Of a stretch of 64,000 nucleotides of DNA, positions 1 to 64,000 are shown one piece after another. This DNA comes from Trichoplax adhaerens. Lineage: Eukaryota > Animalia > Placozoa. The notes below the pieces were generated by a model. That model searched no databases. It was given only the letters and a program-made list of their open reading frames with translations, and was not told where the DNA came from. Location: contig NW_002060943.1 of the NCBI RefSeq assembly GCF_000150275.1, forward strand, positions 9,017,070 through 9,081,069, in the 5' to 3' direction. The position numbers were made by a program, and so were the translations under genes. Every line of letters begins with the position of its first letter. Within the stretch, counting starts at the first letter, position 1.

Positions 1-328
1 CAGCATTCCAGTAATTATCTTGAACTGTAACCGATTGATCGGATGTCGTTGACCAGCTAGAAGGTAAAACGATGGTAATTTGGCGAAAATAAGCTCGGCG
101 ACGTGTGGCTGTATATAAATAGCCAGAAGCGACCGTCAATAATTGACGTATTTTATCGATTATGTTAGCATTGGATGTCTGTGTTATGCTCGGCGAAAGA
201 GCCACTGTAATATCTTCGTAACCGTTATTGTTTATTGTAACAGCATGAACATAGGATAGCGTACTAATATAAGTATTGGACGATAGTAAAATGATTGCCA
301 CAACCACGAATAAAATCTTATAATCCAT
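1..328 (-). CDS. CLCA: Calcium-activated chloride channel regulator (CLCA) family protein, N-terminal part; runs off the window edge
   Basis: Manual minus-strand translation from ATG 328: MDYKILFVVVAIILLSSNTYISTLSYVHAVTINNNGYEDITVALSPSITQTSNANIIDKIRQLLTVASGYLYTATRRRAYFRQITIVLPSSW. This is a signal peptide followed by the CLCA N-terminal pattern (NNNGYEgIvvAi...ASxYLfeATxxRxYFxxvxIliPxxW). Confidence 0.88.
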   Translation of the reverse strand, partial: MDYKILFVVVAIILLSSNTYISTLSYVHAVTINNNGYEDITVALSPSITQTSNANIIDKIRQLLTVASGYLYTATRRRAYFRQITIVLPSSWSTTSDQSVTVQDNYWNA

Positions 329-669
329 TGCGACTACAAGTGGAGATCGCAGTTTAGCTCATCAATAAAAGTGGCCCAATTTTCCTGGATGAAAAATTGG
401 AATTGGATTTAGACTGACCTTGAAGATATTAATTTTTCCTCTATCGCTCTAGTGTCTGACATAGATAGTACGAAAGAATCAATCCATTAGTTAGGCATCC
501 TATTTTAATGGAAGGAAAATAACGAGGATAATCTTTATTGAGGATAAACAGTTGAAAAACATCCAAATATTTTGATAGCGTAGACGACGCAGTAAGGTTG
601 CCAGTCCCAGCCTACCAGTCCAGTATAGCGAACCAGCCAGCAATGGAACGGATGTCAATGCGCAGGACT

Positions 670-1210
670 GTCGCATATTGTACTGTAGTACTGTAGGCTG
701 CGTATTACTATTTTCCTTACTTTCCATATTAGTCATTACCAATATGGTGCCAAGTGTTTTGTTCACTTACAATACTGTCCACTGTACATCGTGGACTGCC
801 ACTGTAGATACTGGGGTAAATCCATCATGGCGATCACCTCGAAAACTCTGGAGTTTTACTAGTCCCACTATGGAATATTGTGCCGGCGTTGTCCTTTGAT
901 CTAATAAATTGATTCTACAATGGCGCAGCTAGTAGTCGATGCTACAGAGCTCTTCAAGTTCTGATAATTTACTGATGCACACTCCTATCATGTTCTCACT
1001 ATCGATAAAAGAAAAACCTTTAACCCTGTTGTACTTAGTACAGCCATTACTAAATTGGAAAACTATAGTGGTACGCAAAAATCTACTAGCGTATTTTGAA
1101 AGTTATAGTCTGCCCCCCTATCGATCGATCTTAGATGGAAGGTGTATACTGTCGAATGATAGTTATGGATTACTAGATGATGGGACTGTACTGTGCATAC
1201 ATCTACAGTT
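670..1210. promoter_or_regulatory. Weak CAGTA/TACTG-enriched region upstream of the CLCA gene
   Basis: Scattered tgtactgtagtactgtag (679-697), actgtccactgtaca and gggactgtactgtgc (~1182-1196), lying 350-880 bp upstream of the CLCA ATG. Confidence 0.35.
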
Positions 1211-2854
1211 TTATACAAGCCCATGAACATTGGAAGAGTAGATACAAATTTGAAATTGATATTTGCAATATTTGCTGGATAAACTTACTAAACTGTTCTA
1301 TAAACATACCGTGAATTGCACAGTATGCAATAAACATTGGTACTATACGAGTATACAGTATGCTCGTATACCGTAGTTGCATCAAGGTTCAGGAACTATT
1401 AAAGAGAGAAAACCTTTTCTCTCTTGCAGTTGTCCCGGATTGTATGCCAATGACTAAAATCGATTACATTAAAATGACCAAAGACTGCTAACTGTTAATT
1501 AATACCCTACAGTAAGCTCTGACACTCTAAGCTACGGGATGAAACCAAAGGGCGACTTTGTCTTGCATTTTACTAGATACGAGTTATTGAATGTACTTTA
1601 CTATGTTAAAACTCTCACGCATAAAGATCAACTTTCTATGAGTCAAACTACAAACACTTGATAAAAGCTCTTTCGTAAAATTAAAAGCGACTCCAACATG
1701 ACAATAATTATATGCCGCTATAAAGTTTGAGAAATGGAGAAGCTTGTGCTATCGTATAGGATATGACCTTGTTGCATAGAAATTTACCAAATAACCACAG
1801 GATAACATACACGCGTGTAGAATAATATCAATCCAATCTTACTCAAAGCCACATAAGAGTGTACGTAAATATTAATTATCAACTAGTCGTTGATTAACAA
1901 TAATACTGGAATACACATTTAGTAATAGAGAATGAATATTTTAGTTATAAAAGGATGCGGTGGGGGTTTAAAACCAAGAAAAAAAACTTTTTTATTGACA
2001 GTTTTTAGGCGCACATAGTCTAGAAAATTGGATATTGCCACTGAGTAATTACGATACTTTAGATTCCATGGAAACGCAGTCTATCACATCCAACACACAG
2101 TATAATGATGATACTGTACAAATACCTTTCAGTAATTATCGAATCATACACTTTAATATAACGGCTACATGTATATATAGCATTGCGATCCTTCTGAAAG
2201 AAGTGATAACCGATCGCATATAATAGTCCTGTAAACTATATACACGCTATGCTGTGGATTCCGAAATATCAAAGTAACACATACTATATTTAGACATATT
2301 ATTAATTCCCAACAAAGATTGAGTACCAGTAACTAAATTTAAAAGATTTATCTTTGCCAGTTAAATACTAACCGTAAATTTAGTCATTAAAATATCAAAT
2401 TTAGCAAATCAATTCAATGCACAATTAGCCGTACTGCAATACCTTTGTTTTTTTCAACTTAGCTACCTTAACCGTATTATATGCTCTTAGTGTAGACTCT
2501 TATCGCATTACACCATAAATATATTTACCATAAATTGATCATTTTCAACCTGCTCAAATGGATTAATTAGACGCTTACTAGTTTAAATCTTTACATTACA
2601 TAACGTTCAAAATGCATACTTGTAATAACTGTTATCCTATCATCTAGTATCATACGCGATAACAAGTATACTATCACGCCTTTCTATTAAAGATATATCC
2701 AAAATCAAGAAGGTACAATTTTGTTCAACCTTGTAATGTAGACAGTATTCATTCCTTTCTTGCAAAAACTTGGAACGATATCATACAGTGAAGGAACTTA
2801 TACATCGCGAGTAAAATTAAATAAGAATCGTATCTTTCCAAGCCTTTGCAACCA

Positions 2855-5800
2855 TTAATAATTATCGATTGTAAAGAAATTTTCTACGTTTATACCTTCA
2901 TTCATTACCGACATTGAACGTCTTCCGGAAAAGTATAAAGTAGGATATTCCCTGCAAAGGTGAAATAAAATAGACAATGCATATATTATCTTTGTAAACA
3001 GATTACCACAGTAATTAAATAATGTAATGCATTTATGATCTAAACTATCGGAAAATAACGTATATCTATTTTATACTTATATACAGATAATCATTAATCT
3101 TGATTCTGATATCATAAGAGATAATGTGATCTTGCGATAGATATTCTCAAACTTATATTTTACTACTGCACACTTACGTACTGTTACCATTTCCATCTAG
3201 TTTTCGAAACATCGGTTGAAATGTCGTACCCTTATGTTTTCCATCTCTGCCATGCCGACGTTTAACACTTAACTTGGATCGCAGCTCATGTAAAACTTTG
3301 CCAATAGGCAAGCTTCCACGTCTTAATTGACTAACTTTTGTCTCAACATCCTTAGATCCACCAGTTAATGTTCGATTTCGACCATTTATTTCGCTCTTTT
3401 CCTCAATATCTTTAGGATCAAAACTGGATGATTGGCCGCATTCGTGAGTTGAACACGATGAAGACTTACTTTTGTCGTTAATATCTTCTGCATCATTACA
3501 TAAATCAGTGCTAAATATCATTAGAAATCGAGATATCAATTTACTGCACCCCAATATTGATATTTAGAAGGATGGAAACATGTTAGATTGATCGTTATCA
3601 TTAAGATTTGCACATCCGTTTAATTTTAACACTAAATTTTATTTATGACTAACTAAAGTATAGAACTTTCAATAGGCATACTACATAATTTAAAGGAATA
3701 TCAAGTTACTATTATCATCAATCTTTTTCCTTACTTTTCAGTCATCAATTCGTTAATGTCTTTCAATTCTAACTGAGTATCACTACAACATAATATAAAT
3801 ATGTAAGTACTAATTTCAATAAAATGATAGCTAATCTCTATAATTGTTATTAAAGCGAACGAAGAAAGTACTTAGTAATCATTCGGTAAAAGAATATAAG
3901 CATGATCATCTATGTATTTGTATTACAATCTCAATTAAGAGAGAGGTAGAACGGATTAAATACCTATCATTTTCCTCAATTTGTTCAATTCGAAAGCCTT
4001 CCTGATCTTCTTTCATTGATTCCATATTACCCTTACTATCTATTGATTGCTTTCTGCTATTAGATTCATACTGATATACTTCTGCTGTTGTTTCTGGATT
4101 GTCTTCTTCATCCATTTCAGGTATAGATGATACTCTCCTTTTTTATATATGTAATATAATATTTAGACTTGTAATTAGCTATTTCAGTTCATCCAGTTTT
4201 TTTAATGAACGATATATTTAGCTTCAAAAAATAAAAATTAATAGAAGTACTATTATTACTACGATAGCATTTCTGATATCCATAAGATTATCATTATTTG
4301 TAAAAATTACATTCATAACATTGCTATCTGTGTCACATCTGTATCATAAAAATTCTATACTGTAACATAATCGATGATATGATGAATGATGTATTTCGTT
4401 TATTAACCTCATATCTGATCATGGCAGCCAATATAAACACGTAGAGAACAGATTAATATAGCATCAAGCAGTTTCTTAACGTTGCTTGCTGAAACGTTTA
4501 TACTACACTATATCTATCTGATTGCCATTAATACTTTAATATAATAGTGGTTGTGTGTCGCAGACTTCATTATCATCGATAGCCTAAGTTAATCCTGTAT
4601 CAAGAGTATCTTATATGCAGCCTTCTCAAGAGTCTATAAACCATGAAATTCGTAATACGTATCTGATAGCATTGTACGTATAACGGTATCCGTAACTAGA
4701 TCTATAATTGCATGTTATCTCACAATTTAAAATTAAAACTAACTTTATATCTTAAAACTTAAGTACTAATAAAAAAGAATCTTGTATTATACCATTTGAT
4801 ATTACAATTATTACAATTTAAGCTAAATCTATGACGTAAAACTTATCCGTGATTTAATTATGGACTACCATTATAAAATCGGTTAAAAAGTTTTATGTCG
4901 TAAATTAATTACGGCTAATTGTGTTTCATTTTATAAATTATGTTAAAATCTATTCTTACTAGAACATACCTACTGCATCCATTTAATACAATCTCAGTCG
5001 GTACAGAGAGATCGCCATCTTGTAAATCTTCAAATGCTGCTTTTCGCCGTAACGATGACGGCTGATGCTGGCGCTCTTGCTGCTGTCTCTTTTCTTCTTC
5101 TTTTCCTTTTTCTTTCTCTTCTTCTTTCTCTTCTTCTTTCTCTTCTTCTTCTTTATCATTATTAATATTATTACTATCTTCTTCATCTTCTTCTTCTTTC
5201 CTAAATCCGCAATAAGCGAAGATACCATGTAACAACTAATTACTGCTACGAGCTGATGTATGATTCATAATTTCGATTTATATTAATATTTTTTTTAATT
5301 ATTACTACATTACAGAAAAATCTCGTCGACAGATAATGATGAAAACTGTGTGAGAGTGTGCGTATCCTTAGTTACCTAATAGCAATTCCGTTACCAATTT
5401 TTTCTATTGATGCCGTCTCTAAATCGTGTATTTTTTTACCACTTTTTCTAAAAGCGGGAAAGTGTATTAACACGTATGTACGTATAATAACTCTATGTAC
5501 TAATCACATTTAAGACACTAAATTGAGAAGAATGACTTTTGAGTAACTTGTAACGCAAGTCATATCAATTTATGTTTATCTTCTATTTGCTGTAGTAAGA
5601 GAAATTATTTTAAATTAAGCTCAGTTTACTTTATTCTCCATGTTCGAAGCCATTTCGCCATTAGAAACATAATTATCAGAAAGAAGAAAATATAAGATGC
5701 TATCATAACTATCAGCCAACTGGGAAGAGTTGGCGGTGATGGTCTAGGATCCCCAACATTTTGGGCAACAAATGAATATTTGATCTTGGCTTCTTGTTGT

Positions 5801-8800
5801 AGGACTGTTGCTTTATTATTAATTACATCAATCTATATTAATAAGGAAGTATACAATGAAATCATAACAAATTATTATTAGATACTAATAATTAACAAGT
5901 CAATAACTATCATTTCAACTACATGAATACATCTAAACTAATTCTATTAAATAACAAAGAGAAACTATGACAACAGATACATTATGAGTACGAAGCAGTA
6001 TCCGCACAGATGTAGAATATAAACTTACAAGAACATCTTTATATAGGAATACCCTATAGCTACTATTTGATATTGCAGTCTGTTCCAGATATAGCAGCAC
6101 TATCACATCATTCACGCTATCATTAGTGCTTTGATATAGTGTTGTGATGTTGATATCTCTATCTCGAAATTGATAAGCACGAGTTGAAGATGAAGAGCTG
6201 AAAATAAAAATTTATGGCAAAATAAAAAAATTTAAAATAAGTTGAACCATATAATATTATTATTCATTATGTGATATCTTCCTACATATTAGATATCAAC
6301 TATATCGGCTTTAGGTAAAAGTTTGAATTATGCGTAATTAATAAGTGATATTGTTAATAATATTGCTAATGTTATGCGTTCAGAGAAATGAGGCAACGAA
6401 GCATATTGTCAACTACAGTACACTAGAATTAATATGTTAATACCTTCTGTGTTGGTAATATACAAGTTACGAGTTATTAACACTATTTTCGCAAGTTTTA
6501 AAATCATGTACGAAGAAATAATCTGTCTACTGAAAATGCAATGAATTACTTTCATTATGCTGTTGTAAACTGAAATAATAACTTTTAAAAGTTTATAATC
6601 TTATGTATTCTCGTGTATACTAATTTTGTTGTCAAATTCAAGTCTCAGCAATGACTATTTTTAAAATAGAACAATAAAATTGAACAATGATGTCTCTTTG
6701 CACTATAAATCAAGTAGCATATTTTCTTAATTGAAGTAAATTTGATAGCGGTCTAAAATGTAGTTTTTAATATTAATGATCCCTTAATCATATTAAATCA
6801 TTTTACTCGAGCACTGGCAATTAATCATCATTGAATATGTCTTAAAACAAAGTTATCTAGATACGTAATAGTCAAGAACAAGTATCTGAACTCTATAGAA
6901 AAAATTAAATTAACCAAAGCAAAGACCAAGATATGATTATCTAAGATTGAAGTAATCGTTTTCATCCGTTAATTTATCATGATCGTAAAGTTTTCTAATA
7001 TAAAGTACCGAATTATTAATAGGACAACTTATAAGATAGCTTAGTTACTAAATTTAAGTTGGCTGCAATCTAATTCTTGTCTCAATCAATAAAGATTACT
7101 GTAGGTAATAATTCAATTTAAATACTATAAGCAGCACTCAGAAACTTTTCAATGTGTTTTATATGTATATACTTTCTGAACAGTATAATATAGCCCTGTC
7201 TTCAGGCAGATGATTAAAATTGATAAAAAAGACAAAAGCTACGCTAAGAAATTATTTAATCAGATATGATTCAGAATAAAGATCAAACCAGGTTTAATGA
7301 CGACCATTGCCAAATATTTAAATTGTCAATTTAGATCTATTGAAATGCGATAACGTTGTAATATTTGAAGTACAGTATATAGAATATATACACAAAAAAA
7401 TAAAGATTTTATATATTTCAGTTAATAACTAGATGACATTTGCCGATTTAAACATAAAGTAAAATTAACTTCCATAGTATAAACGTATTAGCAACCTAAA
7501 GGCGCTAATAAGAGAAGTTCTAGAAGTTGAATTTAGGATAATTCTTATTCGAATTTAATAGGTTATATCGTTTTAGTTCTAGTAGTCGATAATAGTGAAA
7601 GTAACGTGCGGTAAGTAAATGACATTGGTAAAAGTTTGATCCTATCATATTTTTACTGCATCAGTAGCGTTTAGAGTATATCACTTAATTGAAAATAAAT
7701 CGTGAGCACCTTTCGATATTCTAAACGTTAGCAATGGTATATAGCTCATTCATAGCGAGTAATCTCTGAGATTTTTAGAGTAAGATGTCTAAATACTAAC
7801 CTTATTACTGTCAATGGCCGGCAAATTCTTTCTTTCTTATTAATACAGTTATTTAAACTTGCTTTTAAAGCCAACCTCCAATTATTTTCTAGAGACCAAC
7901 TCCACTTTATATCGTGTTTGATCAATTAAATAGGGTATTAAAAATGTAAATCAGCACAATAAGCGATACTAATAATACGAGTGATCAATCAATATCATAA
8001 GCCACCGGCTCTTCAAAATTTCAGTATTGTTATGATTATGACCACATATAACTGATGAAACAAATAATACAATTACTACCGTAATAAGAAGTTGTCCTAC
8101 AGTTTAAAGCACTTAGAGTTATGTTCATAAATAACTAAGAGTTTTGCAACAGTTTTTGGACTTGCATAAAACATATTCTTACGTGATTAATGTCCATATC
8201 GTAAAATCGTAATTGTACGATGGCATCGTTATTAATTTCTATCACATTCCTACCTACAAATAATAAAAATTATTTTTTGTTTTGCCTTAATTACTGTACC
8301 AATAAACAAAGTGCAATAATTGCTTTAAATGGCATGGTATAAGATTTAAAAACTATAGTACTCGTTTTCACATTCAATAAAGTATAGAAAATGAACAAAC
8401 AAACTGCGGTCTGTTAATTTCCCTGATAACAAATCATATTTCCACCAAGACACTTACATTTTCCATTAATAGACGGAGGACAACTGGCCATTGTGTAACC
8501 AGATATTACCCATATTATAATGCTAAGTAGATGAATTAATCGCAACTTTATGTCTCCGGAAATCATTTTTTATAAGATGTAAAAATTAAACTTGAAAATA
8601 TTTCCCTAAACGAGCGATACTATCAAATATTAAGAGCCACGGTAGCTTCAGTAAATTAAAGGATTCTATTCGGAAGAAGTAAAAATAACGGCGTTTATTA
8701 ATATCCAGAGACCTGAATTCATCACAATGACAACAGACTTCTTTATTTCTGCTCACAAACGTTCTTTTACCATATTGCATATGCATTTCTTTTAAAATTG

Positions 8801-11218
8801 TTAACATAAAAGTAATTACTGAAGTTACCGATACACCTTTCTTCCAAAAATTAAACTTAAAAAATATTAAACATATTACTCAAATGCGTAATTTTAACTT
8901 GTGAGCTATTAGAGAATTATTTTCTCCGATGAGATAGATAATTAATACTTTACTCACGACATGTCATTGACTTTTTAATACTGCAATAAATATAATTCAA
9001 CCGAAAATTAGGAGTAGATAAAGCGAAAAATACAATAGTCCTCTCATTTTTTCTCTGAATTCAGGTATACTCTAGATTTATTAAAAATAAATTACTTGCA
9101 GCTAATATCAAGTTACTGAATGTACACAAGTTCTACTTCAACGACAAATAAACTAGTCAGCGATGCAAAATTTTTCACTCTGCTATGCTTTGATATTAAA
9201 ACTGCGAACTACTCCTTTAAATAGGCAAGGGCTTAACTATTATACTGCTTAGTTATACGCATATATGCGTAGTACTAAATACTTATATTCTAAAAATCTT
9301 TTCGTTTTAGAAGTCCATTCAATATGGATTTAATAAGAAAATCTACATATACAGCTGAGCTTTGCGCACTTTTAGGATCACCACGGAAATATATTAGTAT
9401 CTTAATTAACATTAAGGGACATTGATATCTAACTAAAATTACAAATTAGTCCTAAGTAATTTTAAATTTATCGACAACAAAAGAGATCCTGTGATAAGCT
9501 GGGTCTTAAATTTTATAATTACATCGTATCGCACNNNNNNNNNNNNNNNNNNNNNNNNNNNNNNNNNNNNNNNNNNNNNNNNNNATGTGGATAACTGGTA
9601 TTAAAATAAAATTCAAAAAAATGGATAACCAGGCGATCAGAGTGCCTTATGGAAGAAATATTTTCTTCTAGATTCATTATACTTATTTGTTAAGGTGTAT
9701 TTATAGTCTTACTTGATACTTATATGCGTACAGTACTATGACTAATACTATATAGTCTGATATTTCTAAAAGTACTGACAACATAGGCTGTGATTCTTTA
9801 CAAAATAAGAAGATGCTATTACGGCAGATTAAAACTGAAACTAAAACCACTTACTGTTAAAGAAGTCAACCTGGTAGTTAGTTCACAATTTATAATGCTT
9901 AAGGAATCGTATTATTAGAAAAGTGTGAAATATAAATTATTATTCACACTACCTATAATTAAAAACAGGGTTTACTATAATTATCTTAGAGTGAAATCTA
10001 AATCCATTCAATAATCCAATCCTATTAGACATCTTAATAATCGACTTATGCTCGTGTGTTTCTAAGCACTAGGAAAATTATTAGCGGATTCCAAATTGTA
10101 CCTGGTACGGCGCTGTTACTACACTCTACCGTACCTTCGCTTTATATTAATAAAATATTATTACAACAATATACCAGTATCATTGTTAAAGGAATCATTA
10201 TATAATTAGTAAAACGTTCCAAAGACATTTACTACATACCATCAACAAATATTATCAGTATAATTAACGTATGTATACTTCTCTCTAATGAAACTTGAAG
10301 AAAGTAGGGAGTATTAAATTCGGTAAGAATGTTTTCAACATTACCATTCCTCTTACATGTATAATATTGTAAGCTAATACTACTTAAATATAATTGGTAT
10401 AATCTAGGACGTAAATATGTTAAAATGAAATTATGATTTAAGGAAAAATCATCGACTAAGAAAATTGATAATTTAAAATACTTTTAAAATTTTATTTACA
10501 ACGTACCCAGACTGAATCCAACGCAGGACAACAGAAGAGCGATATAACTGTAGGATGATCTGTAGTTCACTGCAATTAATAGAAAATTTAGTATTCTTTC
10601 ATTTTTGTTCCAGACTAATAAAAATGGATGATTTATTTGATTAGTCAATTCGTTTATTATTCGGCGGTTTTTTTTTATATGCAGCAGTGAAATACTAGTA
10701 TCGTACACAATATTTATTATTTCAATCTGTATAGAAAATAAACGCATAATCAAGATCAACATTTGTTTAATTCCATCCAAGTAAAGCATGGTTGATTAAT
10801 TATAGCGCGATAGTATGTTTAGATTTATAATAATGGAAAAAGGCAGAGGCAAAACAATAAATACTATACTGAATAAAGCTAATGATAAGTTGCTAACATT
10901 AGCCTTATGATTATAAATAAGTTTAAATTAATTTACAATAATATTAACATAGAGAATAATAAATATTTTTATAATTGATAATGGCATTAAAAAATGTTTT
11001 TTCTACAAGATTTAATGTTTTATTTCAATTATAGATCCTGAAATTTATCGATTGTATTGCAATCAATACGTATTAAGTTATACCTATAATACGATAGTTA
11101 CCAGTAATTGATGTGGTATTTTCCTGTACCATTTCACCCTTTTCTCACTCAGTTATTCATCTAACCATGAATACCTTATTCTATTTTTATGGTCAAACAT
11201 TTGGATATTTCGTCTCAT
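2855..11218 (-). CDS. Uncharacterised single-pass membrane protein (~517 aa, 11 coding exons): Cys/Trp-containing ectodomain, TM helix, acidic/charged cytoplasmic tail
   Basis: Exons 11175-11218, 10507-10569, 8458-8522, 8183-8253, 7801-7904, 6029-6197, 5630-5832, 4970-5200, 3964-4137, 3178-3510 and 2855-2951. All are bounded by GT..AG with mutually consistent phases (1554 nt, no internal stop). The TM segment WLIVMIASYIFFFLIIMFLMAKWL is followed by RTWRIKK and a KEEE-rich stretch. Confidence 0.72.
5088..5200 (-). repeat. Coding low-complexity purine repeat ((GAA)n / 12-bp GAAAGAAGAAGA units) encoding EEEDEED...KEEEEKEEEKEEEKEK
   Basis: Repeated tcttcttctttc units on the + strand, inside exon 8 of the orphan membrane-protein gene. 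Confidence 0.8.
9535..9584. other. Assembly gap (50 N) in intron 2 of the orphan membrane-protein gene
   Basis: Run of N. Confidence 0.99.
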
Positions 11219-12035
11219 TTTTGCGTGATTGTTAGTGTAATAAAGTTGCAGTATACGACTGACACGTACTGGACGTACAAGCCGTTTTTTTATCTAGTGT
11301 TAAATAACCCTTAACCGGTTTGCATATGCCTGTTTTCCTGTCAAAAGACAATTTCTTAATAAATTGGAGTATTGCACTAATTCTGGTTAGGGGGTGAAAA
11401 GACTACGTTATTATCCCTATCGAGAGGCGACCGGATGAAGAGAAGCTATCTCGTTTTTGCGTGGGAACATGTAATTGTTTACTGACGCAAAAACAGAATA
11501 ACCGGATAAGGTCTTTATCATCCTTTCTAATCTTTAGCAAGGCTATCGCAATGATAATAATAAAGGGAACTTTTGAACTATCATCATTTTGCATTGCATA
11601 AACAAAAGACTACTGACAAACCTTAGTTATAAGTTTTCAGAAGAGATAGCTAACAATTAATAGTAAACAATTTATGTAATATACGCGTAGAAAGCTAAAT
11701 TCCCGATGTGTTTACTCATTACGGACGGGTTACTGCGGATATAACTAATCGCAGATTTAGATACTAGTTCATTAAAAACATTTATAAAACGCTGCTTAGG
11801 CATCTCACAACGCAAACGTTTAGCGTAATTAATGCTTATTTATTGAAGAGATCATGATAACTTCTTGTATGTATATGCACAATACTCCGTAAATTGCAAC
11901 AATAAACACAGCAGTAGGGAAATATCACCGTATATATGTAAGGTAGAGAGGGAATAATTGCTTGCTATCTATATCAGTTTACAGCACAATTTGTAATCAA
12001 AAATCGAACGTTAATATTTCCTATCGAATTTTTTT

Positions 12036-15000
12036 CTAAATTATTGCTGGCAAAATCTTTCCACGGCAATCTCCAAATCCAATATGGTAACCATCTCCTT
12101 CACAACGTCCATTTATAATGACTTCATCTCCATCTTGTAAGAATTTGCGCGTTATGCCATTACCAAGATCTAATGGTTTGGTTCCCTTCCAGCTAAGCTC
12201 TAGTAACGAGCCTAACGAGTCCGGAGTCTAAAAAGGATATAATGATATTCAATTACTATAAAAATGTTGGACAATGGTGCAAAGGAATGTAGAACATGAA
12301 TCAACTATATTGCGCTTCAGCGTACAGTTCCGCTTATGGTGCCTGATGCGAGTAAATCCCCAGGTTGAATGTTACATCCAGTTATAGTATGATGAGCAAG
12401 TTGTTGTTTCATTGTCCAATACAAGTACTAAATTTAAAAGAACCAAGGATTACTTCATTATATATAATTCATTGATCTCAATTTAAACGGTGCCATGTAG
12501 TAAACACCTCTGAATATCAATTTTATTAACAAATGAAGGTACCTTCGGATTAGATCGACAGATGACAGCTGGATCGGATAATCCGTCAACTAGAAAGAAA
12601 TAAATCAGATCCACAAAGTTGGTATGGTACTAATGAAAATTCTATATCTACAATTAAGTCTTTGCCAATAGGAGAATCATTATGATACCATTCAAAGAGA
12701 CCGACAAGTTGATATCAAAGCTATAAGGATCATCATGACATAAATAGGGTAATGGCTGAGGATCCTATCATACGTGGAAATGCGATTATCATGTAAATTT
12801 AAAGCTATATATAATTTTACTTCCATGATACTACTGCTTTCAATAGAACAACAAAGGAATACCTGCTGCACATTTTGGCATTTGAAAGGCTCAAGTGCCT
12901 CCATTGTGACAACCCATGGTGAAATTGTAGTTCCAAAATTCTTGCCTAAGAAAGGGCCAAGAGGAACATATTCCCATTTTTGGATATCCCTAGCTAAGAT
13001 ACACATGCATCCGTTAGAACCGACTTGATCAAATCAAAATGGAAGCTAGTTATCGGTGTCATTATAATATAAAAAAAATAGTAAAGGAAATTGATTGTAA
13101 ATCGAGAGACTTTACAGATAGAATATTGTTGCAAAATTATGAAAGTGTTATCTTTTTATAATGTCGTATCGAAGAAAATCAATGACTATTTACCACTCCA
13201 ATCATTCATCAAAACCATTCCGAAGATATGATCGTCCGCCTGGTTTAGAATAATAATGGTAAGCAATAGAAAGAATTACCGAATTCTAACTATAGATATC
13301 GATGCACGGTATACCTTTGCTGATGGAATAGGCTCACCAAGTTTATTACCAGGACCTGTGAAGAATGCCTATGACATCAAAGAAATGATTTCGATTTTTA
13401 ACTGCTCGCTATGTGCTACGCAAATGATAAGTTAAAAATTTATTATTATGCTATATTGGTAACTTGCCATTTCTAGTTCGATATCTAGCAACCTACAGGC
13501 TCCAAATACAGGTGGCTTAGCTAAACCATGGCATCAATGCGGAAGATTTAGCAATCTTATTAAGCATCAATTTTTAGCTATGCAGTCATGTTGCACTTAC
13601 TTTCGTCTGGCCTAGTTTGCCCACATGGTCTTCGAATAGGGGTACCCGAAACGACAACAGATGAAGCACGTCCATGGTAGCCAACAGGCAAATGCACCCT
13701 ATAAAATCGTAGGCAAATCGAATTTTATTGACTACCTTCAGATAACTACAAAAAGTAAATAAGATCTTGACAAAGCTCCTTTTCAAGGTTTAAACAGACC
13801 AGTTCGGCATTAAAGCATTTTCTTTTCCACGAAACATCGTACCAACATTGGTTGCATGTTCACGAGAAGAATAAAAGTCTGTATAGTCGCCGATACGAGA
13901 TGGCAAATGAAGCTGGACGTCAGCCATAGAGTATAAGCATCTTTGTTGCATATACATAAATAATATGTTAGGAATCAGGTTGTACAACACAAGCAAAAAT
14001 CAATGTAAGGCATGATTGAAAAAAATATCCATTAAAGTACGTTCCTACTATAGGGGCTTTAAAACAAACTTACTTTGATCGAAGTTTACCATCATCACGG
14101 ATAATCCCCTACAGTCAACAGTAGAAAATTTTACATTGCAGACTAACAGTGTAGTGTTCCGACAAGACAATAGCAATATGTTATTGCGTGCATAAGCCTA
14201 CTTCATTTGCAGCAAGAAGTCGTTGAATAGTTGCTCTAGCTTCTTTCCAAGCATCGCGGCCCAATCCCATAAATGAATTCAGAGACGACTGTAAGAAAAT
14301 TGGGAATTATTATATACCCGTACAAGGTGATCATTATCGAAGTCATTGGTAAAAGTAGTTTCATTTTAGCTTCTGCAATATCGTGATATAACGGTATTCT
14401 GTTGCACTACACTTAAGAGTACATCAGTAAAAGTGTCCATGTAATCTAAGAATAGCAGCCAATAATAACCTCGTTAAATACAGCAGCATTTTTGCTCATG
14501 ATAGGACCCGTAAATAGATTTTGTACCACGCTGAGATCGAGGACATGCTCTCCAATGGCAACACCTACGCGAGGACGTGCCTGATTGAAATTGTATGATT
14601 GCAAATGGTTAGTGTCAATCCATAATCAATGATTTAAAGTTAAGCATATACAATTGTCATTTATCATTATCGCTGCATTAATATATCATTTCTTTCTTAC
14701 AGTTAATCACTGCCCTAGATCCAAGATACTTTCTAGGATCTATTGCATGATTAATCTACCAACAGTCTTCTCCGTTGTGCATTTATACACAGCCCACTGC
14801 ATAGTAGCTATTATCCTTATGGTAATTTGTAATTGATTGAATAGAAAAAATAAAGTAAACCTGCCTACCTACATGACTACAACACTTTCCGATGATACGG
14901 CACTAGAGTGCAACGATGTAATGACTTATCCTGTAGACAAGCCTATCGGCAATGGGTTCGACATGACTGTACTCTTGAGCAACAAGCGATCACATTTGCT

Positions 15001-15193
15001 GGCAACAGCAGTACACTCAGTACAGTTGTGCGTTGGTCTGACTCCATTGCCCGAAATACGTCTAGCTGAATAATATGTATTTATTGATGGATTGATATCA
15101 AATTAGACTTACGTTATCCTGCGATGTAAAGATGCCGTATGGTAGATTTTGGATAGGAAAGTCGCTATCCTTATGCACATAGAGGAATGACAT
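12036..15193 (-). CDS. FAH: Fumarylacetoacetase (multi-exon)
   Basis: Exons translate to [160 protein letters not shown] and [12 protein letters not shown]. Confidence 0.97.
13369..13467 (-). other. GC-AG intron in FAH
   Basis: The exon ends ...GAACTAGAAATG|GCAAGTT and the next begins CATAG|GCATTCTTCACA. Splicing restores the conserved ELEMAFF. Confidence 0.8.
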
Positions 15194-15289
15194 GTCTGAA
15201 GTCTTCAAAAGTACCCCAATGCTAATAGGCAGAATCAGCAAAAAGCGTGAACGGATTAGCAAGCTGCAAAAGCTGTAAAGTAAAAAGGA

Positions 15290-16205
15290 CAACTGTGTAC
15301 AGTACAGTACCGTACCAGGGCTGGTAAGAGAAATACGGTACAGTACAGTACAGTATAGTACAGTACTGTACTGTACTGTATCACCAGCGAGGGTGCGACT
15401 ATGGGTTCGACATCTTGCAGCGTACAGTACAGTACAGTACAGTACATATGTACAGTACTGTACACTGTATAATACAGTACAGTACTGTACAACAACTACG
15501 GTAAGGCTCACAATGCAAGACTATAGTACCGCACACTGTACTGTACAGTGTACTGTACAGTACTGTACAACAACTGCTGTAAGGCTCACAGTGCAGGACT
15601 ACAGTACGTACAGTACTGTACTGTACAGTGTACAGTACTGTACAGTATTGTACACTGTACAGTACTGTAGAATTTTCTTCTACGCAGTACTGTACTGTAT
15701 CACCAGCGAGAGTGCGACTATGGATTCGACTTGGGGCGACATCTTGCAGCGTACAGTACAGTACATATGTACACTGTACAGTACGTTACACTGTATGGTA
15801 CAGTACAGTACAGTACTGTACTGTACGGTACAACAACTATGGTAAGGCTCACAATGCAGGACTACAGTACTTACTAGCCTACAGTACGTACAGTACAGTA
15901 CTGTACCGTATTGTAGAATTTTCTTCTACGCTCTACGCTGTACTGTAGTCTCTCCTTTTAAGGTCTACTATGATACGCGAGTGGAATACTGTATACTGTA
16001 CTGTACACTAGAGACCCTCTATAGTACAGTACAGTAAAGCTCACAAGGCAGGACTACAGTGCTACAGCACAGTACTTACTAGCCTACAGTAGCCCATACT
16101 GTCAAGGAAGTACTGTAGAATTGACTGTACACTGTAGTCTCTCCTTTTAAGGTCTCTACTACATCTTACAGTACACTAACTGTTATACTGTACAGTGTAC
16201 AGTAT
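15290..16205. promoter_or_regulatory. (CAGTA/TACTG)n island with internal duplications; candidate bidirectional promoter FAH <-> FOPNL
   Basis: Dense tacag/ctgta pentamers between the divergent ATGs at 15193 (-) and 16251 (+), with duplicated modules at 15368-15530 and 15686-15870. Confidence 0.75.
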
Positions 16206-16250
16206 ATTAGTGATATATCGCCAGTTGATTGGACAGACAATATTGGCGGG

Positions 16251-17991
16251 ATGGCAAACGTGGACGAGTTGACGAATGGTTTGTGCATTATAGAATAGAT
16301 TATAGATTATATATGTCATATATACTGTATGTATATTAATACGATATAGACCTACAGTAGATATTGTGTATATTTATTTATGAAACTAAAAAATTCAATT
16401 TCATTCAGGTTCAATTTATCAGCTGTCAGCTAACTAAGCAACTATACCATACAATATATAGCAATGGACAACAAATGAAATGATTAGAAATAGAATTTGC
16501 TTTTAATTGACGCTCATTATGTTATTATTGACAGTGCTTTGGTATACTGTACCTATACACGTATTTCATCAGATACGTAGTTTCGTGGAGGACGATGCTT
16601 ACATTGTAGAAAGAGATAGCTGCATCAGGGTAGCAACAGCATTAGCAAGTTATAATATATATCTTAAACTTTATTTACAATAGTGGTGAAGGACACGCTG
16701 GTGAATCGAGGTGTTTTAGGCCAATTAAAAGCAAGGATAAGAGCAGAAGTCTACAAAGCTTTAGACAATCAGGTTAGATCAGCCCCCGTTCAATTGCTGA
16801 TGGCTACACTATTATACACTTACTGTATACTACATGTACGCATTCCAGTACATGGTCATTTTTATTTTATATCAACTTACAATGAAGTAACTTAGCAATG
16901 TCGAGTATCTTGGATACGTATTTTAATTAATTAGTATAATCAACTTTTAACATGACAAAGCTCGTCAATCTTGTATCTACTGTATTATCTTTATAAGTCT
17001 GAAACTACAGCTATTTATGCGACACTAGGAGGTACCAAAGCCAAAGCTGCCTGCCGAAAATGTTTTAATAAACGAATTAATCAGGGAATATCTGGAATAT
17101 AATAACTACAAGTACACCGAATCGGTGCTGATAGCTGGTAATTTCAACTCTTACTTTTCTAGTAGTCCACAACTTACAGTAGTAAATGTACACACGCCCT
17201 TTGCAACAGATTTCACACAAGTTTAGCAATTAATGAATTATACACAGAAATGATTGTAACTGATAGTTAATTTAGGCCATAATTGGCACTACGACTATGT
17301 AGTCATACTGAAAATGTAGACGTCTAAACTGTTTGATGTTACTTCAACTTCTCTTTATGCTACTAGAATCTGATCAGCCGCAAAAATCACTAGGTAGAAG
17401 TTTCGTTATGGATGAACTAAATATTGCTCAGGATATGCTCGAACCTAGCGGTAGAATGTAAGTTCATCCCTTGCTGACGTTACTCATAAGCTAACTACAG
17501 TATATGGATATGATTGTAGTTTTCTAATACTTGACCCAATTCTATAGGCCTTTGTTGTACAACATTATATCTTATTTTATGAAAGTAAAACCGTTTCATG
17601 AACACTCAACCGATGAAGGAGTTTTAGGAAATAGACAGAATGCTTATAAAATCCTAGGTAGGCTAAAATTGAATGCCAAACGTCATGCGAATATAAATAT
17701 CGATTAAATACTCCAATTAATGTAGTGTTGAATCGAATGAATCATAGTATATACTCTACACAGAACTCATCCTGTTTGTAATATGTTAATAATATCATGC
17801 TAATTTTATTGACTATGCACCTGACGGTGGAATAACGTTCTTAGTTACTAGTTAGTAGCGATTTATCATTATAGTAATGCCTTAAAATGTATGACATTTA
17901 TTATTTAGGAGGTCAAACGAGAGATGAAACCTCATCGGATCTTCATTCTTTCAGTCGCTTAGGGCCTTCCACTATAAGTAATAATAATTAG
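16251..17991 (+). CDS. FOPNL: FOP N-terminal-like / centrosomal protein 20 (FOR20), LisH-type, 6 coding exons
   Basis: MANVDELTN-VVKDTLVNRGVLGQLKARIRAEVYKALD-EVPKPKLPAENVLINELIREYLEYNNYKYTESVLIAES...PLLYNII matches the FOPNL/CEP20 pattern (LKDTLEKKGVLGHLKARIRAEVF; ENLLINELIREYLEFNKYKYTASVL). Exon phases are consistent through to TAG 17989-17991. Confidence 0.92.
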
Positions 17992-18925
17992 GGGTAACCA
18001 GCATTGTTAGATTGATAATACGAATAAGTAAATGTAAAAATTGTTATACTGTTGTACATTTTTAAGCTTTTCGTGACGCACTTCTCATTTGTTTGAGTTT
18101 TGGTCATTACATGTACATGTACATTCCCTGATATTATTCAAGTTCTAGACACAATTATACGTGTGTCGTTATAGTAAATACCTAGAATGTGCGCGAATAT
18201 GTACCTAAAAGTTTGCAGTAAACGCACTGGTTATTATTAAGCAATGATGGAAAACCTTGAAAAATTTTAGCTATTTTTAATCTTTCGCTAATTTAAATTT
18301 ATTTACTATCTTAACATTAATTTTTTTTTCAATATTGTCTTGATGTAAAACTTATAATGCACGTAAAAAATTGCCGTATTGTTATCATAAGACGTGAAAG
18401 TCGATAGCTCAATACAATTTCACCCACGAAAGAGTGAAATTCTGCTACATTGAAATACATCAATAGAGTTATTCAACTGTTGTGGAATAATACTGTAGCT
18501 TACAATGGAAAGCCGATGAAAGGTGTTCGATTGACTGCAGTTAGTTTCGTCTTTAGTTACGCAACCTTCTGAAATTAAACTTTTTGCAACGCTTACGAAT
18601 TGATTTCTTGAACGCTTTTAAATGTATGCCTTTTAGGCCAAATCTAAAAAGTAGCAAATGCATGCAAATAACTGCTTTCATTACTACTACATCATCCCAT
18701 ATCTTCAGATTCCGGGGCAATGGTGCCTTACCAAGATAACAATTAATGTTAATATCTTTTTCAATAGTTATCTGAAGGCAGATAGTAACGTTGCATCCTT
18801 CTTAAAGCATGTTCAATTATAAATCGTTTTAATATTTACTTATCAATAGTTTACAATAATACATTAACATCGAAAATTTAAAGGAAAGATAATGTTGAGT
18901 GAATACAGCAAAAAAAATATTAAGT

Positions 18926-21853
18926 TTAAGGTTTCCACAAACGAAGCTGACAATCTTCACTGAATGTGCAAATGATATTTTGATGCGGATGATGCTCCAC
19001 TCCAATAACATCCTTGTCGTGTGCCTAATTGACCAATATTCACTATCTTTAGTTTGGTGTTATTGAAATAATAATTGCAATCAATCTCAAAACTGTAGCT
19101 TACCGTTAAAGTTCCTTCAAGCTTACCGCTTGTAGCATTAAAAAAGTACAACACTTTATCTTCACCTATACAATAAATCCACTCTCCTCTTGGGGATACA
19201 GAACAACACATAAAATCTCCACCTTCGCGTTTACCTGACGTAAAGCTACGAATAATCTAAGTATAAACATCATGCATAACTCGTTAATACCACTTGTAAG
19301 TACATTTAATTATAATTATAGATAATAAGCCAATCGATGAGTATAAATAGCAATGTACATACCTGTCCTTGAATATTCATAATCAATACAGTACTAGTAC
19401 GGCTGCACACAATAAATTGATCCACGCTACGAGGTAACAAAGCTACGGAATTTATTGTAATTTCTGTAGTGACATTGCCGATTGCAGGCTTGATAGTATT
19501 AAGGCATTCCGTTGTTTTCGTACTCCAAATCTACAGTTTTATTAAAATATGATAACAGAAATAACGTATCAGCTGCTAAGCAAAACATTAAAAGACGCAA
19601 CTTGGAAGGCCTACTTTAACGGTGCCATCGCTACTTGCACTAATAATTTGATGCCCGTCAGCACTGTAAATAGCTTTATTCACGAACGACGTATGACCGC
19701 GAAACTCTTTCAAAGTTTTCCCAGATTTCAAGCCATGAATTCTAAATGCGATTTGTTTAATTAAAATTTATCATCAGTTAATAAAATCTATTGCAATGAT
19801 TACAATATTAGCAGTTTACCTAATTGCTTGATCAAACGATGCACTAAGCAATTGGCTTGAATCTCGAGAAAAACATAGTGATGTAACGCCTTTTGTATGT
19901 GCATGCTCAAACCTTCTCAGGCATTGACCACTTTGTAGTTTCCAGACCTACGTGAACATGATACAGTCTATTTAGCAGTTATCTACAACACTGTAAACCG
20001 CCTCTAATTATAGCTATTCTCAAATTAAGCCTGATATTCGAAACTTTCTTACCTTGATCTTACCCCCTTGACTACCAGTAGCTAGCATCTCGCTATCTCT
20101 GCTAAAGCATAGGCACAATACCGCGTCGTTCATGAGCATAAAGTTGTTCTAATTGAATGATATAAATGAAACTCAATAACCCTAAAAATAAAATTGTACC
20201 TTAGTTGATGATCGAAACCGTATTACCTCAGCTTGATATTTTAAATCTTTCCTTATCTTTCCAGTGACGAAATTCCAGACTTCAATAAATCCATCAATTG
20301 TACCAGTGACCAAATATTGCCCGTCAGGTGAGAAACAAGCGCACTCTACCAGGGACTTTTGTCCAAACTGCGTTAAAAATATTTTAGCGTACGAACAGAA
20401 GGTATTAGAGAATCATTACAAAAGCTCATGAAATTGCATAAAGAATGCAGCTTAATCAGACCTTGATAGTACGATTTAATTGTGTAGGGTATTTCTCCTC
20501 TTCTTCTCCTTTTACAGATGCCTTTCCCCTGAAAACATCAATAGACGTACCAGGAGGTAGCAATCCCTGATGTTGTTGCCATTTGAGAGCCTGACCAATT
20601 AAAGCTAACAATCTAGATGGAGGAACCACCGTAACTTCGCTAGATAGGGCTGAATTTCAGATTCAAAGTTTAGTATCAAAGTATAAAAATTTATTTAAGA
20701 ATATATCAATGTGTAAAACCTTGAGCTATAGCATGTCTTCTTTTTTCTTTGCTACTGCCATCAGGATAAGCCTTTAATTATTAAAAATATAAAATATACA
20801 ATGAAGCCTAAAGAAAATACAGTACAGCAAGAACATACGGGTATACTAAACAAAGTACTACTGGTAGTATAACATTGATATTGATACAACACTTGCAATG
20901 ATTCATACTTCTTTAGAGTCAAAGTAAGGGCGTGCCAATAAATTTTCTAAGTATAAATATCTATCCGGTTGCTGATCCTTAAGCTTAATCATTGGATCAG
21001 TTTGACGCAGCAATGAGCGAGCCGCTCCAAGTTCTCTCATTTCAATAAGGTCTATGACAATCTGTACAATGCATTCGTTAAAAATCCTTCTTTCTATAGG
21101 CCATGTTTCATTTCATTTACAAATACAGTAATTTATAATTTATACTATAGTAAAAGTGTCGATATAAACAGTACAATCATGAATACTTTTTATTTATTAC
21201 CTGCTCGTATAGGTCAATTAACTTCTTATCCGACAAGCGCAGTGACTGAATAGCCTGAAGGACGCTATCCCAGTGTCCATTATGAATTTCTGAAACAAAA
21301 CTTTCCACACTGTCTACGGTGTTGAGAGCAATTGCCGATTCCTCCTACACATAGTGCATAGACGTATTACCGACTGCAATAAAAGCTTTAATACGTACTT
21401 TAGATATAGCATCTACTGAAACTTTTCGAAATTTATTTGCATAACTAAAACATGAAAGTGTTACGCGCAATTACTAGTACGAGAAGTTAATTTATATAGA
21501 TACGTAGGCAGTCAATGTCGAGGATATTTATCAACGTTAAGGAAAACAGTAAGATACACGTAGCTACTTCATACCTGTAATGTTGCCAAAGAGCGTAGCA
21601 GATTATTCTCCTTTAGGTACTGTTGGATAAGCCGAATGACGCTGCAATACGTATGCATATCATCAATTGAAAATAGATACGCATTATAAAACATACATCT
21701 CGATATTTTTGCATTGCAAATAGAACTTCAATATAAATAAACTATACTGTACTGGAGTATGCTATAGATATACTTAAGCATTCTATAAAATACAAAAGAA
21801 GATCATTTGAAGCAGGTGCATACTAACTCGGTTGACTCAACTTCCAATGCCAT
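18926..21853 (-). CDS. SMU1: WD40-repeat spliceosomal protein SMU1
   Basis: [23 protein letters not shown]...[10 protein letters not shown]...GHWDSVL...[16 protein letters not shown]...[27 protein letters not shown]...[11 protein letters not shown]...[11 protein letters not shown]...GKREGGDF...LRLWKP*. Confidence 0.97.
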
Positions 21854-22009
21854 TCTGAAATTTCAATCAGTGTTCAGTCTTAGTGCTCCGATATCTGAAC
21901 TGTAAATTAAGTTAATCCAAGGAACTTTTTATTTTACCGTTAATAAATTAATTACAAAAAATACAGTGCTGTAAATAGCGCTGTAATGATTAAAATGTTC
22001 TAATAAAAT

Positions 22010-23030
22010 GCAGTACGTACAGTATAGGGAAATAGCAGCGTGGACTCCTGATGACTCGCACAACTGCTGCTACTAATGTACTGTCGAGGTTTACGAGGTA
22101 GAGTACAGTAGACTAATACTGTAACGTAATTTAGTGCACTTGTACGGCTCAGCTCAATCAATGTACAGTACTGTATGTAGACCTGAGAAAGGTTCGGTCC
22201 GGTTCGGTTCAATACCTTTATGATCTACAGTATGTTTGTACAGTATGTACTGTACAGTACGATAGTACGATAGTTTATGATACTGGTACTGTACAGTACT
22301 GTACACTGTGTACAGTACAGTATGGAGAACAAATACAGAACGTACTGAACTGTACGAAACCTACAGTACAGTACGCAGTGATATCGTAGAATAGTACTGT
22401 ACTGTCAGTCAGTCAGTCAGTATGGTTTGTCTATACGAAACCTACAGTACCGCACAGTACACCGTGATATCGTAGAATAGTCAGTGTACTGTACTGTACT
22501 TGTCAGTCAGTCAGTCAGTCAGTACGGTTTGTCGCTAACCGTGTACTGTTCAACATCTTACAAACGCCATACTGTACAATGAAGCGTTTTGTAATGTGAT
22601 CCATCTAAAATTATCCAATCGTTCAATGCGTTAGCGTTATCGGTAGCGCAAAGCTACGTCATAGATTGATCTTTACTGTTAGGGATGTTATTGGTCTTGT
22701 TTTCTTGGAGTAATCATGCCCAGATTAGTGAGTCAATACTGACCATCGACCAGGGACTTCTAAAGACTAATATAGTATTAGACTTACTGTACAAGTCTCT
22801 GGCCGGATACTGTACTGGAATTTTCTTTATTAAGTCCGAATACAGTACAGTACAGTATAAATACTACTGTACACTCAGTGTACAGTATAATACTACAGTA
22901 CTGTACACTGTACAGTAGTCACAGAGGTAAGAAAAAAACCCCCGTACTTTATTGTACTGTTCTGTGTACAGTACGGTAGTGGTCACGAGTGTACTGTGCA
23001 CTGTAAAGTACAGTACTTATTACTGTAAGC
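22010..23030. promoter_or_regulatory. (CAGTA/TACTG)n island; candidate bidirectional promoter SMU1 <-> LRMDA-like
   Basis: Dense pentamer runs between the ATGs at 21853 (-) and 23226 (+). Contains (GGTTC)n, (CAGT)n and an ~80-100-bp tandem duplication. Confidence 0.75.
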
Positions 23031-23225
23031 GACGGACATCGGGGTGGCTGGAACTTTCGTAATCCAAAGTTAAACATTATAAAACGTAGCCATTATTATA
23101 TTGACAAAGTTTCATAGTAACGATTACGAAAGTAATGCAGAAGGAGAGCAGCCCATATTCGTTACAGGAACTGTCCTTGTTGATGATGATCGTCATAGCC
23201 TTGTAGTACAGTAAAGTAGAAATAG

Positions 23226-25317
23226 ATGGAAGGTGAAAGACTGTCACTCGCCTATAAACATCTCAAAAAAATTCCGGAAAAATCGTTAAAAAACTTTGAA
23301 GATAAGCTGATCCATCTTGATTTAAGCCACAACAAGATCTCGTATCCTTTACATTGTATACGTTTCTAGTAACTTGAACTAATTATAAGTACAATGAATA
23401 CTTCGATTATACTTACGTTATGTTTATATTCGTCATAGCTATTGCGACACTTTATTAAGAAACAATACTGTGATAGATACAGTACGCGACTTCACCTTGA
23501 GAGATGATTACTTTCTATTTCATGCTATGAGAATTGCTGTAAACTTAAATTTTTCCAATCCATGAAAGAGAATGACGCAACTACTTTCTGCACAAAATAG
23601 TTTTATTTAAATATCAATTATTTATGACCAGCCAACTGCCACACTACCTCTCCTCACTTTCTGCCTTTCAACTTGATCGGTAAATCTATCTTATCGCAAC
23701 TGACCAGTGATCTCTCCACTAAATTGAGAAATCAGGCATTACAGTACTGAAGCACTACTTCAGTTTTCATTAAAGTCATTTACTATGATTTACAAATTCA
23801 TGGACTATTAAATACTAGTTGAATCCCGCTCATGATACAATACTTCGTGTACATGTACTGCTATGTTTTAAGATGAATCCACACTAAAGGTAAAGTACTT
23901 TAAAATTCGCTAGACGATCACGATTGATTTACTGGATTAGCCTATCACCGTTTGCAGGCGTTTCCAACTAGTAATAACTAAACACAGTATAATCGAAGAA
24001 AGCGCGTTCCTAGGCTCGTAAACAGTTGTAGTCCTTAGATCACCTAAGGGTACTTACAGGACTTTGCCCTAAGATGAAGCTCAACTTTACAATTTTGCCA
24101 TATTGGCATATTTATTGACTAGAATTGAACATGTACTGTACAACTGTGCAAGCACGTTACTATCCTAATCCCTGGCCGTTGATTATACACTAATATACAG
24201 TATTTGATACTTGCTAACTTAAACGAATGCAACTCTCAAGTATCAATTTTCATTAAATGAATGTGACCATAAATTCATCTAGAGGTAATTATCCGTCTTG
24301 CATACAAAATTATACAAATTACTTACTTAAAAGATATAAAAGTATAGGTATGGTAGCTAGAGATTAGGACAAGTATCCGATTTATCGTGTGTTTCTAAAT
24401 AAGTCGTGTAGCCTAAATGCTGTTGTACGTTCAAAATTCAGTAACAGAGACAAGCACTTTCTTTAACTTTGCAACTTCTTAAAATCTAGCGATCTTAGAA
24501 TCTTGGTACGTTTGAAGCAGCTTAGAATTCTAATTCTTGATCATAATCATATAAATTCTCAAATACAGTTTCCGAGTCATGAAATGCTAAACACCCTTTG
24601 GGTCAACCATAATGAGATAGGTTGGTGTGCCAGTGCCGTGCTGTATATTTTGTTTGCAATATTAGAGTATTCAAGACCTAGTTTCGTCTTCAATATTAGC
24701 AATTACATCAAGTAATAAATTCACTGATTTTTGAATGGATATTCCATTTAACGGCTTTAATTATGATAAAGATACTTTACTAAATTCACTAGTCGTACTA
24801 ACAATATTCATAAATTTTGGGGTTGATATAATTAGAAAATTTAAGCATATTCATCGAAAAAATCGCCAAGGCATTTCCTAACTTGAAATATCTGAGCATG
24901 ATGAACAACCAGGCTGCTCCCAGTTACTTTAATGGTGGCACTTTGTACCAGTATACAGATTACAGGTAAAAGTATGTAACAGTCTCAAAATAGTTATAAA
25001 GTTGTGTATAGCAAACCTTAAATGTACAATGTACATGTTCCCGTATGTGTTATAATGATTTGTTGGATAAAGGGCACTTTTCGTACTTTATCGGTGGTAA
25101 ACTGTATACAATTTGTTGTACTATTTATGTTATCGGTACTGAACTTCATTACTAATCACAACACAGACAGTACACCATCAGTCATCTTCCGAAACTTCTG
25201 GCTCTAGATGATATCACCATTACTGACGAGGAAAGATTTAAAGCGGAACAGATTTATGGCAAGATAAGGTTTGATAGCTCAAAGAAAATGGATACCCGCG
25301 GCTATATTGACGCTTGA
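23226..25317 (+). CDS. Small leucine-rich-repeat protein, LRMDA (C10orf11)-like, 4 coding exons
   Basis: [17 protein letters not shown]...[30 protein letters not shown]...[14 protein letters not shown]...[22 protein letters not shown]...[17 protein letters not shown]: LRRs plus an LRRcap motif (YRxxvixxLPxLxxLD). Confidence 0.8.
23342..24489 (+). other. U12-type (minor spliceosome) GT-AG intron
   Basis: 5' splice site GTATCCTTT (full U12 consensus) and branch-site-like TTCTTTAAC at 24459-24467. Splicing restores KISDLRIL. Confidence 0.85.
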
Positions 25318-26072
25318 CTCAGAAAACGACTTGACAATTATATTAACGATAAAATAATTTTACAAGCTAATACTCCTTATATAGTATCAATATTCCCTAT
25401 TTATTTAAAAGCGAAATTCAAATCAGAAATTACAATTATCTGTGTAATTTTATTAATTTCCAATTTTAAAGAATAAAATACCTGAATTTTTATGCTGTGG
25501 GCAAGTGCTAAAAGCAGCTTAAATGAAATATTATGTAACAGCTATATATCGAAAGCATCAATAGAGTAACATTATCTGATTTATAAATAAAATAACATGC
25601 TGAAATCATTGTATTTGGATGGTAGTACATATAATATGAAGATTTTTTATCACAAGAGAATTTTACGATGGTAAATTCAACCTTATTTATTAAGTTGACG
25701 TAGTACCGCATTTTGTATGCAGGTACAAGGATTAAAATATTACTTCAAAGTACAAATTTTACTATATCAGATCTAAAATTTACGATAATTTTAAAATTAT
25801 ATTTATTACATTATTGCAGAACACACTTGTAGTCAAGTTAATAATTAAAAGTGTTGTTCTATCGTTATCATTACCACTACTATTAGCCTTCATTATCACA
25901 ATCTCATTTCAGTTTCTAATGACAGACAATCGATATCTGATTACATAATCAAATGGGCAGCTTCGAAGTACTCTTACATGGAAGCAGCCTTAGCTACTCG
26001 CTAGCAGTTTAGTAATGAGATTTACATACGAAATCTATCGAACTCGCCCGACAATTTTTTACTTCAGATCAT

Positions 26073-29000
26073 TTACTTGCCACGAGATTTCAAATTTATG
26101 TATACAATTCCAAAGACTGTAGATATGAAATAAACTCCGCAAGTCCACCACGTAAAAAATGACATTATACCTCTCAGAATATCTTTGGAAAAGATCGTGT
26201 GCAGTGGTCTAAAAGCTATGGTATGACTTCCTTGCAGTAACTCTGATGAATTAAGAAATTTCTCTAATAATCTAAAAAAAACCGATGAACTACTTTCAAC
26301 CTCAATAATCTTAAATGTCTCATCCGCCATCCACGAATATCCACCTGGAAGTGACAGAAAATTAAAAGCCTCACAAATAATTTATTTCATATATAAGTCT
26401 ACGATAATTATATATATAAATATACGTAACTAGTTGAAATAGAACAGCAACAGTGCATCGATTACCTAATGCCTTCAGCAGCAAAGTCAGATCGAAAATA
26501 ATAATTACAGGCGCAATGTGTTGCGTTGCTGCGATGCAGAGATAGTGAAAGACGTGATTGATCTGTAATTATGACAACAGATATAAGTTAGCGTCGATCG
26601 ACTCTAATGCGTTGTATCATCAGATTTTATCAATCGTATTGCTCTACGATGTAAGGAATGGACAATGTATATCAAGGAAAACATACTAATACATCTACAT
26701 TACATTACATTAAAGTGTGCATACAATTAACGAATTGATATTTTTTAAAATTACCGCCTTCCTAAATTCAAGGTTAGTAATTTGCTGTACTTCTTTCTGA
26801 AAATTTTCTGCCTTGTCTAAGGCAGTGTCTAAATGTGCTTGCAAGTAAGATTTTATAGAGCTGAACCGTAGGATACTCAAAAGAATTAATATTCCCAGTC
26901 TCGACGTATTAAATGTTGCATCTTCAACACTAAAAAAATGGCTATGTGAGTCCTCGAGAAAAATAAAATTCGATAATTAATCTATAGGCTTACAAAATTC
27001 TTGATTGGTTTACATTTGTGGCTACCATGGTATCTCGGGCTAAGGGTTTGACCCAAGACAGAATAACAATGAAAGGTAATAGCAGGCTGATTTGTGCATT
27101 TAACCTTGAAAGTAAGGTACGCGATCGTTATTACGATTAACTACTTTATACCACCTATAAAATTTATAGTAAATACCATGTAGCCGATGACCAGTCTCTG
27201 ACAATTTTCGAGTGCATTTTCGCCAATCTTAAGCTCGGAAAGAGGAAGACAGACCCAATTATAGCAGAAAGCACAGAAATGATGATCTTGACTAAAATGG
27301 GAGCTGCTGGGGTACTATACAACGTAAATTATAAATCTACTTTTAGCAATATTAACTTTAATCACCAGCATCACACAGTATATAATGTGCAATGCAGTAT
27401 ATAGCAGTTGCGCTTTTAAACCTTGAATTAATCAATCGGGTGGTATTTCTATTGAGAGAATCATAAACTGCCATGAGAAAAGGAAATAGATTAGTAAATG
27501 CCACACTTAATTCCCCTTTAATTTCTTCAAATAGGGAGTAAGTAAGAAAAAATTGTAAACTCCGATTTCTTACCATATGATAAACCAAACTCTAAAATAG
27601 TTTCATCTACTGTTAAGACAACCATGCAAAGCAAGAAATAAACTGAAGCAAAGATAATACACATCGAGCTTTCACCGCCGTCACCAATTCTGAAATATAC
27701 CAACGTCAGAGAGGAAAGCGATTTTCTATTATGCAACTTAAGTTAAAATAAACATACTCTGATCTTTTCTGCTACACAGCAAAAACACACAAGAAATATA
27801 CTCGTTGCCCAGAAAAGTAAATACGAATGAAACTCCTAGTGTAATATTATGTACAATCCACATATTCGTTAAGTAAGTCTATTTAATCAATTCAGGATAC
27901 AATGCAAAAAACGCTGAGAGCAGTAACCAAACGATGCTGAGATTCAGTTCATTTCCATAAGCAGCCGGTTTAAGCCAAAAGTATAGTTCCGATATTGAAA
28001 ATATCATTAGGGAGTATATAAAAAAATCAACTATCCAAATGAAATCTGGGCTGTAGTATAAAGTCAATATTTCGGCTGTATTAGCCTATTCTGACATGAA
28101 TGGACAAGGCTATTTGTTAGTTACCATCCAGCAATGTAAATGTTTTATCATTGCAACACAATTGTAACTTAAATCAATATTTAACATTCTGACCTCCGTG
28201 GGATAAACGTCGTAGGAAGCATTCTTAGGTAACTTAAATTCCTTAGGTACAGCTCGTGAATTAAGTTTTTTCCTGCATGGATTTAATCATTAGCAAATAA
28301 TATCATAAAATTATATATAATCGACAAGTATAGTTTATTAATTTATCATCATAAAGCCCATGATTGATCTAATTGCAATCGGATGTTAAAATTTGCTTTA
28401 TATTAACAAAATGTGCATAGTTTACAATATCTTGTACCTTTCCCTCTGTGTTAATTTATATTTACTCTTTGCAGTACTAGAGAGTTCTCTATTACTATTG
28501 GTGCAGATATCCCATAATGCTTCGTCTGGAGGACATATGTATCGAATAAGTCTGCATAAAATGTAAATCACAGGTTAAAAGTGTAATCAAGGACTTACGC
28601 GCAGCTTCCTGTTGTCCTTTACTCTAATGAACGTATAGTTCAAGGACTGTAACGTAATAAGTGAATTTGATATCTTAGATTACGTCTTATACTGTACGAG
28701 CATACCCTCGTCCAATAATCCACCGTCCAAATGAATAATAAGGACTAAGTCGTCGAATTAGAAAGGAAGCTAGTACGGTTGTCACCAATTGAAAGCCTAG
28801 CAAGGCCTGCAGTTATAATTAAATAGCAAAGTAAGTATATTGGTTTAGTTCAACGATCAGAGATTTCATCAAGGACCTCTTAAAAGTCCGGATTAGTACA
28901 CATGTCATTGTTGAACGATTACCCTATTGACGATGCACCAATGCTACTTGCAGTGCATTACACCACTATCACATACCTAAAGATCTTCATGGTCTGGACT

Positions 29001-29272
29001 TTGCGATTCTACTGTACACCGGCTGTACAAATACAGTACAATTTGCAATATACAGCACAACAGCTAAACGTACACTACTATATCTTACTTTATAGTACTA
29101 TTCAATCAAACCAGAGATTTCTGCAATAATTAATTAATTTTTAAAAGGTCGTGGCTAAACCTAAATTAATAAATACACAGTAGCTACTTCTACAGAGTGG
29201 ACCTTTACAATGACATAATGCGGGATTAACAGATGGAATTGCATATTCTCATGTTATCTTTAAGCTTACCAT
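26073..29272 (-). CDS. TMEM161: Transmembrane protein 161 family
   Basis: ATG-only first coding exon (ATG|GTAAGC at 29270-29272), then ALLGFQLVTTVLAS...YSFGRW..., YFRIGDGGESSMC, DETILEFGL, FPSLRLAKMH, VILSWVKPLARD, KSYLQAHL and LRGIMSFFTWW, collinear with TMEM161A/B. Confidence 0.93.
27726..27900 (-). other. Probable U12-type intron in TMEM161
   Basis: Donor GTATCCTGA, branch-like TATTTTAACT about 15 nt before the AG, and no strong pyrimidine tract. Splicing restores AFFAL|KSLSSLT. Confidence 0.65.
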
Positions 29273-29419
29273 CACTATGCTCTCTACGTTGCAGCGTTTG
29301 CTTTATACGGATTTGCGCTTTTGAACAGGTAAAAGCCGGAGCTAGCAACACTTATTTCATTTCAATTTCGCAGAAAATCAGTAAAAAATTAACCACTTTT
29401 AGGTGGACAGCATAGCAGA

Positions 29420-29540
29420 GTACTCTTGCAGTCTTTGTACTCTACTGTACAGACTGTACAGTACACTGTGTACAGTATAGTACTGTACTGTACAGTACAA
29501 GTCACTACAATGTACTGTACTGTACAGTACAGTATAATGG
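29420..29540. promoter_or_regulatory. (CAGTA/TACTG)n island upstream of TMEM161
   Basis: ctactgtacagactgtacagtacactgtgtacagtatagtactgtactgtacagtaca... lying 150-270 bp upstream of the ATG at 29272. Confidence 0.7.
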
Positions 29541-31089
29541 GCTACAAGAAATTCCATCTCTCAAGAGTATCCTAACCAAAAGGAGTTTTTGGCTACACTG
29601 TTGCAACAAAAATTTTTAAAGCATGGCGATAGCACTCGGCAATGTGTAAAAATAGAACTATGGCATGCACATTGTACAGTAGGCTACTATCAGTAGCCCC
29701 AGTCAAAATACATCTAGTGATTTAATGCAAAATGCAGAGGGGCAATGCGCGGCAGAGATTTACAGTAAGCGTGTCGCTCCACATGACTCAATGTTGTGTC
29801 CGTGTAAAAAGGAATAAAGCCTAATCTATGATAAATGCCTGGCTGTCAAATTACAGCACTAAACTGGGTAAATTTGCATACTGTAATGCATACAGCACAG
29901 TGTAGAAGACAAATGACCTTTTTCAATAAGATAATAATAAAAAAATTACATACCCTAACTGTTTACATCATAGTGAATGAATGATATTATCCCGCTATGC
30001 AGCAAGTATACCGAGCCCCATTGATTTAGACCTTTAGGTCTTTATAACCTAACATGCACGAGTATATATATTCGCATATTTAGCCTTGCTTAAAAAACAT
30101 GCGATATGTACACCTGCTTGCACTAGATGTAATAGTCGAAATCTACAAGTCAAAGAGTAACGATTGATAAGACTACAGCTATAACCAGGATCTCGTAGCA
30201 TTCATAGACAATGCATATACTGCATATATAATGGTAGCTGTTTGCGTAAAAGTTTCGAATAAATATTACGAAACAGTAGTCACTTGTAGCACCCATAACA
30301 GTAAATTAAATTAAAACACGCGTAAAGTACATTTCAGTAATGATAATCCAGGCTCTAAGCTTTTGATATGCAATACTCTACTGTTATAGTGAGGTTAGTG
30401 ACCATGTCCAGATGTTCTGAATCACTGTAGGCCACAAACGATTTTAATTTCTTAATATATAAAATCGCAACTTGAATTTGCCACATACCCAACTTATCTT
30501 TGAAAGCAACAAATTTCAATAGATAAATTTATTATAACCGCACAAAGCAAATACATTTCGATAAAAATCTATAAACGGAGATAAATTCAAAGTGAAATCT
30601 CAGCCCATAAACTCATGATGTACTCCAAAAGTCTTTAATCTTAAATAAACTGTTCCTAATGAATCTTCACCTTACAGAATAATAAATTATATTTGCTATG
30701 TTGCACATACAGTGGAGTATATCATTAATAAAGTTACAGTTATGACTACGTGTATAATATTACTCAAGAATATAGTAGTACTTAGAAAATAAATCATAAA
30801 AATCTTTTTACCAAGTAGAGTAAAAATATACGTTCAAAATTCTGTATAAGGTCTTTTGCCTCCTTCTTGATTGCAATAGCCCGAACTATTCAATTGGTAC
30901 TGCTGTATTCTACTTCGTAGCAAATCATGATGCGTGAATAATCATGACAACTTCTTAAATTGGACTATTACTGCAAAATGCTGATATGAAGTACTGTACT
31001 TAGTATGCTGGACATTTACATATAATGATACTAAAATAAAAGTAGTACCTTGAAAAGATTCGCATTTATAACCTTCCATAATTTAATTT

Positions 31090-33124
31090 TTATGGATCCC
31101 TACTTATACATTTGTCATATACAATTGGATTGTCAACGCAAACTACACTGAAATGCTTCTGGTTCGGATATCTTTTTTTTGTATCAGGACATAAGCATGG
31201 GATTGTTAAATGTTTTTGCCACACCTTACGATCACAATACATTCCAAAAACGTCACGTACTCCTGAATTGACGGTAGCAGTCTTTAGATTCATCAGTCTT
31301 GGAGACACTAACCATCCAGGCTTAGCCTGTAATAACCAAATAAGCAAGATAATCAATACTCAACAAGTGTCTCCTGTTACACTTTTTAATTTCTTATATA
31401 AAGCTTTAATTAATTAAAGTAGTTCAAAATTTTCTAAGTTAAGACAATTAACCTGCAGTATACGTCGCTTCCTGCCGTCACCACTCTTCCCAAGTCCTCT
31501 TTCGCCAATGTGCCACATGCGACCAAGAGTGGGGACCACGACATTATGTCGCCCAGGCCACATCCATGCAATTGCTTCAGACCAATCATTAGTCTTACTT
31601 GCCAAAAACTTTGAATGGTATATTGCTTGCCATATTGAAGCATTAAAAGAGTAAGCCATACCAGGAAAGTAAAGCATAATTCTAAAGTAAATATCAACGT
31701 ATTATTTATACATGAGTGAATAATATCAAAAGCAATCTGTTTATACTAGTACATAATATACGTATAGTACTGTATAACGTTATTTGTCGAATCCTTAGTA
31801 GTTAATATGAGCATTAGCGAAAGAATTGACATCGAAGAATATTCGTAATATTTGATCACTAAAACAATATCTGCAACGCATTACCAGCTTGGCTAACACT
31901 TTAACTGTCTTCAACTTACAATATATACTAATAATTATATATATATATATATATGTATAACATCTATATATTGGATAGCAGCATTAAATTAAAAATAGCC
32001 TTTTACAGTACATGGTTAGTATTAGAAGTACTGCTGCTGCTCATTCAACTGGTAGAGTTAGTTACGGAAGAACCTGATAACGAAGGTATCCGGGTGAGGA
32101 TTTACAAGGTGTTCTCCTGACCATCCTCCCAAACCAACAGCAATCGTGTTCGGATTAGAATTTTTTACTTTTAACATAAACCATATAGCTTTCAAGGCAT
32201 CTTTGGATAGTTCGATATCATCTTCTAAAAATAGAACGTCTCGCTGATATTTATAGCCTAAATCAAAAATATCTAAAAACTGATCATTAGAAAAATACAT
32301 CCACATACCAGTTCATTTACTGATTCATTGTAAAATGCAAGAATATAAACTGTGTATCTAGCAAGCCTCAAACATAAACAATAGTATTATTAACATTATA
32401 TCCTGTTTACCCCAGTACATAAACGTTTACTTATCGTACAGTATCTGCAATTGTTAAAATTACCTGAGCTCTCAAATACTAATCTCATGATATTGTACCA
32501 TTGCCTTTTATACTCTTTAGCGTTGCGTTTATTACTTTCTGTAAGAAATGTCTTGGCTTTACAAAACTTGACATTAGCTATAATGTCCTTTGTTTTTTTT
32601 ACATCTTGAGTTGATACCACGGGAGTTTTTTGACAAGCAAACAAGCAAACGCTGGCAGAACTTAATCCCTCTATTGCCTTCAACGACTTTATTAGCCGTT
32701 CCATATATGCAGGTCGGTAAGAACAAAATATGACAATCGGGATTTTGAAGTTACGAAATTCAAGTTCATTAGAGGTGAGACTTTCACTTTTAATGCTGCT
32801 GGTGCTGGAGTTTTTTACAAGATATGTTGGTGTAGTCTTGGCATTAGGAGAATACTGGTGTTTGACCTTTAATTTACCATTATTCGTGATAGGGGTACTC
32901 TGTACCTTGGTTCCTTGAAACGTCATTCCCACTTCATTTTTCGATGAACCTTCCTTATTATGCTTGTCTAAATGCATGACAATTTCGTCATTTTTTCTTT
33001 CCACAACGTTTGTTGTTGCATATTTGGAGGTAATTTTTCGATAAAGTGTTGTCGGTACTAGTAAGCAAGTGATTATCAGTAATCCTTGCAAAAGCCGTGT
33101 ACTTTTCATTAGTACGCCTGACAT
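31090..33124 (-). CDS. Type II membrane GT-A glycosyltransferase, distantly GnT-I/GnT-II/POMGNT1-like (paralog 1, 4 coding exons)
   Basis: N-terminal anchor LLQGLLIITCLLVPTTLY, a stem region, IPIVIFCSYRPAYMERLIKSL, VLFLEDDIELSKD (DxD-like EDD), YFPGMAYSFNASIW, VVPTLGRMWHIGERG and a Cys-rich tail ending DKCISRDP*. Confidence 0.8.
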
Positions 33125-33134
33125 CTATTCACAG

Positions 33135-33870
33135 TTTATACAGTAGTACAGTGATGAAAGCTACAATTAAATTATTATTTTATCGCGTTGGAAATTAGAA
33201 ACCATCTTTCCTGCCAATTAATTCGACAGTTGCACAAACTGGTACAGTACAGTACCAGTTCTCTTCTAACAGAAACGTGTACTGTACTGTACACAAGTGC
33301 AGTTACGTCACGGTCCCTTTTGACTACGTCAAAAGGAAAACGCTGCAAAGCATCGGCTCCTGCTAGACCTGAGAACGGTTCGGTTCGGATCGTTACGATC
33401 TATGCCTCCACCACTACAATACAGTACTGTACAGTACAGCATCATGGATCAGAGAGTCACCCACCATTTGCGTGTGTGGACTGGACATTCCTCGGACTGT
33501 CGGACATTGTCCAGTACAGTACTGTACACTGTACAATTTCGCTTTGGACTGTAGACGATATTGTCTTTTAGACTGATATTTTAGAATGAGCATTACGAGT
33601 AGCGTACAGTAATTGTATCAACTTGTATAGAAGCTTAGCTCTCTAGCTACATAATGGTATACGGTATAAAGTATAGTAATTTTACGTTAGTTTCAGTAAT
33701 ATTTTTTCCCTTTTTCGCAGTCTGAAAGAAAATAAAAACATCGTACTGTAGACAGAGCCATTGGACCAAGCCACTTCTGAATTCCTTTTTCCCATTAAAC
33801 CTCTTATTACAGTACTTTACGCGTACTTTTTACATTGTACTGTACTGTATTGTACTGTACAAAAGTACAA
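33135..33870. promoter_or_regulatory. (CAGTA/TACTG)n island; candidate bidirectional promoter GT paralog 1 <-> GTF2A2
   Basis: Pentamer runs at 33241-33300, 33415-33440, 33510-33535 and 33835-33870 between the ATGs at 33124 (-) and 34006 (+). Confidence 0.7.
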
Positions 33871-34005
33871 CAGCGACTGCGCACTGCTGGACATTTATCC
33901 TTTTTCTTTCTTTTTGTTGTTACCATTTGGCTTCGCGATTTTTAAACGTTAAGCCGATAAACCTTGAATTTTTTCAAGCCAAGACTAAAGAAATTGGTAA
34001 AAAGA

Positions 34006-36138
34006 ATGAGTTATCAGCTTTACAGAAATACGACGTTAGGTCAGAGTTTACAGGAAACGTTAGAGGAACTGATACAGGTCAGTACGATGGAGATCGTGTT
34101 TGCTTTTCGCATCGCATCTTGAAGCTAAGGGCATGTTATTATTGCATATCGTTATTGCATGTGGCTATCTTGAATTGAGTTCTTGGTCAAGGTTCGAAAA
34201 TCTTGACTTAAATATATAGTATGATTTATGAATATGATCTAGTAGTTTTCAGCTAAATCGAAATCTGCATGCACGCTTGCCTGTGATAGCAACCTCTGCT
34301 ATGCGCAGGGATATAACTGTGCATTGCCCAAAAAAAGAAGCGTGACATTGTCAAAGACTACTATACGTTTACGGTAGAGGTAGACGCTAATTCTGCTATC
34401 TGATCATGCTGTGGTACCTGAAAATGAGAAAAATACGGCACGAGGCAATCATGGATCCCTTTTAGTAGCACGTGATAATGTACCAGATTTTGTTTGTCGA
34501 TAATACTGATATTGTTATGCTGTACTGTATAAAAATCATCTTTAAGGTGGAACAACTAGCATAAATAGCGACGAGATAAATAAGTTACGAGCTCTGTCGG
34601 TATATCCAATAAGGTGGAACAACTAGCATAAATAGCGACGAGATAAATAAGTTACGAGCTCTGTCGGTATATCCAATAAGGTGGAACAACTAGCATAAAT
34701 AGCGACGAGATAAATAAGTTACGAGCTCTATCTGTATATCCAATAGGATCTCGAGCTCTTACAACGTGTTCGATTATACTTACTATACAGTGTACAGTAT
34801 ATTACTGTAGTAATCAAAAGGCGAGATTAGAAATATGTAATGTACAGTATATGCTCTCAATTCATTCTATTTGATCTACAGCGGCCAAGAGTGGACGTGA
34901 ATATGCAACATTGATTGTTATTATCTACTGCGTAAAAGGAACTTTACTGCACACCACTGTTATACACCGCTATGTAGTAGGAAAATAGTAATGAAAAATC
35001 ATTTCAGAATAATAAATCTTAAAAAGTATTCCGCGCCGGTGTCTTTTAGCCGCCACTTGTACAAATACGATTCTGTGATAAATTGCTTTGCACGAATTAT
35101 CGTATATCAATTGATGAATGGTAGCAAATCATACTCGGCGATCTAAAATTGGCCAATATACAGTATATACTGTACGCGTATATAATATAAATTCACTGAG
35201 GTACATGCTATTCATATAGTAGATTTTATTATGATAAAAACTACGAAATCATGATTGCACAATTTATAAGTGAGCGTTCTAGTTGATAATATGTTAATAT
35301 ATATAATAATGGTTTCTTATTTCTACACTTGCTACCTGCTAGTTCACGACAATTTCCATTTTGAGACATACTGCCGACTACAACTAAAAGTCACAGAGAT
35401 GGCTACACGTATTCGTTACTGTAAATGAAAATAATTAAGAACGACAAAATTCTATTTTAATCTCTAGACGCAGCAAATTGATCCTGATTTGGCTTTGATC
35501 GTTCTACTACAATTTGATAAAACTATTAATTCCGCATTAGCAAATCGGTTACGCACTAGAATGTCATTTAAGGTAAGTTTTATATCAGTTAGGAATGCTT
35601 GAAAGTGCTCAACTACTTCACTTTTTTATCGACCAAATTGCTGTGCATGTTTTACTGAAGCAAAATATCTCTTATCCACTACTTTATAAAGTATACTGTA
35701 GTCGTTATACTGTACTAATGAATAATAGTATAGAGTTTTTCTAACTGCAAGAACGATGTATTGATGTTGTGGAAAGAATCGTAGAGTCAAGAAGAATCCT
35801 ATAAGTGTCTTTACAATTTATGCAGTATTAGATATGTACAACACAGTCCACTACGAAATATTTTAATATTATCTTAATCCGCATTTCTAACCCATTGTAA
35901 GTACAGTATTAGCGACGATGAGCAAAAAACTTACAAGGAAATTTAAGCGTTTTCTGCTTCATGTTTTATTTAGGGACATTTACGAACATACAGGTTTTGT
36001 GATAGTGTTTGGACTTTAATTGTTGAAAATGCGGAATTCCGTGAGACCGGAAGCGATACACACTCGTTTAAGGTTGACAAATTGAAAGTAGTTGCTTGTG
36101 ACGGTAAAACAAGTGGCCTAGAATGTAAGGAACTTTAA
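34006..36138 (+). CDS. GTF2A2: Transcription initiation factor IIA gamma (small) subunit
   Basis: [24 protein letters not shown] | [35 protein letters not shown] | [24 protein letters not shown]...[13 protein letters not shown]. The exact C-terminus is ambiguous. Confidence 0.97.
34543..34745 (+). repeat. Tandem repeat, 3 x 67 bp, in GTF2A2 intron 1
   Basis: Unit TAAGGTGGAACAACTAGCATAAATAGCGACGAGATAAATAAGTTACGAGCTCTGTCGGTATATCCAA starts at 34543, 34610 and 34677. The third copy has 2 substitutions. Confidence 0.95.
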
Positions 36139-39098
36139 CTAGAGTACCGATTCTCTTCCTGACCAAGTCAATACATCACTCCGATATCTTTTGCTAATTA
36201 TAGTATTTATAGCCAAACTGACGTGAATTCATCCAGTTAAACACTAACAGTAAACCCATTACAGTATTATGTTATTAAGTAATTAATGTACCTACTATGA
36301 ATTAACCGGACAAGGATGCCTAGTTAAACTTCAAGCTTAAAATATCCTGTGCATACACACAGTATTGGTTTAAGAAATCTACTATCTATTACATTGATTT
36401 GAAACATAAGTACACTATTATACAACTTCGCCTCATTACATATACTGCAATATTGTTGCAAGGTTAATATTCTATACACATCAGTGTCATAACATTAATT
36501 AATTAACATATACCTAGATCTTGTCCGCCTTAGTTGATACTACCAAAGTAGCATTGTTGTTCTGCAGTTTCGAACGCTCTCATTGGATATATATTTGATG
36601 CCCTGCCCTCTTTTATCATTTTATATATATATAATCTAAACCGTTTTAAGATGTGAAAATAAATTGATAGATAACATATCGATGTATTAATAATATGTTT
36701 GAAAATCACAAAAACTGAAGTATTCTTTGTTCACTGAATTTTTGTGACACTTTTCTATTTACCCAAAATAGTTTGATGAACTTCAAATCCTGACAAGCTA
36801 GACAGAAATAAAACCTTACAGTCGATACCATATAATTAGACGATCTCAGCATTCCACAATAAATCTGAAGTCCGGACATCGCGATACCATAGTTATCACG
36901 GAAATAAAAATATATCCCAATATCTTCTGGTGGAAATATATTATTATATCAATGAAAATAAATCATGCTATGTTTCTCTTAGGCCTTCATTTCTTTGCAT
37001 TTACGTGCTAATGTTCAACTATTTCAATATGATTTATGTTGCCTAAGTAAGATTATATCTGAAATGCCTATTTCTGTACACATGATCATTTAGATAGCTT
37101 ATAGAAAAATATTGAAGGACTAAAATATTTAAAATGTAAATCTGTGAGCTTATAAATCCTTGGATAATTAATTTAGCAACTAATTGTATTATTATTGTAT
37201 TCATTAGATTTCATACTTGACAAGTAAATCCATGATATCGAAAATATTTAAAATAATAAATTTATTTAGATTGTACTGAAACGAGTATTTATAATTTACT
37301 ATCATTTCTAAGCATTACTCAAGGCATGCCAGTGATACTGTCCATCATGCATCTTACATGTACGGTATTGAAGACTGTCAGTTGCAATTACTGTAAAGTC
37401 GTCATGGAACTAATAGAGCGATGAGTTAATCTACCGTATGGATCGCAATCTTATTATGATGAGTTAGACCCGTTAGGGTAAAGGGTATTTTGCTAGTTAT
37501 TACGTTCATGAAAGTTATCTGGAAAACAGCCAGCTCTGACAGCATATACTTTACTAGTTGTAATTACATACGTGGTACATATATTATTTATGCATTAAGA
37601 CTACAGAAGGGGAACGTTTATGATAACATCATAGCGTAGTGTATCATTACTGTACACATGAAGCCATTAAAACTATTTGAAAACTTTAATAATATGATTG
37701 AATACGCGCAGATATAATAGGTTGTTAATAAGAAAGGGTGACAAATCTAGTGTCTGATGGTAGCAAAATAGATAGAATGAAAAACTACTGACTTCAGTCC
37801 AGAGGAGCAGTAAAGTTTTACACCGTAGTATCATACGAACAGGTTACATTAATATTCTAATTTCTTGTAACAGCATTTAATGTAGTTCCCTTATACAATA
37901 ATGTTGTAAGTCCTAGTAGATATTTAGTAAAGAAAATAATAAGAATGGCCTCTCACATTAAATCGGAATGACTGTCTTATCGACTGTAATCACAACACGT
38001 TTATAAAACGTAGGAGAAATCGGTAGCGATTTAAGCCTCCACGAAATTTATTTTTTACACAGTTTATGAACTAGCAGCTATTATAAATTATAATCAAAAT
38101 TCTAATAAATTAGATCTTCCAACACTAAATTATCATCATCGCAGTGTTGTACGGCAATCAATAAATTTTAATTTTAATTATAGTCAATGAACGTATAATA
38201 ATGGATAAAATGTGTATTTTTGATCTAATTAATATCGGGTGCAGTGATTATAATGATGAACTTCACAATATTGAAATATCTTTGATCTCGAAAGAGGAAC
38301 ATATAAATTATTTATAGGCCTTTTAAATCTACCATGAGTCAGTAACACCCTTTCATATTTACTATGCATACAATATATGGCAATCATCCAAAATCTATTC
38401 ATATCTATTAAGAACACCGATACCCGCATCTTAACATTCCTAGATAGTTTGACTTCGTAGGCTATACAATGTAGATTATACGATACTTCAATTTTATAGT
38501 AATTGTAAATGAAATCAAACAAAATTCACTGATTCTTAAAATACTGACAATAACTTAACTTACTCTAATACACTAACTGTCTAGTTCAGTTTGAAGGTAA
38601 TCGTATGTGGTAAATTGTTGATTCCATTACATCTGTACATTTATGCTATACGAACCTGTAGTTATAACTACCGAAGTCTGTTAACTTTTATTATAAATTC
38701 GACGCAATTATTATAATCACTTTCTATGCATGAAATACACGGCAGGAATTGCAATATTTATGAACTGAAATACGTTTTACGAATTTCAAATGTTACTTAT
38801 AAATCGATTAAACATAGATTCAAAGAGCTCTTGTAACAGAAAGACTGGTTAGAACTCAAAATTTGAAACATTTACGCAAATTAATATTTTCTATTGTTAC
38901 TTTTAATTATAATAGATACCACCTCGAATACACTATGTTCAAAATAAAACTTTGATGCATACAATTTAAAATGTACAATATTAATATTTTAATACCAGGA
39001 GATGATAAAAATGTAACGATATTCTTTGTCTATTCTAATATCCGTATCTATTTATATTGTATTACACAGCAACGTCAACAAATTTAATTGCTCTAATA

Positions 39099-41895
39099 TT
39101 ACGGATCTCGACCTATACACTTATCATAAACACCAGGAAACTTTACGCACACTATCTGGAAATGCTTTCTATTCGGATATAACGATCTTGTCTTGGGACA
39201 CATACACTTGACAGACATGTATGGTGTCCAATCGCTTGGATTACAGTACATACCGAAAAGATCTCGTTCACCCGTATTCAAGGTGATCTTATTTAGATCT
39301 ACTAAACGAGGAGATTTTGACCATGCAGGATTTGGCTAAAAAGTTGTGCATAGAATGTTATTGACCATAAATCAGCCTTGTTAATGCCATATATAACAAT
39401 ACTTCATTTACTGAATTCGTTCATAAGACAGCATAATAATCTAAAAAAGCTTTTATACACGAATAGCTGACCTCAATCCTACGTCTTTTCTTTCCATCTC
39501 CAGTATGCCCAAGCCCTATTGCACCAATATGCCATATTCGTCCAAGAGTCGGAACAATCACATTGTAGCGACCTACCCAAAGCCAACCAAGGGCCTCAGA
39601 CCAATCGTTGACTTTGATTGTTAAGAAACGAGACGTTTTAATTTCTCTCCAAACAGAAGCGTTGAATGCGTACGCCATGCCGGGAAAGAAGAGCATATAT
39701 CTTCAAAGAAACATAAACAAAGAAATTATGTACATACATAAGCGAGCAGCAAATAGATTATTTTATGTATATGTAGATAAAGTAACATGCAGAATTTTTG
39801 GTAATAGTATTGCTATGTATTACTTTCAAAAGCCTAATACTACTTAAAGTTTATGCTTTCGAAATTACACACCGAATCACCACCGTATCTGGGTGAGGAT
39901 TTACAAGATTTTCTCCTGACCATCCCCCAAGTCCAACAGCAACAGTCTTATAACGCGAATTTTTGATCTGTAACATGTACCATATCATCTTGATGGCGTC
40001 TTTCGAAAGCTCGATATCGTCCTCTAAAAAGAGAACATCTTCCTCATATACAGATCCCAAACCAAAAATATCTACGAGTAAAAGCACCAGAGTACTTGAG
40101 AATATTCCTCAAACGATTCAAATTGATCAAGTGATGTCATTTTTTATTATAGGTAGAAACGCTAGTGCTAGCCAATACACGATATATTAGCTTTCAATTG
40201 TTGAATACTTGTAGACATATCTATAAGTATCTCAAGTTATACTTTAACAATTCATACCTTATCGTATTATCATACAAAATAATGGATACTCTATAATTTT
40301 AATTAAGCACAGGACTGTACGTTGTAACTTTCAATTAGCGCAGGGTAGAGGCACAATGCTATTAATATTTACATCAAAATATTATGTTACTCTGACTACC
40401 TGTTATCTAGACATTATTTCAGCAGAAAAGGTAAAACTGCATAGGCAGTATCGTGTATTGTACTGTACTAGAGATATAATCGTGTTTTGCCTAAATAGCT
40501 ACAAGTGAAGAAGTTTGAAATGTATGACATCTACTAATAAGTTAATAGCATTGCATCTAAATGGCTATCTAAAAGTAATATAACGACAATGAAATTCACG
40601 AGTAAAAGTAATTATGAGTTAATTTTATGCCACATCGCTTGTATCCACTTTGAAAGTATCAAGCATATCATGTAACAAACATCCACGTACAATACTGTAG
40701 GTTTAAAGATTTATCCAGCTTTTGGTATACTTCTGGCGTGCATGACAACACGATCATAATTACTTCATGCTCATGGATTCTATAATTGAACATTTTAGAT
40801 GATGGATGACAGCGTGCGCATAGAACTGTATTTACAATTTACAAGTACAACTTAGACATAGATACAAGCATATTTACACTTGCGATACATTACAATATTT
40901 ATCTACAGTAGACAAATATACTGGTTCAGCTCTAGGTTGAATGCTGTATCGATACAGCAGGTAGATACGTAATATAGTGGCGTCGATTGCTAAATTAAAT
41001 GATGACACAGATCCTGTAGATGATAGCAAATAGTGAAGGAACTTAATCTCATCATTAAGAAATTTGATACTATTGATACAACACACACACAATTAACCAT
41101 TATTGATAACCTCAAGCTAATCTTAAGAATTTAAGTATTGCAAAAAATAGATTGCCGCACCAATAGAATGTACTTGATTGACTGTTTCATCGATCCAATT
41201 TCTTCTTTAAGTTAATGTACAGTATAGTCTATTGCTGTGTCTATATACGATTATATATGCAAATCTGCATGGCACTAAATTTTGATCGAAAATACCATGC
41301 GTCAATATGATAAGCTACTTTACTACAATTGTGTAAAATTGTGCAGAAATGTAAATAGGTTTTAGCGATCAAGATTTACACCATCGTTCCATTACAATGA
41401 TACAGTACCTTTGTCCTCGAAAGTCTGCTTTACAACATTATACCACTGTTGTTTATATTCTTTTGCATTTCTACGTTTACTCTGTGTAATTATAGTTTTA
41501 GTCTTGCAAAATTTTACACCTGCAATAAGTTGGTTGGTTTTTTTGATATCTTCATCTTTGACGACTGGTGATTTCTGACATGCGAATAAACATGTGCTAT
41601 TAGGATGTAGACCATCAATATCTCGTAGCGAACGCAATAATCGTGACATATATTCGTGCCGATATGAACAGAAAATCACCATAGGAATCTTTATACTGGT
41701 AAAATTACTTTCGAAGGTTAATGGAGGAGCCGTTGCCAGTGTAACTTCATTATTAGTAAAGGTAATTCCATTAAGATCAGTATCTTTACTTTTCGATATA
41801 TCAATGTCTTTATGATTATAACTAGAATTTCTAATTTTTATAATAAACATGAATGCGGTGATTACAATAATAACTAAGAAGCAACGATGCCTCAT
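39099..41895 (-). CDS. Type II membrane GT-A glycosyltransferase (paralog 2, 4 coding exons)
   Basis: MRHRCFLVIIVITAFMFIIKI anchor, IPMVIFCSYRHEYMSRLLRSL, VLFLEDDIELSKD, GLGGWSGENLVNPHPDT, FFPGMAYAFNASVW, VPTLGRIWHIG and a tail ending DKCIGRDP*. Intron positions match paralog 1. Confidence 0.8.
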
Positions 41896-42439
41896 TTTTG
41901 AATTGCACGACCGTTATTGCAGCAAAGGAATGAAATCGTTCAACAGTAAAATTGGAAATGTAGCTAAAATTGAATCAATAAGACGGTGTTACAAAGTTGA
42001 TAGCGTAGTTACAGTATGTATCAAGCACAGCGGTACAATAAGGAGGCAAACTTCAAGATGGAAGGCAAAATCGATCGTGATTTTTTTAGTTTACATAGAT
42101 ATTTTACATCCTATGCAGAACCGCATAATACGAGTACGGTGAGTTGCACGATGGCGTTTGTGATGATCCAGTTGTCTGGCACTATCTAATACTGTCAATC
42201 CCAACCAATTGGTGTCGAAGGTTTCGGCCTTGTACCCAGTTCTATACGAATAAATGTGCTTTGCTTATAGCATGGTATAATTCAGATATTACGATCTATA
42301 ATTCATTTATTTATTAATTAATCAATGAATAAACGCAGACTTAAATCGCTGGGTTAAGAGTGTTTCAAAATCGTGACCTGGATCAGCTCCTACACGATGA
42401 ATCATTATGCAGTCAACAAAGCAACGTTGCAGGTGTGAT

Positions 42440-42870
42440 GTGTACTCAGGTGTCCCGTACCCGACAGAGACTGTTACGGTAACAGTGTTCCTAGCGACTG
42501 TAGTGTACAGTGTACAGTACAAGGGACTTCTAACAGTACTGTACAGTACAGAACTGACGTCTACGGTACTGTACAGTACAGTACTAAACACAACTGCACT
42601 GTAGAATACGGAACGGAATCACATGGATTTGCGATTCCGTTCCGTTCCGTATTCCATACCGTTCCGTCGAAAATACAAAATCTTACAGTACTGTACTGCA
42701 TACTACAGTATTAATTTGCATAGGTTCACAAAATATTTTCTCGGCATACTGTACACACTACTATACAGTACTGTACAGAACTGATATCTACGCTAATGTA
42801 CAGTACTAAACACTACGGACTGTAACTCACTGTACTGTACAGTACAGTACTGTACAGTGTACAGTGTAAT
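42440..42870. promoter_or_regulatory. (CAGTA/TACTG)n island with embedded inverted repeat; candidate bidirectional promoter GT paralog 2 <-> PPIP5K
   Basis: Dense pentamers between the ATGs at 41895 (-) and 43194 (+), with a hairpin at 42604-42654. Confidence 0.72.
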
Positions 42871-43193
42871 GGTGTATTTAATTTCAAAATTTTATTTCAG
42901 AAGCTAGCGCGTACCCAAGTAGAGATTTCTCTTGCTCTACAACTTGTAGTCTTTGGCCCTCAGTATATTACTTTCATATTTTTACAATGGAGAAAATTTC
43001 ATTTCTACGATAATTATCCATCGAACGAGTGGTACACTGATAGCTGCACTCTTTTACTCATAAGATTGTAGTACTGTATTTCTTTCTTAGCAGTTGTTGT
43101 TAATAGATAGTACAATATACGTTCGATAACACTTCCATTCAAGCTTTGCCTTCATTAATTGATTTATATTTAATACGATCGATCTCAGACAAG

Positions 43194-46100
43194 ATGACCG
43201 AGGTAAAAATTATAAAAGTCTTCCTGTACTCTACATGTACTATTAATCAATAACTTCAATTTTATTCATTGTCATACGGTACTACTGTACTTGGAACTAA
43301 GGATATAGTAGCACTGTAAACTCCAATGACTTAGCATAGTTTACATAATGTATTACAACTACAGTTTATGAATGACCGAGACGGAATTAACTTGTAAAAC
43401 CATTCTATGCAATGAAATAATTTAATTTTTAAATTTGAATTTTTAGGACCACTCAATAAGTGGAAATCGTATTGTAATAGGAGTGTGCTCTATGAATAGA
43501 AAAGTAAGTGCTATAACTAGTAACTACAATTACCTACCTCTCTATGAAGCTTGTCTAAAAAAAGTTTCAGAGATTGTATCAAGTTAGTTGTGGCTTTCAA
43601 TTAATATGCACTATCGCATACAATTGTTCAATTATACTGTATATTCATTATTTATCGATTGCAGTTGAATCTAGAGTTGTCGATATTAAGAGTTTTTGTT
43701 ACTATGATACACCATGGACAACCAAATACCATTGTTGTACGGTAGTAGTCTGTGTATTCAAGTATTCAATGCCTACAGGTTATTGGTTATAAGCTGTACG
43801 GATAGACTAAAATTGTACTCTCATTCCTATTCTCTACTTGCATTAAAACTATTTTCCTGTTGATGTAAAGCACACTAGTTTGCAGTACATGTCGTTGTTG
43901 TAGTACTTTTATTTTACTGTTAAAATAAACTTATAAGAGTATCTAAGCTGAACGTAATTTCTGCTTTACTATGACTTCAGTCAAGAGCGAGACCAATGAA
44001 AGAAATACTGAATCGCTTGCGTAAATATGATTCGCTACAAATTATTACCTTCCAAGATGACGTCATTCTTAATGAACCGGTCGAAAAATGGCCCTGTTGT
44101 GATTGCTTGATAGCTTTCTACTCTTCTGGATTTCCCTTGAAGAAGGCGATAGAGTATGCACAGTTACGAAAGCCGTTTCTCCTTAATGATTTAACGATGC
44201 AATACGACTTGATGGACAGGTACGAAAATACTATCTTAAAAATTTCAGGCTATCTAATTGAACTTAACAAGCTCACGTTTGTCCAATTTCCGTATACATT
44301 TTATGCAAATGTTGGATAGAATAAACTTTAATCTGTACGAATTATAAATATGCCCTTTGTAATAATCAATATGTCTTGTTTACAATATCCAGAGCAAAGG
44401 TCTACAGGATTTTAAAAAAACATGAGATACCAATACCTAGATATACCATCTTGGAAAGAAATTTAGACAATGAAAATGATGGTCAGAGTAAGTTTTACTA
44501 TATAAAGACTGTAAACTTATAATTACCTTAACCATGGACTACTAGATATCTAGTAGTCCATTCCCTAACTGATTAAAGCATATGCCCATCTTGTAAATAG
44601 TATCAAAGATAAGTCCAATTAGGAATCCATGGAAAGGTACTAGTTTAGTGTAGACTAGTGAAACCTTTGCTATTTGACCTAAAATCTAGTAGAAAGTGTA
44701 CATCAAGGCACATTTTAGAAATTTGAAGGATGCAGCAATAACATATGCAATAAAGCTAATGTATTAGCTACCTATATTCAGAAAGAATCCTAATTTCCTC
44801 TAATTACTAATAACCCACCAAATCTTATTTATCGTACATCACAATAATAACTTACAGACATTGATGAACTTGAAGATATCTTAAAAGTTAGTGGGGAAAT
44901 ATTCCACAAACCCTTTGTTGAAAAGCCAGTATCGGCTGAAGATCATAATATTGTCATATATTATCCTTCTTCCGCTGGAGGTGGAAGCCAGCGACTATTT
45001 CGTAAGGTTAGCAAGATCCTCTGCAAGTATATTCAATTTCTGCACGCTAAAATTATTAAGGTGCTTAAATTACAGTTCAATATACTTGATTGATGGCCAA
45101 AATTTATATATACTAGATCGGCTCAAAATCAAGTGTTTACAAGCAAGAAAGCCACGTTAGAAGAGATGGGTCATACCTTTACGAGGAATTCATGCCCACA
45201 GAAGGAGTCGATGTTAAGGTACTAGACTTACTTATCCACTTGCATAGCATTGCGCTCAACAAGTACGCAAGAGACTGTATCATTACAGAACAATTACAGC
45301 TTTACAGCGTTATAATAGTGAGGTACTCATATAACTTTAGATCTACACAGTTGGACCAGAATATGCACATGCTGAAGCTCGAAAATCACCAGTAAGTTAC
45401 GACATCACCATTCGAGTAAATTATTGAAAAGCCACTTGTTGTAAACGATTACATTGCCTACGCAAAATTCAGATACAGTATCAAAAAAGTAGCTTTTTTA
45501 TATGTATTTTTATTTAAATAAAATTTAAATTTTTTTACTCACCTTTACAGGCATTAGATGGAGTTGTTGAGAGAGATATACAAGGGAAAGAAGTTCGATA
45601 TCCTATCATTTTGACAGCTGCTGAAAAAACTATTGCCAGAAAAGTGTGTCTAGCGTTTAAGGTGATTTGTAATATTGCAATTGCAAATTAAACTGTTTAG
45701 GAAAACTGACTTCATTGGAATGCGTAACCGCCTTATTGAAATGATTTGTAAAAATTGTAGCAAACTGTTTGCGGTTTTGATTTACTAAGAGCAAACGGTA
45801 AATCGTATGTCTGTGATGTAAATGGCTTTAGCTTCGTCAAAACATCTCAAAAGTATTATAACGACTGTGCACAAATTCTAGGGTAATGACCAATTTTTAT
45901 TTCTATTGCCACAGTACTAATCATAGACATCCTATACTTTAAACAATTGTTTTTTTGTCTTATAGTAATTTAACTGCTAATAGTGTCATTAAATTTTTCC
46001 CTAGACATATGATTTTGTCACATTTCTCACCTCAGCAGCCCATCCCCCTAGTAATATCTCGCAAGGCGGATGATGTACCTTTAAGTATTAAAGTTAAGAA

Positions 46101-49100
46101 TGGGTTGGTAATCTCAATTTGCACTATACTACGTATTAATACTCTTGTTGATATTGGTATCCTAATTCATTTAGCCTAGAACTCCGTTGTGTTATCGCTA
46201 TAATGCGTCACGGTGATCGTACGCCAAAGCAGAAGCTCAAAATGCATGTAAACCATGAAAAGTAAGCAGAATTTCATGTACTAATATAGAATATACTTCT
46301 TAGCAACTACAGAAATTATATAGTGAACTAACTATAGCATTGGATTGTTCTTTAGATTTATCGAAATCTTTCGAAAATATGGTGGAAGTGAACGTAAAAA
46401 TTTGAAATTAAAAAAACCGAAACAATTACAAGTAATCCAATCGAAACTAAATTACCTATTCTCTTCACTCATTCGTTAATAAAACTCATTTCTATGCCTT
46501 AAAATACGACTAACATTATCTTACACATCATTTTGGTTAGGAAATTTTAGACATTGTTCGAGAATTGCTATTTACCTTTGACTCGAACCAGGACAAGACT
46601 ATCTTTGAATCTTACGAAAAATTACAACAGCTGCGCGCAGTCCTAGAAATGTACAACATAAAAATGAAACATTACGTTATCTTTCTAATCTTACTACTTT
46701 AAATGTTTTATTTCAACTCTGTAGTAGGTATTTACAACAACTCCACTCTTTGTAACACATGGATATTTTCACTGAAAATATAGGTACGGTCATTTCTCTG
46801 GTATAAATAGAAAGGTCCAATTAAAGTGTATGAACAAAAGAATTAGAGCTGACGGTAACAGCAACAGTAGCGACGATAACAGAGGTGACTATTAAAAAGA
46901 GAGAGAAAAATGCTTGTAAATATTTATAGAGCAAAAATTATTCCTTTACATCAAACAATGAACTTTTCGATCTTAAGCTTCTAGGCCTAGCTTACTCTTG
47001 ATTGCAAAGTGGGGAGGTGAACTAACACCTTTAGGACGTAGTGAAGCTGAGCGCTTGGGTTGTGCTTTTAGATGTATATACCCAAGTGGTCAAGGTGCAT
47101 TATCTACTTCTTATTTTAATACGAGGATAAGTTGAAAAATTTGGTTAAACTCCTATAAATAAGCATTCCTTTTATGTAAATATTATAGGAGAGTATAGTA
47201 ACTATCCAGGATCCGGCTTCCTGAGATTACACAGCACTTATCGACACGACCTGAAGATTTATTCTTCCGATGAGGGTCGTGTGCAAACGACTGCCGCCAG
47301 CTTTGCGAAAGTATATAATTATTAAATGTTTGATTTACAAGTTTTATTATAGTTACGAACTATTTATCGCTATCCCCAATTAATTTGGAAGATGCTCTGC
47401 TTTTATTTTGTTAGGGTTTACTCGACCTTGAGTGTGGCTTAACTCCCATACTGGTCCATTTAGTGAAGAGTAACCACACCAATAGGATGTTAGACACGTC
47501 AACGCATGCAGAAAGCCTCATGATGGAGTAAGCACCTTTTTGTTAATTGATCACTGCAATGGGATCAGATATATACTAAGTCTATTCTGCTAGAGTAAAA
47601 AGTCGTTTACATGAGATCTTGCAAAAAGATGAAAACTTTACAGAAGAAGACTATGCTTATGTACGTTAGGATTTTAATTTTTAGTACTTATAACAAAGAT
47701 TTGGTGTCCTCTTTCTCCTTCTTAAATAAGTAATTTCCTATTACGTGAATTAATTTATTACTCTTATAGCTTTCATCTGTGAAATCAAATTCCATTATTG
47801 CAGCAATGAAAATGATAGGAAATCCTCGCAGAGCTTGTCAAAAAGTGTTTGAATTAGTTCGATCTCTTACCAAACAATTAAAAGGTCTTATAGAAATTTC
47901 TGAAAACCAAACAGAAGGTAATAGATAATTCAGTTTTATGTTCAGATGTCGTTATAAATATCGTTACTAATTATTGATGGCACTTTCTATACATCTTTAT
48001 AAGAGCCGTTGTTGTATATGGGTGAAAGTTTGGTAATGATGTATAAAAGATGGACAAAACTGGAAAAGGTTAAGTCAATTAAATTCATTCAAATTTTATT
48101 CTTCTCAGAACGTATAAGTTTCATTCGTAATGCCACAATTTAGGAATTTAAGAGAAATGATTTATTCGAAATTAGTAAGATACCGGATATTTACGATTGC
48201 ATTAAATATGATGCTCTGCATAACAGGTCAGAATATGAACTTGCTTGCTATACAATAAATGTAGATATATATATAATTCGATCATTTCTAAATATGAGTC
48301 CGTGTTACCGCAATGCACCATAAAATTACATTATCATCAAGCTTATTTATCCAATGTTAATAATAAGCCTTGTAAAATATTTTTTTTAAATTGGACTCGC
48401 TCTCATTTACTTACCAGAAACTAATACTTATTATACTATACCTGCTATCTTGACAGTCAACTCAGTATAGTAAGCTACAGGAATATACTATCAGAAATAT
48501 ACAGCAACATGGCTATGTATAATTTAATAGAATTCTGCAACTACATGTATACTTCATTAACTATAATGTGATACGAATTTATAGTAAAGCTTGCTACAAT
48601 TTTACTATAAATTTCGTATCTTAGTAGCTATAACTAATAGTATTAGGAACGTAAGCATAATGATCACTATCAAGGAACAGCGTAAAGAGTACGATAATTG
48701 TGAAATTTATGTATAATTTTGTTGTCAGCCTAAGTTCAGTGAATTACATTTGTATCATTATAGGGCTTCTTTGCAGTAATATGACGTAGCCCTGTTAATA
48801 TCTTTTACAATAACATAATTGCAAAACGAGAATTAGTGTACTTATTTCAAATATCCAAATAATTAACAGATCTCAATTGTTAATTAACTTTTTACCATCT
48901 AGAGATTTACGACTTGATAATATACACGATCTTTATAAAGCCGTAAAACCTTTAGCTGATATTGTAATTCCACTGGTAAGATTAGTATCATGCCTTTTTT
49001 CTTTGACTTCAATAATTAATCTATTACTTCATTTAGATTCTTAAACCATAAATTGCATTTGTTGTAACGATATAGGAATACGGCATTACCGGTGAAGAGA

Positions 49101-51598
49101 AACACGAAATAAGCGAAAAGATTTGTCATAATCTTTTTCGGAAGTTGCGAGCTGATTTGCAGCATAACATCTGCTGCGATACGGAGTCTAGTAACAGGCT
49201 CAATCCGAAGTAATTTCAATTATAATCAATACGCAAAAAAATACAACAAGCTTTCGTAGATTTAAAATAGCCAGTTTAACCAGTGTGTTTTAGCTCTGGA
49301 GTAAACTGGTACTAACAACGGATTACTTGACCTATTATAAAATTTGCAAAATAAAAATTAGATACTCCCAAGGTGTCATTACGCCTGATCGGCACGTTCG
49401 GACGCGACTTTATTTTACCAGTGAAAGTCATATCCACACCCTATTATCTGCTATCCGCGATAGCAAATTATGTGATGTAAGAAAAAATTCTACAGCACTG
49501 CAACTACTCATATGTGCCTTTAATAAACTCCGGTTCATAATACTATATCTTTCAGGCGTCTGATAAACAATGGACTAAGTCAATGGAATGTATGGAAGAT
49601 ATCTCTGAATTGAATTATCTGACTCAAATTGTTTTCATGCTGTATGAGGATCCCAGTCAAGATGTTAGTTCGGAACAGAAATATAGAGTTACACTACACT
49701 TTAGTGCAGGAGATCGGCTGCTAGAAGAGCAACTTGGTGAAAAGTCCATTTATAGAAAGGTATCAGAAAATAGTAATTTTAACGATAAAACGTCAGTTAA
49801 AGAGGCTCCTTCCAAAAAAGATGGAACTGATGCTCCTATCGAAAGTAGCACAGATGACAATTCAGGTAAGAAGTTCATATTCACTTTAAATACTGTACAG
49901 TATGTACTGTATGCTGCCAAATAGCGTAATTACTTTACGCAACTTTTAGACTTTTGTGAATGAATGAATGAATGAATTCAGTGGGCCCCACTATTAATTA
50001 ATTTTTTTATCCTCTACTTTTAATTACCATAGTTTTCAAAGCTAGACGCTACTCATCAGATAACGGTTTGTAATACATAAATATTCGGTGAGTCAGTACT
50101 TTTTTCAAGTTTTTATAACACAATTATTATTATAATATTTAATAGACATAGCCAGAATCAGAGCTACTAAAAAAGTGACAGGATATAGCAGTGATGTTTC
50201 GTCATTGCTTGATCAGGCAACCCTTGAACAACCAATCCCAATGAACGGACTTATTGGTGATTAATTTACGCGCTATTATGTTAAAATACATTTTATTCGA
50301 TGTCAATTTTTGAAAATTTTAATTTTTATTAGCGTTATATGGCCCAATTACTGTGGGTCGGTAATTACTGACAATTTTTGGGGTCCCGTAATACCAGTTT
50401 CGCCTATAACCGTCGAAGAATTTAGTCATTTTATATCATTTATAGTCCTTTACCATGATTTATATACTGCGTTTTACCCCTGAAAATAATAGTGGAATAC
50501 AGTAGTTGGACTGCCCCATACGAGTAATACTTATTTATTTTTTTGTTGTTTGTATAAGTGCATCAGTTTTACAGCTTTAGAATGTAGTAACTTTTCCATT
50601 AGCTCGCCATGTTTATATCGTTCATCGTAAATTAATCGGGATATATCACATTATCAGAATTTTCTATATTTAGAATTAAAATTCGTAATGGGTAAAAATA
50701 GTTAAGGTAGTCATAATCAGCATACTGAGACCTACCGATTGGTCTTATAAGTCAATAATTCTACGACTACTATAGTGTATGATACACGCTTAGCAGTCGT
50801 TGCATATGGCGCGCTTGGGTCAAGGACATTTAATGACCACTTCAACATGGCTTCCGTGAGTGTATTAGACTACCATCTTTCTCTTCCTCATTAAATAGAT
50901 GATGATGAGGAGTACGATAGTAGTTTTACAGCAGATAATCTGTGGAAGAAATGCCACGGATTGTGATTATCGATGATTCTAATGGATAATCCACCAAATC
51001 GTCGATTACAAATCATCCATAGGTAAATGGAGAAAAAGGAAAGACATCCAAGATTGAGCAAGGAACCTAACTTCGCTAAAATACCGATCGTTACTGTAAT
51101 ACATATGAGATTCTAGCTTCTCTTTATACAATAGTACCACTGAAACTTTATTTTTCACTTAATTGTTATTATTTTAATGTTAAATGTATTTGCTTCATTC
51201 TGGGCAGAAACAAATCGGTTGTAGTCAATTAAGTAAATTACTATGGGCGTTTCTTTGTATAGGGTTTTTTGTTTTTTGAGTAGATTGTTTTATTTTTAGT
51301 TTAAATTTACACTGTTATGTACGGTGGTGGTCCACGAAAGTTATCATTCTTAATTGAATACTATGTAATACGTTTAGAATACCTAGTATTTTAGTCTTTA
51401 TTTTTCTAAAAGCTACTAACATATATGCCTTGCTATTATTTCTTTTATTTAATTAATCTAGGTGTATCAAGTCAACCTCTAATCCCTACTGTTTATCCTT
51501 TAATGACAATACACAACTCGTTAACACTGAGCCAAGTAAATAGCTTTTTAGAAGCCGCCATAAAATCACAAGATAAATTTTTTGAAGTATTAACTTAA
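43194..51598 (+). CDS. PPIP5K: Inositol hexakisphosphate / diphosphoinositol-pentakisphosphate kinase (Vip1/PPIP5K), >25 exons
   Basis: [117 protein letters not shown], phosphatase motif [38 protein letters not shown] and [16 protein letters not shown]. The last exon is [22 protein letters not shown]. The start and some C-terminal exons are less certain. Confidence 0.96.
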
Positions 51599-51774
51599 TC
51601 CTATTGCTTTATACAGTGTATGGTAATCTGTACTATTATACTGTAATTTTACAATAAGTATTATGCAATGTAATTTAATATAATTAAGAAATAAATACAC
51701 TGATTAATAGTTCTGTAATCCATTGTCGTGCCATATCTGTATATTTTAGATATCAATTGAACTTAGAAATTTAT

Positions 51775-54700
51775 CTAATCATCACCATGATCAATATTAG
51801 ATCCGTTCTTTGCTTTAATATCATCAAAAAGATATACCATCTTATCTATTGTGGCTTCCATCATGTTATAAACCTGTGAAATATGAATACAGTACAGTAT
51901 TTGTATTAAAATTAGCCGTAATTCATAAGTAATAAAAGCACTACAATTCGCGTAGATAGAATATGAACATTTGAATGTACCAGCACGTTACATTCGACAA
52001 AACTATTAACTTGGACAAAAATTTATATTTGCAAAATCCCAATAAATTATTTATCAAATTTCAAATTTAAATCTCACTTGACTGTATAGCTTCTCCTTGT
52101 ATTTCAATTCTATCGTCGGATCCGTTTTATCAACTGGAGTGGATGCTCGTGTTTGCTACAGAGGCATGTTAGAAAAAAACATACTTAATGCATCTAACTC
52201 ATAAGAGGGGTAATTACATTGTATACCATTTGTAGCTGAATATAAATGAAGCAAGTTGTATACTCGCTATGGCAGCTGATTCAATCTCTAAATTAATATC
52301 GGTAATTACATACGTCATGATATTCTTGTGATGAAGTCGTTGTTGATTTTAGTCGATCTAAAAAATAATGTAGGATTTTAACTTGGTCGTGTAAATCATG
52401 AAAACTTTTTATCATCAGACAAGAAGATGTTCATATCTTCGAAGATCACCTCTGTGTTTTGACTTAGAGGTTCGAATCGTCCTTGATTGAGGTCTAAGGC
52501 TGTCCTGTATTATACATAAAGGGTACAGTTAAGTTTGTTAAATGATATGGTTTTCATCAAGAACAGCATTATCTTAAATTTTCGAAACACTATTTTTCAT
52601 GAGTTTATACTACTAAATTTGTAGCCGATAGAGTTATTTATTACTGATTAAATAACAGATACTTTACTTTAACTTACAAAGTCTTTATCATCCTTTTTGT
52701 TTGGCTTTTTACTTCTTGATTCCGATTTCTTTGTAGATTCTGACCGCGTAGTTTCGGATGCTGTCATTTTCTTTTTAGTTGTCGTAGCTGTACGAAATTA
52801 TATGGTAAGTATTGTATGATCTGATAGCATCCTTTGTTTATTAATATTAAATAATGTTTTTCATTAGTAGTATTAAGTAATGTAAGCCTATATCTCATAA
52901 TTGTAACGTACTGTTGTGCACGTAGTTACAATCAGAAACTAGTTCATGGTCCTAATTATTTAATCACAAAATGGTATCGTGAAGGCAACAAATTTTAGTT
53001 ACCTACCCCAGCCCTCCAGTTCTAGTGATTCCTGACTAATCTTATTTGCTACTACTATTTGAATTGTAATATTATCTTTCTCAATTACATGAGTTATAAA
53101 TCTAATTATATATAGCATGCTCTATTTTGGTTTAAATCATTTAGATCTCATTGTAAAACATTTATACGCAACTCTACGGTAAATCTACAATCTAAGGTAC
53201 TGGCTCTATAACTAAGTAAACTTATGTATCTTCACAATGTCGAAAATAAAGTATTGTTTACCTGCATCTTCCTCTTCTAAACTTTCTTTTTCGGGTAATC
53301 CTAGTATACTCCTCAACGTAACTCCATAATTTGCTATGGAGTCCATTAAATTAATTAACAGACTATATCTAAATAAATAAATATAAAATTAAGATAATTT
53401 ATTTGATCCTAATTCATTAATGAATGATGATAAATAAAATATTCCAATGATAGTAAAGATTAAACTTTTCAATAAAAGGTGAGATATAGTCCTTATTCTG
53501 AGCATATACGTACCCAACCGAATACATTTGTTGTTTTAATGGTGTAAGTATTGGAAATGACAGCATATTGATTGCGTTGTTCATTCGTTGCAGACAATCA
53601 TTCTTCCAACTGTCATCCTCTAAGGTTAATATTTTCTATTCATGGAAAGTTTAATTGGTTATCAATAAATATAATTTAATTTTTCACAACCATTCCTTCT
53701 GCATTAAAGGTGTAATCATAGGATTTCAAATTATCCTAAAATCAAGTACTCCTTGCACACTTCTACTAGTGACACTTCTTTACATATAAATTATCTTGAT
53801 TAAATTAAGTTGCAGTCTTTCCTGAATAAGTTTTATTACCGAGCTGATAATTAACTAATTTAAATTAAATTCTATTCCATATAAAAATAATATTTTTCTT
53901 TCAATATCTTGAGTAATTAATATTTTAATGGTAGCTACTACCTCAGAATGAAAGTACTAGTTGAGCTACGAATTTGATATGGTTTATAATAAGTAAGTTT
54001 ACATTGATTTATCCGATAGTTAGCTACCAATTTTACCTCCTCAAGCATATCAATGCTCCAATCCCACGGTACATCGGGCTCAGGTGGCTCAAAATAATCA
54101 TTCTGTCGATCTGCTAAATCATTCTTAGCTCCTCTAAAATTTTTATCTTGTTTATCTTGCTTATCAGATTTAGACATCTTGTCATATCGATCACTTTTCC
54201 CAGATTTATCCTTAATTCAAAAAATCAGCTCAGACTTGGTAACTCACTTTGCAAAACAAATTTAAAACAATTGCTAACTACAAAATAGTCAAAACATACG
54301 TCATCTTATGTTATCGAATCGCAACTTATTATAATAATCACTATTAATCAGATAGCTTATAATGCTCGAAAGTTACTATTAACGAATCCTGTGGTTCGGT
54401 TCGTAGATCCAACCTGTTTGCTTCCTTTTTCGATCTTGACATCTTCAGTATTTTCTAGATATTCCGGAGGTATCGGCTGATGAATGTGGTACCATATCAT
54501 TTTTAGTTCATTAATGCCGTCCGGGCGATAATATAGCTGTATAAATTTAATTTAATTTAATCGAAGATAATCAGATTAAAAATGACTACCAATCACAATC
54601 AGATGCAAAAAATTGAAATCGATGATTATCCAATACATGAAAGTCAAAAAGATTAATTTAGATAATAAATTTCATGAACATTACACCTCATACTAATTTT

Positions 54701-57700
54701 TTTAGCTGGTAACAGCGATAGCTATATTTACGTGTTATCAAGTCCTTATCTAAACTTATATATAATCTAATTTAGAAATTTTGACTTCTATTACATATGT
54801 AGTACACATACGTAAATCTTTATGAACATTACAATCTAAGGAAAACTTACACCAGGATTCCGTCTTTCAAATAATTCTTCTGGTGTAATATGAGCATCTA
54901 CTGGAGATAAAGAACGTGGAGGTGTTTTCACATCCTCAATAATATCATCAAGTAGTTGATTTACGGCATAAAGAGCCTGTTTTCTTCTTAATTCTGCCTG
55001 CAAATTTGTTATCAAAAAGGAATGTGTATTTAAATACCATTTAAATTATAAAATTCATTTACGAATACGAAAAACAAAAATTAGAGCATAAAGCACAAAT
55101 TTTGACTAAGTTTTCTCATCATTCATGTTAGCATATGATGCGAATTCATTTGAAATTCTGTAAGTATACATTGTAATATTGATTGTATTTTGCTTTACCT
55201 CAATTTTTGATCTTTTATCTTTATTAATATCTTCTTCCAGTGCAACGCCTCGTAAAACAACTTTGATTGCAGCACCGCCACATAATGTCGGTTTAGTATT
55301 CATGCACCATGTTTCCGTAAATATTCCAGGATTAGATGACTTAAAGGTAAATGGAAACTTCATCTTCTGTCCGGGCATGATCATATCTTAAGGTAGCACA
55401 ATAATAAAAATTTCAGTGATTTCGTCGAGTTACTTCACACTTATAGCTATCTTACATTAAATTACTAAAATTAATAGTTGCATACTACGAATTAAAATTG
55501 TGCTACCATCTTGTTTCATTGCAATAGCAGGTATTGCTCTATTTTCAGTTGCATTTTATTGAAATTTATAAGACTGCAAACGGATTTTATGTAATAGCAC
55601 TGAAGATATGAAACTGCACTTTAGATTGCATAGATTTAGCTTTTGTTGTGTATAATATTGTAATAACATCATTACGTAAACCATAACGCGGAATTTATAT
55701 TACTGCCAATATTAGAGAGAATGTAGCATTTTAGTTAATGAATTAAAATGATTCACTAATATTTTACTTTAGTCTAAGGTCATATTGCCACTAGTTGGAC
55801 TTCAGCGCGGAAATAGATTAATGTTGCCTATAGAAATGTTGCTATACTCTTATAGGCAAAAATTGAGACAAACAGCTTTTGCTAACTATTCATGTTAGCA
55901 CATGTGATAATAATGCTTGTAATCAACTAACTCGTAATATGATCACTATTACATAGTTGTTGATCAATTAGAACATTGAGTAAGATAATAACACTTTTTA
56001 AAGGAACAAATTGAAATGGTATAATCATAATATCTACATAACGTCTACATACCAACGCCCGTATTGAAGTAAAATCTTTGAGCTTTACCATACAAGATGC
56101 TATCGAGGGATTTATCGCTTGGTAAGTTCTGCAATGAGTACATAAATTTAAGATATCATAAGTTAGATAAAGTAAAACCAAGATTGTTTCTCTTAATAAT
56201 CGTATTTGCAAGTAAGGATAACTTACCGTCCATGAGAAGTAGATAGTTGATGTGCCTAGGTTTTCGATATCTAGTGTCGTTGTGCTAACTTTGCCAGCGT
56301 AGGTTTCGAATAATACACGCGTAATAATAGCGACATCACTTTCAAGGCCACAATTTTCACCTTCCCAACGCACAGTTTGGCCGGCTACTGTAATACAGGG
56401 TCCAAGTATAGGTTGAGGTACACAGTCTGCATGCTGTTTAAATGGATCACTGAATAGAAAATTAATTAATGGACTAATATTACTGAAATTGTCACGCGGT
56501 TTAATATATGTTACCGTATTAAAGTTAAATGAAATTCATTGACTTTTAACTCTTTAACACTAGATCTGAGTGGATTAGTATAGGTCATAACTTTCATATT
56601 TGAAGTAAAATCAAAAAATTATTTTTTTAAAGCATAAGCTATCATACTTACTTTATTTCACTATCTGCTTCAGATAGGCTATCATCATTATATAATGAAG
56701 TATTAATATCAGATTGTTCACGCCCATCTTCCCAAAGCTTAGATCTTCCAATAACTGCTAAACTTGAAATATCCTATCACAATAACAATAACATCAAAAA
56801 TAAAAGTACTGTCAGAATTCACGGATAGAATTTGATTCTACAAGGTAGTAATTTTGATATATAGTTTATAAGTATTTGTTGTGATACCAATTATTTGACC
56901 TCATATTTATCTCATTACAAAGCTATACAGTTTATGCTATAAAGTTGTAGTAGAATCTAGACATGAACAATTACGATATATATTATTACCGGCTTGTGGG
57001 GATCAATCAGTTTCATGCTCTCCTCTAACTCTTTCTTCCTATTTTGGAGATAGAGAGACTTATCCCACGGATAATGAACGGTTGAGGAAGATCGAAAATT
57101 AATGCCTAAAATAAGATTTATTTTAAATACTTGTTATTTTGTTCTAAACCAGATCCTATTATTGCCTATGCAGAGTCATGGTGATAAGTTCATTCAGTAT
57201 AAACTTATAGCTGCTTTTATTAATTTAAGGCACTACTTAAATGATGAAAAAACTGTGTAACTATACCCATTTCCTCTTTGATTAACGGATGTTTATCGAT
57301 ATGTTCAACAGGAACTCTTTGGCCTCGTTGACTTTTACCTAAAGTTAAACTTTGAAGTAGCAATATATTTGATTTCGTTTAGTAATCTAGCGTAGCTTGC
57401 AGCCGATCGATAATTGTAGCTATAATTTGATCGCCTTTCTATTTCAATTTTTTATTATTAAATTAAAGGACCCAGCGCAATTTAAAATTTAGCGATAATA
57501 TTACGTAATTTTAATTCTAGCAATTTGTGTAGATCAACTTTTTGAGTTTTATTATGTAAGCTTGTAGCAATCCTTTTCAGCATAGTATCGTATTAAAATA
57601 TCATTTGACCATGATGTTTACCTTATGCCGTTATCTTCGTTGCCAAGTCGGTCAGGTTGCATCCAAAACTCACTACCTACACGATCTAAATTTGTAATAA

Positions 57701-60211
57701 ATAATGCCAGTCAATTCGAAACTGTATACTCAACTTAGCTAGTAGGTAAAAGCATTTGTCAACGTCTTGCTAGAGTATAACTAACATCCTTTGCCTTTAT
57801 CCATCGTCGGTATTGCTAAATCGATAATTTCTCTAATTATGAGACAGTAGCGTAAATTAATAAATAATTCAGTGAAATCATCGTTAATAGATCGCTGAAT
57901 AAAGCAGTTATTGTTGATACTGCAATCAAAAGCTTCGTCATCTTTACAGTCTATCGGTCGTAAGATTACCTTTCTTCTTGGTTTTTACGATAATCTTCGC
58001 TTTGATTCATGACTAACATGGCTGGATTAGTTTCCAGTATTTCTAGATTTTGAAATTAAATAAAAACAATTATTATTTCACTAATCTGATGTATGTTATT
58101 CGTCTACAGTCCTAATATAATACCTATCTTATATGTTTCTACTTAAGTAATTAGTAAACTAGTCAATAAACTGCATTATAGGATTACAAATTATTTTACA
58201 CAGTTCAATGATAGTGCTACATACTGTATTATTGCATGATTCGTAAGTCTATATTATTAAACAAACTTTGATTACTGGAAGTGATTATAAAGTACCGGTA
58301 CCAAGGTAGTACTTATTAACTGGGTTAGATCACAGAATATGATATATAATAATTGCGTGTTTGCATAACATTAAAATATTTTCTAAGTTAAGCATCGGTT
58401 ATAAGTTATATTGGATTAGCAACGAAATAGAGAATCAACTAGTTCTATATAATTTTAATATCATTTAGTTTAAATCAATCGTGTGCCAAACTATTTTTAC
58501 TTGCACAACGTTAAATTGATCTAACTCAGATGAAAAGTAATCTATAATTTAAATCATAACGGATTCTGAATTTAACCTTACTCATAAAAATGATAATTTA
58601 TTCCCTGGAATATAATAAAATCTAGTATAAAGTTATTTTTTAAACATAATGAACGTTATGTATGTTTACATATGAGCTATCTTGTTACACTTTTGCTCTC
58701 AGCTTTATGAAGATTTAATTTTGTCCTACTACTATTCTGTTTCACTTTGTAAAGATTGCAGTTCTGGAACATATTTCTATCCTCAAAACTCTGTACCACT
58801 TTTTGTTTAAATGCATTATTTCGATTTCTTCAAAGCTTATTTTTAGTTTTAAGTAATTCCATATATTGTATGACAATATTAGATATAACAAAAGCGATGT
58901 TTAACCAATAACGTACTAGATAAATACTGCTGTTGTGATTTTCGGTATCTCATATGCCTTTTCCAATTATCTAGAGCAGCTTCTTCATTTGCCTGAATTA
59001 ATAATTGAAGTATTAACGGTTTAAAATGTTTTTATTATAGCGATTAATATCGTGATATTTAGAAATAATAAAATTTTCTTACACTTTTTGACATTGTAAT
59101 ATTATTATTTCCAGCAGTATCACTATCACTCGTATGTTGAACCGGTGATTCAATTATCTATTTTAATAAAGCAATTTTACAGCATATTCGTATATAATTC
59201 AACGATCGTTAGCATCCATGATAAGTTTACTTACGAGATCGTATACTTCAGGTGATTTTAATGGCTAAAAAAAAGGATATATTAATAGCTATATATAATA
59301 TATTTACATGTATGTTGATAGATAATGATATTAAAATTCGTAAGAAGTTTATGATTGATCCTTTGTAAGTGCTCTTATAAAAATAAGTAAATCTTACTTG
59401 CTGCTGCTTTTTTAATGAAGTCGAATTAAAATCAGAAATGGAACCGAGAATGCTGTGAGGTATTAGTTGTCCTTTTCTATCTAGCCTTGGACCAGAGTGT
59501 AAAGGCTCTTTCGATGCTATCATTAGATGGAATGTACATAATACATCATATATATAATGTAACGATATTAATAGCTTTAAGATAGTTGATAATAGTTGAT
59601 AAATAAAATCCTTACCATCCATACTCAGCATCACTGCAGATTCTGTAGCTTCCGATGCGGTAACCTTCGCTACGTATATACTATTTATAAGAAAGTTAAA
59701 TATAGTTAATGTCGCAATATTTTTTAGAAAGATCTTTAGTTACGAATAATGCGCGATTCAAAAACAGACCATTTAGTTTTCGTATCAACCCCTGTATTGG
59801 TTATAACATTATCCGCTGGTTGCTTCCGAATCTTATATGTTACTGTAGGCTTCGAAGTTGCTGATTTATCCTCTTTCGGTTGATGTATCTAAGATTATTG
59901 TCAATACCCATACGCATTAATATGACATAAGATATATTTGCTAACCTATTAATATCACAATAATACTTTGACAAATCAAACATCATTCCTACCTTAAATA
60001 GATCCTCATCTTTGATAATAAGCGGATCAAGGCTATTAACTGTGTTATGACCGATCTTTTGATTATTATTTGAATAGCTAGTTGTACTGAATTGAGGTAA
60101 CGGTTTGTCTTCAGTTAAAGTGCTGTTATTGGTTGGGGCACCTTGTCCAGTACTATCTGGCGGTGTAGCTACCTTGTCCGGTGTCAAATCACGTTTCGGA
60201 CGAGATTTCAT
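51775..60211 (-). CDS. MYCBPAP: MYCBP-associated protein (AMAP-1)-like, multi-exon
   Basis: GPRLDRKGQLIPHSILGSISDF, ALDNWKRHM, LVMNQSEDYRKTKKE, GSEFW, RVLFETYAGKVSTTTLDIENLGTSTIYFSW, IMPGQKMKFPFTFKSSNPGIFTETWCMNTKPTLCGGA and VPWDWSIDML. The last exon is VYNMMEATIDKMVYLFDDI. The true start may lie in upstream exons near 60865-61088. Confidence 0.82.
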
Positions 60212-61199
60212 TTTATCTATGTTGTAATATTCATTTAATATGTTAGAAATAATTTCTAATCGATAATTTTAATTCCTGATTTAAAAAATAAATTTTAACT
60301 ATTGTTTTTTTAACGTACTCAAAAATTTTGACATACGTATACTGTGCAATGTGCATGTAGTTACTTTTTTACGCTACTACCCAAATTTTTACTCAACAAG
60401 TGCTTGAAAGATATAATTCTATCATTCCTGTACTTATTTATTCAATATCCTATAAATATTAATTCTACCGGTAGACTTGGGCCTTTCCTTCTTATTCGGT
60501 TTTACAGATGGCATTTTCGCTATGATATATTATACACACCAATATATATAATATGGTCTATGTTTTAAATGTCCTACGATTGCAATAAAATATGAGCAGT
60601 TTTAAACATAGGTAGATTAAACCAGATTGGCAAAAATAATAAAATTTCTAGAGACAGAGACTACGCGACGTGTATATCCTAATCATAGTGACATGAGTGA
60701 TACATTAAATTTCATTATCTTTTCGTGCTGCTCTACAGTATAAATAAATAAATTAACTTTTATCCAGATGTTATCGTTATAGTAAGAATACATTTTACGT
60801 ATAGTCGCCATAGGAGAAAGATTGAGTACAATCAATACATCACTTTGTAGTTACCGATAACTTACCCTGTGCCTATTCCTATCTATAACACATACACGAA
60901 ACGATAATGAGTAACGAAATTTGGAGCTAGACTGTATGATGCATACATTTACTCGCATAAGACTATGCATGTAAAATTTAAACTATCGGCTTCTAATTTT
61001 ATTTGGACACTTCTGTAGATAGATATTTTAATTTAAAAAAATCGATTACTATCTTCTATACCTTGATTTTAGTACGGGCATTAGCCATAAATCATCCCTT
61101 ATTCAAATGTTTCAATATTTACCACTGTTAGTATCGATTACTCCGTATTTGCTTGGTGTATTCTGATCGTAAACGTCCGTTTGCCCTGGTCTCTAGTAG

Positions 61200-61700
61200 C
61201 CATAGCAACGATGGTCTAGTTTTATGCACTGTGTTTAGTGTGAATTGTACTGTAGACTTTCTCCTTAAGTACTGTATGATTAAGGTGAAGAGCGACAGCC
61301 CATACAGCGCAGTAGAGAAATTGATGATTGATAGAGACATTGTATAGTCCACGTGTACAGTACAGTACAGTATACATTGTACTGTAGCCCGGATTGTTCG
61401 TAATGACGTACTGTACAATGGTACATACTCTACTGTCCGATACTACAGGTAGTAGTATACAAGATACTATAGTTGTATAATACAGTAGTTCAGCCAAAGT
61501 GAGCCAGCAGACAGACTACCGCTACAGCTAGTGACTTGACTTGACCAGACCGAGTACTGTACTGTAGATCTTGTATCAGAGGGTATGTACTCAGTCGGGA
61601 CTACTTATTCCTAGGTCTTGTACCTATTTGAGTACAGGCGGTGCCCACCTTGAGGGGTACCATGCTTAGTACTGTACGCTGTACAGTACCTGCAGAGCTG
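61200..61700. promoter_or_regulatory. (CAGTA/TACTG)n island; candidate bidirectional promoter MYCBPAP <-> Sel1-repeat gene
   Basis: gtgtacagtacagtacagtatacattgtactgtag (61353-61387), gtactgtacaatgg, agtactgtactgtag and agtactgtacgctgtacagtac lie between the divergent genes. Confidence 0.7.
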
Positions 61701-61958
61701 CCATCGAGGACATCCAGCTTCAAAGGGCGATTTCGAGGCTGGACGATTTCATCTTGGTGATTATTCTGTTTAAAACTACGGCGATTAATTGGATCTGATG
61801 TAAGTAATCTTGATAGCTTTCTTTCCTATAGCGATTGTTGTTTATACACATAGTTAGATTGTGTAAGTACGTTAGTGTGCAGGTGCTATTTATTGTTTAA
61901 CATCAGCAAGTAAAACAATCGACGTACTCAATTATACTTGTATTATAGACAGTACATT

Positions 61959-63509
61959 ATGATGGATGCAAGCCAGCCAGGCAAATTAGAGGATTACCAA
62001 CGATTACTTTTGCAACCTTTCCTGTCCAAGAGATTGGAAAATGAGCTATATAATAAATTGATGAACTATTGTGAGAAGGAACGCGATTCCCATAGTTTAT
62101 TTCAGCTAGGTTGCCTATATCAACAAGGTCTCGGCAAGTGCGAAAAGGATTTACATAAAGCTAAGCAGTTACTTGATAATGCAGCTAAACTGGGTCATGC
62201 TAGAGCTATGTACAATCTCTGTCAGCTTTATGGAAGCCAACCATCTGCTCAATTTGCCAATGTTGTTAGTGAAAGTGAATTAATTGATATCAAAGTACAT
62301 TGGTATATAGAATCTTCCTCTCAGGCTCTAGTCTATTCTAACTCTGGAATCGAGTTATGGAGTAATTATAATGCTTCAGTAGCTTGGCGTAAGGCTGTTA
62401 TGGCAGAAAGGGCACGTTTGCTAGATAGAATTTCCCAGAAAGATTACCAAGATATTCTCCAATTAGGCAAACTCATGAATCAGGTCAGTTACATTGCCCT
62501 ACAACTAAGTACAGATGATAGCGGCTATAAGACTGCAATAGACGGCTTGGAATCGGCATGTCGTCTTGGTAGTGCTGATGCCTATTGGAATCTGGCTGCA
62601 TTAGTATACCACAATGGTCTTGGTGTAAACAAAGATGAGGAAAAAAAACTTCAACTCATGTATCAAGCAGCTGATAGCAACCATGTTAGAGCTCAATTTT
62701 GGTTAGGAGAGTATCTATTTTCATCATTAGTTGGTATGGAAGAACAGTGTACAAAGGCTTTGAAGTATATGAAGCAATCATTGCAATATCCTTTTGCTAG
62801 TACCCTATTCTGGATTGGCTATGGTCATTTGTTAGGTACCGGTGTAAGTCAAAATTATGCCCTTGCAGTGCAATACTTTCAACTTGCTGCTGTTTCCTCC
62901 GATTACCTATTTGGCATCGGAAATAGTTCAGCTTGTAGTTGGTTGGCTTTTATGTATACCAAGGGGCTAGGTATGACAATAGACTTTACGATGGCGTCTC
63001 ATTATTACGCTATGGCAGCAAAATCAGGAAATAAGCATTCATTTAATGATTTAGCCAAACTAATAGAAAAAAGGAAAATTTCTTGTTGCGAGTTAGATAT
63101 CGCGATTAAATTATACAGCATAGGTGCTGGGGAGAACGTGGAAGATACGTCGTCTTATTATGCCAGACTTAGACTTGGAAAAATATACTCGAACAAACGC
63201 TATCATAAAATTTACAATCAAGAGAAAGCTACTGAGTACTTTACTCAAGCATTACACTTACTGAAATCGTCTGTTTGTAAGGATACACGTTCCTATCGTT
63301 ACTATCACTTGGGAATCATTTACGAAAATGGATATAATACTGATGTAGATTATTCTCAAGCAGCTAAATATTATTCATTGGCGAAAGAAGCAGCTGCTAA
63401 GGTTTATGATATATTAGATAGATATTACGGAAAGAAGGCCGAAAAAAGACTTACTAAAATTATGAATTTAACGCTAGCAAAAAAAGAAAGTAAACAAACA
63501 ACAGTTTAA
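61959..63509 (+). CDS. Sel1-like repeat (SLR/TPR-type) protein, ~516 aa, uninterrupted CDS
   Basis: A single long ORF with repeated motifs such as LFQLGCLYQQGLGKCEKDLHKAKQLLDNAAKLG, LAFMYTKGLGMTIDFTMASHYYAMAAKSG and LGIIYENGYNTDVDYSQAAKYY. A likely 5'UTR intron spans 61800 (GTAAGT) to 61948 (TATAG). Confidence 0.88.
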   Translation: MMDASQPGKLEDYQRLLLQPFLSKRLENELYNKLMNYCEKERDSHSLFQLGCLYQQGLGKCEKDLHKAKQLLDNAAKLGHARAMYNLCQLYGSQPSAQFANVVSESELIDIKVHWYIESSSQALVYSNSGIELWSNYNASVAWRKAVMAERARLLDRISQKDYQDILQLGKLMNQVSYIALQLSTDDSGYKTAIDGLESACRLGSADAYWNLAALVYHNGLGVNKDEEKKLQLMYQAADSNHVRAQFWLGEYLFSSLVGMEEQCTKALKYMKQSLQYPFASTLFWIGYGHLLGTGVSQNYALAVQYFQLAAVSSDYLFGIGNSSACSWLAFMYTKGLGMTIDFTMASHYYAMAAKSGNKHSFNDLAKLIEKRKISCCELDIAIKLYSIGAGENVEDTSSYYARLRLGKIYSNKRYHKIYNQEKATEYFTQALHLLKSSVCKDTRSYRYYHLGIIYENGYNTDVDYSQAAKYYSLAKEAAAKVYDILDRYYGKKAEKRLTKIMNLTLAKKESKQTTV

Positions 63510-64000
63510 AACACTAAAGATAAATCATAAATTTATAAAATACTGTAAAAAGATCGATACTTGGACGATACATAGAAATATTACGATTGAACATTTTTGA
63601 TTTTCTTTATTCAATTTACTTATTTATATGCGTAGAATGAAATGTAATATCTTTTATATACTTCAAATACCCACATTGTTGACACTACATTGAAGGGGTG
63701 TCAACTACTTATGCAAAATATAGTAAAATATTGCAGGCGCAAGGTATATATATATACATCAGGGATAGATCTTATTGTCATTTGTTAATAAAACTTTCTC
63801 CGGAACCCTTTATAGTTCTCATAAACTGAATTCGTCACATTCACTTGATGATATTAAATATGATGTTGAAAGCTCGCTGTTACTTGTATTATCCTGATGG
63901 TCAGTTCCTATTTTTATTGTAGACAAATAAATAAATTAAATTCTTTTCAGAAATTAAATCGTAAAATATTATCTTTAAAGATTGCAAAGTACTGAAATCA

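Follow-up and report, generated by a model that had tools for sequence, protein, structure and literature searches.

Islands of a GTAC-core pentamer repeat at gene starts in a 64 kb window of the Trichoplax adhaerens genome

A stretch of 64 000 nucleotides from Trichoplax adhaerens (contig NW_002060943.1; hereafter the window) contains dense mosaics of the pentamer CAGTA and its complement TACTG, and these raise the question of what the repeat is and why it should accumulate where genes begin. The summed count of the two pentamers is 0–5 per 500 bp across most of the window and rises to 20, 33 and 11 at 15001–16500, 27 and 19 at 22001–23000, 10 and 8 at 29001–30000, 9 and 10 at 33001–34000, 20 at 42501–43000 and 10 and 5 at 61001–62000, with a weak elevation (7 and 4) at 501–1500. 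Ranked by over-representation, the top five 5-mers in the window are the rotations of ACAGT, at 2.4–2.7 times the first-order Markov expectation, and TRF detects period-5 arrays of TACAG/GTACA. Islands were called from perfect ACAGT-phase runs of at least 8 nt at a density of at least 0.1 per 200 bp. The seven islands obtained occupy 6.6% of the window and hold 71% of the ACAGT-phase run bases, and the density of GTAC is 46.7 per kb within them and 4.6 per kb outside. The dense islands described in the first-pass annotation of this DNA are therefore real, and their coordinates agree with those from the caller. The islands and the features next to them are as follows.

670–1210: weak island, upstream of a CLCA-like gene (ATG 328, minus strand)
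15244–16272: island 1, between FAH (ATG 15193, minus strand) and FOPNL (ATG 16251, plus strand)
22006–23073: island 2, between SMU1 (ATG 21853, minus strand) and an LRR gene (ATG 23226, plus strand)
29372–29623: island 3, one-sided promoter of TMEM161, whose first exon (29269–29394, minus strand) adjoins it on the left
33154–33940: island 4, between the MGAT2-like gene GT1 (ATG 33124, minus strand) and GTF2A2 (ATG 34006, plus strand)
42446–42936: island 5, between the MGAT2-like gene GT2 (ATG 41895, minus strand) and PPIP5K (plus strand)
43975–44316: exon encoding the N-terminal domain of PPIP5K, plus strand
49811–49992: small intragenic island within PPIP5K, the sole island away from a known gene start
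61258–61665: island 7, between MYCBPAP (putative ATG 61203, minus strand) and a single-exon Sel1-repeat gene (ATG 61959, plus strand)

Island 1 covers about 86% of the FAH/FOPNL intergenic space and contains a 78 bp higher-order repeat and duplicated modules. Island 2 has an array-free centre flanked by two array-rich lobes and also carries (CAGT)n runs near 22400 and at 22502–22523. To the right of island 3 lies the 3' end of GT1, with RNA contigs reaching down to 30520. After masking of the arrays, the islands have in common only duplications within individual islands and one 16-mer; the islands were consequently rejected as copies of a mobile element.

Gene starts were assigned from Pfam matches on single exons, reading of open reading frames and RNA contigs, with spliced models searched exon by exon. 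The islands mark the space between divergent, mostly housekeeping genes or the 5' side of single genes. All five head-to-head intervals in the window carry an island, as does one tandem interval (the TMEM161 promoter), so that six of six promoter-bearing intervals are occupied, compared with none of the four tail-to-tail intervals (one-sided Fisher test, p = 0.0048). For six of the seven islands the nearest ATG or the nearest first exon is 11–550 nt away, and at most genes the distance from the last array to the ATG is 46–270 nt. As an independent test, a 200 kb block of the same genome was analysed with gene strand taken from a codon-usage strand predictor. Its 14 islands comprise five in divergent, seven in same-strand and none in convergent settings, with two undetermined; an island is found at five of 20 predicted divergent switches and at none of 19 convergent switches (p = 0.0005 when pooled with the window). 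The GC-skew switch, which can stand in for divergent transcription where no annotation is used, was uninformative, and its sign in the 200 kb block was reversed. The earlier claim that islands lie at gene starts thus holds in the window and in the block. The five head-to-head pairs that it named do carry islands; its placement of the GT1/GTF2A2 island is corrected to 33154–33940, with 29372–29623 belonging to TMEM161 on one side only. Its statement that introns and tail-to-tail intervals have only isolated copies is right for the tail-to-tail intervals, and is corrected by the small island inside PPIP5K. This intragenic island counts against the explanation that we favour below.

The islands are a repeat already known from T. 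adhaerens, the promoter-associated (ACAGT)n. Wang et al. (2010; Biol Direct 5:18, PMC2871265) described (ACAGT)n as the dominant, hyper-abundant microsatellite of Trichoplax, placed 54% of its copies in the first 1 kb upstream of genes and 85% in the first 5 kb, noted its enrichment at housekeeping (translation) genes, ranked ACAGT first among the pentamers in ESTs and proposed the repeat as a transcription-factor binding site. The islands in the window share the organism, the repeat and the bias to gene-upstream positions: they consist of tandem ACAGT units, are hyper-abundant and are found no more than about 1 kb upstream of genes. More recently, the Chimaera network (NAR 2026, PMC12817080), trained on T. 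adhaerens Micro-C data, recovered a repeating ACAGT motif linked to insulation. This is the same motif and supports a link between repeat and insulation at gene starts; the evidence is in-silico attribution only and does not extend to anatomy, evolution or the relation to transcription start sites (TSSs). The repeat is not mentioned by Najle et al. (2023; PMC10580291), and the single occurrence of 'ACAGT' in Eitel et al. (2018; PMC6067683) belongs to a primer. Since its publication in 2010 the phenomenon has been found once more, in 2026, and the present work adds description rather than discovery. Whereas Wang et al. described a one-direction pentanucleotide microsatellite, we find a palindromic-core repeat, (GTACW)n, with a 40% rate of orientation flips and turnover by 5 bp units, in islands of 0.2–1 kb that take up bidirectional promoters and have been kept in a second placozoan species.

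A more fitting description of the array is a short, degenerate (GTACW)n in which a palindromic GTAC core recurs every 5 bp, separated by an A or T spacer. The spacing between successive GTAC cores is dominated by 5, and the spacer base is A in 87 cases, T in 85, C in three and G in five, i.e. A/T in 172 of 180, whereas C or G would be expected at about 33% from base composition. Genome-wide statistics were obtained as pattern counts. The four-core array GTACWGTACWGTACWGTAC has 6758 matches in the 105.6 Mb genome compared with none for the reversed control, and pairs of spacers are AA in 4851 cases, TT in 5064, AT in 3495 and TA in 3225. Adjacent units share orientation in 59.6% of cases genome-wide, so the orientation flips at about 40% of steps. 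The longest run among 264 kb comprises ten cores and most runs comprise one to three. The forward unit GTACA and the reverse unit GTACT differ at the spacer alone, and this, with the frequent flips, accounts for the self-complementary mosaic look of the islands. In register, forward and reverse arrays agree at 80% of positions, and the commonest off-phase junction is GTACACTGTAC (23 copies), which includes TA-CACTG-TA. Segments of the arrays have strong hairpin potential (z of –3.6 to –5.3). A cruciform-only explanation was nevertheless set aside: some segments fold strongly, but random spacers place a mismatch about every 5 bp in any long stem. On the orientation and run-length figures above, the arrays lack the long one-orientation runs of a classical slippage microsatellite. 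The whole-unit length changes typical of slippage do occur, the indels being mostly multiples of 5 nt.

Turnover of the arrays is rapid: 5 bp units are gained and lost, and local stretches are duplicated in tandem. The main differences among three tandem copies of about 485 bp are indels in or beside arrays; most of these indels are multiples of 5 nt long (5 to 20). About 25 scattered substitutions separate the copies as well. A close relative of T. adhaerens has a 5 nt deletion in the array at 33278. Divergence between the two is about 1.3% in island 4 and 1.4–1.7% in the flanking non-coding DNA; this similarity gives no sign of extra constraint on the island. A neutral hypermutable repeat should also turn over its units rapidly, and in that respect the observation counts against a functional explanation.

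Comparison of orthologous promoters, which the first-pass annotation had proposed, shows islands at three promoters of another placozoan species. The orthologs in this species are 74% (Sel1), 51% (GT1) and 58% (GT2) identical at the amino-acid level, and GTAC occurs at 19–35 per kb upstream of them compared with 1.4–2.4 per kb elsewhere. The head-to-head pair of GTF2A2 and GT1 is also kept, and within its spacer only repeat units align. The species has retained islands at three orthologous promoters despite unalignable spacer DNA. When four loci of this and a third placozoan species are pooled, the ratio of upstream to other GTAC density is 9.8. In the third species the GT1/GTF2A2 promoter carries a vestigial array (7 GTAC per kb), an observation that weighs against the explanation preferred here. 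It also has few arrays within 541 nt upstream of GT2, a distance over which T. adhaerens is likewise array-free; the contig concerned (L031) reaches 541 nt, and two others (L002 and L005) carry less than 120 nt upstream and are uninformative.

On balance, and with somewhat better than even confidence, we favour the explanation that the (GTACW)n promoter islands act as a homotypic cluster of GTAC-core sites. The arrays would act at the DNA level and independently of strand, each palindromic core being one site of the cluster, and would be read by a putative factor, probably dimeric or oligomeric, or else act through mechanical properties of the repeat itself. Such a cluster would maintain an open, insulated promoter and would set bidirectional initiation sites, a role that fits the published in-silico link between ACAGT and insulation at gene starts. 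Heat-shock elements are the nearest precedent for a multimeric factor that might read (GTACW)n: they are likewise 5 bp modular arrays (contiguous nGAAn), work in either orientation and are read by the oligomeric factor HSF. They differ in having another core, three to six units and inducible activity, and for the GTAC arrays the factor is only putative.

Promoter microsatellites that tune chromatin, such as the yeast promoter repeats and (GA)n with GAGA factor, are similarly unstable tandem repeats that are concentrated at promoters and vary in unit number, but in the placozoan case thousands of promoters use one palindromic-core pentamer. The first-pass annotation had likened the islands to CpG islands. 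The likeness is one of analogy: both are compositional, non-positional marks of housekeeping or bidirectional promoters, and in both the sequence turns over while the place is kept. Vertebrate CpG islands, however, have methylation protection and CXXC readers, and GTAC islands lack CpG enrichment. Membership of the CpG-island class was rejected, as the CpG observed/expected ratio is 0.77 in the islands (41% GC), below the 0.95 of the rest of the window (32% GC), in a genome without CpG depletion. Placozoans have tiny genomes with almost no transposons and no CpG depletion, yet thousands of their housekeeping promoters carry one simple repeat. A function, if it has one, would make it a rare example of a promoter or insulator mark that is written in the sequence and specific to one lineage, and would offer a way into promoter-hub formation in an early-branching animal.

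The main rival, which we consider appreciably less probable than a site cluster but a serious contender, is that the arrays are a neutral by-product. Open, transcribed and nucleosome-free promoter DNA would be a hotspot of slippage and of hairpin or template-switch repair for a quasi-palindromic repeat, the arrays would have no function and their persistence across species would reflect a lasting mutational bias. Several of the observations above suit this account: 5 nt unit indels arise far faster than change in the flanking unique DNA, island-wide divergence is not below that of the flanks, the third species is nearly without a GT1/GTF2A2 island and the array segments have the hairpin potential already given. 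Strand-switching or conversion between forward and reverse arrays, with their 80% identity in register, would moreover scramble the spacer, as seen in the 40% flips. The composition of the spacer argues the other way, since it is almost exclusively A/T where a third of C/G is expected, and scrambling of the spacer has left the GTAC core intact. Islands are also kept at the same three promoters at 51–74% protein identity with unalignable spacers, and a network trained on Micro-C chose ACAGT repeats as predictive of insulation (PMC12817080).

The RNA evidence bears on how a site cluster might set initiation. Contigs of GT1 extend 100–120 nt beyond the ATG and end at 33222–33244, at the edge of the array at 33243–33258 in island 4, and the first exon of TMEM161 ends 25–50 nt from an array. 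These are assembled Logan contigs, which cannot fix 5' ends, and two transcripts were examined; with that limit, assembled mRNA ending at an array edge inside an island suggests initiation at or within arrays. Many RNA-run contigs of other loci contain the repeat, and apparent joints between islands 3 and 4 proved to be such repeat-sharing contigs rather than true junctions. One mode of the favoured explanation, to which we give a rather low probability, is accordingly that the arrays are many weak initiators on both strands, producing broad bidirectional promoters. CAGT, on which the arthropod-type initiator TCAGT is centred, is present in every sense-oriented unit; the minus strand at the GT1 contig ends, a few nucleotides from the array edge, reads CCAGTTT and matches YYANWYY; the short distance from last array to ATG at most genes leaves little room for TSSs elsewhere; and the repeat occurs in ESTs (PMC2871265) as well as in RNA-run contigs. 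Against this, the ends are those of contigs from only two transcripts, the base at –2 (A) deviates from the initiator consensus, and islands of up to 1 kb far exceed the needs of a core promoter. A bolder version, in which (GTACW)n is a placozoan-wide, selected promoter or insulator code that is read by a dedicated GTAC-core factor at 5 bp spacing and replaces CpG islands, seems to us just as doubtful.

A different kind of element lies within some of the islands.

42604–42654: inverted repeat of the ACGG type, within island 5 and different from the GTAC arrays (hairpin z = –3.8)
22183–22198: dispersed 16-mer CTGAGAAMGGTTCGGT, plus strand, in island 2, followed by (CGGTT)-like pentamers
33369–33384: second copy of the 16-mer CTGAGAAMGGTTCGGT, plus strand, in island 4

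The 16-mer has 79 exact copies genome-wide and none for the reversed control. According to Kim et al. (2025; Nature, PMC12221973), a motif derived from Mutator terminal inverted repeats (TIRs) marks the loop anchors of placozoan promoter hubs, and the text of the Chimaera article (PMC12817080) separates two repeating motifs, ACGG (the transposon motif of Kim et al.) and ACAGT. The inverted repeat in island 5 is probably the published transposon-linked loop and insulation motif. The transposon-related hub motif that the first-pass annotation had mentioned does exist; in the Chimaera text it is of the ACGG type and is a different sequence from the ACAGT repeat. The TIR-derived motif belongs to the same class of promoters (open, H3K4me3-marked and housekeeping) and shares three of the islands in the window, whereas the GTAC arrays are not mobile-element copies. 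That the arrays themselves are the Mutator terminal repeats of those loop anchors is very improbable. The report of the motif at hub promoters and the presence of elements resembling transposon ends in three islands speak for it; the separation of ACGG and ACAGT in the Chimaera text, the lack of any common module in the array-masked islands beyond the 16-mer and the occurrence of ACGG- and CGGTT-type elements as short discrete insertions in only three of seven islands (2, 4 and 5) speak against it.

Least probable of all, by a little, is an origin as stacked Tc1/mariner excision footprints, in which each insertion and excision at TA adds CWGTA (5 nt, W random): this predicts the 5 bp unit and near-random A/T spacer, TACWGTA is the canonical Sleeping-Beauty-type footprint and is included in every GTACWGTAC (W again A/T in 172 of 180), and the junction GTACACTGTAC includes TA-CACTG-TA in its 23 copies, but the origin is disfavoured by the want of an active donor, by indels that are multi-unit blocks within tandem duplicates and look like slippage, and by same-orientation pairs that at 59.6% exceed the predicted 50%. 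The 105.6 Mb genome gives a single DDE_3 match, to a gene that is fixed and present in one copy, in which the first catalytic aspartate is gone and convincing TIRs are absent, and Wang et al. (PMC2871265) found just 11 Tc1/mariner fragments and no active transposable element; tens of thousands of promoter-restricted germline excisions across genera would be required. Returning to the bolder version with a dedicated factor, we speculate that its GTAC-core reader might be this protein, derived from a Tc1-like transposase and encoded in a single copy (HTH_28, HTH_32 and a degenerate DDE_3 domain), the ends of whose ancestral element would, equally speculatively, have resembled TACWGTA. The protein lacks a catalytic residue; it is conserved across placozoans.

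Counts of CAGTA plus TACTG lie between 0 and 5 per 500 bp across most of the 64-kb window and rise to 20–33 per 500 bp at the sites where the first-pass annotation had described dense islands of these pentamers, which are thus real. The five rotations of ACAGT are the top five over-represented pentamers in the window (2.4–2.7 times the first-order expectation), and at each of these sites Tandem Repeats Finder detects TACAG/GTACA arrays of period 5, with a 78-bp higher-order unit in island 1. A simple island caller based on ACAGT-phase runs yielded seven islands, which together occupy 6.6% of the window and contain 71% of its perfect ACAGT-phase runs; a weak rise in the repeat is also present at 500–1300. 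A 50-N run at about 9520–9570 is an assembly gap.

Repeat islands called in the window
15244–16272, island 1
22006–23073, island 2
29372–29623, island 3
33154–33940, island 4
42446–42936, island 5
49811–49992, small island, intragenic
61258–61665, island 7

Genes were assessed exon by exon, using Pfam searches of single exons, reading of ORFs and motifs and, over 28401–34400, assembled RNA contigs.

Gene starts in the window
ATG 328, minus strand, CLCA-like
ATG 15193, minus strand, FAH
ATG 16251, plus strand, FOPNL
ATG 21853, minus strand, SMU1
ATG 23226, plus strand, LRR gene
exons 28437–28551, 28706–28805 and 29269–29394, minus strand, TMEM161
ATG 33124, minus strand, MGAT2-like glycosyltransferase GT1
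ATG 34006 (exon 1 ends at 34077), plus strand, GTF2A2
ATG 41895, minus strand, MGAT2-like glycosyltransferase GT2
N-terminal domain exon 43975–44316, plus strand, PPIP5K
putative ATG 61203, minus strand, MYCBPAP
ATG 61959, plus strand, Sel1-repeat gene

An island is found in 5/5 head-to-head intervals and in the one promoter-bearing tandem interval (TMEM161), compared with none of the four tail-to-tail intervals of the window (Fisher one-sided p = 0.0048). The claim that tail-to-tail intervals are free of islands therefore holds; the claimed placement at gene starts holds for the six promoter-bearing intervals but not for the small island at 49.8 kb, which is intragenic, and head-to-head placement does not extend to the 29.4-kb island, which is the one-sided TMEM161 promoter. 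In four bidirectional promoters the island covers 59–86% of the ATG-to-ATG distance, leaving little space for start sites outside it.

An independent 200-kb block, taken from another part of the chromosome, gave 16 raw island calls, 14 of which were analysed, with the coding strand predicted by a codon-usage score trained on window exons. On these predicted strands, five islands lie at divergent switches, seven between same-strand exons and none at convergent switches, with two undetermined. Islands occur at 5/20 predicted divergent switches versus 0/19 convergent ones, and pooling with the window gives p = 0.0005.

The density of GTAC is 46.7 per kb in islands and 4.6 per kb outside, a tenfold difference, and the commonest distance between successive GTACs is 5 bp. 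Over 264 kb the fifth base, or spacer, was A in 87, T in 85, C in 3 and G in 5 of 180 cases (A or T in 172), so that forward (GTACA)n and reverse (GTACT)n arrays differ at the spacer only and the 'self-complementary mosaic' noted earlier requires no inversions. The four-core pattern GTACWGTACWGTACWGTAC occurs 6758 times in the 105.6 Mb genome (0 for the reversed control) and 15 times in the 64-kb window, which is 3.7 times richer than average. Adjacent spacer pairs genome-wide number AA 4851, TT 5064, AT 3495 and TA 3225; orientation is retained at 59.6% of steps, significantly above 50% and far from a one-direction microsatellite. Runs are mostly of 1–3 cores, with a maximum of 10 (264 kb), and the commonest off-phase junction, GTACACTGTAC (23 copies, 7-bp spacing), shifts the phase by 2 to give a 17-bp higher-order period. 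Single-strand hairpin potential is strong in some array segments (z −3.6 to −5.3). Island 2 contains (CAGT)n tetranucleotide runs (22395–22425 and 22502–22523), a 4-bp variant of the pentamer. The islands are not CpG islands: they have 41% GC and a CpG o/e of 0.77, compared with 32% and 0.95 in the rest of the window, the latter value indicating a genome without CpG depletion. Nor are they copies of a mobile element: once the arrays are masked, the only shared sequences left are tandem duplications internal to an island and a single 16-mer.

That this repeat associates with promoters was already published in 2010. ACAGT is the dominant T. adhaerens microsatellite, accounting for 78% of pentanucleotide repeats, which are themselves 62% of all microsatellites; 54% of copies lie no more than 1 kb upstream of genes and 85% no more than 5 kb upstream, ACAGT is the top pentamer in ESTs and a role as a factor-binding site was suggested (Wang et al. 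2010, PMC2871265). The transposon-related hub motif mentioned in the first-pass annotation does exist, in that loop anchors of placozoan promoter hubs carry a motif derived from a Mutator terminal inverted repeat (Kim et al. 2025, PMC12221973), but Chimaera separates two repeating T. adhaerens motifs, ACGG, identified with the transposon motif that Kim et al. described, and ACAGT (PMC12817080), so that the hub motif is not the repeat of these islands. Discrete inserts in islands 2, 4 and 5 probably represent the published transposon-derived motif, and they co-reside with the GTAC arrays yet differ from them. A 16-mer, CTGAGAAMGGTTCGGT, followed by CGGTT-like pentamers, is present in islands 2 and 4 (22183–22198 and 33369–33384), two bidirectional promoters unrelated to each other; the genome contains 79 exact copies of it versus 0 of a control, some in close pairs, and it probably represents the end of the Mutator-type element linked to promoter hubs. 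Island 5 contains a 15-bp ACGG/CCGT inverted repeat of ACGG pentamers at 42604–42654 (GAATACGGAACGGAA ... TTCCGTTCCGTATTC), with further CCGTTCCGT copies up to 42667, which matches the 'repeating ACGG' motif named by Chimaera (PMC12817080).

A 1.4-kb island in the 200-kb block (G000:C1414:2187009–2188440) consists of three tandem ~485-bp copies with 91–93% identity; besides unit slippage, segmental duplication can enlarge islands. Indels within or next to the arrays are the main differences among the copies; their lengths, 5 to 20 nt, are mostly multiples of 5, and about 25 substitutions are spread over the remainder. In a close relative, 'organism B' (DNA-like run X4), islands 3 and 4 are both present and the array at 33278 has lost 5 nt; its divergence in island 4 (~1.3%) is similar to that in flanking non-coding DNA (1.4–1.7%). 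These differences show that the arrays evolve by gain and loss of units, like microsatellites.

Orthologs at 51–74% protein identity were identified in metagenome and Logan contigs, with the single-exon Sel1 gene and GT1 exon 1 as queries. The comparison of orthologous promoters suggested earlier gave a divided result: in one species (ENA samples ERZ27263980 and ERZ23499115) an island lies just upstream of the ATG at 3/3 informative loci, and in a third species the island of the GT1/GTF2A2 promoter is reduced to a vestige (7 GTAC per kb).

Islands upstream of orthologs in the second species (contig positions; GTAC per kb upstream versus elsewhere)
L001, Sel1 ortholog, ATG 637, island 280–450, 34.6 versus 1.4
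L003, GT1 ortholog, ATG 2284, island 1400–2100, 29.3 versus 2.4
L004, GT2 ortholog, ATG 776, island 200–300, 19.4 versus 2.3

On L003 the head-to-head partner GTF2A2 is also conserved, and the repeat units are the sole alignable parts of the GT1/GTF2A2 spacer. The third-species GT2 contig reaches only 541 nt upstream, a span in which T. adhaerens too is free of arrays. Across deep divergence, one additional species has maintained its islands and the third has nearly lost them.

The arrays are located at promoters, are strand-symmetric, turn over quickly and are retained in a second species. As a promoter mark they are real, and we lean slightly towards a function at the DNA level, as a homotypic cluster of palindromic sites with a GTAC core or through repeat mechanics, by which the arrays would insulate promoters, hold them open and seed initiation in both directions. 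Function is favored by a spacer confined to A/T yet scrambled between A and T, the survival of the GTAC core, the persistence of islands although spacers are unalignable and an in-silico link of the ACAGT motif to insulation (PMC12817080); against it stand the lack of extra constraint between close relatives, the near loss in the third species and the intrinsic hypermutability of the repeat. The main rival, a neutral by-product of open promoters, aided by strand-switch repair, forward and reverse arrays being 80% identical, is possible but clearly less probable. As a special case of DNA-level function, the arrays may serve as initiators, which we regard as doubtful. Among assembled RNA contigs mapped onto 28401–34400, GT1 contigs reach 100–120 nt past the ATG, to 33222 and 33244, the edge of the 33243–33258 array, where the minus strand reads CCAGTTT, which is initiator-like; the first TMEM161 exon ends 25–50 nt from an array, and many RNA-run contigs from other loci carry the repeat. 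This is suggestive of transcripts beginning at or within arrays, although assembled contigs cannot fix 5′ ends. Stacked Tc1/mariner excision footprints are very improbable: TACWGTA is the canonical scar and each insertion–excision cycle adds 5 nt, but the sole DDE_3 match in the genome is a fixed single-copy gene that has lost the first catalytic aspartate. The anatomy, turnover and placozoan comparisons added here are descriptive.

The Tc1-like DDE_3 gene (G000:C1409:3537595–3538668; L028:895–1968) encodes 358 residues with HTH_28, HTH_32 and DDE_3 domains and lacks convincing TIRs. Its counterpart in Trichoplax sp. H2 is 100% identical, and those in two other placozoan samples are equally long and 53–54% identical; in both the first catalytic aspartate has been substituted, and conservation is highest in the HTH region. 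It looks like a domesticated transposase, and the present analysis provides no link between this HTH protein and the GTAC arrays.

A 67-bp unit repeated three times with 98% identity (34543–34745), downstream of GTF2A2 exon 1 and probably within its first intron, is unrelated to the GTAC arrays. The two paralogous MGAT2-like (PF05060) genes (minus strand, 30520–33244 and 39000–41900) each have their own island and a head-to-head housekeeping partner, and are kept as separate genes in another placozoan species.
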